This document shows, piece by piece, positions 1 to 41,355 of a stretch of 41,355 nucleotides of DNA. The DNA is taken from assembly GCA_021735185.1 (NCBI GenBank), contig JAIPHN010000002.1:1-41355 (forward strand), written 5' to 3'. Positions within the stretch are counted from its first letter, which is position 1. Each line of letters begins with the position of its first letter. The stretch comes from Candidatus Bipolaricaulota bacterium (GTDB lineage: Bacteria; Bipolaricaulota; Bipolaricaulia; M55B111). The notes beneath the pieces were generated by a model. The model did no database searches. It worked only from the letters and a program-made list of their open reading frames with translations, and had not been told where the DNA came from. The position numbers and the translations under genes were made by a program.

Positions 1-830
1 TCTGTCGGCATCGGTCCTTTGCCTACACGAGTCGTATACGCTTTCACTACACCGATGCGACGATCAACTCTAGTGGGGGATACACCGGCGCCTGTACCAA
101 TTCCTCCGATAGTCGGGTTGGAAGAAGTCACGTATGGATAAGTTCCAAAGTCTATATCCAGAAGAGTGCCCTGAGCCCCTTCAAAGATAACGGATTCGTC
201 CCCGTCAATGGCTTGATTGAGAACGGGGGAAGAATTCACAACCCTATCTTCAGTAACTAGACCCTTCAAATGGTCGACTATATCCAGAAATTTATCCTCT
301 TCTATCCTATCCAGTTCGCTTGGATCGTTCCATATTTCCTTCAAGCGTTCCAATCTATCCCGGAAGCGGTCTTCAAAATCGGAACGAAGTAAATCAATTA
401 TCCGAAACCCGCTCCGTTCAGCTTTGTCTTCGTAAGTCGGACCTATACCTCTACCGGTAGTTCCAACTTCTTCTTTGGCCTTTTCCAGGACTTCCACCAC
501 GGGATGATAAGGGGTAATTACGTGAGCGCGAGCACCAAGATATATATCGGGGTGAAAACCGCGCTCTTCCTTCAATGCGTCCAGTTCTTCAACGAGACCT
601 TCCGGATTTATGACCATTCCCGGTCCAAGTAAAACCTTGCAGGATTCGTGAAGACTTGCCGAAGGAAGATGGTGAAACTTAAAGACCCCTTCATCATCAA
701 CCACCGTATGACCAGCATTGGGCCCCCCGTTAAATCGAACTACCCAATCCGCATCCTCGCTCAATAAATCGGCGATTTTTCCCTTTCCTTCGTCTCCCCA
801 CTGCGATCCGATAATTGTAAGAGCACTCAT
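1..830 (-). CDS. purA: adenylosuccinate synthetase, N-terminal ~276 codons (the rest runs off the left edge)
   Basis: Not in the ORF track because it is open at the window edge. The reverse complement from 830 reads MSALTIIGSQWGDEGKGKIADLLSEDADWVVRFNGGPNAGHTVV. This contains the QWGDEGKGK P-loop and the GGxNAGHT motif of AdSS. An SD GGGAGGAG lies just upstream (831-840). Confidence 0.9.
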   Translation of the reverse strand, partial: MSALTIIGSQWGDEGKGKIADLLSEDADWVVRFNGGPNAGHTVVDDEGVFKFHHLPSASLHESCKVLLGPGMVINPEGLVEELDALKEERGFHPDIYLGARAHVITPYHPVVEVLEKAKEEVGTTGRGIGPTYEDKAERSGFRIIDLLRSDFEDRFRDRLERLKEIWNDPSELDRIEEDKFLDIVDHLKGLVTEDRVVNSSPVLNQAIDGDESVIFEGAQGTLLDIDFGTYPYVTSSNPTIGGIGTGAGVSPTRVDRRIGVVKAYTTRVGKGPMPT

Positions 831-1033
831 TGCTCCTCCCTTTAAATTTGATTTATTAGATCTTTCTCTATAATGCCAGGTTCATAAATAGTAATCCTTA
901 ATTAACCTGTATCTTATGCAAGTTCATTTAATATCCCATTTTTTACAGAAGGGATAGTTGCTGGTTATCCTTTTCCAAAGACCATTACCTTTTAACTCTG
1001 CCACGTCCTTACTGCCTGAGTATTCAACCAACT

Positions 1034-1597
1034 TTAATGCTCCTCGTAGTACTCCGCAAAACGAACCATAAAATCTCGCAAGAGCTCAGCGAGCTTCACC
1101 CTCTTTCCAGTTAATTCCTTCATCGTCGCAGAATTCCCTTCTATCGATTCCGGCAAACTGGAAACGGTATTATTCACGTTAATTCCAACCCCGATTATGT
1201 AATTGTCGTCGCTTTCCTGGATCAACATTCCGGCAATTTTCCCCTCACCCGCTATCAGATCATTTGGGCGAGAGATTCTTGTCTCGATACCATAATCAGC
1301 CAGTAGGTCCTTAATCAGTTTTAAAACCACAACGTAAAACTCGGCGGAAGTCGAAGTGGGCAAACAACCGACCAAAAATGAAAACCATAAACCGCCCCTG
1401 GGGGAATACCATTTTCGCTTGCCTTTTCCATGACCGTGTTTTTGCCTGGAGGCAAGCACGATAGTTCCCGGCTTTAAGTCCGAGCGATTTCTAATAAAGC
1501 TATTGGTGGAATCCAGTTCGTCTCGCCGAATAAACTCTTCCCAGAAGGACGATCGGTTGGTTAGATCTCTAATTAAATCCCAATCAGGCAAGATCAA
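1034..1597 (-). CDS. birA: biotin--protein ligase-like protein, catalytic core only (187 aa)
   Basis: HGHGKGKRKWYSPRGGLWFSF matches the BPL signature GRGRxGRxWxSPxGxLxxS. The apparent TTG start overlaps the ileS stop (TTGA at 1594-1597). The protein ends where the C-terminal beta-domain of BPLs normally begins. Confidence 0.7.
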   Translation of the reverse strand: MILPDWDLIRDLTNRSSFWEEFIRRDELDSTNSFIRNRSDLKPGTIVLASRQKHGHGKGKRKWYSPRGGLWFSFLVGCLPTSTSAEFYVVVLKLIKDLLADYGIETRISRPNDLIAGEGKIAGMLIQESDDNYIIGVGINVNNTVSSLPESIEGNSATMKELTGKRVKLAELLRDFMVRFAEYYEEH

Positions 1598-4500
1598 CCA
1601 ACCCGGTTCAAAGCTATCCTTGCTTCCTTGCCGTTTAACCCCTCCTCCGAAAAGGCGTCCGGCTTTTTCGGAAGGCTCCCGGACGTTAACTCCTGCGTCA
1701 GAGTTTCCTTCCGAAGATAATCAGCATGGCTTTTTACCGCGGAATCTATCTCTTCATCCGCGGTGTAATATAGCTCGATTCTGTCAGTGACTTCGAAACC
1801 GGCTTCTTTTCGCAGCTGCTGAACTCTCCTTATCAGTTCTCTGACATAGCCTTCCTGTTTTAGGTCTTCATCCAGACTTGTATTGAGGAGCAAGGCGTAA
1901 TCATTGTCCTCTACCCGAACAAAAGATTCTCCCGGTTTGTAACTGACTTCTACGTCCGCCGAGTCGACTGAAAACATTTCTCCTTCCAGATTTACCTCGA
2001 ACTCGCCATTTTCATCCAGGGCTTCGACAATTATTTCGTCCTCGATTTCTTCGATCCTGTCACCAATTTTTTGAGCGTTTTCCTCGAACCTGGGACCAAG
2101 TTTACTGAAATCAGGTTCAACAACTGGAACGTAATAATCCTGAAGTTTCTCTTTAAACTCGACCTCTTTTATATTTAGTTCTTCTTTCAACAGTTCGAGG
2201 GATTCGCCTGAGAGACCGTCAAAATCTTTTTTCGGCTGGACTATTAACTGGCTGAGCGGTTGTCTTACCTTGATTTCTGCTTGATTCCGAGCCTTTCTTC
2301 CCATTGCAGTCAACTTCCGTACCTCGCTCATGTGGCTTTCGAGGTCTTCATCCAGTGCGTCGGGGTCAGCTTCTGGCCAGTCCGCCAGGTGAACACTTTC
2401 CGGACCACCGGATCGGAGATTTTCGTAAAGCTCTTCGGCGAGAAACGGGGTAAACGGAGAAAATAGTTTGCTCAATTCCATCAAAGAGTTATAAAGTGTC
2501 GCATGAGCGGCCAACTTATCGTCGCCGGATTCATCGCTCCAGAACCGATCACGAGAGCAGCGAACATACCAGTTGCTCAAATCGTCAACAAAATTCTCAA
2601 TTGCAGCTGTGGCAGAAGGTACGTCGTAATCATCTAGCGATTCTGTTACCCGCTCAATGGTTTTGTTTAATCTTGAGTTTATCCATTTATCCAGCAGAGA
2701 AAGCTCGAGGTCTTCAGAATCGATCTCTTCGGGGTTAAAGTCATCGATCTCCGCATAGAGGGAGAAGAAATTATATGTATTCCTTACCGTATCGAGAAAC
2801 TTGTAGAGAACCTCTCCCGGACCATCTTCTTCCAGACGCCTGGTTTTCCAGGGAGCAGTGGAAGAGTAAAGGTACCATCTGACGGCATCTGCCCCGTACT
2901 CCTCGATCATATCCCAGGGGTCGATAACATTTCCTTTGCTTTTACTCATAGCGTTTCCCTCGGAATCCAGTCCGTACCCGGTCACCAGAACGTTCTCGAA
3001 AGAGGACTGGCCATGCAATAAAGTACTCGTTACCAGCAAAGTATAAAACCACCCTCGGGTCTGGTCCTGACCCTCGCAGATGAAGTCAGCCGGAAAGAGT
3101 CTCTGGAATTCATCATGGTTCTCGAAAGGATAGTGAAGCTGAGCCGTATGCATCGAACCGGAATCAAACCAGGTGTCGAGAACGTGTTCGACTCGCTCCA
3201 TCTTTCCCTGACAGTTTGGACAATTTAATTTTACCTCGTCTATATATGGTCGATGCATCTCCACGTTCTCCGCTAGCTCTTTATCCCGGGCGTGCTCGAC
3301 GAGTTCCTTGCGGCTGCCAATCGCCAGTTCGTGGCCACAGTCCTCACAGGTCCAGATATTCAAAGGCGTTCCCCAGTACCGATCCCGACTCAAAGCCCAA
3401 TCCTTCAAATTGTCAAGAAAATCACCAAATCGACCGTCTTTCATGTGTTCCGGGTGCCAGTTTATAGCTTGATTATTCTCGATTATTTCATCTTTTTTGT
3501 CGGTCGTCTCGATATACCAGGAATCCAGGGCAAAATACAGTAACGGAGTATCACAGCGCCAGCAGAAAGGATATTCGTGCTCGTAACTTTCGTGGCGAAG
3601 GAGACAATCGCGTTTTTCCAGGTCCTGAACGATCTCATCATCCGCGTCTTTGACGAACTCGCCTTCGGCGAAAGGGAATTTATCTGTGAATTTTCCATTG
3701 AGGTTAAGCGGCTGGACGAACGGTATCCCTTTCTTTTCCCCAAGCTCCGCGTCCTCTTCCCCAAAGGAAGGAGCGACGTGTACTATTCCCGTACCTTCAT
3801 CCAGAGTTACAAAGTCGGCATTATGAACCACGTAAGCATCTTCGTCTTCGGAAAGACGGTAAGGTGGATCGTAGCTCAAGCCGACTAATTCCTCACCACT
3901 AAACTCATCAATCGTTTCGTAATCCGGACCAAGAACTTTGTCCAGAAGGGCTTTTGCCATTACCAACTTTTCCCCGTGAACCTCCACCTTCGCGTACCAG
4001 AGTTCGTCGCTGACGGCAAGAGCAGTATTGGAAGGAATCGTCCATGGCGTCGTAGTCCAGGCCAGAAGGCTTAAGCCATCTTCCCCCTCGATAGGAAATT
4101 TGACAAAGATCGACGGATCCTCAGTCATCTCGTAGCCCTGAGCGACTTCGTGGGAAGAGAGTCCGGTACCACAGCGCGGGCAATAGGGAAGCACTTTGTG
4201 ACCCTTATAGAGCAAGCCCTGTTCCCAGATATTCTTGAGCTCCCACCAAAGTGTTTCTATGTAATCATCTTCGTAAGTAATATATGGGTCGTCCAGATCA
4301 ATCCAGAACCCCATTCGTTCGATCATCCTTTCCCATTCCTGTTTGTACTCCCAGACACTCTCCTTGCACTTTTCAACGAAGTTCTCTATCCCGTACTCCT
4401 CGATCTCTTCCTTGTTTTCCAGCCCCAGGTCTTTCTCAACCTCCAGCTCAACCGGAAGCCCGTGAGTATCCCAGCCACCTTTTCTCTCCACATGATACCC

Positions 4501-4725
4501 CTGCATAGCTTTATATCGAGGGAATAGGTCCTTATAAACTCGGGCCATCAGATGCCCAAAATGGGGTTTTCCATTTGCAGTCGGCGGTCCCTCGTAGAAA
4601 ACCCATTCCTCGTTGCCTTCAGCCTGTTCTACGCTACGCTGGAAAACTTCCTCTTCTTCCCAGAAACCCATAACCTCTTTTTCGCGCTCAAGAGGATCTT
4701 CCGTCAAATCACCGTAAGTCGGCAT
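1594..4725 (-). CDS. ileS: isoleucyl-tRNA synthetase (long, type-2-like, 1043 aa)
   Basis: Class I motifs are present: PPTANGKPHFGH (HIGH region) and AMSKSKGN (KMSKS region). An editing insertion and Cys-rich CPRCGT / CPNCQG segments are also seen. SD GGAGG lies upstream of the ATG at 4725. Confidence 0.95.
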   Translation of the reverse strand: MPTYGDLTEDPLEREKEVMGFWEEEEVFQRSVEQAEGNEEWVFYEGPPTANGKPHFGHLMARVYKDLFPRYKAMQGYHVERKGGWDTHGLPVELEVEKDLGLENKEEIEEYGIENFVEKCKESVWEYKQEWERMIERMGFWIDLDDPYITYEDDYIETLWWELKNIWEQGLLYKGHKVLPYCPRCGTGLSSHEVAQGYEMTEDPSIFVKFPIEGEDGLSLLAWTTTPWTIPSNTALAVSDELWYAKVEVHGEKLVMAKALLDKVLGPDYETIDEFSGEELVGLSYDPPYRLSEDEDAYVVHNADFVTLDEGTGIVHVAPSFGEEDAELGEKKGIPFVQPLNLNGKFTDKFPFAEGEFVKDADDEIVQDLEKRDCLLRHESYEHEYPFCWRCDTPLLYFALDSWYIETTDKKDEIIENNQAINWHPEHMKDGRFGDFLDNLKDWALSRDRYWGTPLNIWTCEDCGHELAIGSRKELVEHARDKELAENVEMHRPYIDEVKLNCPNCQGKMERVEHVLDTWFDSGSMHTAQLHYPFENHDEFQRLFPADFICEGQDQTRGWFYTLLVTSTLLHGQSSFENVLVTGYGLDSEGNAMSKSKGNVIDPWDMIEEYGADAVRWYLYSSTAPWKTRRLEEDGPGEVLYKFLDTVRNTYNFFSLYAEIDDFNPEEIDSEDLELSLLDKWINSRLNKTIERVTESLDDYDVPSATAAIENFVDDLSNWYVRCSRDRFWSDESGDDKLAAHATLYNSLMELSKLFSPFTPFLAEELYENLRSGGPESVHLADWPEADPDALDEDLESHMSEVRKLTAMGRKARNQAEIKVRQPLSQLIVQPKKDFDGLSGESLELLKEELNIKEVEFKEKLQDYYVPVVEPDFSKLGPRFEENAQKIGDRIEEIEDEIIVEALDENGEFEVNLEGEMFSVDSADVEVSYKPGESFVRVEDNDYALLLNTSLDEDLKQEGYVRELIRRVQQLRKEAGFEVTDRIELYYTADEEIDSAVKSHADYLRKETLTQELTSGSLPKKPDAFSEEGLNGKEARIALNRVG

Positions 4726-4849
4726 AACTACCTCCGTTAATTTTCGCCTCCGTGGGTCGATACTTAAAACATATTAAAATATATCCAAGACAAATGATTA
4801 TCTTACAAATTCAGCCCAGTGATAATCAATCTTTTTCAGAAACCTTTGA

Positions 4850-4921
4850 ATTTTTAATTCAAAAAGTTCACAGTCAAACTTGCTAATTTTCTTAGAACTA
4901 TAGCCAGTTAGTGGGTTGGAT
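4850..4921 (+). repeat. interspersed intergenic element, partial copy F (tail module)
   Basis: CAGTTAGTG (4905-4913) followed by TTGG (4916-4919) matches the copy A1 tail CAGTTAGTGTTGG. CTTAGAACTA matches CTAGAACTA in copy E. TTCAAAAAG matches TTCAAAAACG in copy D. Confidence 0.4.
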
Positions 4922-5414
4922 CATCAAATTCGTGGCCAGGCACCCAATCCGTGAATTATTTTCAAGCAAAACAAAACCCTCTAATCCCAGGGTGATCAAT
5001 AAAATCCAGAAAATAATATTAGATCGAAAAAAACATATCAATACAACAAAACATCAGAGGGTATCCAATCCCGAGTTTCAGACGGAAAACATCTTATTAA
5101 CAACACTTAAGCCCGACAGGGAAATCACGAGTACGAAAATGTAACACTGTTTTAAGTGCCAGGAAATCGCTCAACTTCGTACTCAAAGTCATATTACTGC
5201 ATCCAGGCACCGGAGTGTAAAAAGAGGTTAAATTGTGTAAAAACGCTGAATGGATAAATAAAGTAATGGACGATGTATTACCCCTTAAAAATCAAACCCA
5301 AACAGTTATTTGTCATCCCAATCAAAATATTCTTCCACGTAATTCCCCAAAAAACATGCTCAACTAATCCCCGCTAAAGCGCGAACTTGCTTTATTGAAG
5401 TTGACTATTTTTTG

Positions 5415-7058
5415 CTAGGCCAGGTATCCGAGACCTTCCAGTCTTTCTCGAATCTCTTCGTCGTTATCTTCTTCGCTTTTTTTCTCTGATTTTCCTGGTA
5501 ATGTCATATCAGCATAGTTCGGACTATTACTTTTCCAGAATTCGTCGGAGAATACCTCTTGTCTCGGAGAACCGTCCATATAGGTTGGAATATCAAGTCC
5601 CAGAGTGTGTAGAGCTATCGGTGCCGGATCGGTAATATTCAGACCATCTACTTCCTTACCCCTTCCGTAGCTTGGTCCGTACCCGGCAAATATTCCGTTC
5701 ATTCTATGAGTACCAGTAATTGCAAAGGCTGGGATTATCGGGTCCATCGTCTTAAATACGGTTAGACCACCCGTGTCGGTTTTGAGATCCTTTGTCAAAA
5801 AAAGTATATCCGGTCCCCGGGGGGATTTTGGGCCTTGATAAACTTCCTCGTTCTTCATTGTCTTTTCTATAACTCGCTCTCCGGTATAAGGGTTTTTTAT
5901 ACTTCGAAGGTCCTGCATGATTTCTTCCCGAACCATTTTTGCCTCCTCCGGGAGCAAGCAACCCTGCTTTTCTCTGCCCTTAATGTTCAACCGCAACGCT
6001 CCAGTCACTCCGCCCCGAGAATAAGCTTTTGTGTTTTTCCAATCCACGTCATTTAACGAAAGGAACATCTTTCCCAGAATATCGCTAAAACCCTCCATTT
6101 CCCATTCGTTCCCGCGAGCCAGTGGTCCAAGCAAATCACCTATTTTGTATAAGTTTTTCTGGTTTAATCCAAGCTCCGAAGCTGCTCGTTTTATCCTTAT
6201 CCCGGCCGATTCTTTGAGCTCGAGATAACCCTCCTGAAGCAGCCAGCTATTTACGTTAAATATCCATTTAAGAGGACCAAACCCGTGGTCGGATACCAGC
6301 ATTACGTCCGTATTTTCCCTCGCCGTCGAGTTGTAAATCTTTTTGATAGCTTGCTCCACTCTCTGGTAAACTTCCAGTACCGGATTCGACCCATCATTAG
6401 CATCAGAGTCGCTCTTATGAAATAAGTGATGATTGACTGTATCGGTTTCCATAAAATAAACCATCGAAACATCCCATCCTCTCGAAGAAAGGAGGTGAAG
6501 GGCAACCTCTTCTTTGTTCTGGATCGATCCCTTGAGTTCTTCGATCCACTGCTTGTTATTAATTGCCATTTCCGCGTGGGTCGGGGCAAATCTATAATGA
6601 CCAACTTTCTCTTCAATCGATTCCCCCAATCCGGGCGGATAAGCGTAATCATCGGCCTCTTTTGGAGTTAAAACTCCAGTGGTCATGAAACCATTGATTT
6701 CTCTAGGAGGATAAGTAACTGGTACTCCGATAACACCTGATTGTTTCCCGGATTCACTTATAAGTTCCCAGAGCGTCTTGGTCTTTATGGATGAAGCATC
6801 AACCATCCCTTCGCCGTAATTTTCTCCCCCCGAACCGCCCCAGTCAAAAACGCCGTGTTTCCCGGGGTTTACTCCTGTTTGAAAGGTAGACCAGGCTGGA
6901 CCCGTGAGCGGGGGTATAGTGCTTGTCATCTCCCCCCTAACACCCTGATTGATCAGTTTATTCAGGAACGGAAGTTTTCCCTGTTCGAACCATTGATCCA
7001 GAAGATCAAAAGTAGCACCGTCCAAACCAAATATCAATAACTCTTTTTTTGCTGACAT
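5415..7058 (-). CDS. alkaline-phosphatase-superfamily type I phosphodiesterase/nucleotide pyrophosphatase family protein
   Basis: LLIFGLDGATFDLL is the N-terminal metal-ligand block typical of this family, and a VSDHGF block is also present. I prefer the ATG at 7058 (MSAKKELLIFGLDG, preceded by GGAAGAGGGG) over the track start at 7133. Confidence 0.7.
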   Translation of the reverse strand: MSAKKELLIFGLDGATFDLLDQWFEQGKLPFLNKLINQGVRGEMTSTIPPLTGPAWSTFQTGVNPGKHGVFDWGGSGGENYGEGMVDASSIKTKTLWELISESGKQSGVIGVPVTYPPREINGFMTTGVLTPKEADDYAYPPGLGESIEEKVGHYRFAPTHAEMAINNKQWIEELKGSIQNKEEVALHLLSSRGWDVSMVYFMETDTVNHHLFHKSDSDANDGSNPVLEVYQRVEQAIKKIYNSTARENTDVMLVSDHGFGPLKWIFNVNSWLLQEGYLELKESAGIRIKRAASELGLNQKNLYKIGDLLGPLARGNEWEMEGFSDILGKMFLSLNDVDWKNTKAYSRGGVTGALRLNIKGREKQGCLLPEEAKMVREEIMQDLRSIKNPYTGERVIEKTMKNEEVYQGPKSPRGPDILFLTKDLKTDTGGLTVFKTMDPIIPAFAITGTHRMNGIFAGYGPSYGRGKEVDGLNITDPAPIALHTLGLDIPTYMDGSPRQEVFSDEFWKSNSPNYADMTLPGKSEKKSEEDNDEEIRERLEGLGYLA

Positions 7059-7349
7059 TTTTCCCCTCTTCCAATGTTCAAGTAAAACTATTAAAGACCG
7101 AGAAAGGTTAACTGTTTGAGGGTCAACTATCAAAGTAACTTCTCCCCCGAAAAAGTTTTAGTTCGTTGTCTACCAAATATATATCCTGAAATCTTTGCCT
7201 GACTTCGACACCTCATCAAATTCTTGCGTGGACCCGACCGGATTGGATAAAGAAAAATCGGTATTCATAGTTACTTTTGTTTTCGCTTTGTTGAGACCTT
7301 TAGTTGCCACATTATTGCTCACCCCTTAACCTCGATATCGCTTCTTACC

Positions 7350-7976
7350 ATGAAAAAAGAAAAAATCATATTTGACCTGGACGGTGTACTTCTCGACTCC
7401 GAAGGCGACTTAGAATGGCTGGATCGGGCAATAAGGAAGGCTCTGAAAGAAATTGGGGTACCAACCACCAGGAAAAATATCGAAAAACTATATCCGGGAG
7501 GGCTAAGTAATTTTCGCGAATTAGTAGCGCACTTTCCCGTTCCCCCTGAAGAAGCCTGGCAAATCAGAGACAAATATTACGTCAGGGAAAAGCTAAAAAT
7601 GATTGAGGAAGGAAAGCTCAAGCCATTTTCGGACGTAGAACAGCTCTACAAATTGAAAAAGAGTTACTCGCTCGGCGTTATCAGCAATTCCCCCGCTGTT
7701 ATAGTTGATCATTTCGTAAAATATTACGAGTTCGAGGACCTGTTTCAGGACTGGGTCGGTAGAGGTTCTGAACTTGCCGACCTGGAAAAGATCAAGCCCT
7801 CCACACATTTCTTCCGGGAGATTCGCGCAGAGATGGGTCAGGGGAAATACACCTACATTGGTGATAGAAAAAGCGATAAGGAGTTTGCGAAAAATTCAGG
7901 GATGGAATTCATTTACCTTGCGAGGGGCGGGAAGGGCTTCGACAATCTGATTGATCTAGTCTCTCATCTACTCTGA
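7350..7976 (+). CDS. HAD-superfamily hydrolase
   Basis: HAD motif I is present (IIFDLDGVLLDS). A later GDRKSD block fits motif IV. Size is 208 aa. Confidence 0.75.
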   Translation: MKKEKIIFDLDGVLLDSEGDLEWLDRAIRKALKEIGVPTTRKNIEKLYPGGLSNFRELVAHFPVPPEEAWQIRDKYYVREKLKMIEEGKLKPFSDVEQLYKLKKSYSLGVISNSPAVIVDHFVKYYEFEDLFQDWVGRGSELADLEKIKPSTHFFREIRAEMGQGKYTYIGDRKSDKEFAKNSGMEFIYLARGGKGFDNLIDLVSHLL

Positions 7977-7987
7977 TTTTCTTATAT

Positions 7988-8959
7988 TTAATCCCACAGA
8001 TCGTATAGTTCGTCTCTTACGGGCTCCTCGTAAACCTGGTTATCAATTTCCAGTCTGGCTTCTTTCGCCTTTCGAGCTTCACCGATTACGGTCGCCGGTA
8101 TACTTTCTTGCCGGAGGAGGTCGAGAACTTCTTCGACTTCAGCAGCCATAACGCTCGCTATGAGTGCTCCCGAGCCAAATATCCTAAGTGGGTCCACGCC
8201 CATAGCACTGCAAATCTTTTTCGTATCGGAATTTACTATAATTTTATCGGAGTCAACTTCCAGAGCCATCCCCGAAGCAACAGCCAGCTCCAGGAGGCCA
8301 TCTATAATACCCCCTTCCGTCGGATCATGCATTGCGTTGGCGTAATCCCGGAAAAGCAATCCTTCCGGCAACACGCTCAATTGCTCCATCCGTTTTTCTC
8401 CACTTTCGATAATTTCGGCCGGAAGCTTTTCTTTCAGTTCGTCCGTAAAGTCAGTCGCAATAATTCCAGTTCCCTCTATTGCAGCTCCCTTAGTCAGTAT
8501 CAACTGATCCCCGGGTTTTACTCCACCAGTAGATATATAGTTTTCTGTCAGACCAAAACAGGTAAGGGCCAGAAAAGGGCGGGATATCTCGGGAACGTAC
8601 TCGGAATGACCACCGACTACAGCTATTCCCAGGTCTTTTGCAGTCCGGTCAACTTGCCGAGAAATAGTTTCCAGATCATTATCATCTCTATTCGGTAATA
8701 AATACGTGACCGTCATCCAGTCCGGTTCTGCTCCGGAAGCGGCGATATCGTTACTGGCAATATTGACCCCCAGAGTACCTATACGATCGGCCGCATAAAT
8801 AATCGGATCAGAATTTATCACCAGTACCTGCTCGCCGATATCAATTGCAGCAGTATCCTCTCCATAGGCCGGTCCTACCTGAACATCGCTGTTCACCGCA
8901 CCTATCCTGTTAAAAACGTATTTTTTTAGTTCTTCTGGATTTACCTTTCCCAGCATCAA
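7988..8959 (-). CDS. AIR-synthase-related (PurM/HypE/ThiL-fold) protein
   Basis: GEDTAAI...NSDP...ASNDIAASGAEP...VVGGHSE is the pattern of the PurM-like ATP-binding superfamily. The specific function cannot be assigned from sequence alone. Confidence 0.65.
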   Translation of the reverse strand: MMLGKVNPEELKKYVFNRIGAVNSDVQVGPAYGEDTAAIDIGEQVLVINSDPIIYAADRIGTLGVNIASNDIAASGAEPDWMTVTYLLPNRDDNDLETISRQVDRTAKDLGIAVVGGHSEYVPEISRPFLALTCFGLTENYISTGGVKPGDQLILTKGAAIEGTGIIATDFTDELKEKLPAEIIESGEKRMEQLSVLPEGLLFRDYANAMHDPTEGGIIDGLLELAVASGMALEVDSDKIIVNSDTKKICSAMGVDPLRIFGSGALIASVMAAEVEEVLDLLRQESIPATVIGEARKAKEARLEIDNQVYEEPVRDELYDLWD

Positions 8960-9071
8960 ATATCACCCCGGTTGCTCTGCTATCTTAGGAGAAATCCTGG
9001 AACTTTAAAAGATTGGAGCCGCTTATATTAGCCTCTGATTATTATCTCTTTAGCCCAGATTTTAAAATTGC

Positions 9072-9095
9072 TATGTAATTGAGTATGTAATTGAG
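9072..9095. repeat. perfect tandem direct repeat TATGTAATTGAG x2
   Basis: Read directly: 9072-9083 and 9084-9095 are identical 12-mers. They lie 113-136 nt upstream of the minus-strand AIR-synthase-like gene start (8959). Confidence 0.9.
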
Positions 9096-9122
9096 ATAGA
9101 TTGGCCTGATACAAGAGGAGAA

Positions 9123-9267
9123 CAGGGCTTTACGTCTTTTTTTTCGATGCTTTTATTGAACTACCGATTCAAGCATTATAAAAGTTTGCCAGTTGGATCA
9201 GCTGTCCAGCAAACATCAGGGGCCCCTGTCGTTAACTTATTTCTAGAACTAGTGAGTTTTTTGGAGG
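9123..9267 (+). repeat. interspersed intergenic element, copy E (diverged)
   Basis: CAGGGCTT...TTTTTTCGATGCTTTTATTGAAC aligns with A1 CGGGGCTT...TTTTTTCGGTCTTTTACAAC. TTTGCCAGTTGG..GTCCAGCA aligns with copy C TTTGCAACCAGGAGTTGGTCCAGCA. The tail is TAGTG..TTGG. Confidence 0.55.
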
Positions 9268-9475
9268 AACTATATAGAGGATCAAATAAGTGATGAAAGA
9301 AAACCGGCTAAAAAAGCTCTCAATTTTTCCGTTTGAAAATAACTACCTACAACTTAAAACAGCTATTCAACCTATCTCCGGCGTGAAAATCGCGAAACAG
9401 TCAAATGACCCCGTAAGCCAACCGTTAAATCTCCGGTGCCTGTTTATTAGAGAAATATAATCTCCGGATTATTAA

Positions 9476-10513
9476 TTAAGCCCGGTAATTCTCCGCATCT
9501 GCAAATATGTCCCTTATGTCAATGTTTCCCCCGGCAGTGGATATGCAAAGACCACAGCCAGAGCAACCATAATATCCGTGTTTTTCGTAAAATCTGTCGA
9601 ATTTGTCGTAAAACATCTCTTTAACCCGACTATCAGAGGGATCGTCGGAGTGCATTTCCTGGTGTATGTCTTTCATTGTGGCACTGTCCCATACCTTGTC
9701 TTGAATGTAAGAACCCTCTTCCGATTCCTTAAAATTTTGTAGAGTTCGGGAGGTAGGACACGCCAGTGTATAAGCAGTACAGTAACAATTCTTAGTAGCG
9801 TATTTTTTCCAGAATGGGGCGTCCCGGGGAACTTTTCCGTTTTCTGGTTTTATCTCAAAGTAAGAATTCTTTTCTTCAATTTCCCCCATCATTTTCTCTC
9901 GATGAGCCTCTCTCAGTTCTATCTGCTTGTCCGTGGCTTCGGTTAGAAGATGATCGTACCTATCCGCTATTTCGTGACCCTTAACCGAGTTTTTGCCCAC
10001 CTCGATCAGCATATCACCATAATGAGGCAGAGTGGAGATATTAAGGTCAAAGCCGTCTTCAGGATAGGGCTGTCCCCCGACCTTGTTACAGAAACAGGGC
10101 TCGGCTATCTCCAGACAGTCAACGGAAATAATAGTTGTTTCTTCTCTCCGCTTCTTATACAGAGGATAAGAAAAATCCCCTTCTTCAAAAGCCTTGTCGA
10201 GAACTTTTAGAGCGTTAATGTCACAGGATTTATAACCAAGCAATGCCAGGCTCTTGCCTTCGCCGCCCGGCTGACCTTCCGGGAAGGTATGCATTATATT
10301 ATTGGGAGGAAAGAAAAAGTCAAAACAAAGTGCGTCAGTTCTCCGACAATTTAGTTGGAAACGCGTCTCCTGGGGGTCCCATTTGACGAATTCCCATCTA
10401 CTCCTATTTCCTTCGGACTGTTGACACTGAACGGGCAAAAAGATGTAATTGTCTTCAGCCAAATTATTGACAAGTTTCCTCAGGTCCCACTCGGAAAGAC
10501 TATAAATTTCCAT
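9476..10513 (-). CDS. AsrA/HydB-like Fe-S protein with degenerate cluster motifs (tentative)
   Basis: The layout resembles anaerobic sulfite reductase subunit A-type proteins: GYKSCDINALKVLD, then a CFC motif (EPCFCNKVGG), then C-terminal Cys clusters (CYCTAYTLACP, CSGCGLC). These clusters do not form canonical CxxCxxCxxxCP motifs. A strong promoter and an SD lie upstream. Confidence 0.4.
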   Translation of the reverse strand: MEIYSLSEWDLRKLVNNLAEDNYIFLPVQCQQSEGNRSRWEFVKWDPQETRFQLNCRRTDALCFDFFFPPNNIMHTFPEGQPGGEGKSLALLGYKSCDINALKVLDKAFEEGDFSYPLYKKRREETTIISVDCLEIAEPCFCNKVGGQPYPEDGFDLNISTLPHYGDMLIEVGKNSVKGHEIADRYDHLLTEATDKQIELREAHREKMMGEIEEKNSYFEIKPENGKVPRDAPFWKKYATKNCYCTAYTLACPTSRTLQNFKESEEGSYIQDKVWDSATMKDIHQEMHSDDPSDSRVKEMFYDKFDRFYEKHGYYGCSGCGLCISTAGGNIDIRDIFADAENYRA

Positions 10514-10631
10514 GATACCCCCCTCATTCTTTGGGTTAAGTTACTCTTTCAAATCACAACTTTACTATTAAGAGATATAACACTACTAAACCCTGGTAAA
10601 TTCTTGTGGAAATATTCACGTTCTCAATCTC

Positions 10632-10659
10632 ATTATAGCATAGTTACTACCATTTGCAA
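10632..10659 (-). promoter_or_regulatory. sigma70-type promoter for the AsrA-like gene
   Basis: On the minus strand: TTGCAA (10659-10654), 16 nt, then TATAAT (10637-10632) with a TGC prefix. This is about 120 nt upstream of the start at 10513. Confidence 0.6.
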
Positions 10660-10763
10660 AATGATCGTGGGGTGTTTTTTTGCCATATAGCGCTCGAAAT
10701 TGCGGTAAATTGACGGCAATTAATAAAAAAAGACTCCTTTAAAATTTCATCAAAATTGTTGAT

Positions 10764-10897
10764 GCAGTCAAGAATTCCGGCCAAGGGACGGGGCTTGTAG
10801 AAAGTCCCTTTTTAATAGTTTTTTCGGTCTTTTACAACACGAGACCCAGCATCCCCAGGGCAAGCCCTGGGGGGTTCTCAGTTAGTGTTGGTAAAAG
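10764..10897 (+). repeat. interspersed intergenic element, copy A1 (short form without internal hairpin)
   Basis: Four exact blocks are shared with copy D about 29 kb away: GGGGCTTGTAGAAA, CGAGACCCAGCA, CATCCCCAGGGCAAGCCCTGGG and GGTTCTCAG. The tail is TTGGTAAAAG. An 8-bp hairpin lies at 10853-10872. Confidence 0.9.
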
Positions 10898-11625
10898 TGT
10901 ACTAAGATTTCATTTGTGGCCTTGATTCTGGCTATTTAAATTTCAAAATGTTCTAAAGAATACAATGTATGTGAACTTTAAATATTAAAAAGCGAACAAA
11001 CAATTCAATCATTTAAGAGTCTTTGAGTTCTACAACCTGCTTCACTTTAATAAAAAGGAACTGAAAAGAAGTACTAGTTTAAATACTCCGATACTAGCCA
11101 GACACTGTCGGAACTTTGTTCTTGACAGTTGGTCAAAAAAGGAGTTAGTCAAGACAGTCCTAAGGCAAAAATCCAACCAAATAGGGCCCCAACAACTCTT
11201 CTGTTTTTTTAGTGACCTCACGTAATCCCCTATTTCAGGATTACAACATTTGACCTGTTAATAAGGATGATCTCGAGAAAAGTCACGATCCCAGATATTG
11301 CCTAGCTTCCGGTATGGCCGACTGTTTAAAGAGTAAGTTAAACCTTGAACTAAGTGGCTTAATTGACCATTAAAAGGTAATGGTTTTTTCGATCTTCCGA
11401 AAATTACTCAGGTAATTACGAAAAGATAAAGGGACTGGTGTTTTCCATTAATGACTTCCTGATGATTTTGGGCTTTGGCGTTCTTCTGAAACTTCTCGAC
11501 GAAACCCTTACGGAACTGAACTATTTCACGAGCCGGTTAACCGAAATAACAGATCTTTAAAAGCTCAGACCCGAGAAGCCCTGGTCCGAGGCAGGTTCAC
11601 CTTCGGGGGACTATATTGAATCATA
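10898..11625 (+). repeat. cluster of decayed copies of the same element (about three, eye-aligned)
   Basis: At 11015-11165, GTCTTTGAGTTCTACAAC and CCAGACACTGTCGGAACTTTGTTC resemble the D left arm plus loop start CCAGCAGTCAATTCGGAACTGGCTTTGTAC. At about 11190-11330, TGTTTTTTTAGTGACC..ATTACAACATTTGACCTG is seen. At about 11420-11625, TCTTTAAAAGCTCAGACCC..AAGCCCTGG..GGTTCAC is seen. Confidence 0.35.
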
Positions 11626-11900
11626 TTAACCAATTGCAAAAAGAGTTAGAGTTCCAATCAGAGGAAAAACATGCTACCGTTTTGCTGAAAAACCCTGTGT
11701 TTCCTCGAGGTGAGATCAGGTAAAATAGTAGTAGGTAATAGTTAAAGAATTGAGCCCGTAAAATATAAAAAGTCAGAACTACAGGGGTTGTTGACCGGGA
11801 ATTTAATAGAATTTATCCTAATTTGTTGTTATTATTGAAATCATACTTTCATCAAGTTAGCAGATCTATTAAATAACATTAGGAGGTGGGTTTTTTAACA

Positions 11901-12908
11901 ATGAACCACGAAAATAAAGCCAAATGGGGAATCCTTGGCACGGCAAATATAGCAAAAAAGGCGCTCGTGCCAGGAATAAAGGATGCGGATAATTCAGAGT
12001 TATTTGCTGTGGCTTCAAGGAGTGAAGGAAAAGCACGGCAATTTGCGGAGGAGTTCGAATTACCGAGTTATTACAGTTCTTACGAGAACCTGCTCGGGGA
12101 TACGGAAATAGATTTTGTCTACATCCCGCTGCCAAATCACCTTCACCACGAATGGACAATCAATGCTTTTAAGAAGGGGAAAAACGTACTCTGTGAAAAA
12201 CCCCTGGGAACCAACTCCGGAGAAGTAGAGGAAATGTTCGAAATAGCCGGGAAGGAAAACCTGACGCTCATGGAAGGATTTATGTATCGGTTTCACCCAC
12301 AGACCAGAAAGGTAAAAGAGCTTATTGAAAAAGGAGAAATAGGTGAACCCAGCTTCTTCCGCGGGGCCTTCTCGTTTCCGTTAATAACTGAAGACCGGGA
12401 CGACGACATCCGGTGGAAGGAGGAAATGGGCGGAGGATCATTGATGGACCTTGGAACCTATTCCGTCAATACCGTTCGCTACCTATTCGGAGAGGAACCC
12501 AACAGGGTCTTCGGTAGAAACTTTACCCATCCGGATCACACTGCCGAGGCAGAAACGCAGGCAATTCTGGAATTTCCTTCAGGCAAAACGGCAACCATAG
12601 ACAGTAGTTTTCTTCTCACCGATCGTGCAAATTACGAGGTAACAAGCAAGAACGGCAGGATCCAGGCTTTTGATACTTACGGTCCGAGAAGAGGTAAGCG
12701 CCTTAAAATAGATATCGATAAGGGCAACACGAGAGAAACCGAAGTCTTAGAAGGCGTCAACGAATACTCGCTGGAAGTCGAACACCTGGTGGACTCCGTG
12801 CGAGAGGAAAAAACTCCATTTGTTTCGCCGGAGGACAGTATTAACAACGCCAAAGTTCTTGATGGGATAAGGGCTTCTGCAGAAGAGGAGAAGTGGGTAC
12901 AGGTTTAA
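11901..12908 (+). CDS. Gfo/Idh/MocA family NAD(P)-dependent oxidoreductase
   Basis: KWGILGTANIAKK is the N-terminal Rossmann motif, and LCEKPL is the EKP motif of the family. The ATG at 11901 follows AGGAGG (11881-11886). The track start at 11886 overlaps the SD. Confidence 0.8.
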   Translation: MNHENKAKWGILGTANIAKKALVPGIKDADNSELFAVASRSEGKARQFAEEFELPSYYSSYENLLGDTEIDFVYIPLPNHLHHEWTINAFKKGKNVLCEKPLGTNSGEVEEMFEIAGKENLTLMEGFMYRFHPQTRKVKELIEKGEIGEPSFFRGAFSFPLITEDRDDDIRWKEEMGGGSLMDLGTYSVNTVRYLFGEEPNRVFGRNFTHPDHTAEAETQAILEFPSGKTATIDSSFLLTDRANYEVTSKNGRIQAFDTYGPRRGKRLKIDIDKGNTRETEVLEGVNEYSLEVEHLVDSVREEKTPFVSPEDSINNAKVLDGIRASAEEEKWVQV

Positions 12909-12934
12909 GGCTATACTAAAATCCGCTGAAAACT

Positions 12935-13049
12935 GAAGGGCTTATATAGAAAGCCAGATAGGCCAAAAGTTAAGAGCTCGAAAACGAAGATTATGACCAA
13001 CGAATTTCTACGAAGTTTTACTTCGTCGGTGATTTTTGGTATTCTAAGC
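12935..13049 (+). repeat. interspersed intergenic element, copy H (compact)
   Basis: AAGGGCTTATATAGAAAGCC aligns with A1 CGGGGCTTGTAGAAAGTCC. GATTATGACCAA aligns with B GATGACCCA. CGGTGATTTTTGGTA aligns with B CGGCGATTTTGGTA. A hairpin ACGAAGT-TTT-ACTTCGT (13010-13026) occupies the position of the GC hairpin. Confidence 0.6.
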
Positions 13050-13366
13050 TAATTTGTATAATAATTAATTTCGCTGCGATTCCCCTTTCTCAATTATATT
13101 CGATCGATTTTGGCAATGCTTTCTAAGTACCGCCGTTTGACATACTCTCATCTTACACCATGCACACTTAAACTCAAAAGAAAGGCATCAGGATAAGTAC
13201 TCGAACATTCTGCTACCAGGAGATTCGCGATAAGTTCTGCTTGATACAATTTCAAAGATTTTGGGTGGCGTGCTGCGATATATTTTGGGGAAAGATCCTT
13301 TTTTCAATATCTCCATAATCTTACGAGCAGGTTAGCACAAACACTATCGGCCGTGTTTTTATATAC

Positions 13367-13395
13367 TTGACATAATATCTCATTTTTGTTATTTT
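13367..13395 (+). promoter_or_regulatory. sigma70-type promoter of the LacI-family gene / galactoside locus
   Basis: TTGACA (13367-13372), 17 nt, then TATTTT (13390-13395). Confidence 0.55.
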
Positions 13396-13402
13396 GATTG
13401 CG

Positions 13403-13435
13403 TACGTTACCGGTAATGTTTACGGTAACGTTATC
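13403..13435. promoter_or_regulatory. candidate LacI-family operators (palindromes) between promoter and start codon
   Basis: TTACCGGTAA (13407-13416) is a perfect 10-bp palindrome. GGTAACGTTATC (13424-13435) is a CG-centred near-palindrome of the AACGTT type used by LacI/GalR repressors. CGTTACCG-N10-CGGTAACG is also an inverted repeat. Confidence 0.5.
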
Positions 13436-13446
13436 AAAAGGAGGTA

Positions 13447-14454
13447 TTGATATTGGATCGTGTTACTATGGAGGATATAGCGGAAAAAGCGGGAGTTTCA
13501 ATTAACACGGTCTCCAGAGCACTTAACGATAAGCCCGATATTAACGATCAAACCAAAAAAGAAGTCCTTCAAATTGCCGAACAGCTTAACTATCAACCAA
13601 ATCGTTTTGCGAAAGGGTTACGTTCGAGCAAGACTTCAACTCTCGGAGTCATAGTAGCCGATATAATGAACCCTTTCTTCTCCGCCCTCCTAAAAGGTGT
13701 GGAGAAGGCGGCGCGAGAAAAAGGTTACAGTATAATAGTCCAGGATACGGACGAAAAATTTGAAAACGAACAATCCGCGATTCAAACCATCCTGGCCGAA
13801 CAGGTGGATGGTTTGCTGATCACTCCTGTTCAGACGAACCAACAGACTATAAATGAACTAAAACACTCGGAGTTGCCTTTTGTTCTACTCGGACGCCATT
13901 TTGACGATCTGGATTCACATTACGTAGTAACCGACGATATCCAGGGTGCTAGCGAGGCTACGGAACACTTAATCGCACGAGGTCACGAAAGAATTGCAAT
14001 CATTAACGGCCCAACTCACATTTCCAGCTCAAAAGAACGCCTGGAAGGTTATCGTCAGACCATAATGGCACATGATCTTTCCTTACGTGATTCATTTATT
14101 CTAAAGGACAATGTGACGATGGAAGACGGTTACAGGTCTGGAAAGGAACTCATTTCAGCTTCTTCCAGACCGACTGCAGTACTTTGTTATAGCGACTTCG
14201 TTGCCATGGGTGTGATAAAAGCTGCCAGGGATGAAGGGCTGAATATACCGGAGGAGCTGGCGGTGGTTGGATACGACGACGTATTGTTTTCAACTTACCT
14301 AGAAGTCCCATTAACGACAGTTAGGATCCCCAAGAAAGAACTGGGGGAAAAGGCACTTCACGCTTTAGAAACGTTAATCGATGGTGGCGAGACTGAAAAT
14401 AACTTGCAGCAAATAAAACTGGATACGGAACTGGTAATTCGCCAGAGTACGTAA
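13447..14454 (+). CDS. LacI/GalR-family transcriptional regulator
   Basis: TMEDIAEKAGVSINTVSRALN is the family HTH, followed by a periplasmic-binding-protein-like sugar-binding core. The start is ambiguous (TTG 13447, TTG 13453 or ATG 13468). An SD AAGGAGG lies just upstream. Confidence 0.9.
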   Translation: MILDRVTMEDIAEKAGVSINTVSRALNDKPDINDQTKKEVLQIAEQLNYQPNRFAKGLRSSKTSTLGVIVADIMNPFFSALLKGVEKAAREKGYSIIVQDTDEKFENEQSAIQTILAEQVDGLLITPVQTNQQTINELKHSELPFVLLGRHFDDLDSHYVVTDDIQGASEATEHLIARGHERIAIINGPTHISSSKERLEGYRQTIMAHDLSLRDSFILKDNVTMEDGYRSGKELISASSRPTAVLCYSDFVAMGVIKAARDEGLNIPEELAVVGYDDVLFSTYLEVPLTTVRIPKKELGEKALHALETLIDGGETENNLQQIKLDTELVIRQST

Positions 14455-14488
14455 AAAGTTAAGTGGGGGGTGGTAACTGGCATAATTC

Positions 14489-14518
14489 TCGCAATCTTTT
14501 TTCACGGCGAGGTATAAT
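14489..14518 (+). promoter_or_regulatory. possible internal promoter for the ABC transporter genes
   Basis: TCGCAA (14489-14494), 18 nt, then a perfect TATAAT (14513-14518). It lies 27 nt upstream of the binding-protein start. Confidence 0.4.
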
Positions 14519-14544
14519 ACCTGAATATAATAGGAGGTATAAAA

Positions 14545-15810
14545 ATGAAAAAACTTTCTAGCTCTCTAATAGTGTCCGTTCTGGTCATTTCATTTGTTAT
14601 TGGAATTAGTCTGGCCGGTCTGGCTGCGGATAAAAAGAAGGTAGTTATAAATTCTTACATGGCCGACCCCGCACCCAAGGAAACCTTGAAACAACTGGTA
14701 AATCGTTTCGAAGAAGAACATCCGGATTTTGACGTAACTATTAATACTTACCCGCACGAGGACTATAAAACGTTAATTAGAACTTGGCTTCCGTCAAAGA
14801 AGGCAAGCCCGGATATCGTAACCTGGTTTGCCGGTGAAAGAGCGAATACTTTTGTCGACAAGGGCTTAATGATGCCTCTCGATGATATCTGGGGTGAAGG
14901 GAAAAGTTTTGAGGACTACTTTCCCAAAGCATTTAAGTCCATCTCTCAGTTTGAAGGAGAGACTTACTTCCTGCCTCAATCCTGGTACTGGTACGGCTTC
15001 TGGTACAGGGAGTCCGTATTCGATAAGCTAAACCTTGAAGAGCCGGTTACCTGGAAACAGTTCCTGGACGTCTGCGAAAAACTCAAGGAAAACGGGTATA
15101 CGCCAATAAGTATCGGTTCCAAGTTTCGCTGGACCGCGGCTGCCTGGTTTGACTACTTTGATCTCAGGCTCAACGGTGCCGATTTTCACATGAAATTGAT
15201 GAAGGGTGAGGTCAAATATACTAACCCGAAGGTCAAGGACGTCTTCGAGAAATGGAAGGTTCTTCTCGACAGAGGGTACTTCCTCGACGACCATACTTCT
15301 TATTCCTGGCAGGAAGGGGCAAAGTTCCTGTTTAACAAGGAAGCCGGAATGTACCTGATGGGACAGTTCATCCAGGACGTCGTTTCCGACGAAAAAGTCA
15401 AAAAGGATTTGAATTTCTTCCGATTCCCAATTATTGACGCCAGCGTACCGATAGCTGAAGAGACTCCAACTGACGGCTACATGATTCCAAAGAACGCTCC
15501 TCATCCGGAAGCCGCAAAGGAGTTCATGCACTATCTCGCGACGCAGCAGTCTCAATGGTTCTTTGCCGATAATTTAAACAGAATTGCTGCCAATAGAAAC
15601 ATAGAGGAAACAAACTACGGACCGCTCGTTCAAAAGGGTCTCAGGATGATTAACCGTTCGGACAAAGTAACCCAGTTCTACGACAGGGATACCAAGCCGG
15701 CGATGGCGGACAAAGCGATGGATCAAATAGTCAAGTTCATGGTCAATCCGGGCCAGATAGATCAGATCCTCCAGGCCATGGAAGCACAGAGAAAGAAAGT
15801 CTTTGAATAA
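14545..15810 (+). CDS. carbohydrate ABC transporter substrate-binding protein (family 1 / CUT1)
   Basis: It has an N-terminal signal/anchor segment, is about 420 aa, and is W/Y-rich as sugar-binding proteins are. Two MalF/MalG-type permease genes follow. SD AGGAGG lies upstream. Confidence 0.85.
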   Translation: MKKLSSSLIVSVLVISFVIGISLAGLAADKKKVVINSYMADPAPKETLKQLVNRFEEEHPDFDVTINTYPHEDYKTLIRTWLPSKKASPDIVTWFAGERANTFVDKGLMMPLDDIWGEGKSFEDYFPKAFKSISQFEGETYFLPQSWYWYGFWYRESVFDKLNLEEPVTWKQFLDVCEKLKENGYTPISIGSKFRWTAAAWFDYFDLRLNGADFHMKLMKGEVKYTNPKVKDVFEKWKVLLDRGYFLDDHTSYSWQEGAKFLFNKEAGMYLMGQFIQDVVSDEKVKKDLNFFRFPIIDASVPIAEETPTDGYMIPKNAPHPEAAKEFMHYLATQQSQWFFADNLNRIAANRNIEETNYGPLVQKGLRMINRSDKVTQFYDRDTKPAMADKAMDQIVKFMVNPGQIDQILQAMEAQRKKVFE

Positions 15811-15835
15811 ACCACGGAGGAAAATTAGATAGCCG

Positions 15836-15860
15836 GGAGGGGAGGTCCGCCCTCCCCTCC
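15836..15860 (+). terminator. intercistronic GC-rich stem-loop after the binding-protein gene (partial terminator / mRNA stabiliser)
   Basis: GGAGGGGAGG (15836-15845), loop TCCGC, then CCTCCCCTCC (15851-15860), a 10-bp perfect stem. TTCTGTCT follows. The position between the binding-protein and permease genes is typical for differential expression. Confidence 0.5.
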
Positions 15861-15876
15861 TTCTGTCTAACAAACA

Positions 15877-16749
15877 ATGAACAAGAGACGATGGGCTCCG
15901 TTCAAGTTCCTGCTGATTCCGGTTATCCTGTATGCAATCTGGGTAATAGCTCCGATCTTTTACACGATATTCCTCAGTTTTACCCAGTGGGATGGACTTA
16001 CTGCTCCGACGTTTATAGGGATTGGTAACTTCGTTGATCTTTTCAACGATCCCATATTTTACACTGCTCTCTTTAATAACATAAAATGGCTACTGGTTTA
16101 CGTCCTGGTTCCTCTGCCGCTTGGTCTAGCTTTCGCGATGTTCTTCAACAGGTCTCTGCCTGGTGTTAAAATTTTTAAGACGGCGATATACCTGCCTTTG
16201 ACGCTTTCCTTCGTCGTTCTTTCTCAAATATGGACCTGGATTTACCAGCCGAAGTACGGGGCGATCAACGTTACGCTCGAAGCCATTGGACTGGGGAATC
16301 TGACTGTTGCCTGGCTGAGTAACTCCGATATAGTAACTTACTCCCTGATTGTGGTCGGGTGCTGGCCCCAGACGGCCTATACGATGGTCCTTTTTCTCGC
16401 CGGATTACAGAACGTCCCTACTGAAGTTATGGAGGCTGCCAAGGTCGATGGGGCCAACAGGTGGCAGAGATTTTGGAAAGTGATTTTACCCCTGCTCAAG
16501 CCGGCAACAATAATAGCTGTTGCCGTAACGATTATCCAATCATTACGAATGTTTGCAATAGTAAACGTGATGACTCGAGGGGGCCCCTTTCGTTCTTCGG
16601 AAGTGTTGGCCAATTATATGTACGTAGAAGGCTTTAAGAACTACAGTATGGGGTACGCCTCGGCACTGGCAGTTATACTGTTTTTAATCATTCTCCTGTT
16701 TGTCTCGGTTTATCTCTATCAGATATTTAAAACAGAGGTCGAGTACTGA
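15877..16749 (+). CDS. carbohydrate ABC transporter permease (MalF-like)
   Basis: Polytopic membrane protein with an EAA loop: EAAKVDGANRWQRFWKVILPLLKP. Confidence 0.9.
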   Translation: MNKRRWAPFKFLLIPVILYAIWVIAPIFYTIFLSFTQWDGLTAPTFIGIGNFVDLFNDPIFYTALFNNIKWLLVYVLVPLPLGLAFAMFFNRSLPGVKIFKTAIYLPLTLSFVVLSQIWTWIYQPKYGAINVTLEAIGLGNLTVAWLSNSDIVTYSLIVVGCWPQTAYTMVLFLAGLQNVPTEVMEAAKVDGANRWQRFWKVILPLLKPATIIAVAVTIIQSLRMFAIVNVMTRGGPFRSSEVLANYMYVEGFKNYSMGYASALAVILFLIILLFVSVYLYQIFKTEVEY

Positions 16750-17582
16750 TGTCCAAGAGAAGAGTATTGTGGATCGGCTCTTTCTACCTCATAGCCATCG
16801 TCATTTCTCTATTATGGCTTTTCCCACTCTTTATTGCCGGGACTACGGCATTCAAGTCCATGAACGAGATAGTTCAGAACATCTACTGGTGGAACTTGCC
16901 CGACGAATTTACCTTCCAGTACTTTGCCGAAGCCTGGAACCAGGGTGGAATGTCGCGCTACTTCCTCAACAGTTTTATAATCACGGTTCCTTCCGTAGTT
17001 GGGGCTCTATTCCTCTCCGCCCTTGGGGGCTTTGCTCTGGCTAAATATAGGTTTAAGTACAACAAGCTGATTTTAGGTATATTTATCGCAGGCAACATGA
17101 TTCCATTTCAGATGATGATGTTTCCGGTGTTTGAAATATCCAACGTTCTGGGGCTGTACGATACTTACCTGGCAGTAATTCTGTTTCACGTATCCTTTCA
17201 GATGGGGTTCTGTATTTTCTTTTTGAGGAATTTTATTCGGACGATCCCGACCGATTTGCTTGATGCCGCTCGCGTTGATGGTAGTAGCGAGTTCAGAATT
17301 TTCCTCCAGATAGTCCTGCCGCTGACCAAACCGGCCCTGGCCGCTCTGGGTATTCTGGAGTTTACCTGGATCTGGAACGATTACCTCTGGGGCCTGGTTC
17401 TGCTTGCCAGCGACAACCTGCGCCCCGTTACCGTAGGTCTGGTTTCGCTTCAGGGAGAATATCTGTCGAAGTGGAACATAATTTCAGCCGGCTCACTGAT
17501 CGCTGCTGCTGTACCTTTAATAGTCTTTCTTGTCTTTCAGAGGTACTTCATCCAGGGGCTTATGATGGGAGCCAGCAAATAG
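16749..17582 (+). CDS. carbohydrate ABC transporter permease (MalG-like)
   Basis: EAA loop DAARVDGSSEFRIFLQIVLPLTKP. The start overlaps the upstream stop (TGATG at 16747-16751). Confidence 0.9.
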   Translation: MSKRRVLWIGSFYLIAIVISLLWLFPLFIAGTTAFKSMNEIVQNIYWWNLPDEFTFQYFAEAWNQGGMSRYFLNSFIITVPSVVGALFLSALGGFALAKYRFKYNKLILGIFIAGNMIPFQMMMFPVFEISNVLGLYDTYLAVILFHVSFQMGFCIFFLRNFIRTIPTDLLDAARVDGSSEFRIFLQIVLPLTKPALAALGILEFTWIWNDYLWGLVLLASDNLRPVTVGLVSLQGEYLSKWNIISAGSLIAAAVPLIVFLVFQRYFIQGLMMGASK

Positions 17583-17611
17583 AGTTAAATTTACTCATTA
17601 CGGGAGGTACT

Positions 17612-19600
17612 ATGAATTTCGGAGTGGATTATTATCCGGAACACTGGCCGGAAGATAGGTGGAGCAAGGACGCAAAGCTTATGGAGGAGGCCAAGTTTGA
17701 TACCGTTCGTCTGGCCGAGTTTGCCTGGTCAAAGATCGAAGGTACCGAGGGCGAGATTGATTTCACCTGGCTGGATAGAGCCATAGAAACTCTGGCGAAT
17801 AGGAACCTGGATATAGTGCTCGGTACGCCGACGGCGGCGCCACCACCCTGGTTGACGGAAAAGCATCCCGAGGTTCTGGCAGTAAATGAGGACAAGGAGG
17901 TAGTGAAGCCGGGTCACCGCCGGCACTACTGCGTAAATAGCAAAGTTTACCGGGACTATACGAAAGCAATCGTGTCGGAAATGGCGGAAAAATACGGGGA
18001 AGATGAAAGAGTTATCGGATGGCAGACGGATAACGAGCTGGGTCACCCGGTCTGTTATTGCGATGACTGCCGGACGAAGTTTCATGCCTGGCTCCGCGAT
18101 AAATATGAGGACATCGACGAATTAAACAACCGCTGGGGCACAACCTTCTGGAGCCACGAATACACTGAGTGGAGCCAGATTCCTTTACCAAATGACAACC
18201 CAAGAAAGGGACCTAATCCTTCTTTACACCTTGATTACAAGAGGTTCTTCTCTCAATCTACGGTGGGATATAACAAATTTCAGGTCGATATCCTGCAAGA
18301 TGAGACGGAAAACCAATGGGTCTGTCATAACTTCATGCCACATTTCCCGAATTTCGATCACTTCGAGATGGCGCAGGACCTCGATCTTGCGACCTGGGAC
18401 CACTACCCAACGGAAATACGGGAATCCTATAAAGAGGTTAGTGCAGGGCATGACCTCACTTATGGGGTTAAGGACAAACCTTTCTGGGTAATGGAAGAAC
18501 AGTGCAGTTATCTCACCCGTGACGATCTTACACCGGCACCCAGGCCGGGCGAGACGAGGATGTGGACATATCAGTCGATAGCTCACGGGGCAGACGGGAT
18601 AATCTATTTCCGCTGGCGCCCCTGCAGGTTTGGAGATGAGCAGTTCCATGGTGGCGTACTTCAGCACGACGGTTCCAGGGAAAGTCCCGGCTACCAGGAA
18701 GTAAAGTCGGTGGGAAACGAGCTGGCTGAAGTAGGAACCGAGATAGATGGTACAGTTGTTGAAGCCGACGTCGGGATTTACTATTCCTTCGAGCAAAACT
18801 GGAGCATGGATACCTACCGGTTCCACTCTCCGATTGATTACGAGGATGAAATTGCCAGCTACTACAATGCTCTCTTTGCTGCCAACGTAAACGTAAAGTT
18901 CGTCTCCAGAAATAGCGACCTAAATGGACTTGACCTACTTATAGTTCCCGTCTTGCCCATGGTGGACGAGTTCCTCCAGGATAAGTTTGAGAGCTTTGTC
19001 AAAGAGGGCGGAAAACTTGTTGGAACCTTTCGAACTGGGATAAAGGATTTCGATAATCACGTTACGGATAAAACGTTTCCGGGGCGTCTATCCGAACTTT
19101 TCGGCATCAGTATCCGCGAATTTACTCCTGTTAAAGACAAACCGGAAGTAACCCTCTCCGGTTTACAGGATGAGGGGAAATCTTATACCGCGAAAGACTG
19201 GGTCGACTGCATTGACCCCGGAGAAGCCGAACCGCTGGCCAAATACGATCAGGGCTGGCCTGGGGATAGAGGCTACGCGGGCGTAACAAGGAATAACCAC
19301 GACGATGGCGCGGCCTATTACGTCGGGCTTTCTGGAGAGGCTGACCTTTACCGGGACCTCGTTTCCTACCTCCTCAAGGAAGCTGGAATAGAACCAATTT
19401 TAACCGGGGATGAAAACCTGGAAGTCAGAAAACGTACTGAACCAGAAACGGGCAAAGAACTTGTTTTCGTAGTCAATCATTCCTCAAGTCAAAAGTCCGT
19501 TCAATTGCCCGGGAAGTTAACGGATGTACTGACGGAAAAAGAAAAGTCAGGAACGACAACCCTTGAACCTTTTGGCGTATTGATATTGCGACAAAAATGA
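17612..19600 (+). CDS. GH42-family beta-galactosidase
   Basis: MNFGVDYYPEHWPE is a typical GH42 N-terminus, and WQTDNELG carries the acid/base Glu context. The ATG at 17612 is preceded by GGGAGG (17602-17607). The track start at 17471 lies inside the permease gene. Confidence 0.85.
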   Translation: MNFGVDYYPEHWPEDRWSKDAKLMEEAKFDTVRLAEFAWSKIEGTEGEIDFTWLDRAIETLANRNLDIVLGTPTAAPPPWLTEKHPEVLAVNEDKEVVKPGHRRHYCVNSKVYRDYTKAIVSEMAEKYGEDERVIGWQTDNELGHPVCYCDDCRTKFHAWLRDKYEDIDELNNRWGTTFWSHEYTEWSQIPLPNDNPRKGPNPSLHLDYKRFFSQSTVGYNKFQVDILQDETENQWVCHNFMPHFPNFDHFEMAQDLDLATWDHYPTEIRESYKEVSAGHDLTYGVKDKPFWVMEEQCSYLTRDDLTPAPRPGETRMWTYQSIAHGADGIIYFRWRPCRFGDEQFHGGVLQHDGSRESPGYQEVKSVGNELAEVGTEIDGTVVEADVGIYYSFEQNWSMDTYRFHSPIDYEDEIASYYNALFAANVNVKFVSRNSDLNGLDLLIVPVLPMVDEFLQDKFESFVKEGGKLVGTFRTGIKDFDNHVTDKTFPGRLSELFGISIREFTPVKDKPEVTLSGLQDEGKSYTAKDWVDCIDPGEAEPLAKYDQGWPGDRGYAGVTRNNHDDGAAYYVGLSGEADLYRDLVSYLLKEAGIEPILTGDENLEVRKRTEPETGKELVFVVNHSSSQKSVQLPGKLTDVLTEKEKSGTTTLEPFGVLILRQK

Positions 19601-19714
19601 AATGGCTGGTAACCCCCCCTCCGGTGATCTGGAATTTTCAATTGTCTTAGCAATCTAGCAAGCCACTGTCTTTATAGCTCGGCCAGAAATGAAGAGCGAA
19701 GGGTGATGAATTAA

Positions 19715-21070
19715 ATGAGAGGGCCAAAAGTTACTATAATTGGTGCCGGCAGTTTCTTTACCAACGCCTGGATAAGTGACATAGCTCTGGCGGATAATAT
19801 GGAAGCCGGTACTTTTGCCTTAATAGATATAGATGAGGAGAGACTGGAACTTTCCAAAAAGATGGCAGAAAAATTAGTTTCGAAGATAGGAACCGACTGG
19901 GAGGTCGTAACCTCTTCTGACAGGGAGAAACTCCTGCCGGAGAGCGATTACCTGATAAACACCATCGAGGTCTCCGGGGTCGAAAACGTGGAGAAAGATT
20001 ACGAGATACCAAAAAAGTACGGTATCGATCAGTGCATTGGCGATACTATAGGCCCCGGCGGAATAATGAAGGCCTTTAGAACTATACCGACCTGGCTTGA
20101 AATACTGGAGGATGCCGAGAGGCTCTGCCCGGAGGCCCTGGTCATGAATTATACAAACCCGATGCATATGATGACTCTTGCCGCAAACAAGGGAACGGAT
20201 ATGGAAATAGCCGGGTTATGCCACTCCGTACAGGGAACCTCCCGGCAGCTTGCTAACTATCTGGATCTTCCTTACGAAGAGCTTAACTGGGAATGTGCCG
20301 GAATAAACCACATGAGCTGGTTCACAAAACTCGAGCATCAAGACAGGAACCTTTACCCTGAGCTTCTGAAAAAGGCCGAAAACTCGGAGATTTACGATCA
20401 GGACCCTATACGCTTTGAAATGGCAAAAGAGTTCGGTTACTTCGTTACGGAGTCCAGTGGCCACTTTTCCGAATACCTGCCCTATTTCCGTAAAAATCAG
20501 GACCTGATCGACAGTTACTGTGGCGAGGGTTATAAGGGGGAAAGTGGTTTTTATTCGAAAAACTGGCCGGAATGGAGACGAACACTGGACGAGTTTCGGC
20601 GCAAATGGATAAAAGGTGAGAAGGTACCGAAAGAGTTAAAAGAAGACACGCCAGGACTGGAAAATTTTGACCCAGAAAAAAGAAGTCTTGAGTACGGTTC
20701 TTACATCATAGAAGCCGTCGAGACGGGAGAGGAGGTCGTTGTATATGGAAATTTCCCGAACGAAGGTTTGATAGATAATCTACCGCGGGATGGAATCGTG
20801 GAAGTGAAGACCCTCGTTGATGGAACCGGATTTCATCCCTGTAAGTTTGGGTCACTTCCGGAACAACTGGCCGGTTTAAATCGCTCTAATATGACCGTCC
20901 ATAAACTGGTGGTCGATTCGATCTTAAACGAGGACAGGGAATCCGCTGTCCGTGCATTCATGCTGGACCCACTGACGGCGGCAGTCTCTACTCCATCCAA
21001 AATAAGGGATATGGCAAAAGAGCTTTTTGCGGCCGAAAGGAATTATATTCCGGATTATTTAACGAAATAA
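19715..21070 (+). CDS. GH4-family alpha-galactosidase/alpha-glucosidase (NAD/Mn-dependent)
   Basis: KVTIIGAGSFF is the N-terminal dinucleotide fold and GLCHSVQGT is the GH4 catalytic block. Size is about 450 aa. Confidence 0.8.
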   Translation: MRGPKVTIIGAGSFFTNAWISDIALADNMEAGTFALIDIDEERLELSKKMAEKLVSKIGTDWEVVTSSDREKLLPESDYLINTIEVSGVENVEKDYEIPKKYGIDQCIGDTIGPGGIMKAFRTIPTWLEILEDAERLCPEALVMNYTNPMHMMTLAANKGTDMEIAGLCHSVQGTSRQLANYLDLPYEELNWECAGINHMSWFTKLEHQDRNLYPELLKKAENSEIYDQDPIRFEMAKEFGYFVTESSGHFSEYLPYFRKNQDLIDSYCGEGYKGESGFYSKNWPEWRRTLDEFRRKWIKGEKVPKELKEDTPGLENFDPEKRSLEYGSYIIEAVETGEEVVVYGNFPNEGLIDNLPRDGIVEVKTLVDGTGFHPCKFGSLPEQLAGLNRSNMTVHKLVVDSILNEDRESAVRAFMLDPLTAAVSTPSKIRDMAKELFAAERNYIPDYLTK

Positions 21071-21221
21071 TGGAGGAATTCCGATTTTTTCGGTTTCTTT
21101 AGAGACACATTTAGTTCGATTGGTTAAAGCCATTAAGGCAAATCAGGAGAACTTACAAACTCCTCTGGCGGGCCACGTTAACGAGGGGTGCAAATACAGT
21201 GATTCAATTCAAAGCAGAATA

Positions 21222-21473
21222 GGTCAAGAACCCCGCCCAAAGTGACGGGGCTGTTGAAAAATAAATTTAACTACGAACTTAGGCCTTTTACAAAAGATGA
21301 CCCAGCAGTCAATCGAGGAAGTTTTCGAATTTATATACGGTATAAGAAATGAACGCATAGCTAATCACTAGGCGCTTTTAAGGATAATGTACTCGATTGA
21401 CTGCTGGACAAGAACCGGCCGATTCATCCCCGCAGCAAGCTACGGGGTTTTCTCGGCGATTTTGGTAAAAAGC
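21222..21473 (+). repeat. interspersed intergenic element, copy B (long form)
   Basis: 5' GGTCAAGAA plus hairpin CCCCG..CGGGG, then CTGTTGAAAAA and TTTTACAAAAGATGACCCAGCA. Perfect 16-bp arms lie at 21302-21317 and 21392-21407 around 74 nt. The hairpin CCCCGCAG-CAAG-CTACGGGG lies at 21428-21447. The tail is TTGGTAAAAAG. Confidence 0.85.
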
Positions 21474-21558
21474 CTGTTTAGTTTGCAAACACTAAAGAGC
21501 GACAAAACTAGACGATAAATTTAAAAACTTAATTGCATATCAGGTAGAGGTACAAAAT

Positions 21559-21672
21559 ATGAACAAGATCATTGAAGAGAAGACAGTCGGCGGCCTAAGG
21601 AAGAAGATAGCCGAAAAGGACGACGGAAGGATAATTGTTTACTACGATCGAACACCCAATAAGGAGGAATAA
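21559..21672 (+). CDS. 37-codon ORF resembling the N-terminal extension of long-form GalT proteins
   Basis: Sequence is MNKIIEEKTVGGLRKKIAEKDDGRIIVYYDRTPNKEE. The DGRxxVYYD block resembles the LADGRELVYYD N-terminus I recall from actinobacterial GalT. SD AGAGG lies 8 nt upstream. The TAA stop overlaps the galT ATG (TAATG). The frame differs from galT. Confidence 0.5.
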   Translation: MNKIIEEKTVGGLRKKIAEKDDGRIIVYYDRTPNKEE

Positions 21673-22661
21673 TGCCCGAACTTCGCTGGAACCCGATTCT
21701 CAAGCGGTGGAATATAATATCTGACAAAAGACAGGATAGGCCGGTGCTTCCAGAAGATAGTTGTCCTCTGTGCCCGGGCGTTCTCGAAGTTCCCCAGGAT
21801 GATTACTACATAGTGACGTTCGAAAACAGGTTCCCCTCCCTCGAGCGTAACCCAGAAAACCCAAACCTAAAAGGGGATTCATTTTACAGGGTACGAGAAA
21901 ACAGGGGAGTATGTGAGGTGGTCCTTTATTCTTCCGATCACGACGTGCCTCCTGCCGATCTCGGCTTCAGGAGACTGGAAGATTTGATCACTGTCTGGAA
22001 GAACAGGTTCGCGGAACTCGGGAGCGAGGAATTCATCGATTACGTATACATCTTCGAAAACCGTGGGAGGGAGATCGGAGTCACGCTGGATCACCCTCAT
22101 GGCCAGCTTTACGCTTTCCCCTTCGTTCCGCCACTCGCTCGTCGGTCAATTGAGAGCGCCAGATCTCACTCCGAGCAACACGGTGAGTGCATTTTCTGTC
22201 GCGTCCTGGAAAAAGAACAAAACTTTGGTAAAAGAATCATCTGGCAGGACGACAATTTCGTGGCTTTTGTCCCGTTTTACGCCAGGTTACCGTACGAGAT
22301 CCATCTTTACCCAAGGCGGCATTTCCCGACTATCACTTCTCTAAATGAGGACGAAAGGAGCTCTCTTGCGAGGGGAATCAAGACGATATTAATGAAGTAC
22401 AGGAAACTGTTTCCGATAGACGACTTTCCCTATATTTCGAGTTTCCACCAGGCTCCTGTCGATGAAAAAGACCATTCCTATTATCATTTTCACCTGGAAT
22501 TCTATTCTCTACAGCGAGCAGAAGATAAAATCAAGTACAGAGCCGGCGTTGAGACGGGGACCTCGACCTTTATCTCCTCTCTTTCCCCGGAGAAGATGGC
22601 AGAGGACCTGCAGGACGTTCAGGTGAATACACGTTCAGAACAAAAAGATGAAAATCGATAA
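21672..22661 (+). CDS. galT: galactose-1-phosphate uridylyltransferase
   Basis: CPLCPG is the zinc site and DHPHGQ is the HPH active site. FENRFPSL and FENRG blocks are also present. Confidence 0.9.
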   Translation: MPELRWNPILKRWNIISDKRQDRPVLPEDSCPLCPGVLEVPQDDYYIVTFENRFPSLERNPENPNLKGDSFYRVRENRGVCEVVLYSSDHDVPPADLGFRRLEDLITVWKNRFAELGSEEFIDYVYIFENRGREIGVTLDHPHGQLYAFPFVPPLARRSIESARSHSEQHGECIFCRVLEKEQNFGKRIIWQDDNFVAFVPFYARLPYEIHLYPRRHFPTITSLNEDERSSLARGIKTILMKYRKLFPIDDFPYISSFHQAPVDEKDHSYYHFHLEFYSLQRAEDKIKYRAGVETGTSTFISSLSPEKMAEDLQDVQVNTRSEQKDENR

Positions 22662-23838
22662 CTTAAAGGGAAAATTCGACAAAGTTTTTAACAATGGGGA
22701 CCAAGCGTCTCTTTTCCGGGCACCCGGAAGGGTAAATTTGATCGGCGAACATACTGATTATAACGATGGTCTGGTCCTACCAATAGCGATCAACCTCTCA
22801 ACCTACGCTTTAATCGCGACAAACGAAGAGGAAAAAGTAAGGCTATTTTCGGAAAACCTGGGTGAGAAGAAAGAATTCTTTCTGACAGACACCGGAATTA
22901 AACGAAATGACTGGACGGACTACATTAGAGGTATCGTATCGGGCCTGCAAAATCGGACTGATCCAGTGCGAGGGTTCGATCTCTACATTAATTCCGAAGT
23001 CCCTGTGGGAAGCGGCTTGTCCAGTTCCGCGGCTCTAGAAATTGCGACCGCCGTTGGGGTAAAGAAAGAGCTACAATTAGAGGACCTGGGTGATCTGGAG
23101 TTAATCAAATTGTGCCAGAGCGCGGAAAACGATTTTGTCGGGGCAAACACTGGTATCATGGATCAGTACGTATCTTATTTCGGTAAGTCAGGCGCCGCGC
23201 TGCTCATAGATACATCTCGTCCCTCCCACGATCCCTTCGAACTTGATCTAAGCGGCCACGAACTTCTGGTAATTGATACAACCGTTTCCCATACCCATGG
23301 AGGCAATGAGTACAACAAACGAAGGAAGGAGTGCGAATCCGCACTTAAAACTATTAACGAAAATAACGCACAGGACAATCGCTTTTCATCGCTCAGCCAG
23401 ATATCTGCCGCCGATCTTAAAAAGTTCAAATCTTATTTACCCGGAATTCAATACAAAAGAACGAAGCACGTTGTCGAGGAAAACGAGCGAGTAGTTCAAA
23501 CAGCAAAACTTTTACAGGAAGGCAAAATAGAACGGGCTGGAGAGCTATTTTACGCATCTCACGAGAGTCTGAGAGATCTTTATGAGGTAAGTTCGTCCGA
23601 ACTGGACTTCCTGGTGGAGTTTGCGGAGGAAGAAGGGATTCCGGGCGCCAGGATGACGGGGGGTGGCTTTGGCGGAGCGACAATTCATCTAGTACCGAAA
23701 GGTCGTTTAGAAGAATACCGGACAAAAGCAAAGAGTGAATTCGAAAGGGAATTTGACATTGTCCCCAAGTGCTTCGTTGTCCTTCCAAGTGACGGTGCGA
23801 AATTTCAGCCGACTCCGAATAATTATCAGCAATCGTAA
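22648..23838 (+). CDS. galK: galactokinase
   Basis: GRVNLIGEHTDYNDG is the galactokinase signature and PVGSGLSSSAALE is the GHMP motif. It overlaps galT by 14 nt. Confidence 0.95.
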   Translation: MKIDNLKGKFDKVFNNGDQASLFRAPGRVNLIGEHTDYNDGLVLPIAINLSTYALIATNEEEKVRLFSENLGEKKEFFLTDTGIKRNDWTDYIRGIVSGLQNRTDPVRGFDLYINSEVPVGSGLSSSAALEIATAVGVKKELQLEDLGDLELIKLCQSAENDFVGANTGIMDQYVSYFGKSGAALLIDTSRPSHDPFELDLSGHELLVIDTTVSHTHGGNEYNKRRKECESALKTINENNAQDNRFSSLSQISAADLKKFKSYLPGIQYKRTKHVVEENERVVQTAKLLQEGKIERAGELFYASHESLRDLYEVSSSELDFLVEFAEEEGIPGARMTGGGFGGATIHLVPKGRLEEYRTKAKSEFEREFDIVPKCFVVLPSDGAKFQPTPNNYQQS

Positions 23839-23884
23839 CACGTGATTCTAGCTATATAGTCTTGTACCAAAATTACGCGGTTTT

Positions 23885-24126
23885 GAGACCTCGTAAAGTT
23901 AACACTAGATTAATCGAGAGATTGATTTTGCAACCAGGAGTTGGTCCAGCACCCAGATGAGCTCCGGAACATGGATCAAGATTTTTACTTCACTATTGTA
24001 TGGGCTGCCACGCTCGTTCAGTGGTAGATTATACTTCCAGGTTACTTTTCTCATCTGGGTGCTGGTTGAAAGTCTCGAGAGAGCAAGTTGGTCTTAACCT
24101 TTTAGAGGTCACCAACTGGGTAAAGC
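23885..24126 (+). repeat. interspersed intergenic element, copy C (diverged long form)
   Basis: GGTCCAGCACCCAG aligns with D GACCCAGCACCCAG. Perfect 16-bp arms CCAGCACCCAGATGAG (23946-23961) and CTCATCTGGGTGCTGG (24050-24065) enclose 88 nt. The tail is CTGGGTAAAGC. Confidence 0.65.
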
Positions 24127-24340
24127 AATTAGATTTCTCAAAAGGTAGCTAGTTCATCTTGTATACTCATTTAGAAGTTAGTCACGAGTGAGAAAATGGC
24201 ACAACTTAGTTAAACTTGGTTGGGCGAGAGGAGAGCGCACATTTTAGGTTGTAATAAACCGTAACATCTATTAACCTCATTTTGGAAACTTGAGTATTTA
24301 TATCCACTTTTATTCCAAAAAACACAGAAGGTGAGATACG

Positions 24341-24571
24341 ATGGTTAGTGAAGAAGAAGTCGAAAACGCATTAGACGAGGTCAGACCCTCGATTCAGGCA
24401 GATGGTGGGGATGTAATTCTGGACGAGATTACCGAAGACAACGTCGTAAAAGTTAAACTTGTAGGTGCCTGTGTCGGCTGCCCTATGTCGACCATGACCC
24501 TGAAGCAGGGAGTGGAAAAGGTACTAGAAGCCAATGTTCCCGACATTAAAGAGGTAAAAGCCGTCTCCTGA
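24341..24571 (+). CDS. NifU-like (C-terminal NifU domain) Fe-S assembly protein
   Basis: 76 aa with VKLVGACVGCPMSTMTLK (CxxC of the Nfu/NifU C-terminal domain). SD GAAGGTGAG lies upstream. Confidence 0.8.
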   Translation: MVSEEEVENALDEVRPSIQADGGDVILDEITEDNVVKVKLVGACVGCPMSTMTLKQGVEKVLEANVPDIKEVKAVS

Positions 24572-24637
24572 AGTCTTGAGTAAGTCAACTCAAGTTAGTA
24601 CCATATTTTACGCTAAAAAAAATAGAGGTGGGATAAA

Positions 24638-25066
24638 ATGTCAGCTAGTCTGAATCAGGTTATATTAATTGGAAACCTAACCGAGGATCCGGAGCTTCAG
24701 TATACTCAGTCGGGTGTCGCCCGAACTACTTTTACCATTGCGATAAATCGTCAATACCGTGACAGCAACGACGAATTGCAGGAAGATACCACTTTTGTAC
24801 CGATCACCACCTGGAGAAACCAGGCAGAGAATTGCGCCACTTATTTAAGCAAGGGCAGGCCCGTAGCAGTTACAGGTAGACTGAGAATTTCCAGCTACGA
24901 GGACGACGATGGCAACAACCGTAAATGGACCAGTGTAGTAGCGCAAAACGTCCAGTTTCTCGGCTCAGGACAGGGTCAAGCGCCGGATGATGAAGAAGTT
25001 CAAAGTCCAAGTACAGACAGACCTGACAAGGCTAGCTCGGGTGATGACGAAGAAATTCCTTTTTAA
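24638..25066 (+). CDS. ssb: single-stranded DNA-binding protein
   Basis: The N-terminus NQVILIGNLTEDPELQYTQSGVARTTFTIAINR is an OB fold. A Gly/Gln linker follows, then the acidic tip DDEEIPF. Confidence 0.95.
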   Translation: MSASLNQVILIGNLTEDPELQYTQSGVARTTFTIAINRQYRDSNDELQEDTTFVPITTWRNQAENCATYLSKGRPVAVTGRLRISSYEDDDGNNRKWTSVVAQNVQFLGSGQGQAPDDEEVQSPSTDRPDKASSGDDEEIPF

Positions 25067-25160
25067 GAGCTTCACCCTCAAATAATCTTTCTCCGCGGTG
25101 GCCATTCCTCCGGATTACTTTTTTCCTGGAACATTTTAGCTATCCGGTGGAATATATTGT

Positions 25161-25194
25161 AGTCGGGGCTAATGCTTTTCCCGACTTTTGATTT
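25161..25194 (+). terminator. possible rho-independent terminator downstream of ssb
   Basis: AGTCGGG (25161-25167) pairs with CCCGACT (25180-25186) across a 12-nt loop, followed by TTTGATTT. Confidence 0.4.
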
Positions 25195-25213
25195 AAGTCT
25201 GTTGAGATGTAAT

Positions 25214-26401
25214 CTAGCGAGCCAATTCCCTTTTCAATTTGGAAGCCAGCTCGCCCGGGAGCGCTTTTAAAATGGTCGTAAGAACGAGGGGATTTTTCGC
25301 CATCTTTTTTGCCAGCGGATAGAGATGATCTATATCACCGTTCTCGGACACCCAGTCGGCGATTTTGGGCCTGTTTAGTAAATTCAGCAATCTGCCCAGA
25401 CGATCATCCGAAACACTTTCCAGCACCCTGTGCAACAACATCTCCCTTTTCAGGTCATGTCCGAATCTATCCATCCATCGTTCGTAGTAGCGTCGAGAAG
25501 GATTTTCCAGCCCAGAAAGACTCTTTACCGTTACTTCACCCGCGATTTTAGAAGCGATAGAAATAGGGTAAAGCCCGCCACCAGTGGTCGGCTTCACCTG
25601 ACCTGCGGCATCACCAACCGTAAGGACCTTTCCCCCGCAGGAATGGTCCGGAACACCTATTGGAATCACGCCGGTTCTGAAGTCAGCCGGCTTCCTTCCT
25701 CCTGCTCTATCAAGCAACGTTTGGAAATAGTCTTTAAGCCCATCACCCTTTTTTGTAGCAAGCCCGACGCGAGCTTTGTTGGACGAAACAGGAATGATCC
25801 AGCCGAAAAAGCCGGGAGCTATTTTTCGTCCAAAAAAAACCTCAACGCGACCTGGAGATATATCCGGTAGTTCAATTTCCCCCTGAATTGCGTAAAGCAA
25901 CTCTGAGGGGCTCTCCAGCCCGAACAATCGGCGAACATCGCTACGAGGGCCATCAGCGCCAATCACGATTTCCGGGCATAACTCACGCTCCTCCGAATCG
26001 TTAATTGCCCTGATTGTGACCCTGGCACCGTCTCTTTCAAAAATTCCGGTTTCAGGGTTAACCCTGACCCCTTTTTCTTCGGCCCTGGCGAGGAGATCGG
26101 CATTGAGTTCGTCTCTATCTATCACGTAAGCCTTGACCTGAGGTGAAGAAAGAACAAAGCTTTCCCCTTCCGGAGGATGGATTTCAACTCCTTTTATTTC
26201 ATTTACGATCGCTCCATCAGCAGCACCAAGCTCATCCCAGGTATTCTTGCTGACAAGACCTCCACAGGCACTCGATTGAGACGGATCGGACTTCTTGTCG
26301 ACCAAAGTCGTGACCGCACCACCCTCGGCAGCAACTCCCGCAGCTATCGAGCCCGCCGGACCTCCCCCTACAACCAGTACATCTGGGTCGTTACTGGACA
26401 T
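25214..26401 (-). CDS. geranylgeranyl reductase-family FAD-dependent oxidoreductase
   Basis: DVLVVGGGPAGS is the FAD fold, and GDAAGQVKPTTGGG is typical of the GGR family. The ATG at 26401 lies 2 nt after the upstream stop. The track's TTG at 26413 is less likely. Confidence 0.75.
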   Translation of the reverse strand: MSSNDPDVLVVGGGPAGSIAAGVAAEGGAVTTLVDKKSDPSQSSACGGLVSKNTWDELGAADGAIVNEIKGVEIHPPEGESFVLSSPQVKAYVIDRDELNADLLARAEEKGVRVNPETGIFERDGARVTIRAINDSEERELCPEIVIGADGPRSDVRRLFGLESPSELLYAIQGEIELPDISPGRVEVFFGRKIAPGFFGWIIPVSSNKARVGLATKKGDGLKDYFQTLLDRAGGRKPADFRTGVIPIGVPDHSCGGKVLTVGDAAGQVKPTTGGGLYPISIASKIAGEVTVKSLSGLENPSRRYYERWMDRFGHDLKREMLLHRVLESVSDDRLGRLLNLLNRPKIADWVSENGDIDHLYPLAKKMAKNPLVLTTILKALPGELASKLKRELAR

Positions 26402-26403
26402 CT

Positions 26404-27333
26404 CTACCACCAAATCTTCAGCTTAACCGTCGTCGCCGGATCATTTTGCGCACCAAGAATCTCAATATCAAACCTCTTATCTCTCCGATAACTTAGTGAA
26501 AGGCCGTAACCGTCTCTTCTTCCGGGGGATTTTATAAAACCTATACTCATATCCTCCCCCGTCAGATTCAGCTTCCATCGGGTAAGAGTAAGTTCTTCGA
26601 TTAAAAGAGAGAAGGTACTTTCGCGGTATGTCACCTTCCCCAGCAGGCCAAGGATAACCTCACCTCTAAAAGAATCCAAGTGAAAACCCTGACTCCAGCG
26701 AAAATCTTTACCCGTCAGAGTAAATTTCCTCTCTCCCGTTAAGACAGCGTAATTACCGTCCAAGTTGCCAATATACGAGGGGATGCCTGTTAGCAAAGAC
26801 TTCCAGTAATTCGCTTCGCCAGGGGGATACCAGCGATCTATTTTTCCGGTTCCCGTTTCGAACTGGGCTTCGTAACCCAGGTTCAAATTCCCAAGGCTGT
26901 AGGAGCCCCTGCTCGCTAACCTGAAACCGGCAGAGTCCAGCCAGATTCTCGAATCGACTGAAAGGGCCCAGCCCCCTATCCTATAGTCAAAATAATTTGC
27001 TTCAACGCCCCCCGTAATACCGGACAAATCGAAACCATCGAGTACTGAGGCATTACCGGCAACAAAAGGTTTAAAGTCAATGTTAGCCCAGGAAAGATCC
27101 CACTCCTCTCCGGAGGCCAGACCGATGCCAAAGTTTCCCCCAGAACCTCGGGCAAGACCTACATCGACAGTTTCTAATTCGAAACTGTAAATCAAAGTGG
27201 AATCGGGGTAACTGACTGATAATTTCGCACCCGCCGACTTGGCTCCTCCGGAAATGAGGATAACCAAGAAACCAGTTAACACTACCAGGGTGCTTGGAAT
27301 GACTTTACTTGAACGTAAGCCAGAGTCCCACAT
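26404..27333 (-). CDS. putative outer-membrane beta-barrel protein
   Basis: It has an N-terminal hydrophobic signal/anchor and a Gly/Ser/aromatic-rich alternating pattern. The C-terminus VKLKIWW has alternating hydrophobics and a terminal aromatic, which is an OMP beta-signal. Confidence 0.4.
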   Translation of the reverse strand: MWDSGLRSSKVIPSTLVVLTGFLVILISGGAKSAGAKLSVSYPDSTLIYSFELETVDVGLARGSGGNFGIGLASGEEWDLSWANIDFKPFVAGNASVLDGFDLSGITGGVEANYFDYRIGGWALSVDSRIWLDSAGFRLASRGSYSLGNLNLGYEAQFETGTGKIDRWYPPGEANYWKSLLTGIPSYIGNLDGNYAVLTGERKFTLTGKDFRWSQGFHLDSFRGEVILGLLGKVTYRESTFSLLIEELTLTRWKLNLTGEDMSIGFIKSPGRRDGYGLSLSYRRDKRFDIEILGAQNDPATTVKLKIWW

Positions 27334-27434
27334 TGATAAACCACTTTCCCGGGTGTTTGATTATCCGCAAAGTAGGCAAAAAGAAGATCCCCGTTCGAGA
27401 GAGTTGTTTAACTTTCCCAGTCGGTTGTCGTTAT

Positions 27435-28454
27435 CTAGCTTTCCTTTCTACTCTCGAACAGCAAATTCATTATGCCGTAATGTGCCAGAAGCGCCAGACC
27501 AAGTCCAACGAAGAACAGCTGAATAACTTTTACGGAGAACGAATAGGCAACCGCTTCGCTTCCGCTGATTCCAAAAAGTGCGAAAATTCCTATAAAACCA
27601 CCTTCAGAGACCCCTATACCTCCCGGTGTAATCCAGAAGAAAGACGAGAGGACGGATATCATCGCGAACAGCATCGTAAGTTCTATAATAGAAAATACTC
27701 TGCCCTGAGTGTAATAAAAGTATATCTGGGGTCGAATGAACATAAATACCGTTGCAACCAGATCCAGGACGAAGGCACCAAGTGTATGCTTTATATGCTG
27801 CCCGAAAGCCATGCTTATCTCTTTCTCCAAATGTCTTGCCGTGTCTTCCACCTTTTTCAGTAGTTCTGTCCAGGGCAACTTCCTCTTTAAGAAAGCGGCA
27901 AATCTGGTGAAAAGAAAAAGTTTTCCGTAAAAATTATAAATTAAAACCGATACCAGGCTGACAAATAACAACGAAATCAAAATTAGATAAACCAGTGTGT
28001 CCGAAGGTAACGTGCCATAAACACCCAGTAGCGCCCCCAGGAGAATCACCGCGACCAGAGCAGTCATCATGGTTATCCGTTCGGCAACTATGGTGGCAAA
28101 AACCCTGCTGTAAGATGAATCGCTTTCCCTTTCAATTACCAGTGCCCTAACCGGCTCTCCCCCAAAATGCAGTGACGGAGTGAGGAAGCTAACGGCAAAA
28201 CTGCCTATTCTTGCCCAGAAGCTCAAACTAAATGGAGCAATAACCCCATACCCCTTCATCACAATTACCCAGGCAACCGTCCAGAAGAAGAAAGTCAGGA
28301 CAATAGCGGCAATCATCAGGGCGAATCCGTCCCAGCCGAGAGCAGAAATCTGTTGAGCCACTTTGGCGGGACCGATAAAGGCCAGTATTGCGCCCAATAC
28401 CCCAAGCCCAAGAACAATGGACAGAAAAGTCGTCGTCTTACGACCTAATTGCAA
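27435..28454 (-). CDS. polytopic membrane protein, UPF0104/flippase-like (LPG-synthase TM-domain) family (tentative)
   Basis: About 8 hydrophobic segments. The TTG start is preceded by AGGAGG at a 5-nt spacing. The family assignment is by overall resemblance only. Confidence 0.45.
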   Translation of the reverse strand: MQLGRKTTTFLSIVLGLGVLGAILAFIGPAKVAQQISALGWDGFALMIAAIVLTFFFWTVAWVIVMKGYGVIAPFSLSFWARIGSFAVSFLTPSLHFGGEPVRALVIERESDSSYSRVFATIVAERITMMTALVAVILLGALLGVYGTLPSDTLVYLILISLLFVSLVSVLIYNFYGKLFLFTRFAAFLKRKLPWTELLKKVEDTARHLEKEISMAFGQHIKHTLGAFVLDLVATVFMFIRPQIYFYYTQGRVFSIIELTMLFAMISVLSSFFWITPGGIGVSEGGFIGIFALFGISGSEAVAYSFSVKVIQLFFVGLGLALLAHYGIMNLLFESRKES

Positions 28455-28485
28455 TGTGACCTCCTAATTCCTCATACTAATTCAG

Positions 28486-28514
28486 TTGTACAAGGCTAAC
28501 GGATGCTTTATACT
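28486..28514 (+). promoter_or_regulatory. sigma70-type promoter for hflKC
   Basis: TTGTAC (28486-28491), 17 nt, then TATACT (28509-28514). It lies 33 nt upstream of the hflK ATG. Confidence 0.5.
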
Positions 28515-28546
28515 TTAGCAATATTTGCCTGAAAGAGGGGTGAAGT

Positions 28547-29563
28547 ATGCCCGAGAATTATGATTTTGATACAGGAGAAGGCCGCGGCGGAACTGACTGG
28601 GATAGGTTTAAAAGAACTTTGAGAAAGTTCGGCGATAAGGCGGGCTGGATTATCATTGGCCTCGTCGTCGTTATTTACTTGCTCCAGGGAATCTATCAGG
28701 TGGGCCCGTCCGAGGTCGGTTTGGTAAAAAGGTTTGGAAAACACGTAAGGACGGTAAATTCTGGATTAAATTATCACCTTCCACCGCCAATAGAAACCGT
28801 AAAGAAGGTCGACATTAGATCCGTAAGGAAGGTGGAAATTGGATACGAAACTATATCGCCGCCCCCGAACCCGCGATACCGGGTAGATGATGAAGAAGCG
28901 CTCATGCTGACCGGGGACGACAACATTGTTCACATGGAACTCGCTATTCAGTTCACCGTGAGGGACGCCGAGAAGCTGGCTTTTAACATCATAGACCCCA
29001 ATGCCCTCGTAAAGGAAGCCGGAGAGGCGGTTATTAGGGAAGAAGCGGTCAGGCACACCGTAGAGGAGGTTCTTACGGTCCAGAGGGCAGAAATCGCGAA
29101 TCAAGCTGAGATGGAATTACAGGATCTGCTCGAGGAGTACGAAGCGGGAATTAACATCGAAACGGTCAAGATACAGGACGCGAGGCCCCCGGAGCCGGTT
29201 GAACCTGCGTTTGACGACGTCACGAGTGCCAAGGAGGACAAAAACACGAAGGTCAATCAAGCGGAGGCCTATGCAAACGACGTCATACCAAATGCAAGAG
29301 GTCAGGCGGAGGAGATCCTTAACCAGGCGAAGGCCACCAAGGCAGAACGGGTGAACGAAGCCGAGGGTGACGTCAGTAAATTCCTCCAGGTGCTTAAGGA
29401 ATACAGGCTGGGGGATCAGGAAGTAACCCGGCGTCGGCTATACATGGAGACGATGGAGGAAATACTACCGGAGATGAAGAAGGTCCTGCTGTCAGAGTCG
29501 ACCGACGGTTCATCCGTACTGAAGTTTTTGAACCTATCCGAACTGGATGGTGAGACCCAATGA
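28547..29563 (+). CDS. hflK: SPFH/Band-7 protease modulator HflK
   Basis: One N-terminal TM segment, then QVGPSEVGLVKRFGK (SPFH start) and a coiled charged C-terminal region. It overlaps hflC by 4 nt. Confidence 0.85.
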   Translation: MPENYDFDTGEGRGGTDWDRFKRTLRKFGDKAGWIIIGLVVVIYLLQGIYQVGPSEVGLVKRFGKHVRTVNSGLNYHLPPPIETVKKVDIRSVRKVEIGYETISPPPNPRYRVDDEEALMLTGDDNIVHMELAIQFTVRDAEKLAFNIIDPNALVKEAGEAVIREEAVRHTVEEVLTVQRAEIANQAEMELQDLLEEYEAGINIETVKIQDARPPEPVEPAFDDVTSAKEDKNTKVNQAEAYANDVIPNARGQAEEILNQAKATKAERVNEAEGDVSKFLQVLKEYRLGDQEVTRRRLYMETMEEILPEMKKVLLSESTDGSSVLKFLNLSELDGETQ

Positions 29564-30483
29564 GAAAACTAGCTTGGTTCGTTGGGATAGTCGTCGCGTT
29601 AATACTTGTCTTTAACCTGGTTACCTTTATCGTTCCCGAAACGGAACAGGCCATAGTAGTTCAATATGGTAACATAACACAGGTGGCAACCGAGCCCGGA
29701 CTTTACTTCAAGATACCTTTCATTCAATCGGTGGAGCACATGGAGGCTCGACTGCTTTCCTATGACATAGAGCCTAGGGAGTTAATTACGGCTGATCAGC
29801 GGCGATTGTCCGTAAACAACTACGCCGTCTGGAAGATAGAGAACCCACAGCAGTTCAAGGAATCCTTTAACGCTCGTCTGGGCACGGCTCAAACCAGAAT
29901 AGATGACATACTTTACTCCGACCTACGGAACGTCTTGGCCAGCCGAGAATTCAACGAGATCGCCTCCGGAGAGAGAGAAACCATGCTGAACGACATTACG
30001 GAAACCAGCGCGGGGAAGCTGAAAGAGTACGGAATTAACCTAATAGATGCGAAGATCAAGCGGGCCGACCTGCCTGAGGCCAACGAACAGGCGGTATTTG
30101 ACCGGATGATATCGGAGAGGGAGAGACGTGCTTCCCAGCTCCGGGCCGAAGGTGACGAACAATCCAAGGAAATCAAATCGGAGGCGGACAGAAAGAGTAG
30201 CGTAATAGTTGCCGAGGCCAGGAACAAGGCCGAGTCAATTCGAGGAGAAGGTGAGGCAGAGGCGCTACAGATTTACTCCGATGCCTACAGCCAGAACGTC
30301 GAGTTCTACGAATTCTGGCGGAAGTTATCCTCCTACAGGGATTCCTTCCCGGGAGATAAGTCAACGATATTAATGACCCCCAATTCTCAGTACTTGAGAC
30401 TGCTTTCGGAAGGCGTTACGGAAAAACTAAAGCTCAAGGAGGAAGCACAGGGGGAAGAGCCCACTGAGGAACAGGACGAATAG
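29560..30483 (+). CDS. hflC: SPFH/Band-7 protease modulator HflC
   Basis: N-terminal TM segment, then VPETEQAIVVQYG (SPFH start). It is paired with hflK. Confidence 0.85.
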   Translation: MRKLAWFVGIVVALILVFNLVTFIVPETEQAIVVQYGNITQVATEPGLYFKIPFIQSVEHMEARLLSYDIEPRELITADQRRLSVNNYAVWKIENPQQFKESFNARLGTAQTRIDDILYSDLRNVLASREFNEIASGERETMLNDITETSAGKLKEYGINLIDAKIKRADLPEANEQAVFDRMISERERRASQLRAEGDEQSKEIKSEADRKSSVIVAEARNKAESIRGEGEAEALQIYSDAYSQNVEFYEFWRKLSSYRDSFPGDKSTILMTPNSQYLRLLSEGVTEKLKLKEEAQGEEPTEEQDE

Positions 30484-30516
30484 TTCCTGGTATTTTCTAA
30501 AACCTTTGATTGCGAT

Positions 30517-30550
30517 AACCCTCCCGGTTTCGCCGGGAGGGTTATTATTT
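30517..30550. terminator. bidirectional rho-independent terminator between convergent hflC and coaX
   Basis: AACCCTCCCGG (30517-30527), loop TTTCG, then CCGGGAGGGTT (30533-30543), an 11-bp perfect stem. It is followed by ATTATTTT on the plus strand and preceded by an A/T-rich tract for the minus strand. Confidence 0.8.
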
Positions 30551-31315
30551 TCCGATCATCTCATGCCACAGCCTTAACCCTTCCAGAACGAGGTCCTTTT
30601 CGTAATGTCGTATCACTTCAATTTCTCTGGAAAAAAGTCTTCCTTTTCCGCCCGTAGCGATTATCTCGAGTTCGCCCCCTTCGTAACTTGCTTTAAACCG
30701 CTCTATCATTCCTTCGATCATGCTGATAAAACCAAGGACGAATCCTGAGTTAATGTTTCCAGCTGACGTTTTTCCGATCGGGCTTTCCGGCAATTCTAAC
30801 TCAATTTCCGGCAGAAGGGCGGCTCTTTCGACCAGAGCTTCGAGCGCGGTCTCCATTTCCGGGGCAATAGCACCACCGAGAAAATTACCCTCTTCCGAGT
30901 AGAGCTCAAAACTCGTCGCCGTACCAAAGTCAATTATCAATCCGGGACCCCCGTATAGTTCCTTGCTCGCAATTATTGTTGCCACTCTATCCGGCCCGAC
31001 TTTCTGTGGCTCATCGACCTCCAGTTCCACCAGACCGTTATTCATGGGACGTAAGAACGTCGGAGAGACGTCCAGGTAACGTTCAAGGCCAACCGATAGG
31101 CTCCTGTTGAGGTAGGGAACAACGGAAGAAATTACTGCGTCTCTTATCTCTTCCGGTGTGATATCTGAAGCAGAGAGCAAGGAAATAATTTTAATCCCTA
31201 TTTCGTCCGGCGTAAGGCCCTGAGTCGTTGAAATACGCCAGGTACGGTGTATCTCGTTATCCCGGAAACAGCCGATAGTGATATTCGTATTGCCGACGTC
31301 AAGTGCTAAAAACAT
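30545..31315 (-). CDS. coaX: type III pantothenate kinase
   Basis: MFLALDVGNTN (DxGNT phosphate-1 motif) and IIDFGTATSF (GTA motif). The ATG at 31315 is preferred over the track's GTG at 31324. Confidence 0.9.
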   Translation of the reverse strand: MFLALDVGNTNITIGCFRDNEIHRTWRISTTQGLTPDEIGIKIISLLSASDITPEEIRDAVISSVVPYLNRSLSVGLERYLDVSPTFLRPMNNGLVELEVDEPQKVGPDRVATIIASKELYGGPGLIIDFGTATSFELYSEEGNFLGGAIAPEMETALEALVERAALLPEIELELPESPIGKTSAGNINSGFVLGFISMIEGMIERFKASYEGGELEIIATGGKGRLFSREIEVIRHYEKDLVLEGLRLWHEMIGK

Positions 31316-31405
31316 AAGCAACACCAGCTCCTCTAATTACTCAAACCAGCTATCATTACTGTCCAATCTCAAATCCGATTTTCAGGTTTGAGCTTGAAAA
31401 TACGG

Positions 31406-32581
31406 TTAGTCCGAGGAAAACTCTTCTTTAACTGACTTTAAATTCTCCTTTTTCCCGAGGACGTCTATACCGGTCATCGCCAGTGCTTTTGCCGCCGTAA
31501 TCATTGCCGAGTAACCTTTGTCAGAGTTGGAGGCTTCGGCGAAAGCGTTTGAATGACCGGGGGTATTTTCCTCAGCTATTTTGATATAAGAATGTATCGC
31601 TGGAACTACCTGGCTGACATTTCCCATATCCGTAGAACCCATCCCGCCGACATGTTCATCGATTTCCTCGTTCAAGCAATCCAGGTTATCCTGAAAAAGC
31701 TCAACCAGCACTGGATTGGGCTTCATCGGTTCGTACCGCCTACCTTCTTTGGTTATCTCCAGTTCAGCACCCGCGGCAAGCGCTCCGGCTTCAGCACAGT
31801 CCTTCACTTTTTTCAGCAATTCCTCCAGGTCCGACATTTCTTTTGCACGGACGTAGAACTTTGCTCCGGCGTGTTCGGGAACAATATTCGGCTTTTCCCC
31901 GCCATCCGTGATTATACCGTGAATCCGCGAACTTTCTTTTATATGTTCTCGCAACGCGTTTACATTGTTAAAAGTAGCAATTGCAGCATCCAGAGCATTT
32001 ATTCCTTCTTCGGGCTGAGACGAAGCATGGGCTGCTTCGCCGTAGTAGTCAAATTTGAGCTCCTGAACTCCCAGGCTACCCCGCCCAACTAGAGTTTTAT
32101 CCGACGGATGAACCATCATGGCCACATCGACGTCGTCAAAGACACCGGCTTCAATCAGTTCGACCTTCCCACCGCCACCCTCCTCGGCGGGTGTCCCTAT
32201 TACCAGCAACTGTCCTCCCAGTTCTTCCATAACCGAACACAACCCAATACCGGCACCTAAACCTATATTTGCAATTAAGTTGTGACCGCAGGCGTGACCC
32301 AGGCCGGGAAGAGCATCGTATTCACTGAGATAAGCTATAGTCGGCCCCTGACTTTCATGAGGACAACGAGCTAGAAAAGCAGTCTCCAGCCCTCCGACCC
32401 CGCGTTCAACTTCGAAACCCTTTTCTTCAAGTTCTTCGGTCAACCACTGGGCCGCTCTGTGTTCTTCGAACTTCAACTCAGGGTTCTCAAATATTCGTTC
32501 GCCCAGCTCTCTTAGCTCTCTCGAAAGGCCATCTAGCTCCTTTCCGACCTGATCCTTCAGAGATTCCAGCTCCACTGACAT
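31406..32581 (-). CDS. M20-family amidohydrolase/metallopeptidase
   Basis: GHACGHN metal-binding block, GTPAEEGGGGK and MVHP blocks, about 390 aa. Confidence 0.7.
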   Translation of the reverse strand: MSVELESLKDQVGKELDGLSRELRELGERIFENPELKFEEHRAAQWLTEELEEKGFEVERGVGGLETAFLARCPHESQGPTIAYLSEYDALPGLGHACGHNLIANIGLGAGIGLCSVMEELGGQLLVIGTPAEEGGGGKVELIEAGVFDDVDVAMMVHPSDKTLVGRGSLGVQELKFDYYGEAAHASSQPEEGINALDAAIATFNNVNALREHIKESSRIHGIITDGGEKPNIVPEHAGAKFYVRAKEMSDLEELLKKVKDCAEAGALAAGAELEITKEGRRYEPMKPNPVLVELFQDNLDCLNEEIDEHVGGMGSTDMGNVSQVVPAIHSYIKIAEENTPGHSNAFAEASNSDKGYSAMITAAKALAMTGIDVLGKKENLKSVKEEFSSD

Positions 32582-32714
32582 GATATCACCTTATTTCAAG
32601 TTATTTGTGACCAGTTAACGATAAATTAAGATATTGTGATATTGTCCTCACCAGAACGCCAATTTGCAAGCACACAATTATTAAAAAAACAAAAGACTTC
32701 AGTTATCTTATCGT

Positions 32715-32920
32715 GTTAAAACCAAAACCAGCTCAATTATTGCCCTTAGTTGAAAAACATAGCCCCAGCATCAGACGGGATAAGGCCAAACTCCCTATTC
32801 CGCCAGGTAATGGACTTTTCCATCGAATAGGCACAGTACGAGATAATTGCCCTAAGTATCAAAATACGGAAAAAATTGACCTCGGCTCGAGCGAGCGCGA
32901 AGCTAAAACCTGGGATACGC
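32715..32920 (+). repeat. interspersed intergenic element, copy G (diverged, no long hairpin)
   Basis: GTTGAAAAACATAGCCCCAGCATC aligns with D CTTCAAAAACGCGAGACCCAGCA and A1 CCCAGCATC. GTTAAAACCAAAAC aligns with D TTTACAACCAAAAAAC. The tail CTCGAGCGAG..AAGC..CTGGGATACGC resembles C CTCGAGAGAGCAAG..CTGGGTAAAGC. Confidence 0.55.
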
Positions 32921-32996
32921 TTTAGGTAATAACGCTGTCGTGCCGGTTAAGGTTTTATCGTGAGACGAAATGTATCGTTCAGAGCGGGTCCGGGCC

Positions 32997-33620
32997 CTAT
33001 TTCTGGAGGTAATAGACCAGCTGCTCTAGCTCCTTGGTTATATCTACCTGAGCCAGCTGTACGTCGTCCGGAATATCAAGCAGAGTAGGGGCAAAGTTTA
33101 ATATCCCCGTTACTCCACCCTCGACAAGCTTTTCGGAAATCTCCTGAGCAGCCTGGGCAGGGACAGCAACTATTCCAATTCTGATATTTTTCTCGGAAAC
33201 TCTATCAACAAGATTGTTGACGTCCTCTATCTCAACCCCGTTTAATTCTTCCCCGATCAAGTCAGGATTTCTGTCAAATGCCATTTCTACTTCAAATACC
33301 CTCTGGTCAAATCCCCGGTAAGTAAGCAAAGCAGAGCCGATATTTCCAACCCCAACAAGAGCCATGCTCCAGCTCTTATCCAGATTAAGAATATCACGGA
33401 TCTCCGAAGCAAGCTTTTCCGTTTTGTAACCAACACCTCGAGTGCCAAAGTCACCAAAATAGGAAAGATCCTTCCTGACCTGGGCCGAGTTCAAATTGAG
33501 CCTGCTGGAAAAATTTTCGGAGGAGATATTTTCCTCCCCCCGGTCAATCAGCTTGTTAAGGCACCGCAAATAAAGAGGCAAGCGATCAATCGTTTCTTTC
33601 GGTATCCTTCTCTCTTTCAT
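32997..33620 (-). CDS. rex: redox-sensing transcriptional repressor Rex
   Basis: RLPLYLRCL is the winged-helix N-terminus and LVGVGNIGSAL is the Rossmann motif. Size is about 207 aa. Confidence 0.9.
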   Translation of the reverse strand: MKERRIPKETIDRLPLYLRCLNKLIDRGEENISSENFSSRLNLNSAQVRKDLSYFGDFGTRGVGYKTEKLASEIRDILNLDKSWSMALVGVGNIGSALLTYRGFDQRVFEVEMAFDRNPDLIGEELNGVEIEDVNNLVDRVSEKNIRIGIVAVPAQAAQEISEKLVEGGVTGILNFAPTLLDIPDDVQLAQVDITKELEQLVYYLQK

Positions 33621-33814
33621 ATCTATATCCTCTGCAACACCCTTTTTTTGGTTTTCTCCTTTTTGTAAGATAAATTATAAGGATAATTCTATGAATGACA
33701 AATATATTGCCATAATTGCCAACTTGTTAACTCAGTAACTTTATCCCGCGACTCTTTGCAAAGAATTGGCCGTTCTAATATCCTTAATTGAAAATTATAG
33801 GAGGTGCTGACCTA

Positions 33815-34885
33815 ATGCACGAAAAATTATTTACACCAGGCCCAACTGAAGTTAGAACGGAATTACTACAGGAACTTTCCACTGCACAAATTCACCATAG
33901 AACTGAAGAATTTAGCGACGTTTACGACGATATTCAGCCCAGGTTAAAAAAGTTGCTTTTTACCGATAACCCCGTTTTTCTTTTTACCTCTTCTTCGACC
34001 GGAGCCATGGAATCAGCCGTGACAAACGGTGTTAAGAAAAAAAGTTTAACCGTTTCCAATGGTGCATTTTCGGAGCGCTGGCACAAGATAACTCGAAAAA
34101 ACGGCGTACCGGCAGATATCTTAAACCAGGATTGGGGGAAACCAGTTACGCCGGAGATGGTGGATGAAAAACTCGCCACTGGCGAATACGATGCCGTTAC
34201 CATGGTATTTAACGAAACTTCAACCGGAATGATGAATCCGGTAAAAGAGGTAGGAAAAGTCGTAAACAGCTACGACGACACGATGTTCCTCGTAGATGCC
34301 GTATCCGGAATGGCAGGAGCAAAAATCAAGGTCGACGACTGGGGTATTGATATGTGTCTCGCGGGCGTCCAGAAGGCATTCGGTCTTCCTTCCGGCCTGG
34401 CGGTAGCTTCCGTCAGCGAGAGGTTACTAGAACGTGCCGAGGACGTGGAGCCAAGAAGCTATTACTTCAACCTACCGCTTTTACACAAATACCACAAGCG
34501 GAGTCAGACCCGTACCACGCCGGCCATACCACAGATTTTAGCTCTTAGAAAACAACTGAAGTATATTGTTGACGAAGAGGGAATAGAAAACAGGTTTGCT
34601 CGCCACGACCGGCTTTCCGGGATCGTCCAGAACTGGGCCAAACAGTACTTCGATATTTTCCCCGAAGAAGGTTACTGGTCAAAAACATTGACCTGTGTCG
34701 AAAATACGAGGGGAATATCCGTTGCGGATCTAAACCAGGAACTGATCGAAAAACACAATATGAGAATCGCAAACGGATACGGGGATATGTCCGAAGAAAC
34801 GTTCAGGATTTCCAACATGGCGGATTTGAGTGAACCGGACGTTCGGGGATTACTCGCCACGATAAACGATATTCTCGGACTTTAA
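33815..34885 (+). CDS. class V (AGXT/SerC-like) aminotransferase, probable phosphoserine aminotransferase
   Basis: MHEKLFTPGPTEV is typical of the N-terminus of this family. AGVQKAFGLPSG carries the PLP lysine. SD TAGGAGGTG lies 8 nt upstream of the ATG at 33815. serA follows directly. Confidence 0.75.
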   Translation: MHEKLFTPGPTEVRTELLQELSTAQIHHRTEEFSDVYDDIQPRLKKLLFTDNPVFLFTSSSTGAMESAVTNGVKKKSLTVSNGAFSERWHKITRKNGVPADILNQDWGKPVTPEMVDEKLATGEYDAVTMVFNETSTGMMNPVKEVGKVVNSYDDTMFLVDAVSGMAGAKIKVDDWGIDMCLAGVQKAFGLPSGLAVASVSERLLERAEDVEPRSYYFNLPLLHKYHKRSQTRTTPAIPQILALRKQLKYIVDEEGIENRFARHDRLSGIVQNWAKQYFDIFPEEGYWSKTLTCVENTRGISVADLNQELIEKHNMRIANGYGDMSEETFRISNMADLSEPDVRGLLATINDILGL

Positions 34886-34905
34886 AAAAGAAAAAAGGAG
34901 GAACC

Positions 34906-35820
34906 ATGGTTAAAATATTGATATCCGATCCTATCGCCGAGGAAGGTGTCGAAAAATTAGAAGATGCGGGATTCGAGCTTGACCACAAATACGATCTTTC
35001 CCCTGAAGAACTCAAGCAAGAAATCGGACAATACGAAGGTATAGTCGTACGTTCGGCCACCAAACTGAGGGCTCCGATACTGGACGAGGCAGATAACCTG
35101 GAAATAGTCGTCCGAGCCGGAGTCGGGCTGGACAATATTGATCTCGATCATGCCGACGAATTGGGTATTGAGGTCCGGAACACCCCGGAAGCTAGCTCCA
35201 ATTCCGTGGCCGAACTCGCCCTGGGCCACATGTTCTCGCTGGCCCGTGATATACCCCGGGGTACCGCTTCCCTGAAGGAACAAAAATGGATCAAAAGCGA
35301 TCTCAAAGGTACCGAGCTGGCGGGAAAAACACTGGGAATTATCGGAGCCGGCAGGATTGGGAGCTTGGTCGCTCAGAAGGCGACAGCATTAGGTATGGAG
35401 GCGCTGGCTTACGATAAGTATATTGACGAGGCACCCGTCGAAGAAATAGAGATGGTCGAGATGGATGAGTTGCTGGAAAAGTCCGATTACGTTACCCTGC
35501 ACATACCCTTCGTGGCTTCGGAAGGAGCCACTATAGCCGAAGCGGAATTGAAAAAGATGAAGGATTCCGCCTGTATCGTAAACTGTGCTCGGGGTGGCGT
35601 AGTGGATGAAGACGCTATTGCAAAAGCGCTGAAGAACGACTGGATCGGAGCGGCAGCACTGGACGTATTCACAGAAGAGCCTCCGTCCAAGGAAGAGTTG
35701 CTAAAATTCGACAATCTCTCTCTAACACCCCACCTGGGCGCGTCAACGGTTGAAGCCCAGAGAAGGGTCGGAACCCAAACAGCGGACGAATTAATGAATT
35801 TCTTTGGCAAGGAGGAATAA
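34906..35820 (+). CDS. serA: D-3-phosphoglycerate dehydrogenase (short form, no ACT domain)
   Basis: GIIGAGRIGSLVA is the GxGxxG motif. CARGGVVDE and TPHLGAST carry the catalytic Arg and His contexts of 2-hydroxyacid dehydrogenases. Confidence 0.85.
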   Translation: MVKILISDPIAEEGVEKLEDAGFELDHKYDLSPEELKQEIGQYEGIVVRSATKLRAPILDEADNLEIVVRAGVGLDNIDLDHADELGIEVRNTPEASSNSVAELALGHMFSLARDIPRGTASLKEQKWIKSDLKGTELAGKTLGIIGAGRIGSLVAQKATALGMEALAYDKYIDEAPVEEIEMVEMDELLEKSDYVTLHIPFVASEGATIAEAELKKMKDSACIVNCARGGVVDEDAIAKALKNDWIGAAALDVFTEEPPSKEELLKFDNLSLTPHLGASTVEAQRRVGTQTADELMNFFGKEE

Positions 35821-35822
35821 TC

Positions 35823-37124
35823 ATGGCTGAAGTTTACCCCTTTGAAGGTTTCAGGTACAATCCGGAAAAAGTCGGCGATATTAATCGTGTAGTTAGCCCC
35901 CCTTACGACAAAATCGATGAAGAGGAAAGAGAGGACCTCGCCAATAACAGCATTTACAACATAGTAAGAATAATTTTGAGTAAAGCGAGAGACGAAGGAG
36001 AAGATAAATACGAAGTAGCGGCAAAAAACCTCCAGGATTGGATGGACGAAGGTGTGCTGGAAAGGGATAACGAACCGGCTTTTTACGCCTACTACCAGGA
36101 GTACGAAGCCGAAGGCGAAAAGAAAGTCCGAAAAGGTTTTATCGGCCTCGGCAAGATAGAGGAAGGAGAAGGCGTCAAGGCACATGAAGAAACGATGTCG
36201 GGACCGAAGGCCGACAGACTGCGATTGCTTCGTGCAACTGAAGCGAACTTTGGCCAAATATTTATGCTCTATTCGGATCCGGAGAACCAGGTTACTCAGG
36301 TGATGGACGAGTCGAGAGATGACAACCCGTTAGTCAAAGTAAAAGACAAGCACCGGAACACGCACAAAATATGGAAATTAACTGACGAGGAAGTCATTGC
36401 AAGTATAAAAGAGGCAATGGCCGACAAAAGCCTCTACATCGCGGACGGACATCACAGATACGAGACTGCACTGAATTATTGCAATGAGTGCCGCGAGAAA
36501 GGCTGGGAATCGCCGGATACCGGTGGTTTTGACAATAGGATGATGTCCTTCGTCAACGTGGACGATCCCGGTTTGAGCATTCTCGCAACTCACAGGCTAC
36601 TGCACGACGTGAAAAACTTTAAGCCCCATGGCGTACTCGACAGTGCGAGGGAGCACTTCAGGATCTCTCGTTACAATGAAAGAGACGACCTCCTCGAAAA
36701 ACTGGATGAAGATAGAGGAGAAAAGCACACCTTCGGCTACAGAGCAAAGGATGACAAGGCTTACTGGTCCATGACACTTCAGGACGAATCAGTCATGGAA
36801 GAGCTGCTTCCGAATAAATCCTCGGCCTGGCAAAAGCTCGACGTAGCTATTCTGCACAAGTTAGTCCTGGAAAACTATCTTGGCATAGACGAGGAAGCAC
36901 TCGAGGAGAAACGAAACCTCGATTACATAAGGGGACGAGAAAAAGCCCTCGACATGCTCAAAGAAGGTGGATATCAGGGAGCCTTTATCATGAATCCAAC
37001 CAGGATAGATCAGGTCAAGGAAATTGCCGATAAAGGAGAAAAGATGCCCCAAAAGTCCACCGATTTCTATCCCAAGTTACTGACGGGTCCGGTCCTGCAC
37101 AAATTAAAGATCGATAAAGGTTAG
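35823..37124 (+). CDS. DUF1015-family protein
   Basis: YIADGHHRYETAL block, about 430 aa. The start is 3 nt after the serA stop, and the stop is 4 nt before the alaS start. Confidence 0.7.
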   Translation: MAEVYPFEGFRYNPEKVGDINRVVSPPYDKIDEEEREDLANNSIYNIVRIILSKARDEGEDKYEVAAKNLQDWMDEGVLERDNEPAFYAYYQEYEAEGEKKVRKGFIGLGKIEEGEGVKAHEETMSGPKADRLRLLRATEANFGQIFMLYSDPENQVTQVMDESRDDNPLVKVKDKHRNTHKIWKLTDEEVIASIKEAMADKSLYIADGHHRYETALNYCNECREKGWESPDTGGFDNRMMSFVNVDDPGLSILATHRLLHDVKNFKPHGVLDSAREHFRISRYNERDDLLEKLDEDRGEKHTFGYRAKDDKAYWSMTLQDESVMEELLPNKSSAWQKLDVAILHKLVLENYLGIDEEALEEKRNLDYIRGREKALDMLKEGGYQGAFIMNPTRIDQVKEIADKGEKMPQKSTDFYPKLLTGPVLHKLKIDKG

Positions 37125-37127
37125 GCT

Positions 37128-39740
37128 ATGGAGTGGACAACTGATAAACTAAGAGAAGAATATCTAAGGTATTTTGAAGAGAAAGATCATCTGAGGCTGG
37201 AGGGGTCAGGGTTGATTCCCGACGACCCCTCCATGTTATTTACTTCCGCGGGGATGGTACAATTTAAGGACGTCTTCTGGGGGCACCGTGAACCGGAGGT
37301 TGAGAGAGCCACAACCTGCCAGAAGTGTTTTCGAGCAAACGATATCGAACGCGTCGGAGAAACCTGGTACCATCATACTTTCTTCGAGATGCTCGGTAAT
37401 TTTTCTTTTGGTTCTTACTTTAAAAGAGGCGCGATAAAGCTCGCCTGGGAATTTGTTACCGATGTACTCGGTTTTGAGGAGGAAAACCTCTGGGTCTCTG
37501 TCTACGAGACGGATTCCGAAGCTTACCAGATATGGAGCGACGAAATTGGAGTTCCGGAAAGCAAGATAGCCAGGCTCGGTAAGGACGAAAACTGGTGGGG
37601 TCCGGTGGGAGATTCCGGCCCCTGTGGCCCGGATTCCGAGATATTTTACGACGCCGGGGAGGAGTATAGCTGTGGTCCCGACTGTGACGGGGTAGCCTGT
37701 GATTGTAATAGGTTCAATGAACTCTGGAATCTCGTATTTACCGGCTATCAGATGAACAGAGAAGGGGAAGTAAGGGAACTGGAAAGGCAGAACATCGATA
37801 CTGGCATGGGCCTGGAACGAGTAGCATCCGTGCTTCAGGGTGTGGATTCCGACTTTGAAATAGACATCTTTCGCCCGATTATCGCTAGCGTCAAGGAGAA
37901 AATCGGCCTCAATTCTTACACGCCAGAACAAACCAGCTACGTCCATAGAATCGCGGATCATCTCCGGGGCGCGGCATTCCTCATATCAGAAGGAGTGATA
38001 CCCGCCAACGAAGGAAGAGGATACGTTCTGAGGCGAATAATCCGGCGAGCCGTCCAGGCTGGCGACAGGCTAGGAATGAAAGAGACGTTTCTGACTTCCT
38101 CGCTGCCGCCGATTATGGATACTATGGGGGAAACTTACCCGGAACTGGTCGAACGAAGGGATTTAATCGAGAACGTCATAGAACACGAAGAGGGGAGTTA
38201 CAGAAATACGCTGAACGAGGGAGAACAGCTTTTTTATCGCCTGGCCTCGGATTTACAGGAGAACAATCAGTCCGAAATTCCCGGCAAGGACGCCTTCAGG
38301 TTATACGATACTCACGGACTACCGTTGACTTTTCTGGAAGAGCTGGCAGAAGAAGAAGACCTGGCTATCGACATGGAAGGTTTCGAGCAAGAAATGGAAC
38401 AGCAGAGGAAACGATCCAGAAGCGAACAGGAGGACAGAGGAGAACTTCACGAAGTAGTTGACGTTCCGGAAACGGAATTCCTCGGGTACGAAAAAGACAG
38501 AGCAGAAGCCCGCGTTATAGCCCTGATCAAGGACGGCGAGAAAATCAATCGACTTGAAGAAGGGGACGAGGGAATCTTAGTTCTAGACAGGACTCCGTTT
38601 TACGCGGAGGCCGGTGGTCAGGTAAGCGACGTTGGAAGGATCCTCGACGGAGAGAGCCGGACCCGAATCAAGCAAGTGGAAGAGAGGAACGGGATCTACT
38701 ATCACGAAATAGACGTATCTACCGGGAACATCGTCGAAGGAGACAGAGTGACGGCGGAAATAAATACGGATAAAAGGAGGGGGACTGAGAGAAATCATAC
38801 TGGAACTCACCTGCTCCACCAGGCGCTCCAGCAGGTACTGGGGTCCCACGTAGTCCAATCCGGTTCCAAAGTAGCTCCCGCGGAGTTGAGGTTTGACTTC
38901 AATCACTTCGAAATAACGACCGAAGAAGAACAGGAAAAAATCGAAGACATCGTCAATGAAATCATTTTATCCGACAGGAACGTCTCAGTGGACTGGGTGG
39001 AAAGCGTGGAAAAAGCAAAAGAACTCGGCGCTTCTGCTCACTTCGAGGAGGAATATCGGGGCAAGGAAGAACTGAGAACTATTACCGTTGAAGAATTCAG
39101 TAAAGAGCTCTGCGGGGGGACTCACGTAAACAGGACCGGCCAGATCGGAGGTTTTGCGATCAAATCAATAGAGACGATTGCCTCCGGCATCCGCAGGATA
39201 AGAGCCGTAACGGGTAAAAACTTCTTATCTGACTACCGCGATCAACGGGTCCTTTTGAAACAATTAGCGGATATGGCAGGCTCCGGTGAATCCGACCTCG
39301 TAGAAAGATTCAATTCGATTCTGACACAGGAGGAAAACCTGAGAGACGAACTGGAAAGAAAAACTGAAAGGTTACTTGCCACCTTAAAGGAAAAAATTCT
39401 CCAGGAAGTTGAGAGGGAGGAAGGAGTCGAGATAGTAGCTAACAGACCAAACGTCGATGCATCCGATTTGAAGCGACTGGCCGATCACGTTGAGGCCGAG
39501 ATCGACGGCGTAGTGATTCTCGGCACAACCGAGGAGGATAGTGCTTCAGTAGTCTGCAAGGTTTCCGAATCACGTACCCAGTTATTAAATGCAGGAAAGA
39601 TCGTCAGAGAGGCTTCTGCAGTACTGGGTGGCGGAGGAGGCGGTTCTGCTGGTTTCGCCCAGGGCGGTGGCCCGGAAAAGGAAAAACTCGGCCGGGCTCT
39701 GCGTTCGGGGGTAAATATCGTCAGGAGTAGCTTAGATTAA
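37128..39740 (+). CDS. alaS: alanyl-tRNA synthetase
   Basis: FTSAGMVQFK and WWGPVGDSGPCGPDSEIFYD are class II AlaRS motifs. HTGTHLLH is the editing-domain motif. A Gly-rich C-terminal DHHA1-type region is present. Confidence 0.95.
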   Translation: MEWTTDKLREEYLRYFEEKDHLRLEGSGLIPDDPSMLFTSAGMVQFKDVFWGHREPEVERATTCQKCFRANDIERVGETWYHHTFFEMLGNFSFGSYFKRGAIKLAWEFVTDVLGFEEENLWVSVYETDSEAYQIWSDEIGVPESKIARLGKDENWWGPVGDSGPCGPDSEIFYDAGEEYSCGPDCDGVACDCNRFNELWNLVFTGYQMNREGEVRELERQNIDTGMGLERVASVLQGVDSDFEIDIFRPIIASVKEKIGLNSYTPEQTSYVHRIADHLRGAAFLISEGVIPANEGRGYVLRRIIRRAVQAGDRLGMKETFLTSSLPPIMDTMGETYPELVERRDLIENVIEHEEGSYRNTLNEGEQLFYRLASDLQENNQSEIPGKDAFRLYDTHGLPLTFLEELAEEEDLAIDMEGFEQEMEQQRKRSRSEQEDRGELHEVVDVPETEFLGYEKDRAEARVIALIKDGEKINRLEEGDEGILVLDRTPFYAEAGGQVSDVGRILDGESRTRIKQVEERNGIYYHEIDVSTGNIVEGDRVTAEINTDKRRGTERNHTGTHLLHQALQQVLGSHVVQSGSKVAPAELRFDFNHFEITTEEEQEKIEDIVNEIILSDRNVSVDWVESVEKAKELGASAHFEEEYRGKEELRTITVEEFSKELCGGTHVNRTGQIGGFAIKSIETIASGIRRIRAVTGKNFLSDYRDQRVLLKQLADMAGSGESDLVERFNSILTQEENLRDELERKTERLLATLKEKILQEVEREEGVEIVANRPNVDASDLKRLADHVEAEIDGVVILGTTEEDSASVVCKVSESRTQLLNAGKIVREASAVLGGGGGGSAGFAQGGGPEKEKLGRALRSGVNIVRSSLD

Positions 39741-39794
39741 CACGAATAGCTCAGTTACGAGATAAGTTTTCACTTTTTCAGGAACTATCTGAGA

Positions 39795-40036
39795 AGTCAA
39801 TTACCCCGCCCTTCCGCGCGGGGCTTGTAGAAAAACCCCTTTACAACCAAAAAACTACATACTTCAAAAACGCGAGACCCAGCACCCAGCAGTCAATTCG
39901 GAACTGGCTTTGTACCTGTATTGAACTTTAATGAGCAGGGCGAATTGACTGCTGGGTGCTTTATATCAAGTTAAGTTAACCAGCGGCTCATCCCCAGGGC
40001 AAGCCCTGGGTGGTTCTCAGCTATTATTGGCAAAAG
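39795..40036 (+). repeat. interspersed intergenic element, copy D (long form, archetype)
   Basis: AGTCAATTA plus a hairpin at 39804-39823, then GGGGCTTGTAGAAA, TTTACAAC and CGAGACCCAGCA. Perfect 20-bp arms lie at 39881-39900 and 39941-39960 around 40 nt. The hairpin CCCAGGG-CAAG-CCCTGGG lies at 39993-40010, followed by GGTTCTCAG and TTGGCAAAAG. Confidence 0.9.
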
Positions 40037-40130
40037 CTCGCCCCCGTTAGATGAGGAAGAAACGAGAAACCAACCATAACTGAAGGTTCATTTACACAAA
40101 AACGGGGCGGACTTGATCCTAACCTCGGAG

Positions 40131-41312
40131 TTATTGCTCCGCGGAGATCGGCATGCAAACGTAAAGAAAGTCCTCTTCCCCCTTTGCCGGTTCCAGTAAG
40201 CCGGCAGTATCCGAGTCCAGCAGCCAGAGCACTACCTCTTCAGTACTCATTCGCCTCAGTGCATCGATCAAAAACTCTGCTTTAAAGGATATTTCCACGG
40301 TTCCCTTGCTCGGCTCCAGCAGCTCAACTATCTCCTCCAGCTCTCCTTTTTCCGGGGAGGAAGAATAGATCGTCAATCCATCCGAACCTTCTTCCGCCTG
40401 TAACCTAACGGCACCGGACTCTTCCGAAGCGGTAATTTCCGCTCGATTCAGGGTTTCCATCGTCTTGTCCCTGTTCAGCTTCAACGGTAGCTCATTGTCT
40501 TCCGGTATAACTGCCTGGTACTCCGGAAACTGTTCCATTATCAGTTTATCCGAAAATACCACGTCATCGGATACGAAGAAGACCTCGGACTTTGAAGCGT
40601 AAACTTTTACCGTTTCCGAATCCGTGCTGGAGAGAATCCGATCGAGCTCCCCCAGAGCACTTGATTCGATAAGGAGCGTGGTCTGCTCTTCGACCTCGCT
40701 TAGCGGAATCGATTTGACGGACATCCTGTACCCGTTTGTCGCTACCATTTTTAATTGGTCCGCCTCGAAAATCGAGTTTACTCCAGTCAAAGACAATCTG
40801 GTCGTTTCTTTTGCCTTCAGAGCAGCAAAAGTAGTCTGTTTGATCGCTTCCTTGAACTCGTCAACTTTTATCTCAGCTATCGGTTCTTCCGGTAACTGAT
40901 CAACGCCTGGGTAGTCCTCTGTAGATAGTTGAAAAAGATCGAAATTGATCGGCCCCGAGGATAGTTCTACTTTCTGATTCTCCTCGGGATCGGACTTAAG
41001 CCTTACCTCGCCCCCTTCCGGGATTCTCTGCATTATCTTGGCAAGAACGTCACCCTTAAGCACTACCGTTGACTCGCCCTCGAGATTAGTTATCGGAACT
41101 GTGCACCTGGTAGTCATTTCCAGGTCCGTTGAAGTAAGCTTCAGTTCTTCTGATTTGACCTCCAGCTTTACTCCTGAAAGTATCGGCATATCTCTACCGG
41201 TTCCGATACTTCTCTTCACGATATCCATTCCGTAAACCAGATCCTCAGTATCGCACCTAAAATCAACTTCGGCGGGGCTATCCGTTCCCACATCAAGTTC
41301 CTGGTCAGACAC
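40131..41312 (-). CDS. dnaN: DNA polymerase III beta sliding clamp
   Basis: About 390 aa with a three-domain periodicity. The N-terminal block is RDMPILSGVKLEVKSEELKLTSTDLEMTTRC. GTG start with AGGAGG 8 nt upstream. Confidence 0.85.
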   Translation of the reverse strand: MSDQELDVGTDSPAEVDFRCDTEDLVYGMDIVKRSIGTGRDMPILSGVKLEVKSEELKLTSTDLEMTTRCTVPITNLEGESTVVLKGDVLAKIMQRIPEGGEVRLKSDPEENQKVELSSGPINFDLFQLSTEDYPGVDQLPEEPIAEIKVDEFKEAIKQTTFAALKAKETTRLSLTGVNSIFEADQLKMVATNGYRMSVKSIPLSEVEEQTTLLIESSALGELDRILSSTDSETVKVYASKSEVFFVSDDVVFSDKLIMEQFPEYQAVIPEDNELPLKLNRDKTMETLNRAEITASEESGAVRLQAEEGSDGLTIYSSSPEKGELEEIVELLEPSKGTVEISFKAEFLIDALRRMSTEEVVLWLLDSDTAGLLEPAKGEEDFLYVCMPISAEQ

Positions 41313-41355
41313 TATTTTACCTCCTAAATTATTTCACGAGTTTTTCCGACAATTT

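Follow-up and report, generated by a model that had tools for sequence, protein, structure and literature searches.

The window, by which we mean the whole 41-kb stretch of Candidatus Bipolaricaulota DNA that was analysed, contains three significant copies of a non-coding repeat (A1, B and D) and a probable relic of a further one (C). Copy B sits in the gal operon, with a GH4 alpha-galactosidase gene on one side and galT on the other, and copy D occupies the convergent spacer that separates alaS from dnaN. A1, B and D are 124-242 nt long (elements of the family overall, 124-270 nt) and only about 70-90% alike. No ORF of at least 100 aa in the window ORF list overlaps any of the three, a tblastn search for tnpB in the copies gave no match, and no tnpA, tnpB, iscB or RRXRR/HNH protein is encoded within the window. 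The initial annotation of this DNA had described a modular repeat with no credible ORF and with exact blocks common to A1 and D. The blocks are present in the sequence, the statement on ORFs holds, and for A1, B and D the repeat is confirmed as real, modular and non-coding. The features of the copies are as follows.

10767..10890, minus strand: copy A1, short and core-deleted, 124 nt (nhmmer, two pieces, E 9e-18 and 4e-10)
10767-10803, minus strand: right end of A1 (right-end covariance model, E 5e-4)
10839-10885, minus strand: left end of A1 (left-end covariance model, E 1e-9)
10891..10894, minus strand: target motif TTAC at the left end of A1 (plus strand GTAA), read from the sequence
21223..21464, minus strand: copy B, full-length, 242 nt (nhmmer, E 3e-58)
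21223..21259, minus strand: right-end module of B (right-end covariance model, E 1.7e-5)
21302..21407, no strand assigned: long internal hairpin of B (fold; 16-bp stem CCAGCAGTCAATCGAG / CTCGATTGACTGCTGG with a variable loop)
21414..21460, minus strand: left-end module of B (left-end covariance model, E 2e-15)
21465..21468, minus strand: target motif TTAC at the left end of B
23885..24126 (about), minus strand: copy C, probable decayed relic (local alignment, long hairpin, synteny)
39796..40029, minus strand: copy D, full-length, 234 nt (nhmmer, E 8e-41)
39796..39833, minus strand: right-end module of D (right-end covariance model, E 1e-6)
39881..39960, no strand assigned: long internal hairpin of D (20-bp stem)
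39978..40024, minus strand: left-end module of D (left-end covariance model, E 2e-10)

An nhmmer profile built from 11 family copies recovered A1, B and D with E values between 1e-10 and 1e-58, and gave no further window match at E<=10. Covariance models of the left end and of the right end, the latter built without window sequences, each found exactly three sites in the window, all on the minus strand. Their next-best matches had E values of at least 0.14 (left end) and at least 0.4 (right end). The initial annotation had counted at least nine copies, placed in nearly every long spacer. Only A1, B, D and the probable C stand, so that the count is three plus one probable relic and the statement about the spacers is false. 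The other proposed copies (E, F, G and H) and a supposed cluster at 10898-11625 failed every test: they were missed by nhmmer and by both covariance models, and their local alignment scores were no different from those of shuffled sequence. C was likewise unmatched by nhmmer, and under the refutation criterion set in the initial annotation only A1, B and D are left in the family.

Read on the minus strand, which corresponds to the transposon top strand, the element consists of a TTAC target, a left end, a variable core and a right end. The left end comprises an 18-nt linker ending in the guide AAAG (or AAAA), a hairpin and then ATGAATC. The core is usually a long hairpin. The right end is made up of the guide CAAG, then a hairpin, then a linker of 8 nt whose last bases are the cleavage motif TTGAC. 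Of the six modules numbered in the initial annotation, modules 5-6 are the left-end hairpin and modules 1-2 the right end. The two subterminal hairpins are imperfect and resemble each other (left, CCCCGTAG-CTTG-CTGCGGGG; right, CCCCGTCC..GGGCGGGG), and the right-end covariance model also matched the left-end hairpin of B (E 0.023).

The individual copies vary on this plan. In B, an outer stem GCCGA/TCGGC at the left end surrounds GAGAAAA, the hairpin CCCCGTAG-CTTG-CTGCGGGG and ATGAATC alike, and the minus strand of the right end reads ..CAACAG-CCCCGTCACTTTGGGCGGGG-TTCTTGAC|, with the terminal cleavage motif TTGAC. B departs from the consensus by pairing an AAAA guide with a TTAC target. In D, the flanking motif is TTGC, not TTAC, and ATGAGCC replaces ATGAATC. 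In A1 both the long internal hairpin and the ATGAATC segment are missing, and two C·A mismatches at its foot damage the right-end hairpin. Given these departures from the consensus rules and the likeness of only ~70-90%, the window copies may be old and immobile.

The end hairpins show covariation. In the left-end alignment, 88.5% of cells are paired, against 76.6% after shuffling, and 66 cells carry double changes, against 26.8. The pairing drops to 37-47% when the 3' partners are slid by 1-3 columns. Compensatory changes also occur in the stem of the long hairpin in other copies (CACTCAATCGAG, CACTCACTTGAG), and single-sequence folds of the copies are more stable than those of shuffles (z -2.6 to -4.6). 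The plus-strand reading of the initial annotation is contradicted by the wobble pairs. On the minus strand, G·T outnumbers A·C by 14 to 1 in the left-end hairpin and by 22 to 6 in the right-end hairpin, and it is the minus strand that is structured and active.

The stable folds and the compensatory changes in the stems also speak for the reading of the initial annotation, in which the copies are a structured non-coding or cis-regulatory RNA of the host, unrelated to transposition and kept on one strand by selection. However, the wobble pairs favour the opposite strand, the genomic contexts of the copies are mutually unrelated, and syntenic relatives are without copies. The core is variable, mosaic and dispensable, as in A1 and in L007, one of the public loci (L numbers) that we retrieved with patterns derived from the window copies. 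Moreover, both ends are transposon ends that elsewhere adjoin tnpB or iscB. A host RNA of this kind is already largely refuted, and we regard it as highly improbable.

Several features of the termini are those of the IS200/IS605 family. The termini GTCAAG.. and ..TTTTGG do not form inverted repeats, and no direct repeat or target-site duplication flanks A1, B or D. A classical (DDE-derived) MITE was rejected for the same two reasons, and integron attC sites, terminators and leaders were ruled out on anatomy. TTAC flanks nine of 12 family copies outside the window, as well as A1 and B. The target and the guide covary: TTAC occurs with AAAG in 9 loci and TTAT with AAAA in 34 loci, with 6 exceptions, among them B. 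At the right end, guide and cleavage site covary in the same manner (CAAG with TGAC, GAAG with TCAC).

The same logic is known from IS608 of Helicobacter pylori, the mechanistic prototype of the IS200/IS605 family. Its published target is TTAC (PMC5027513), its guides are GL = AAAG and GR = GAAT, and its left-end linker is 19 nt long (PMC3597680). As in the window elements, TTAC lies 5' of the left end, an AAAG guide stands at the foot of the left-end hairpin (with a linker of 18 nt here), the right-end cleavage motif follows the hairpin after a short linker, guide and cleavage site pair by the same logic, and the element is oriented on the lagging-strand template. In contrast to the window elements, IS608 contains the genes tnpA and tnpB, has hairpins of unrelated sequence, and uses TCAA/GAAT instead of TGAC/CAAG as right-end cleavage site and guide.

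Public loci revealed gene-carrying relatives of both ends. The likeness of their end motifs is partly by construction, because the retrieval patterns came from the window copies. The independent evidence is the adjacency of tnpB and iscB genes. In L005, L008 and some 20 metagenome loci, the left-end motif was found 130-540 nt upstream of a tnpB of 350-410 aa, and on the other strand than the one read in the initial annotation. These genes were identified as tnpB by the Pfam domains OrfB_IS605, Cas12f1-like_TNB and HTH_OrfB, and by tblastn. The right-end sequence GTCAA-CCCCGCC..GGCGGGG-CTTGTA, reverse-complemented, lies directly 3' of tnpB in L060, L061, L066, L067, L069 and L072, and the tnpB elements with this arrangement come from viral contigs. 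L060 is a single tnpB enclosed by both end types. The left-end pattern extended with GGC had no match in viral contigs. Such IS1341-type, tnpB-only elements (L005, L008, L060) have the same left end as the window elements (GAGAAxx, a CTTG-loop hairpin, ATGAATC and the outer stem), the same right-end architecture and a TTAT or TTAC target. They differ by the tnpB gene itself and by a full guide-RNA region that overlaps the 3' end of tnpB.

A second kind of relative is represented by L031, whose ends are almost identical to those of B, with an identical 41-nt left-end core. Between both ends it carries iscB (RRXRR and HNH), preceded by a HEARO RNA (RF02033; E 1.7e-10, at only 57 bits compared with the curated threshold of 83 bits). 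In this locus, the right-end module forms the 5' end of the IscB guide RNA (Rfam HEARO). A protein search with the L031 IscB returned none labelled Bipolaricaulota among the best 120 matches, and inspection of the three closest loci showed ordinary IscB/HEARO elements. The HEARO consensus starts with GUCAacuaCCCCcgccc..gGGGGCuUg, and the sequence of modules 1-2 matches its first ~30 positions. The 5' end of HEARO corresponds to the right end of the window elements together with the first 35-45 nt (GTCAA, a CCCCGCC hairpin and GGGGCTTG-TAG). The window copies, however, have neither iscB nor the remaining ~170 nt of the HEARO scaffold.

Both ends of the element are homologous to those of tnpB- or iscB-carrying elements of the IS200/IS605 family, whereas the initial annotation could match it to no RNA family or repeat class known to its author. 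In the Rfam comparison proposed there, modules 1-2 match the start of the HEARO consensus, and the window itself has no match at curated thresholds in a window-wide scan. Membership in the HEARO/IscB guide RNA family was rejected, as there is no match at the curated 83 bits and no iscB downstream in the window. Permissive Rfam scans of L008 and L002 returned only noise.

With high confidence we assign A1, B, D and probably C to the palindrome-associated transposable elements (PATEs), i.e. protein-less non-autonomous members of the IS200/IS605 family, because no transposase, tnpB or iscB is found in the window. A1 is a short core-deleted PATE, and B and D are full-length ones. In gene-carrying relatives, the sequence that the right end overlaps belongs to a guide RNA, to its 5' end in the case of IscB and to its 3' end in the case of TnpB, and window copies could also supply a guide RNA to a nuclease in trans. 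It has been stated that PATEs "often encode omega RNAs" for use by TnpB in trans (PMC10055086). A rival reading takes the copies as functional stand-alone guide-RNA genes, whose transcripts would be loaded into a nuclease from another locus, for cleavage of vacated donor sites. The copies would be transcribed from the plus strand if IscB-type and from the minus strand if TnpB-type, and take their guide from the DNA flanking the right end. Such a function is compatible with the PATE assignment, the point at issue being an intact RNA function. It is favoured by the match of the right-end module to the 5' end of the HEARO/IscB guide RNA and to the 3' end of tnpB-linked elements, by an internal TTGAC/TGAC able to pair with the GTCAA at the terminus in the manner of stem P1 of HEARO, and by a TCGTAG motif common to the copies and to the guide-RNA regions of tnpB elements. 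On the other hand, copy B (21150-21550), the window copy tested, has no HEARO or other Rfam match at E<=10, the likeness to HEARO is confined to the first ~45 nt with the rest of the scaffold absent, and in D, A1, L004 and L015, which form one subfamily, the P1-like pairing is reduced to 3 bp. Further, the 45 nt preceding the right-end hairpin are AT-rich and form weak stems, and neither the window nor the related Bipolaricaulota loci examined contain a nuclease gene. We consider an intact guide-RNA gene unlikely.

REP/BIME-type repeats maintained by a domesticated RAYT transposase are a further candidate. REPs are hairpins related to IS200/IS605 ends and handled by Y1 enzymes (PMC3333891), and like the window elements they are intergenic hairpins recognised by Y1 HUH enzymes. 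But REPs are single, short, clustered hairpins and not two-ended elements with a target motif. The present elements measure 124-270 nt, and their two ends differ from each other and keep a fixed left/right order, with a TTAC flank and a terminal TTGAC, and their ends match bona fide tnpB and iscB elements. They occur in a single orientation and do not form inverted clusters of ~20-40 nt units, and no RAYT gene was seen in the 41-kb window. A REP/BIME origin thus has very little probability.

The PATE assignment extends to C less firmly. Its best local alignment score is 27, against 20.3 +/- 2.3 for shuffles, a value reached by 3 of 200 shuffles. At the junction just ahead of the long hairpin, 24 of 31 bases match. 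C has a 16-bp long hairpin of the same kind as other copies and falls within ~390 nt missing from syntenic relatives, but neither end module was found by the left-end or right-end covariance model. C is a probable decayed relic, with borderline statistical support. The spacers holding B and C differ from those in syntenic relatives. Searches for exact matches to two proteins of the window found none. A clean empty site was not recovered among the closest of these relatives because they are too diverged (~75% identical; 73-79% protein identity), and the exact element boundaries therefore rest on copy alignment and analogy. Some signs of mobility are seen among the copies. Flanks are unrelated among the window copies and among L001-L015, L006 and L009 are one element with different flanks, and several Bipolaricaulota genomes have at least two copies each.

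The core of the element has been deleted in A1 and L007, and core deletions have been described for PATEs (PMC3119063). D shares its hairpin core with L014, a locus of a different metagenome-assembled genome. The long internal hairpin might instead be a separate small mobile repeat nested in the PATE, for which the SMR-A elements targeting PATEs in Haloquadratum are a precedent (PMC3119063). It has inverted termini of 16-20 bp and an interior of 45-130 nt, it is missing from A1 and L007, and L014 combines B-like ends with a D-type hairpin core. However, the outer 6 bp of the stem (CCAGCA) are still present in the short copies, so deletion from a long form fits better than insertion. In addition, the hairpin is seen only in a PATE context, except in C, which retains the PATE junction. 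We regard a separate nested repeat as quite improbable. Nesting of a second IS200/IS605 unit bounded by GTCAAT/ATTGAC was rejected, as other subfamilies have CTCAAT or CTCACT at that position. The idea that PATEs of Bipolaricaulota are minimal guide-RNA carriers, or that the hairpin core is an independent nested mobile unit exchanged between PATEs, is speculative and doubtful. As carriers, the right-end module, which is the first stem or stems of an IscB/TnpB guide RNA, and the long hairpin with its exchangeable core might form a shortened, undescribed scaffold, and a nuclease encoded elsewhere might use it.

PATEs are presumably moved in trans by a Y1 TnpA. A Y1 (HUH) TnpA encoded elsewhere in the genome would bind both hairpins on single-stranded DNA and cut 3' of TTAC and 3' of TTGAC, and the top strand would be excised as a circle. 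The circle would then be inserted 3' of a TTAC where the lagging-strand template is single-stranded, at the replication fork. Insertion on this template would therefore fix the orientation of the copies relative to the direction of replication. No TnpA gene was seen in the parts inspected, 41 kb of the host genome and stretches of 4-8 kb from related genomes, and mobilisation by TnpA is inferred, as is any present-day activity.

The orientation of the copies is consistent with this scheme. The top strand lies on the minus strand in A1, B, D and C, and the two copies in L001 also share one orientation. Agreement among three or four copies is in itself weak statistics (chance 1/4 to 1/8). The gene dnaN lies on the minus strand at the right end of the window, and GC3 skew decomposed by gene strand has a replication component of -0.068 (p = 0.0004). 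This decomposition replaced the GC skew of the whole window, which was uninformative as it merely tracks gene orientation. On the basis of GC3 skew and dnaN orientation, with the position of the origin inferred, the minus strand is the lagging-strand template. The top strands of all copies (a small sample of 3-4) lie on this predicted template. The initial annotation had maintained that all copies point the same way, independently of the neighbouring genes and locked to the chromosome strand. Identical orientation is correct for the three or four real copies, and independence from neighbouring genes holds. The strand lock is upheld by GC3 skew and dnaN, which put the active strands on the lagging-strand template. 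The shared orientation of the copies is explained by their kinship with the single-strand DNA transposons of the IS200/IS605 type, insertion being presumably strand-specific at the replication fork.

PATEs have been described in Haloquadratum walsbyi and Geobacillus stearothermophilus (PMC3119063; PMC10055086). Like the window elements, they are protein-less, have near-terminal palindromes similar to the IS605 type, lack terminal inverted repeats and target duplications, and are heterogeneous among copies, with core deletions that leave versions consisting only of the ends. A hypersaline community and a right end overlapping guide-RNA sequence are likewise shared. In contrast to these, the window elements belong to a different host phylum (Candidatus Bipolaricaulota) and a different sequence family, and have a conserved long internal hairpin with an exchangeable core.

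By the initial annotation's own terms, the claimed novelty of the element is removed. A candidate "new RNA family" disappears, and the element is placed in a class of mobile DNA that is well understood. The practical value is modest: with the two end models, elements of this kind can be annotated, and masked when non-coding RNAs are sought. The elements document PATEs of the IS200/IS605 type in an uncultured, hypersaline lineage of Candidatus Bipolaricaulota. They also provide a small, clean example of two known rules, namely that the orientation of an element reports the direction of replication, and that metagenomic copies directly display the covariation of target and guide, TTAC with AAAG and TTAT with AAAA.

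The modular repeat described in the initial annotation is real. Three copies were confirmed in the window, A1 (10767-10890), B (21223-21464) and D (39796-40029), all on the minus strand. The exact sequence blocks named for A1 and D were present in both, and B is a full-length, more diverged copy. An nhmmer profile built from 11 copies of the family matched A1, B and D at E-values of 1e-10 to 1e-58, with no other match in the window at E ≤ 10. Covariance models of the left end (LE) and the right end (RE, built with the window sequences excluded) found three sites apiece in the window (runners-up at E of at least 0.14 and at least 0.4).

The repeat had been divided into six modules read on the plus strand, and a pattern scan with the module 5 hairpin revealed the same element in several Bipolaricaulota genomes, some of them labelled "Thermotogae", and in metagenome contigs. 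Many sample names of these loci look hypersaline, and several of the genomes carry two or more copies whose flanks are unrelated. In loci from other phyla found by the same scans, the module 5 motif was the sole shared part and lay upstream of a tnpB gene (Pfam OrfB_IS605, Cas12f1-like_TNB and HTH_OrfB_IS605) on the opposite strand; tblastn placed tnpB beside the motif in about 20 further loci. Therefore, modules 5 and 6 represent the LE of IS200/IS605 elements and are properly read on the minus strand of the window. Modules 1-2 are the RE: their reverse complement occurred directly 3′ of tnpB in viral contigs, and in one locus (L060) a single tnpB was bracketed by both end types. In the metagenome locus L031 (Ga0207714_1002547), the LE core was identical to that of B and the RE nearly so, and the cargo was iscB (RRXRR and HNH) preceded by a HEARO RNA (E = 1.7e-10). 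This closest gene-carrying relative found is a complete IscB element (8161-9700; 401-aa IscB), its HEARO RNA scoring 57 bits against an Rfam threshold of 83 bits. The HEARO consensus start, GUCAacuaCCCCcgccc..gGGGGCuUg, corresponds to modules 1-2. The repeat had been thought to match no known class, which does not hold for either of its ends. The window encodes no tnpA, tnpB or iscB, and copy lengths run from 124 to 242 nt. With their homologous ends, they thus fit the definition of palindrome-associated transposable elements (PATEs), short gene-less elements of the IS200/IS605 type (PMC3119063; PMC10055086). The repeat is therefore a set of IS200/IS605 PATEs in Candidatus Bipolaricaulota, known as a class and new as a sequence family. 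The same LE motif was also seen in a protein-less derivative of about 290 nt (L029/L039), in one keeping the last ~60 tnpB codons (L054/L055), and in a GC-rich protein-less type with a TTAC target and AAAG guide (L018/L056/L010). In L010 the motif directly adjoins a run of N, probably marking a break in the assembly at the repeat.

In the minus-strand reading, the element has the following parts.

TTAC target, minus strand: outside the element, before the LE boundary
LE linker, minus strand: 18 nt, with AAAG at its end
LE hairpin, minus strand: CCCCGTAG-CTTG-CTGCGGGG, then ATGAATC
Core, minus strand: between ATGAATC and CAAG
RE, minus strand: CAAG, then the RE hairpin
RE linker, minus strand: 8 nt, with TTGAC at its end, then the element boundary

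The LE folds as an extended hairpin whose outer stem is GCCGA/TCGGC in the window family and GTCTGA/TCAGAC in elements of the tnpB family. This fold is supported by covariation: 88.5% of cells were paired against 76.6% after shuffling, double-change cells numbered 66 against 26.8, and pairing fell to 37-47% once the 3′ partners were shifted by 1-3 columns. G·T wobbles outnumbered A·C mismatches in the minus-strand reading (14:1 in the LE hairpin, 22:6 in the RE hairpin), which indicates that minus is the structured strand, as expected for a top strand handled as ssDNA by the transposase TnpA. Together with the tnpB orientation, these counts reverse the earlier plus-strand reading. Target and guide also covaried among the collected loci (TTAC with AAAG in 9, TTAT with AAAA in 34, 6 exceptions), as did RE guide and cleavage motif (CAAG with TGAC, GAAG with TCAC).

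In gene-carrying relatives, a guide RNA is transcribed across the RE, on the initial annotation's plus strand for the IscB type and on the minus strand for the TnpB type. The PATEs retain a TCGTAG motif, the hairpin at the terminus and a pairing of GTCAA with TTGAC that resembles stem P1 of HEARO, and could on these grounds be functional guide RNAs acting in trans. However, the rest of both the IscB and TnpB scaffolds is absent, copy B had no match in Rfam, and the P1-like pairing is only 3 bp in the subfamily including A1 and D, making such a function improbable.

At least nine copies had been proposed. In Smith-Waterman comparisons with the family (200 shuffles each), the claimed copies E, F, G and H and the first half of a claimed cluster (10898-11625) scored within the shuffle distribution. 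The score of the second half was due to a single match, equalled by 2 of 200 shuffles: the 19-nt TAATGGTTTTTTCGATCTT (~11378-11396, in a long spacer), identical at 17/19 positions to the T-rich interior of A1 (~10813-10831), either by chance or through duplication of a small fragment. The borderline copy C (~23885-24126) shares 24/31 bases with the junction preceding the long hairpin, carries a similar hairpin and lies within ~390 nt absent from syntenic relatives; the covariance models recognised neither end, and C is probably a relic. The supported family in the window therefore comprises three copies and one probable relic in a single orientation. The insertion specific to the window, lying between galK and a NifU-like gene, runs ~110 nt past C (24127-24245), where plus-strand GTCAC|GAGTGAGAAAA superficially resembles the RE/LE junction of tnpB-type elements, a likeness that may be chance. 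The unusually long spacers (0.4 to 1.4 kb) at 4726-5414, 8960-9475, 10514-11885, 12909-13446 and 32582-32996 contained no ORF of at least 100 aa and did not resemble the PATE family significantly; they may hold pseudogene debris, other repeats or RNAs.

A1 is a D-type copy with a deleted core and a damaged RE hairpin; the short form L007 is independent of it. In B, the target is TTAC and the guide AAAA; D has TTGC at the target and ATGAGCC in place of ATGAATC. Likeness among copies is 70-90%. These copies look like old insertions and may no longer be mobile. In the long internal hairpin, compensatory changes keep the stem while the core varies; it could be a guide-RNA stem remnant, a small nested repeat like SMR-A (PMC3119063), or simply tolerated sequence. 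L014 (CAZRDU010000058.1) is a mosaic, B-like in its LE and RE parts with the inner long hairpin of D, which points to PATE subfamilies having recombined or to a hairpin core that can be exchanged. An interior segment of A1 and B, CTTTTAC(A)AC or CCTTTTACAAAAG, pairs with the LE terminus, the flanking TTAC and the T-rich flank (A1 10829-10840 with 10884-10897; B 21283-21298 with 21458-21474), so that a single-strand fold closes across the element boundary. The B relative L014 has the same interior with another flank, and the complementarity is thus partly coincidence.

The window is ordinary chromosome (the tRNA synthetase gene alaS and an ileS-like one, SSB, dnaN, a gal/ABC-transporter operon and the like), its nearest protein homologues being from Candidatus Bipolaricaulota (73-79% identity). 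In the gal operon of Bipolaricaulota relatives (L075-L079), the GH4 gene is followed by an aldose-1-epimerase gene (~346 aa), and this by a 38-aa ORF and galT. At 21071-21671 this gene is absent, with ~490 nt of non-coding sequence containing PATE B instead; the small ORF that precedes galT (~21559-21670) is conserved.

Like IS608, which inserts 3′ of TTAC (PMC5027513) and carries an AAAG guide at the LE hairpin foot, a 19-nt linker and the right-end guide GAAT (PMC3597680), these PATEs have the TTAC target and AAAG guide, with an LE linker of 18 nt; their RE guide is CAAG. End anatomy, covariation and strand suggest that a Y1 (HUH) TnpA acting in trans would mobilise them by "peel and paste". 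IS200/IS605 elements leave and enter the lagging-strand template, resulting in a genomic orientation bias (PMC5027513). At the right edge of the window lies dnaN (40131-41312, minus strand). GC skew at third codon positions, split by gene strand, was -0.036 for plus-strand and +0.100 for minus-strand genes, giving a plus-strand replication component of -0.068 (p = 0.0004). The minus strand thus has leading-strand composition and serves as the lagging-strand template; from dnaN and the skew, the window is probably near the origin, on a replichore replicated right to left. All PATE top strands lie on this template, in a small sample and with the origin position inferred. The repeat is therefore locked to the chromosome strand, as initially proposed, and the known lagging-strand-template mechanism of IS200/IS605 elements accounts for this lock.

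Follow-up and report, generated by a model that had tools for sequence, protein, structure and literature searches.

Three ORF-less repeats in a Candidatus Bipolaricaulota contig as probable IS200/IS605-family derivatives of the PATE kind

Described PATEs and three repeats with a shared layout

Palindrome-associated transposable elements (PATEs) have already been described in Haloquadratum, Geobacillus stearothermophilus and Halanaerobium as short, ORF-less, multi-copy elements that keep only the ends of IS200/IS605 (IS1341-type) insertion sequences and presumably depend on mobilisation in trans; omega-RNA coding has been proposed for some of them (PMC3119063, PMC10055086, PMC7290912). In IS608, a guide tetranucleotide 5' of the hairpin foot recognises the cleavage and target word, the guide AAAG directing the element to TTAC (PMC5027513).

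Our search of the source genome, a Candidatus Bipolaricaulota (Acetothermia) MAG, was confined to one 41-kb contig, JAIPHN010000002.1 (GCA_021735185.1), from which the whole stretch analysed here (41,355 nucleotides, hereafter the window) is taken. It holds three copies of one repeat on the minus strand: the short form A1 (134 nt, positions 10764-10897), the best-preserved PATE, B (251 nt, 21222-21472), and the decayed copy D (240 nt, 39797-40036). A covariance model trained only on left ends from other genomes found A1, B and D, all on the minus strand, with 34.5, 69.1 (E = 2.5e-12) and 31.7 bits, respectively, and its next match had E = 0.93. The same three were matched by an nhmmer profile at E = 1e-14 to 1e-21, with nothing else in the window below 0.1. 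An earlier, sequence-only reading of this DNA had reported these repeats along with further copies; A1, B and D were confirmed, but the others, including one termed 'H', found no support. Located at about 13010-13044 (GAATAC, 12 nt, ACGAAGT-AAA-ACTTCGT), 'H' has a hairpin unlike that of the element and was missed by both the HMM and the covariance model. No other element-like hairpins occur among the hairpins of the window.

Read on the minus strand, the common layout comprises TTAC (TTGC in D), 17-18 nt, a hairpin with a CTTG loop, an interior, a second hairpin and 8 nt ending in TTGAC; the spacings and end words given earlier for A1, B and D proved exact. All three copies retain both insertion-sequence ends within 134-251 nt and show no similarity to TnpA or TnpB, and none has an ORF, terminal inverted repeats or a target duplication. 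A tblastn search agreed with the earlier statement that the window carries neither tnpA nor tnpB.

We conclude that A1, B and D are very probably ORF-less, non-autonomous IS200/IS605-family derivatives of the PATE kind, because the left-end motif recurs across phyla, its structure is strand-asymmetric, its stems covary, a guide base tracks the target word, and relatives carry TnpB or TnpA. The last four lines of evidence also uphold the core of the sequence-only reading, which had proposed a PATE-like element with IS200/IS605-type ends on the minus strand and no ORF. The kind of element is already known; its sequence family and its host differ from those of the described PATEs. Further differences from described PATEs are that the left-end motif spans many phyla and that a parent was not found in the host lineage. 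Current understanding of the IS200/IS605 family is unchanged by these results. The gain is one of annotation: the three intergenic repeats are best labelled as transposon relics rather than as regulatory RNAs or CRISPR-like features.

End structures, target words and boundaries

The left ends, on the minus strand, read CTTTTAC, 18 nt, CCCCAGGG-CTTG-CCCTGGGG in A1; TTTTTAC, 17 nt, CCCCGTAG-CTTG-CTGCGGGG in B; and TTTTGC, 18 nt, ACCCAGGG-CTTG-CCCTGGGG in D. The left end of B (21408-21472, minus strand), delimited by folding, covariation and the covariance model, runs from the flank word TTTAC (21468-21472) through CAAAATCGCC-GAGAAAA and the hairpin CCCCGTAG-CTTG-CTGCGGGG to ATGAATC-GGCCGG, whose final segment, GGCCGG, closes an outer helix with CAAAATCGCC. 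The general design is therefore that of an outer helix around an internal loop (GAGAAnn/ATGAATC) and an 8-bp hairpin with a CTTG loop.

A pattern with 21 specified bases, searched against contigs from one genome per species (chance expectation about 0.3 by our estimate), located this motif in 74 loci from many bacterial phyla and some archaea. Many of the matches are situated at the end of a contig, and in nearly every case TTAC or TTAT precedes the match by 9-11 nt. In the left-end alignment, 98% of the inner-stem cells are paired and four of the eight pairs show changes in both partners. Covariation also holds for the two pairs that close the outer helix, and each of 500 shuffles scored lower. 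Within the inner stem G·T occurs 18 times and A·C three times, which shows that the structure folds on the top strand of the element, that is, the minus strand of the window. The structure is strand-specific, and all window copies lie on the one strand. The left-end covariance model, together with the guide-target correspondence described below, makes it cheap to detect members of this IS605 lineage, gene-less derivatives included, in MAGs; elements of this lineage break metagenome assemblies.

In about 66 of 77 copies the left end directly follows TTAC or TTAT, and the nucleotide immediately before the hairpin foot tracks the final letter of this word: G accompanies TTAC 39 times and A accompanies TTAT 20 times, with about 7 discordant cases. 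Since each insertion picks its target independently, such tracking is a direct sign of IS608-like guide-directed targeting. At the right end, related copies show a matching pattern, GATG going with …TCAC, GATA with …TCAT and CAAG with …TGAC. The guide tetranucleotide typical of IS200/IS605 is thus present across the related copies, but the window copies themselves deviate, with AACC (A1, D) or AAAA (B) before the foot and TTAC or TTGC in the flank.

The right ends, again on the minus strand, are GGGG-TTCTTGAC in B, GGGG-TAATTGAC in D and AATTCTTGAC in A1. In B (21222-21258, minus strand, by copy comparison) the sequence …CAACAG is followed by the hairpin CCCCGTC-ACTTT-GGGCGGGG, the 8-nt tail TTCTTGAC and unrelated flank. 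The anatomy and boundaries of the element are established by comparison of copies. Similarity among A1, B and D had been said to stop at the end words, and it does so both there and in 11 related copies from other genomes, whose flanks are all different. Families from different genomes likewise have fixed lengths, and their flanks begin to differ exactly at the two boundaries, following TTAC/TTAT on one side and the right-end tail on the other; for the Chloroflexi-type family the exact right boundary is uncertain by 1 nt, because all of its flanks begin with T. Insertion occurs 3' of a specific word and, as the earlier reading had it, without an obvious target duplication: right flanks differ and the target word is not repeated, as judged from the flanks alone.

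In architecture, the window copies resemble IS608 and ISDra2, the Y1 HUH TnpA elements of the 'peel and paste' type. Shared features are subterminal imperfect hairpins at both ends (as folded for A1, B and D) with neither terminal inverted repeats nor target duplication, insertion 3' of a TTAC-type word, pairing between the nucleotide preceding the foot and the final one of the cleavage word, and a structure formed by one strand. The left cleavage point lies 17-18 nt before the hairpin foot and the right one 8 nt after it, compared with 19 and 10 nt in IS608. Unlike IS608 and ISDra2, the window copies are gene-less, and their left end is composite, consisting of the outer helix, the GAGAA/ATGAATC internal loop and the hairpin with its invariant CTTG loop. 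The right-end word is TGAC in the window copies, TCAC or TCAT in relatives and TTAC in Acidobacteria types.

By analogy with IS608, we infer that A1, B and D were mobilised by some TnpA, with the minus strand of the window as the active strand. A Y1 HUH TnpA supplied by a full-length relative elsewhere would bind both hairpins whenever the top strand is exposed as single-stranded DNA, for instance on the lagging-strand template. Cleavage points would be set by pairing of the bases 5' of each hairpin foot with TTAC in the left flank and TGAC at the right tip; the element would then leave as a single-stranded circle and be pasted 3' of another TTAC. Transposition of this single-strand type would need no inverted repeats and make no target duplication.

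B looks intact, whereas A1 and D are probably immobile relics owing to mutations in guide, stem or right hairpin. D has the target word TTGC, an A·G mismatch at the first stem pair and ATGAGCC in place of ATGAATC. A1 lacks the last bases of ATGAATC together with the long hairpin described below, and its right-end hairpin is damaged, with GGCCGGAA replacing GGGGCGGGG. A short form like A1 was also seen at a locus from another genome, L021.

Relatives with TnpA or TnpB and the genomic setting

Relatives with the same end design carry genes of this family, either TnpB alone or TnpA and TnpB. In the TnpB-only elements of loci L018 (Elusimicrobia) and L023 (Saccharibacteria), TnpB lies downstream of the same left end, and the right ends consist of a hairpin and AG(C/T)GTCAC. 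The two TnpB proteins are 55% identical, and Pfam PF12323, PF01385 and PF07282 are precomputed for homologs of the L023 protein. Three metagenomic phage contigs (L078, L079 and L084; TnpB P0193) carry complete IS605 units at different sites, in the order GTTAT|, left end, a 53-aa ORF, Y1 TnpA, TnpB and right end …AGTGTCAC|, with flanks changing exactly at TTAT| and GTCAC|. Their left end is a diverged version, AAGAAAA-CCTCGTCCG-CTTG-CGGCGAGG-ATGAAT, and their TnpA, a 134-aa Y1_Tnp protein (PF01797) with an HIHIF motif, adjoins TnpB between the homologous ends.

All five elements resemble the window copies in the succession of GAGAAnn or AAGAAAA, stem, CTTG loop, stem, ATGAAT and outer helix, and in a right-end hairpin (CTTG or CAAG loop) with an 8-nt tail; their target is TTAT, with A before the foot. 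They differ in carrying TnpA and/or TnpB, in interiors unrelated to those of the window copies, and in the tail, AG(T/C)GTCAC as against T(T/A)(C/A)TTGAC. Among the 74 sampled loci, ORF-less copies outnumber TnpB-bearing ones by about 36:1, and no Y1 HUH TnpA was found in the window or at any of these loci. A search for tnpA or tnpB genes between the ends seen here recovered relatives that share the left-end design but none with the …TTGAC right end. An autonomous element with the Bipolaricaulota-type right end (…TTCTTGAC, …TTGAC) was not found, one metagenome scan giving chance matches only, and the Bipolaricaulota and 'Thermotogae' loci examined yielded no matching autonomous element.

These relatives bear on another account of the repeats, as REP/BIME palindromes that are not transposon-derived and are kept by a domesticated RAYT (REP-associated Y1 transposase) for a function in the host, for instance in mRNA stabilisation or termination. 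Such palindromes are likewise short, intergenic and hairpin-rich and depend on an enzyme of the Y1 HUH family; moreover, a terminator-like site lies on the plus strand within the right-end region of A1 (10790-10808), and in A1 and D the left-end hairpins overlap additional such sites. REPs, however, are single palindromes of 20-40 nt, often in inverted pairs and with a flanking RAYT gene, and have neither a bounding target word nor a distinct right tip. The window copies have two hairpins in direct order, 60-180 nt apart, in ordered and distinct left and right ends that match the ends of autonomous IS605 elements with TnpA and TnpB. Across the copies compared, the guide base determines which target word lies in the flank. 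Neither REPs paired in inverted orientation nor REP clusters were seen, RAYT or TnpA is absent nearby, and B lies between two co-directional genes with no T-run terminator there. We therefore consider this account highly improbable.

Other contexts within the window vary. A1 is located in a 1.37-kb gene-poor spacer, and D lies between the convergent genes alaS and dnaN. Two syntenic relatives (L075 and L076) lack D in their alaS-dnaN spacer, which on this sequence comparison dates the insertion of D to after the divergence from relatives with about 80% protein identity. A base-precise empty site, as called for earlier, was recovered neither from relatives, which are too diverged, nor from viral scans.

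The same observations weigh on the idea of an immobile structured small-RNA gene or cis-regulatory RNA, conserved across phyla by function. Strong covariation of the secondary structure and the wide distribution would agree with it. Against it stand the many copies per genome, often at contig ends, their unrelated flanks, and the range of settings, which within this window alone already takes in divergent, co-directional and convergent gene pairs. Relatives lack the repeat in the orthologous spacer, no Rfam family matches it, and the motif is physically the left end of TnpA/TnpB elements, which leaves this idea scarcely credible.

For the IS200/IS605 derivatives that we favour, the uniform orientation noted earlier is seen in all three window copies and in both of the other two-copy loci, a basis limited to these few. 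The earlier reading had also placed the minus strand on the lagging-strand template, using dnaN as an origin marker. This marker is poor, as dnaN in syntenic relatives is followed by tmk and lspA, not dnaA. A strand-symmetric decomposition gave a weak replication component of GC skew on the plus strand (-0.036 to -0.065) in a window without origin or terminus; it points in the proposed direction, but weakly and with only three copies.

Interiors and the 70-nt module

From left to right on the minus strand, B consists of the target TTAC, the left end, a long internal hairpin, a small hairpin, the right-end hairpin and TTCTTGAC; as single-stranded DNA it folds with -41 kcal/mol (z = -5.3). The long hairpin (21300-21407, minus strand, by folding and copy comparison) is formed by the arms CCAGCAGTCAATCGAG and CTCGATTGACTGCTGG; its loop, about 75 nt long, differs from copy to copy. 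The arms covary across related copies and, like the small GGTCTT/AAGACC hairpin, keep their pairing through two-sided changes. In the Chloroflexi-type family, interiors are 85-89% identical across phyla.

Such structured and conserved interiors raise the question of dispersed guide-RNA genes, in which the right-end-proximal part would be a minus-strand omega-RNA scaffold reading 16-20 nt into the flank. A TnpB encoded elsewhere would cut the empty site (TTAC plus flank), and recombination would restore the element; this would add to the transposon reading without replacing it. In relatives TnpB lies directly upstream of the homologous right end, and PATEs are stated to 'often encode omega-RNAs' acting in trans (PMC10055086). 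On the other side, no promoter-like site was found inside A1, B or D, and neither these copies nor the TnpB 3' regions have an Rfam match. By eye, the PATE interiors show no similarity to the tnpB 3' ends of L018, L023 and L078, only the right-end hairpin and tail being shared. The long hairpin's loop varies freely, a scaffold would find little space in the short forms (A1, L021 and the roughly 110-nt CPR copies), and the window is without tnpB. We regard a guide-RNA role as possible but doubtful. If it were true, the copies would form a natural catalogue of TnpB guides with TTAC/TTAT as the adjacent motif, which could to some extent help research on compact RNA-guided nucleases.

A broader and less likely proposal is that the ORF-less form is the main lifestyle of the lineage and not debris. 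One IS605 lineage, whose composite left end is strikingly conserved, would have spread through at least ten bacterial phyla and some archaea mostly as gene-less elements of 110-250 nt, whose covarying interiors would serve as trans guide-RNA genes for a rare TnpB, each copy protecting its own site, while a 70-nt inverted-repeat module would flip or move between copies. In D this module (39886-39955, minus strand) consists of a 40-nt loop between two inverted arms of 15 nt, CCAGCAGTCAATTCG and CGAATTGACTGCTGG. All 70 positions agree with those of the module in another locus, L059, although outside it the two elements share only about 70-75% identity. The orientation of the module is inverted between L055 and L074.

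Anatomy and number of the copies

By anatomy and inferred mechanism, the three ORF-less repeat copies A1, B and D are IS200/IS605 elements of the PATE kind (palindrome-associated transposable elements, non-autonomous IS200/IS605 derivatives). The sequence-only reading had proposed this, and it agrees with the hairpins, the target word, the guide rule and the specificity for one strand; the link to a Y1 transposase was seen in relatives only. PATEs have been described in haloarchaea, Geobacillus and Halanaerobium, and only the wide distribution of a single conserved left-end fold, together with a small nested module, goes beyond the routine here.

The copies, located by a repeat search, by BLAST and by aligning all three, lie on the minus strand at 10764-10897 (A1, 134 nt), 21222-21472 (B, 251 nt) and 39797-40036 (D, 240 nt). 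Read on that strand, the left side is CTTTTAC, 18 nt and CCCCAGGG-CTTG-CCCTGGGG in A1; TTTTTAC, 17 nt and CCCCGTAG-CTTG-CTGCGGGG in B; and TTTTGC, 18 nt and ACCCAGGG-CTTG-CCCTGGGG in D. The right side consists of a further G+C-rich hairpin and an 8-nt tail ending in TTGAC, and the copies are alike only up to the left and right end words. In the alignment, the words and spacings previously read from the minus strand proved exact, and the copies have no ORF, terminal inverted repeat or flanking duplication, as had been claimed. A MITE with terminal inverted repeats was rejected, and so was a REP/RAYT reading, because in the latter case the hairpins are ordered, direct and mutually different, with set boundaries. 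Likewise, no tnpA or tnpB gene lies in the window, where tblastn with an IS200 TnpA sequence, the TnpA of phage contig L078 and three TnpBs as queries gave no match; across all loci collected from other genomes the same queries matched in L018 and L023 only.

Profiles of both ends (nhmmer) gave E values of 1e-14 to 1e-21 at A1, B and D and of at least 0.1 in the rest of the window. A covariance model of the left end, built from foreign left ends only, matched the window exactly three times, always on the minus strand (B, 69.1 bits; A1, 34.5 bits; D, 31.7 bits). The further copy “H” once proposed at about 13010-13044 (GAATAC, 12 nt, ACGAAGT-AAA-ACTTCGT) has a different hairpin and was detected by neither the profiles nor the covariance model, and a scan of all perfect hairpins in the window yielded no additional copy candidate. 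Only these three copies in the window are thus confirmed.

As single-stranded DNA, all three copies fold far better than shuffles (z = -4.0 to -5.3). The hairpins of B are intact. A1 is missing the long internal hairpin and its right hairpin is damaged; in D one stem pair is mismatched, ATGAATC has changed to ATGAGCC and TTAC to TTGC. The bases before the hairpin foot are unusual in A1 and D (AACC) and in B (AAAA), relatives having AATG or AAAG. Most probably, A1 and D are relics that can no longer move.

Conservation of the left end in other genomes

With one genome taken per species, a pattern of 21 specified bases that fits the left ends of A1, B and D (GAGAAnnnCCCnnnGCTTGCnnnGGGGATG) matched 74 loci, the estimated chance expectation being about 0.3. 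Bacterial sources comprise Bipolaricaulota, Thermotogae-labelled MAGs, Acidobacteriota, Chloroflexota/Dehalococcoidia, Gemmatimonadota, Verrucomicrobiota, several CPR lineages, Elusimicrobia and a Proteobacteria-labelled MAG; archaeal sources are three MAGs. Many of the loci are at contig ends and one MAG supplies up to 14 of them, a pattern expected of a dispersed repeat. TTAC or TTAT 9-11 nt upstream and ATGAATC downstream recur in these loci, neither being demanded by the search pattern. Viral contigs gave no match to the pattern, nor did plasmids to copy B in BLAST searches.

Among 46 distinct left ends, 98% of cells in the inner 8-bp stem are paired, and the three stem positions left free by the pattern show two-sided changes in 16-22 sequences each. 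Covariation is seen as well in the two closing pairs of an outer helix around GAGAAnn and ATGAATC (CG 27, UA 12; CG 22, GC 14, UA 4). The covariation score lies above all 500 shuffles and all slid controls, the four C-G foot pairs, fixed by the search pattern, carrying no weight in this respect. In the inner stem G·T exceeds A·C (18 vs 3), and the fold is therefore selected on the window minus strand, as would be expected if the substrate were single-stranded, DNA or RNA, and not if a protein bound the site as a duplex.

In IS608, the flanking TTAC is recognised by AAAG located just 5' of the left hairpin foot (PMC5027513, PMC7290912). In our set, the base directly before the foot varies with the final base of the flank word (TTAC with G in 39 cases, TTAT with A in 20, about 7 discordant). 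Since the flank is outside the element, every insertion tests target choice independently, and this guide-target covariation is the strongest single evidence for insertion by the IS200/IS605 mechanism. The same rule is seen within the element at the right end, where GATG goes with …TCAC, GATA with …TCAT and CAAG with …TGAC, and, in TnpB elements, GAAG with …TCAC.

Element families and relatives with genes

All-against-all comparison revealed discrete families, with similarity extending from just after TTAC/TTAT to a fixed distance. A Chloroflexi/Gemmatimonadota/Bathyarchaeia type is about 165 nt long and ends in hairpin-AGATTCA(C/T), two Acidobacteria types of about 170-205 nt end in GTTTAC, and the Bipolaricaulota/“Thermotogae” type (about 250 nt), which includes A1, B and D, ends in CAAG-CCCCGyCCC-TTGG-GGrCGGGG-TTCTTGAC. 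Eleven foreign copies of the latter type have unrelated flanks directly after TTGAC, with A, C, G or T as the first base, which fixes its right boundary after TTGAC. The first flank base is T in every copy of the Chloroflexi-type family, where the right boundary may be one base further out.

The gene-less element of about 165 nt shows 82-89% identity across MAGs of different phyla and an archaeon: Gemmatimonadota (L014, L035), Dehalococcoidia (L026, L053, L072), Chloroflexota (L033, L045, L050, L061) and Bathyarchaeia (L069). Recent horizontal spread, strong constraint acting on the entire element, or contamination during binning could each account for this likeness. Contig-edge copies of a related MAG (L020, L025), examined as possible full-length elements, have ordinary gene-less PATE interiors. 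In an Acidobacteriota locus (L008, MAG146; approximately 1089-3735, and 4829-4900), about 29 tRNA genes form a tight array within 3 kb of a PATE copy. Judged by eye only, the right flank of this copy resembles a tRNA 3' end in reverse complement.

Two of the 74 loci have an ORF downstream of the left end, L018 from Elusimicrobia (381 aa) and L023 from Saccharibacteria (409 aa). The two proteins are 55% identical, and homologs of the latter carry the TnpB domains PF12323, PF01385 and PF07282. The right end of L018 is CCACAGAG-CAAG-CTCTGTGG-AGCGTCAC; that of L023, CCCCAAGG-CTTG-CCTTGGGG-AGTGTCAC, is nearly identical to the right end of the Chloroflexi-type PATE. A TnpB 71.5% identical to that of L018 (P0193) is found on metagenomic phage contigs inside complete IS605 units. 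These begin with GTTAT|AGGGAATTTCC-AAGAAAA-CCTCGTCCG-CTTG-CGGCGAGG-ATGAATTGGAAA, continue with a 53-aa ORF, a 134-aa Y1 transposase (PF01797, HIHIF motif) and TnpB, and end in …GAAG-CCACGGGG-CTTG-CCCCGTGG-AGTGTCAC|. The flanks of three such contigs (L078, L079, L084) diverge exactly at the left and right unit boundaries; a fourth, L077, has no recognisable left end and differs from them at the right boundary only. The L078, L079 and L084 units thus show that autonomous IS200/IS605 elements of such end design exist, and the main condition that would have refuted the sequence-only reading does not hold. The 53-aa ORF between left end and tnpA (MNTQINIALPKEWKEELERLARVF…; L078 2435-2596) is conserved, being present also in L079, L080, L081, L083 and L084; it has no Pfam match on record, and its sequence is reminiscent of a ribbon-helix-helix regulator.

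A parent whose right end is of the Bipolaricaulota type was sought in a single metagenome scan with a guessed pattern (the conserved GAAAAAGAAT from TnpB 3' ends together with GGGGTnnTTGAC). The scan returned 41 chance matches and no TnpB, and therefore no autonomous parent of this kind was found. Among GenBank phages, BLAST with the phage IS605 as query matched distant, unannotated TnpB-like sequences only.

Orientation, gene context and interior

All three window copies share one orientation, and copies are co-oriented in both foreign loci that have two (L001, L040). The second copy of L001 (333-595), more diverged and 3.6 kb from the first, was missed by the exact pattern and found by the covariance model. 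With the window's three copies counted as two independent comparisons, this gives four concordant comparisons, which are suggestive only. The dnaN gene at the right edge of the window, earlier taken as a cue to fork direction, does not mark the origin here: in syntenic relatives the genes after dnaN are tmk, lspA and a small ORF, not dnaA (window 40131-41312; L075 8739-11559; L076 6502-9393), and it is therefore unreliable as an origin marker in this lineage. We split the GC skew of the window into coding-strand and replication components. The leading strand is usually G-rich, and the plus-strand replication skew is negative (-0.036 at all positions, -0.065 at third codon positions, -0.038 in intergenic DNA), so that forks would run right to left with the minus strand on the lagging-strand template. 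The sign thus agrees with the placement suggested earlier; the signal itself is small, and the 41 kb behind it contain no turning point. Location on the lagging-strand template has been reported for the IS200/IS605 family (PMC5027513).

The window's alanine-tRNA ligase is 75-83% identical to proteins labelled Candidatus Bipolaricaulota (Acetothermia) by NCBI; exact-protein look-up of the window's dnaN and alaS products returned no record. The window, which is one entire contig of 41,355 bp, also carries ileS, a GH4 alpha-galactosidase gene and galT, among others. A1 is within a gene-poor spacer between divergent genes. This 1.37-kb spacer (10514-11885; GC about 0.40, without a long ORF) is flanked by a sulfhydrogenase-beta-like gene and an oxidoreductase gene, with A1 at its left edge. 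B is between the co-directional alpha-galactosidase and galT genes, and D between the convergent alaS and dnaN. In the syntenic relatives L075 and L076 the alaS-dnaN spacer measures 231 and 244 nt and is wholly free of the element; D therefore inserted after those lineages split. The two spacers have diverged too far for an empty site of D to be placed to the base, BLAST of the flanks against all loci detected no empty allele, and joined-flank patterns of the phage IS605 insertions had no match in viral contigs. A small-RNA gene was rejected as a reading because the flanks are unrelated, D is absent from the orthologous spacer and the left end is the end of TnpA/TnpB elements. Two strong perfect intergenic hairpins unrelated to the element lie at 30515-30545 (13-bp stem) and 15836-15860 (10-bp stem), the former between convergent genes and resembling a bidirectional terminator.

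PATEs are reported often to encode omega-RNAs, the guide RNAs of TnpB, which uses them in trans (PMC10055086). The interior is indeed structured, with the 16-nt arms of the long hairpin staying paired through different sequences between copies (e.g. CCAGCAGTCAATCGAG, CCAGCACTCACTTGAG, CCAGCACCCACTTTAG). However, the loop of this hairpin is free to vary, the short forms leave little room for a scaffold, no promoter-like site is present inside A1, B or D, and a comparison by eye with the tnpB 3' ends in L018, L023 and the phage units showed no similarity beyond the right hairpin. Rfam searches of the window and seven related loci (gathering thresholds, and also E <= 1) gave no match for the element. 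We consider it rather doubtful that PATEs of this left-end family encode omega-RNAs, and more so for A1 and D.

Inside D lies a 70-nt module (39886-39955), seen also in the foreign loci L059 (154-223), L055, L074 and L027, and inside PATEs only. Its 40-nt loop is enclosed by perfect inverted arms of 15 nt (CCAGCA[G/C]TCAATTCG and the complement). The modules of D and L059 are identical at 70 of 70 positions, whereas their host elements are only about 70-75% alike; the loops of L074 and L055 are oppositely oriented, 36 of 40 bases matching as the reverse complement. The module could be a nested mini-element, or a segment inverting or copied between elements.

Follow-up and report, generated by a model that had tools for sequence, protein, structure and literature searches.

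The region 21222-21473 of the window (the whole stretch of 41,355 nt analysed here) contains hairpins whose sequences differ from those of two related copies elsewhere in the window, while the pairing in the stems is preserved. The question is what kind of element this is, and whether its pairing is used in RNA or in single-stranded DNA. According to the analysis described here, the region is, with a probability of about 0.85, one copy of about 245 bp of a non-autonomous element of the IS200/IS605 superfamily, a palindrome-associated transposable element (PATE). The assignment is based on the covariation between guide and target, on the left end shared with tnpB elements, and on the hairpin class, which flanks tnpA genes. 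Protein-less derivatives of IS200/IS605 elements are known as PATEs (PMC4810608; PMC10055086).

Copies of the repeat in the window

The window is an ordinary bacterial chromosome, which codes for a GH4 glycosidase, GalT, AlaRS, DnaN, IleRS, sugar-transport genes and others. By read mapping, it occurs in lake and hypersaline-lake metagenomes. One intergenic repeat of about 245-250 bp is present as three copies on the plus strand (A1, B and D), the element itself being read on the minus strand, and no further copy was detected within the window (Table 1). The window has three occurrences of the motif CATCCCCNNNGCAAGCNNNGGG, where 0.01 would be expected, indicating that the repeat is not due to chance. 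There is no protein-coding gene inside the element.

Compared with A1 and D, copy B has substitutions that leave the pairing intact. The left-end hairpin (the "3' hairpin" of the earlier note) reads CCCCAGGG-CAAG-CCCTGGGG in A1 and CCCCGCAG-CAAG-CTACGGGG in B, as had been described. In B, the stem position 5 is changed from A:T to G:C, the position 7 is changed from G:C to A:T, and the position 6 is a C.A mismatch. This hairpin had been described as identical in A1 and D; it is the same apart from the last G, which is T in D (CCCTGGGT) and had been missed. The long arms of B (CCAGCAGTCAATCGAG and CTCGATTGACTGCTGG) and those of D pair perfectly, and the CCCCG/CGGGG feet of the right-end hairpin (the "5' hairpin") are kept in both copies. 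The opposite strand of the conserved loop is G-CUUG-C, in agreement with the earlier note. The subfamily of B is GCAG/CTAC, and that of A1 and D is AGGG/CCCT.

Table 1. Positions of the three repeat copies in the window and of their parts
Feature	Position	Strand	Remarks
Copy A1	10767-10895	Minus	Internally deleted, decayed copy
A1, left-end hairpin	10853-10872	Minus	
A1, TTTAC motif	10891-10895	Minus	
Copy B	21223-21469	Minus	Feature under study (region 21222-21473)
B, target (transposon-adjacent) motif 5'-TTTAC-3'	21465-21469	Minus (top)	Flanks the left end, outside the element proper
B, left end	21417-21464	Minus	17-nt linker, guide, imperfect palindrome, ATGAATC and outer stem
B, left-end guide (4 nt)	21448-21451	Minus	Top strand AAAA; subfamily consensus AAAG
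B, left-end imperfect palindrome CCCCGTAG-CTTG-CTGCGGGG	21428-21447	Minus	Followed by the conserved ATGAATC
B, left-end outer stem	21417-21422 with 21453-21457	Minus	
B, interior long hairpin	21302-21407	Minus	Arms 21302-21317 and 21392-21407, 16 bp perfect; 74-nt variable loop
B, interior spacer	21251-21301	Minus	Conserved CTTTTACAAA..GAC (plus strand), seen in the 14-copy alignment
B, right end	21223-21250	Minus	Hairpin 21231-21250, top strand CCCCGTCACTTTGGGCGGGG
B, right-end 8-nt tail TTCTTGAC	Ends the element at 21223	Minus	Sharp boundary at GTCAA
Copy D	39796-40034	Minus	Between the convergent genes alaS and dnaN
D, right-end hairpin	39804-39823	Minus	
D, long arms	39881-39900 and 39941-39960	Minus	20 perfect pairs, 40-nt loop
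D, left-end hairpin	39992-40011	Minus	

The three window copies look old and partly decayed. The right-end hairpin of A1 is mutated and degraded (TTCCGGCC...), and A1 has neither the long hairpin nor ATGAATC, with a deletion junction at 10850/10851. Other metagenome copies run on into the hairpin arms exactly at this junction, and the interior of A1 was lost between CCAGC repeats. The target motif of D is mutated (GCAAA at 40030-40034). On the plus strand, the guide is TTTT in B against a subfamily consensus of CTTT, and GGTT in A1 and D against a consensus of CATT. As the guide and target positions deviate from the consensus, the window copies may be immobile.

In relatives with 87-90% identical DnaN, the gene order is kept and the element D is absent. 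For none of A1, B and D was a precise empty site detected in the metagenome contigs or in the DnaN-anchored relatives, the spacers of distant relatives being too diverged. In the alaS-dnaN spacer of a related strain with about 92% identical flanks (run X4), the 260 bases at 39772-40031 are replaced by 194 other bases. The dnaN-alaS spacer of another relative (L120, positions 1741-2000; 90% identical DnaN) has a different long hairpin, GTTACCCTCAGGGC...GCCTGAGGGCAAC, containing GGGATGAATACC, which resembles the ATGAATC located 3' of the left-end hairpin.

Two further observations concern the neighbourhood of the copies. Downstream of A1, the window at 10896-11885 is an A+T-rich stretch of about 1 kb with no ORF of at least 80 aa and no Rfam or tRNA match. 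This stretch is mostly absent or replaced in related strains, which show zero depth from 10909 to about 11316 (X2, X4) and a 246-nt skip from 11372 to 11619. At 21559-21675, a 38-codon ORF (MNKIIEEKTVGGLRKKIAEKDDGRIIVYYDRTPNKEE) is located directly upstream of galT, and its stop overlaps the galT start (TAATG).

Distribution of the left-end module

The left-end module was searched in one genome per species using the pattern TCCCCNNNGCAAGCNNNGGGNNNTTCTC, for which about four chance matches are expected by our own estimate. The module was found at 113 loci in many bacterial and archaeal phyla. The bacterial loci include Bipolaricaulota, Thermotogae, Acidobacteriota, Chloroflexota, Gemmatimonadota, Verrucomicrobiota, Lentisphaerota, Gammaproteobacteria, Thermodesulfobacteriota, several candidate-phyla-radiation lineages and Elusimicrobia, and the archaeal loci are from Woesearchaeota, Thermococci and Bathyarchaeia. 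Many of the 113 loci are located at contig ends, which is the signature of an assembly-breaking repeat. In four hypersaline or lake metagenomes, reads cover the three window copies about 4 to more than 1000 times as deeply as the flanks. The copies within a clade have sharp, common boundaries.

No recurrent neighbouring protein family was detected by all-against-all blastp, the upstream ORFs being housekeeping genes. Rfam searches gave tRNAs only, both at the gathering threshold on the window and 18 related loci and at E-values up to 10 on 21080-21680, and the tRNA/tmRNA scan of the window gave none. Copy B has no blastn match in plasmids, and the 53-nt end of the Chloroflexota type gave only chance matches in phages. 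In the case of viral contigs, the motif scan gave one chance match, in a coding region, and the search with a TnpB alignment gave one distant TnpB without these ends. No description of the left-end module GAGAATR-hairpin-ATGAATC was found in the searched papers. The module is nearly identical across many bacterial and archaeal phyla, unlike the described PATEs. This family, whose left end hardly varies between the two domains, appears to be undescribed in these papers.

Some of the related loci have features of their own. In an Acidobacteriota genome bin (L012, positions 1089-4900), about 30 tRNA genes are arrayed on one strand, and one Acidobacteria-type copy of the element is inserted between two tRNAs of the array. 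A Haladaptatus halobius megaplasmid (NZ_CP085337.1; L114, about 2620-3053) contains an unannotated haloarchaeal version of about 430 nt, which ends GGCGATTCATCCCCGCCCTCAAGGGCGTGGTATTCTCGCC..TCTATAAA and has no visible TnpB-like ORF.

Conservation of pairing and the folding strand

The search pattern fixed 19 positions, so that only the free positions are informative. At the three free stem positions, at least two of the three pairs are formed in 109 of the 112 distinct copies, and six fully complementary combinations are among the commonest. The outer stem NNNNGA/TCNNNN covaries too. According to the comparison of 82 distinct left-end modules, the structure is 79.1% paired against 68.8% in shuffled alignments, and the covariation score is 0.273 against 0.116; none of 500 shuffles reached this score, and slid controls gave 35-46%. 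A second alignment consists of 14 closely related full-length copies, from the window's own subfamily. In this local family, 91.7% of the cells are paired against 84.4% after shuffling, and 14 pairs are changed on both sides against 7.6 +/- 1.4. The paired percentage, the double-change count and the covariation score were not reached in any of 500 shuffles (slid controls, 26-44%).

These results indicate that the stems are kept when more copies are compared, with compensatory changes far above both the shuffled and the slid controls. The earlier note proposed that what is kept is the pairing as such, be it in RNA or single-stranded DNA, and this is borne out by covariation that is strong in the local family and across phyla. 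The shuffle control ignores the relatedness of the copies. A purely phylogenetic artefact is unlikely, however, because of the slid controls and the spread across phyla.

The folding energies were compared with those of shuffled sequences, as had been suggested, and copy B folds better than 200 of 200 shuffles on both strands. Folded as RNA, copy B gives -90.4 kcal/mol (z -6.9) for the minus strand and -74.0 (z -3.6) for the plus strand; folded as DNA, it gives -42.4 (z -5.0) and -41.6 (z -4.2), respectively. Plus-strand C.A mismatches, which correspond to T.G wobbles on the minus strand, outnumber G.T by 23 to 5. From the 23:5 excess and the better folding energy, the folding strand is the minus strand. 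GC skew follows the gene orientation and was uninformative for the direction of replication. The C.A (T.G) pair is fixed at the position 6 in both terminal hairpins, and the mismatch of B recurs in eight database copies, including L003, L009, L018, L029, L035, L076 and L092. The sequence comparison indicates that this "mismatch" is a conserved feature of the subfamily, not decay.

Anatomy of the ends

Read 5' to 3' on the minus strand, TTTAC is followed by a linker of 17-18 nt ending AATG (consensus), the hairpin CCCCnnnG-CTTG-CnnnGGGG and ATGAATC. Next come the long hairpin, the hairpin CCCCGTCC-CTTG-GGGCGGGG and the tail, which ends TTGAC. The G+C-rich hairpins at both ends are alike and have the same orientation, and terminal inverted repeats are absent; in the Chloroflexota/Gemmatimonadota type, they hardly differ from each other. 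In IS200/IS605 elements, too, the hairpins of both ends point the same way, and each cleavage site is recognised through a 4-nt guide located 5' of the hairpin foot. The plus strand of all copies ends ..GTAAA, ..ATAAA or ..TTAAA, and the sequences diverge beyond this point. A MITE of the terminal-inverted-repeat type was rejected, as there is no flanking duplication and the end sequences, GTCAAGAACCCC... and ...TTGGTAAA, do not form inverted repeats. An integron attC site, a group II intron, a retron and a CRISPR-like mini-array were also considered and rejected, as was a riboswitch, copy D lying between convergent genes.

The 4-nt guide in the linker is complementary to TTAC position by position. 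Covariation links the guide base beside the hairpin to the final base of the target motif, and three combinations are found, TTAC/AATG, TTAT/AATA and TTAA/AATT. The guide and the target are complementary in 78 of 90 copies, against 33.7 +/- 4.2 after shuffling, and none of 10 000 shuffles reached this number. A position-by-position match of this kind is the "unusual complementarity" described for the IS200/IS605 family. As the guide/motif covariation is parallel, it fits TnpA acting on DNA and not an RNA helix. At the right end, CAAG is found with TGAC here, and GAAG is found with TCAC in two tnpB elements (L024 and L033, see below); the first two bases covary (CA/TG against GA/TC), in an ambiguous register, and the pairing of guide and end motif at the right end is convincing only in part for this subfamily.

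The left linker of 17-18 nt and the right linker of 8 nt make the ends asymmetric, as in IS200/IS605. In that family the length of the left linker always exceeds that of the right one (15-16 against 8 nt), and the left linker of IS608 is 19 nt (PMC3597680). The target motif TTTAC and the end motif TTGAC differ at the position 3. The PATEs of Geobacillus stearothermophilus (ISGst) are similar in this respect, their target and end motifs differing at the positions 3 and 5 (PMC10055086).

The terminal hairpins of copy B are the imperfect palindromes at the left and right ends of an IS200/IS605-type element, and the medium best supported for their pairing is single-stranded DNA that a Y1 transposase reads. 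RNA as the medium is possible only for the interior hairpin.

Elements sharing the ends

A complete tnpB gene is headed by this left-end module, on the same strand, in L024 (Elusimicrobia) and L033 (Saccharibacteria). The TnpB proteins have 381-409 aa with the OrfB_IS605, Cas12f1-like_TNB and HTH_OrfB_IS605 domains. The right end, 3' of tnpB, is GAAG-hairpin-AGYGTCAC with an 8-nt tail. These TnpB-only elements of the IS605/IS1341 type share the left-end module, the class of the right-end hairpin and the 8-nt right tail with the element here, whereas they carry TnpB and end GTCAC.

A blastn search of plasmids with the module detected hairpins of the G-CAAG-C class flanking annotated IS200/IS605 tnpA genes on two cyanobacterial plasmids, those of Pseudanabaena PCC 7367 (NC_019690.1) and Synechocystis B12 (CP101711.1) (L117 and L119). 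The Pseudanabaena left end consists of TTTAA, 18 nt ending AATT and the hairpin, and its right end consists of AATA, the hairpin and an 8-nt tail ending TTAT. Like the element here, these IS200-type elements have a hairpin with the loop CTTG at both ends, in their case on the tnpA sense strand; unlike it, they are autonomous, with tnpA inside, and are without the long interior hairpin. Minimal elements of about 90 nt, with two G-CAAG-C hairpins only (..GGGGTATTCTC.. then ..GGGGAAT), were observed at L007, L015, L028 and L069 and in Piscirickettsia salmonis plasmids (36 records; L115, 3000-3090). They appear to be the left and right ends of the IS200-type elements seen with tnpA on the cyanobacterial plasmids.

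No transposase was detected in the 41-kb window by Pfam on the 16 largest ORFs or by phmmer with TnpA and TnpB seeds on all ORFs of at least 60 aa. In the 113 loci, phmmer with two TnpA and two TnpB seeds on all ORFs detected no tnpA, only the seeds themselves being returned.

The copies are intergenic and high in number, their hairpins are G+C-rich, and copy D lies between convergent genes. These features are also expected of a repetitive extragenic palindrome of the REP/BIME type handled by RAYT, or of mere transcription terminators. REP/BIME sequences with RAYT are likewise tied to the IS200/IS605 world as intergenic high-copy hairpins. However, REPs are single short palindromes of 20-40 nt with a GTAG head, often in inverted pairs, without end asymmetry and without a target motif. 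The unit here measures about 250 bp and has no GTAG head; its two ends differ, and it has both a guide and a target motif. Against a terminator, the hairpins are not followed by a T-run on the plus strand, and no terminator was detected in B by the scan. The same end is, moreover, attached to tnpB genes. We consider both explanations very improbable.

Long interior hairpin

The arms of the long hairpin differ between subfamilies (CAGCAGTCAATCGAG, CAGCACTCACTTGAGG and CAGCACCCACTTTAGTATT), yet they are perfect over 13-20 bp. In the distal part, 7 of 10 pairs covary among the 14 copies. The Acidobacteria, Gammaproteobacteria and Thermotogae/Bipolaricaulota types have an interior hairpin at one common position, with unrelated sequence, and it was not seen in the Chloroflexota/Gemmatimonadota and Victivallales types. 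Metagenome variants skip the loop of the long hairpin of copy B. These comparisons indicate that the long interior hairpin is under selection for pairing. It may help the two ends to meet while the DNA is single-stranded, or it may be a stem of an omega RNA that TnpB uses in trans.

In one locus from another genome bin (L092, 84-303), B-like flanks are joined to the distal hairpin arms and the loop of D, almost base for base. The mosaic suggests recombination between subfamilies. As the loop of D is retained almost base for base, the loops are conserved within subfamilies.

The second role leads to another reading, in which the element is mainly a structured non-coding RNA gene and the pairing is kept in RNA. 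An example would be a guide-only omega RNA that TnpB uses in trans and that is transcribed on the minus strand, past the right end and into the flank. The interior hairpin shared in position by distant types with unrelated sequence, the 7 covarying distal pairs and the much better folding of the minus strand as RNA are in favour of it. The interior and the right end together are about 180 nt, a length covered by the size range of TnpB omega RNA scaffolds. In addition, PATEs often encode omega RNAs according to Meers et al. (PMC10055086). On the other hand, there is no Rfam family match, and no RNA run with the element sequence. Promoter and terminator scans of B and D gave no promoter-like site, no terminator in B and one weak terminator-like match inside D; a minus-strand TTGACT-16-TAAAAG noticed by eye was dropped, being unconserved between subfamilies. 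The interior has no sequence similarity to the tnpB-carrying L024 and L033, including their 3' (omega RNA) regions, and the parallel guide/target covariation is unlike an RNA helix. A non-coding RNA as the main identity of the element is thus doubtful. It is compatible with the transposon reading, and would then be limited to the interior hairpin.

The long central hairpin could also be an independent small palindromic mobile element nested in the PATE, its perfect arms resulting from recent origin or template-switch correction, not from selection. Hairpin-less copies are known (A1; L031), and the mosaic L092 joins B-like flanks to the hairpin and loop of D. Another mobile element in the window, of 387 bp, has a 16-bp perfect hairpin with the same CCAGCA...TGCTGG feet. 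However, the long hairpin is at the same position in distant subfamilies, and the hairpin-less copies are explained by deletion between the CCAGC repeats. Since the arms differ at many positions yet stay perfect, selection or repeated correction is needed. A nested element is improbable and is kept as a minor alternative.

The 387-bp element is an insertion at 23862-24248, which is missing from otherwise near-identical contigs of two metagenomes (0-2 flank differences; X2 contig), the joint being 23861 to 24249 with TTGTA on both sides. Its core at about 23916-24203 is very high-copy, with a depth reaching about 16000, the flanks having about 12. The perfect hairpin is CCAGCACCCAGATGAG/CTCATCTGGGTGCTGG (23946-24065), and the imperfect inverted ends are CCAAAATTACGCG and GCGCACATTTTAGG. 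The insertion is absent from the other loci. It looks like a different, currently mobile MITE-like element.

Proposed mechanism and comparison with known elements

By analogy with IS608 and ISGst, a Y1 (HUH) transposase TnpA encoded elsewhere would bind both hairpins on the single-stranded minus strand. TnpA would locate the cleavage sites by base pairing between guide and motif, and would cut after TTTAC and after TTGAC. The strand would then be excised as a circle and reinserted 3' of another TTTAC. Selection for recognition by TnpA would keep the stems paired, while the sequence drifts or is swapped between subfamilies. If the stems must pair for recognition and most positions are free, the paired changes by which B differs from A1 and D would result.

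The reference elements IS608 (Helicobacter pylori) and ISDra2 have several features in common with the element here. In both, subterminal imperfect hairpins are located on one strand at both ends, a TTAC-type target motif lies 5' of the left end, the left linker is longer than the right one, and the motif is matched, position by position, by a 4-nt guide on the 5' side of the hairpin foot. The guide/motif sequences of IS608 are AAAG/TTAC and GAAT/TCAA, and IS608 also has CCCC...GGGG hairpin feet. Unlike IS608 and ISDra2, the element here has no tnpA or tnpB, is about 245 bp in place of 1.3-1.8 kb, and has the long interior hairpin. The PATEs of haloarchaea, cyanobacteria and G. stearothermophilus are, like the element here, multi-copy and presumed to be mobilized in trans. 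The element is of a known kind.

Implications

As the covarying hairpins are explained as transposon ends and not as a new RNA class, a false annotation as non-coding RNA is avoided. The family provides a well-resolved, naturally occurring set of covariation data on the guide/target rule that Y1 transposases follow on DNA, in which three guide/motif pairs spanning bacteria and archaea are combined with one otherwise constant left end. In addition, the family is flagged here as a cause of breaks in many metagenome assemblies.

Should the interior be an omega RNA, TnpB guide scaffolds would be available from this family in compact form. We put forward tentatively, as a possibility on the unlikely side, that the PATEs here are mobile "guide-only" genes, in which the interior hairpin and the right end form the omega RNA scaffold, read on the minus strand into the flank. 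In that case, the element would borrow TnpA for movement and TnpB for re-copying into emptied sites from other elements, and the near-identical left-end module of many bacterial and archaeal phyla would mark one exceptionally promiscuous IS605 lineage.

Follow-up and report, generated by a model that had tools for sequence, protein, structure and literature searches.

The cleavage sites of IS608 are TTAC, at a distance of 19 nt on the 5' side of the left hairpin, and TCAA, 10 nt 3' of the right hairpin, and both sites are read by 4-nt guides located 5' of the hairpin feet (the left guide being AAAG); altering the left guide retargets insertion (PMC3201880). In the haloarchaeon Haloquadratum walsbyi, PATEs have been described that are too short for a transposase, have neither terminal inverted repeats nor a target duplication, have palindromes near their termini that are akin to those of IS605-type transposons, greatly outnumber the autonomous elements and are mobile without a visible intact matching transposase (PMC3119063).

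Here we analyzed a stretch of DNA of 41,355 nucleotides (the window), which is contig C26 of a Candidatus Bipolaricaulota MAG (GCA_021735185.1, contig JAIPHN010000002.1; 1.30 Mb in 112 contigs, 71% complete; genome label G000). It contains a 234-nt element without genes, copy D (39796..40029), whose minus strand corresponds to the active top strand and which is very probably a non-autonomous derivative of an IS200-type element (IS200/IS605 family), that is, a PATE. Judged from sequence, the family to which it belongs (the D family) is a family of PATEs in the sense of PMC3119063 that derives from a tnpA-only IS200 lineage, because autonomous IS200 ends share its design and its guide rule. All the features listed above for the H. 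walsbyi PATEs are common to the D family. However, the host is a bacterium (Bipolaricaulota) and not a haloarchaeon, the parent would be an IS200 (tnpA-only) whereas theirs is of the IS1341/tnpB type, and the sequences are unrelated. PATEs have reportedly been recorded for Halanaerobium hydrogeniformans too.

The likeness to IS608 of Helicobacter pylori and to ISDra2, which are reference elements of the IS200/IS605 family, includes asymmetric ends with subterminal imperfect hairpins, a left cleavage position about 19 nt 5' of the hairpin and a right one a few nt 3' of the hairpin, a 4-nt guide 5' of each hairpin foot that pairs with the cleavage/target tetranucleotide, and insertion 3' of the target without duplication. 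One sublineage of the D family uses the same TTAC/AAAG pair as IS608. Unlike these elements, the D family has no tnpA or tnpB, its right cleavage site is TGAC with the guide CAAG, three natural guide/target variants are found inside the one family, and its interior is filled with palindromic cassettes. Its spacings are 18 and 8 nt, in contrast to 19 and 10 nt in IS608.

Anatomy of copy D and its repeat family

Copy D sits between the convergent 3' ends of alaS (alanine--tRNA ligase, its upstream neighbour; 37128..39740, plus strand; TIGR00344, 879.6 bits) and dnaN (DNA polymerase III beta subunit; 40131..41312, minus strand; TIGR00663, 205.8 bits). The idea of archaeal promoters was dropped, as alaS, dnaN and ssb indicate a bacterial genome. 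A preliminary description of the window had taken copy D to be a full-length member of a genuine repeat family, which it is, and had set its boundaries at 39795 and 40036, which need correction: the empty sites of a relative give 39796 and 40029. The extent of the element follows from four empty/filled site pairs of sister copies and from the conservation of the family, which stops sharply at ...TTTTG.

The family shows the minus-strand architecture NNAC|18 nt-hairpin...hairpin-8 nt ending TTGAC|. Read on this strand, copy D is preceded by the tetranucleotide TTGC (GCAA on the plus strand, 40030..40033), which the flank table identifies as the left cleavage/target position and which is non-canonical with respect to the family consensus TYAC. 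An 18-nt left-end spacer (40012..40029) leads from the cleavage site to the hairpin foot, and its last four bases, AACC (GGTT at 40012-40015), are in the left guide position; both were assigned from guide/target covariation (see below). The left-end subterminal hairpin, CCCCAGGG-CAAG-CCCTGGGT (39992..40011, minus strand), is supported by compensatory changes and by a homologous hairpin upstream of tnpA in autonomous relatives. At the other end of the element, the right-end guide position CAAG (CTTG at 39824-39827) adjoins the right-end subterminal hairpin CCCCGCCC-TTCC-GCGCGGGG (39804..39823, minus strand), for which compensatory variants and a homologous hairpin downstream of tnpA were found. 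The right-end spacer (39796..39803; GTCAATTA, or TAATTGAC on the minus strand) has as its last four bases TGAC, the right cleavage site, and autonomous IS200 relatives have the same 8-nt right spacing with a ...TTTAC/TTCAC end.

Between the two ends lie parts to which no strand was assigned. These are the interior from the right-end hairpin to the internal hairpin (39824..39876, from copy comparison), the tandem CCCAGCA CCCAGCA (39877..39890, constant in the subfamily), the internal hairpin with its perfect 20-bp arms and 40-nt loop (39881..39960, from sequence, folding, alignments and a cassette census), within it a 68-nt core cassette CAGCAGTCAATTCG...CGAATTGACTGCTG (39887-39954, from cassette comparison), and a linker, TTATATCAAGTTAAGTTAACCAGCGGCTCAT (39961..39991), that according to the alignments is present in the D-type subfamily only.

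With a typical full copy as the query, the D family was detected in every one of the 18 other genomes that share the GTDB family of G000 (f1, three genera) and in none of the 22 genomes from other families of the class. Using nhmmer profiles, we located the 5' module at 31 places in G000 and the 3' module at 30, and several contigs of this genome terminate within a copy. Repeats in general tend to drop out of MAG assemblies. The titles of database records with the same repeat name Candidatus Bipolaricaulota or Acetothermia, with salt lakes as the source of several, and some records are labelled uncultured Thermotogae. A literature search on repeats in Bipolaricaulota returned nothing.

The copies are modular. 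Their 5' part consists of GTCAAGAA, a GC hairpin, about 55 nt and then GACCCAGCA; the middle has either no long hairpin or one or two of them, with CCAGCA...TGCTGG as bounds; and the 3' part consists of a linker, a GC hairpin and then CTTCCTCGGCAAGTTTTG. Minimal copies are composed of GTCAAGAA, one hairpin and the tail, and such a minimal form is carried by the relative G005 at the site of window copy A. The family ends have no terminal inverted repeats (GTCAAG... at one end, ...TTTTG at the other), and the GC-rich subterminal hairpins lie 8 nt and 18 nt from them. In the 3' terminal hairpin, double (compensatory) changes were identified at five of the ten pairs among 25 copies (for example, AU in 13 versus GC in 9, and GC in 10 versus AU in 10). 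BOX elements of Streptococcus pneumoniae (boxA-boxB(n)-boxC) and BIMEs of E. coli are mosaic intergenic repeats as well, with an optional internal hairpin module in variable number. The resemblance of the D family to them is descriptive only and lies in the mosaic modular build with an optional internal hairpin, but BOX and BIME repeats have no IS200-type ends and no guide/target rule.

Conserved hairpins with compensatory changes could also be expected of structured non-coding RNA genes or leaders, in which the 20-bp hairpin would be a variable domain and alternative pairings of a GGGG run a regulatory switch. In agreement with this, a 250-nt region around copy D folds better than dinucleotide shuffles, with none of 200 shuffles as good (z of -4.7 and -3.1 for RNA of the plus and minus strand, respectively, and -4.8 for ssDNA of the plus strand), and all centroids contain the 20-bp stem as well as the two GC hairpins of the termini. 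In some cases a start codon follows the end of the copy by 4-6 nt, with an SD-like GGTGA, and a crude count gave 31:7 for co-orientation with flanking genes. However, the orientation bias was gone in a stricter count (13:10), copy D is situated between two convergent 3' ends, and a promoter scan showed no promoter-like site in or beside it. A terminator scan around copy D gave one weak match, no better than shuffles. Rfam had no match in the window at gathering score; at E-values up to 10, sub-threshold miRNA and TPP matches were the only ones, those to miRNA being at chance level. The alternative pairings come from the preliminary description, in which GGGG (39820-39823) can pair with either an upstream CCCC (39804-39807) or a downstream one (39836-39839). 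The three positions are correct, but mutually exclusive pairing is not borne out, since the downstream CCCC that it requires varies: in sister copies it is replaced by CCTC, CCTA, CTAA, CTAT, CTTC or CACT, unlike the upstream hairpin, which is retained through compensatory changes.

A CRISPR-like repeat, a retron, a ribozyme and a riboswitch, which the shapes of the hairpins had brought to mind, were rejected as identities of copy D, there being no array and no Rfam match; in addition, the string resembling CAGATGAG shows variation as a stem.

Empty sites and guide/target covariation

The relative G005 is collinear with G000 and 92-94% identical to it. We compared the flanks of every copy between the two genomes in both directions, which covered nearly all of G005. 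Both flanks could be mapped for 15 G000 sites, about ten of which have a G005 gap near the element length while five differ. As two genomes of such high identity differ at about one in three of the mappable sites, the elements have been active recently.

Four clean filled/empty pairs were obtained, with the general form X|GTYRN...TTTTG|GTNN-Y when filled and X|GTNN-Y when empty. In the first, ..TGGAA|GTCAAGAA...AAATTTTG|GTAGAAAT corresponds to the empty ..CTGAA|GTAGAAAG, and in the second, ..AAAGCA|GTCAAG...TTTTG|GTAGATTT corresponds to ..AAAGCAATAGATTT. The third involves a D-type copy (G005 H13:14330-14570) and shows ..TCAATCAA|GTTAATTGCCCC...CTATTATTG|GTTGACGG versus ..TCAATCAA|GTTGACGC; the fourth shows ..CGAA|GTCGTTATCCCG...AAGTTTTG|GTTATAAAACC versus ..CGAA|GTTATTAAAAGCC. 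Insertion in these sister copies is precise, with no target duplication beyond a 2-3-nt GT(T) overlap, and the tetranucleotide following ...TTTTG is already there in the empty sites, so the target pre-exists. At the site of copy D, G005 has no D; a different element of opposite orientation occupies the site after TTTTCGC (TTTTCAC in G000), and hence G005 offers no clean empty allele for the D site itself. Since D is absent at the orthologous site, it is lineage-specific. Two further differences of the window from G005 (5224-5393 and 8968-9462) turned out to be indels unrelated to the D family.

The empty sites bear on whether the family could be a classical terminal-inverted-repeat MITE mobilised by a DDE transposase. 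Features that would suit such an element are the imperfect palindrome formed by the 3' module, the inverted tail found on both sides of a few copies (G000 C45:5080-5148) and the presence in the same genome of an IS1380-type MITE that has an internal hairpin module in common with the D family. However, the true ends have no terminal inverted repeats, the four clean empty sites are without target-site duplication, guide/target covariation is not a trait of DDE transposases, and a search for long elements bounded by inverted tails, which might represent a DDE parent, found none. We consider a MITE of this kind exceedingly improbable.

The covariation itself is what an IS200-type PATE would share with IS608. 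Immediately 5' of the left hairpin, four bases form the left guide, which covaries with the flanking tetranucleotide. In 54 copies the tail CTTCC occurs with the flank GTGA (on the minus strand, guide GAAG and target TCAC), in 30 copies the tails CTTTC, GGTTC or CATTC occur with GTAA (AAAG or other AA-guides and target TTAC), and in seven copies the tail CACTC occurs with GTAG (guide AGTG and target CTAC). When look-alike flanks were merged, 146 loci with distinct flanks were left, for which the association was significant by Fisher's exact test at the first variable position (2x2 table 67/8/3/42, p = 1.3e-20) and at the second (108/7/0/9, p = 8e-10). Pairing is antiparallel Watson-Crick and joins bases 1-2 of the cleavage site with bases 2-1 of the guide, plus base 4 with base 4. 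The right end follows the same rule, with TGAC and CAAG (GTCA and CTTG on the plus strand) together in 38 copies. Exceptions to the guide rule, at one or both positions, are present in two of the four clean empty sites (TATTC/GTTG and CTTCC/GTTA).

Covariation of an outside flank with an internal tetranucleotide is not predicted by an RNA gene. Together with presence or absence at orthologous sites, base-precise boundaries and ends homologous to those of IS200 elements, it speaks against non-coding RNA genes or leaders, which we regard as very unlikely.

Autonomous relatives and the proposed route of transposition

A search with PF01797 (Y1_Tnp) gave no match in G000 or in G005. Among the 19 genomes of the family (MAGs that are 71-90% complete), matches were found in four, and none of these is an intact matching IS200. 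The match in G008 is a decayed IS200 tnpA with an internal TGG-to-TAG nonsense codon, and the ends of this IS200 are homologous to the D-family modules, as in the autonomous loci described below. The three other matches are weak (G002, G012 and G015), the one in G012 being RAYT-like and having its own REP family. TnpB is absent from all 19 genomes, and on this ground a TnpB omega-RNA remnant was rejected.

RAYTs are likewise Y1 HUH enzymes, and the examined match in G012 thus raises another reading, in which the copies would be REP/REPIN or BIME-like units mobilised by a RAYT and not IS200 derivatives. The abundance of the family, its intergenic location and its hairpin-based, mosaic build would agree with this. 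However, the RAYT-like gene of G012 (L129) is flanked by different REP arrays (ATAGCAGGCCGGG...) and not by the D family, and D-family copies are asymmetric and two-ended rather than inverted REP doublets. Moreover, in sequence, spacing and guide rule alike, their two ends agree with the left and right ends of IS200 elements that carry tnpA. Mobilisation by a RAYT is therefore highly improbable in our view.

With the G008 TnpA as query, we gathered 80 metagenome loci, the closest of which are 57-67% identical. In about ten of the closest IS200 loci, the minus-orientation matches of the two module HMMs flank tnpA, that of the 3' module being just upstream and that of the 5' module just downstream. 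The nhmmer E-values for individual end matches are weak (3.6e-5 to about 0.9), and the case rests on the repeated pattern. The left end of an autonomous IS200 is predicted as TCAT|AAAGGACCTCCGCTGGATA-CCCCGCAGCTTGCTGGGGGG-AGGAAAGCGGAG, with 19 nt ending in GATA before CCCCGCAGCTTGCTGGGGGG, and the right end as AATG-CCCCGTAGCTTGCTGCGGGG-TTCTTTAC|T. The guide pairs of these elements (TTAC/AATG, TCAC/GATG, TTAC/AAAG, TCAT/GATA and TTAT/AATA) obey the same rule as the D family. With their boundaries predicted in this way, the autonomous IS200 ends appear to match the D-family ends in sequence, position, orientation, spacing and guide rule.

These relatives suggest how an IS200-type PATE such as copy D would move. 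On the minus strand, the layout comprises the target, an 18-nt spacer whose last four bases serve as guide, the GC-rich left hairpin, a non-coding interior that replaces tnpA, the right guide CAAG, the GC-rich right hairpin and 8 nt ending in TGAC. A Y1 (HUH) TnpA acting in trans would bind both hairpins in single-stranded DNA and would locate both cleavage sites through base pairing with the guides. The top strand would then be excised as a circle, which would be pasted 3' of a tetranucleotide complementary to the left guide without duplicating the target. We infer the enzyme, because no intact tnpA assembled in this family, as well as the single-stranded route and any replication-fork coupling. 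The three solid copies in the window share one orientation and dnaN points leftward, an arrangement that would fit a top strand that lies on the template of the lagging strand. Element orientation and contig GC skew showed no association (59 agree, 65 disagree), the skew following gene strand in MAGs that are fragmented.

The internal hairpin and its palindromic cassettes

The letters of the internal hairpin of copy D are as reported in the preliminary description. The arms AGCACCCAGCAGTCAATTCG (39881-39900) and CGAATTGACTGCTGGGTGCT (39941-39960) are exact reverse complements with a 40-nt loop between them, the heptamer CCCAGCA occurs twice in tandem at 39877-39890 and singly in copy B (21299-), and GTCAAT is found in the arm and again at the 5' boundary (AAGTCAATTACCCC at 39794-39807). 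Simple arithmetic gives a chance expectation of about 1e-5 per 41 kb for a perfect inverted repeat of 20 bp within 200 nt, and the hairpin is therefore not a product of chance. Comparison with other copies showed conservation within the D-type subfamily for the arms, for the layout with two heptamers and for GTCAAT in both of its places, so that the refuting outcome named in the preliminary description did not occur. We aligned 26 D-type copies from 11 genomes; 15 of them contain the exact CAGCACCCAGCAGT and most of the others keep the two-heptamer layout; the core arms of 16-17 bp are nearly invariant, with compensatory G/C swaps in two copies. A regex census of 15 D-like copies found GGGTACC on the right side of 11, where a mismatch follows 17 bp, and GGGTGCT, hence the perfect 20 bp, in D only.

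Two further claims did not hold. Copy D had been called a full-length archetype, but the perfect 20 bp are unique to it, and small departures from the consensus are seen in its target TTGC and in its two terminal hairpins. Copy D is full-length but slightly decayed and may have lost its mobility, given its non-canonical flank and the mismatches in each terminal hairpin. It had also been proposed that the internal hairpin and the terminus use GTCAAT as a shared recognition word, for which we found no support. At the terminus, GTCA complements TGAC, the right-end cleavage site, and pairs with the guide CAAG beside the terminal hairpin, whereas the internal GTCAAT has no adjoining hairpin or guide. 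Other hairpin types have CTCAAATGAG or CCCAGATGAG at the same position instead of this word, and none of the family copies compared was seen to terminate at the internal GTCAAT.

The 20-bp-armed hairpin lies in the interior of copy D and is not an element end; most likely it is a passenger in the PATE interior. Hairpins with the termini CCAGCA...TGCTGG are of three types, with lengths of about 118 nt (CAGCACYCARATGAG...), 103 nt (CAGCAGTCAATCGAG...) and 68 nt (CAGCAGTCAATTCG..., the D type). Three sites have the 118-nt type alone, and it is also the core of an IS1380-type MITE of about 345 bp, a clean insertion of which, relative to G005, is located at 23867-24248 of the window. Cassettes with the same termini are thus found alone, in the unrelated IS1380-type MITE and in many PATE copies, with the loop in either orientation. 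At one orthologous site, G000 and G005 share the 7-nt termini CCAGCAC/GTGCTGG and have unrelated interiors. The 68-nt cassette is nested with an extra heptamer in 14 copies; it also occurs directly after GAAGAC (A-end) with a single heptamer, and there the loop is flipped in two copies.

From these alignments, the 68-nt cassette (CCAGCAG TCAATTCG...CGAATTGA CTGCTGG) may have become nested centrally in an older CCAGCAC...GTGCTGG and may itself be mobile, a reading that we consider evenly balanced. Such nesting would account for the tandem CCCAGCA CCCAGCA and its right mirror TGCTGGG TGCT, because the outer CCAGCAC meets the inner CCAGCAG. An empty CCAGCA^TGCTGG palindrome as cassette target was searched for and not found. 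It is conceivable, though rather doubtful, that the CCAGCA(C/G)...(G/C)TGCTGG hairpins form a separate class of small palindromic mobile cassettes, characterized by mutual central insertion, insertion into unrelated transposons (the IS200-type PATE and the IS1380-type MITE), in-place flipping and fixed-site exchange that keeps the 7-nt termini.

The SMR-A repeats of H. walsbyi (HqIRS42/43/55) have a length of about 110 bp, possess prominent terminal inverted repeats and produce no target duplication; they are frequent, reside preferentially inside PATEs and IS605-type elements, and their mobilisation mechanism is unexplained (PMC3119063). The internal hairpin, as distinct from the element that contains it, resembles them in size, terminal inverted repeats, lack of target duplication, frequency and residence in PATEs, a comparison by description and not by sequence. 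It differs in that the hosts belong to different domains, that the cassettes here are also found within an IS1380-type MITE, and that they share fixed 6-7-nt termini, CCAGCA(C/G). If they do form a separate mobile class, the cassettes would be a bacterial counterpart of the unexplained Haloquadratum repeats. The similar haloarchaeal repeats were described in 2011.

Identification of copy D as an IS200-type PATE, which we consider very probable, would explain the dozens of look-alike, hairpin-rich and assembly-breaking spacers of one Bipolaricaulota lineage. Such spacers would best be masked or annotated as IS200-type PATEs and not as candidate riboswitches or sRNAs. The three guide/target pairs that coexist in one family match the laboratory retargeting of IS608 (PMC3201880), and the family has been active recently despite there being no intact transposase assembled.

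Elements and hairpin cassettes at orthologous sites

Comparison of the window with the collinear relative G005 showed that the elements at one fixed site are remodelled or replaced in situ. The window carries the form with a 5' module and hairpin at this site (10762-10898), whereas G005 carries a minimal form (C27:11800-11857) consisting of GTCAAGAATTCC, one hairpin and then the tail, which differs from the former in its hairpin and in its guide/target type. At another orthologous site (C59:3695-3812 in our MAG, G000, and C17:19215-19325 in G005), each genome has a hairpin of ~110-118 nt with the same 7-nt termini (CCAGCAC/GTGCTGG) and an interior unrelated to that of the other, as if the cassette had been swapped in place.

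A hairpin of this kind also forms the core of copy C, a miniature inverted-repeat transposable element (MITE) of ~345 bp. Compared with G005, copy C (382 nt, window 23867-24248) is a clean insertion with a 5-nt overlap of its flanks, and its 118-nt CCAGCAC...GTGCTGG core (23947-24064) is homologous to the hairpins within the gene-less elements (PATEs) of the D family, the repeat family of copy D.

Further differences from G005 and contig stretches identical to a second MAG

An 8.7-kb block of the window (12905-21599), which includes an alpha-galactosidase gene (19715-21070), is missing from G005, where 205 nt with a decayed 5' module are found instead. In G000, the block is bordered by a decayed copy (12935-13049) and by copy B (21220-21471). 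G005 has a 3'-module-only insertion (C7:2217-2277, compared with G000 C14:~9780), and the adjoining 9 nt on the target side are seemingly present in tandem duplicate with two mismatches (GTGAAATAGA TAAAATAGG versus GTAAAATAGG in the empty site).

Stretches of ~130-180 nt each from the G000 contigs C87, C100 and C85 are letter-for-letter identical to the loci L100, L062 and L099 of MAG JAIPHJ01 (G041), whose identity to the window drops to 73-75% elsewhere. Such a match points to bin contamination or chimerism, or else to a very recent transfer.

REP arrays of another family and element ends close to start codons

In the relative G012, a RAYT-like Y1 transposase gene (L129, contig C76, 1300-1836, minus strand) is flanked on both sides by REP arrays (600-1260 and 1900-2480). 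Their units (ATAGCAGGCCGGGTGCC..CCCGGCCGGT and AACGGGAGCGCGGGGACCCCCTCTGCT) belong to a family other than the D family, and arrays and gene together appear to make up a classical REP/RAYT system of Bipolaricaulota that is distinct from it.

At four places (G000 C25:1784 and C87:3890, and loci L071 and L057), the last bases of the element (TTTTGGTGA) lie 4-6 nt upstream of an ATG start codon, and it is therefore the inserted element that provides the gene downstream with its Shine-Dalgarno-like GGTGA.
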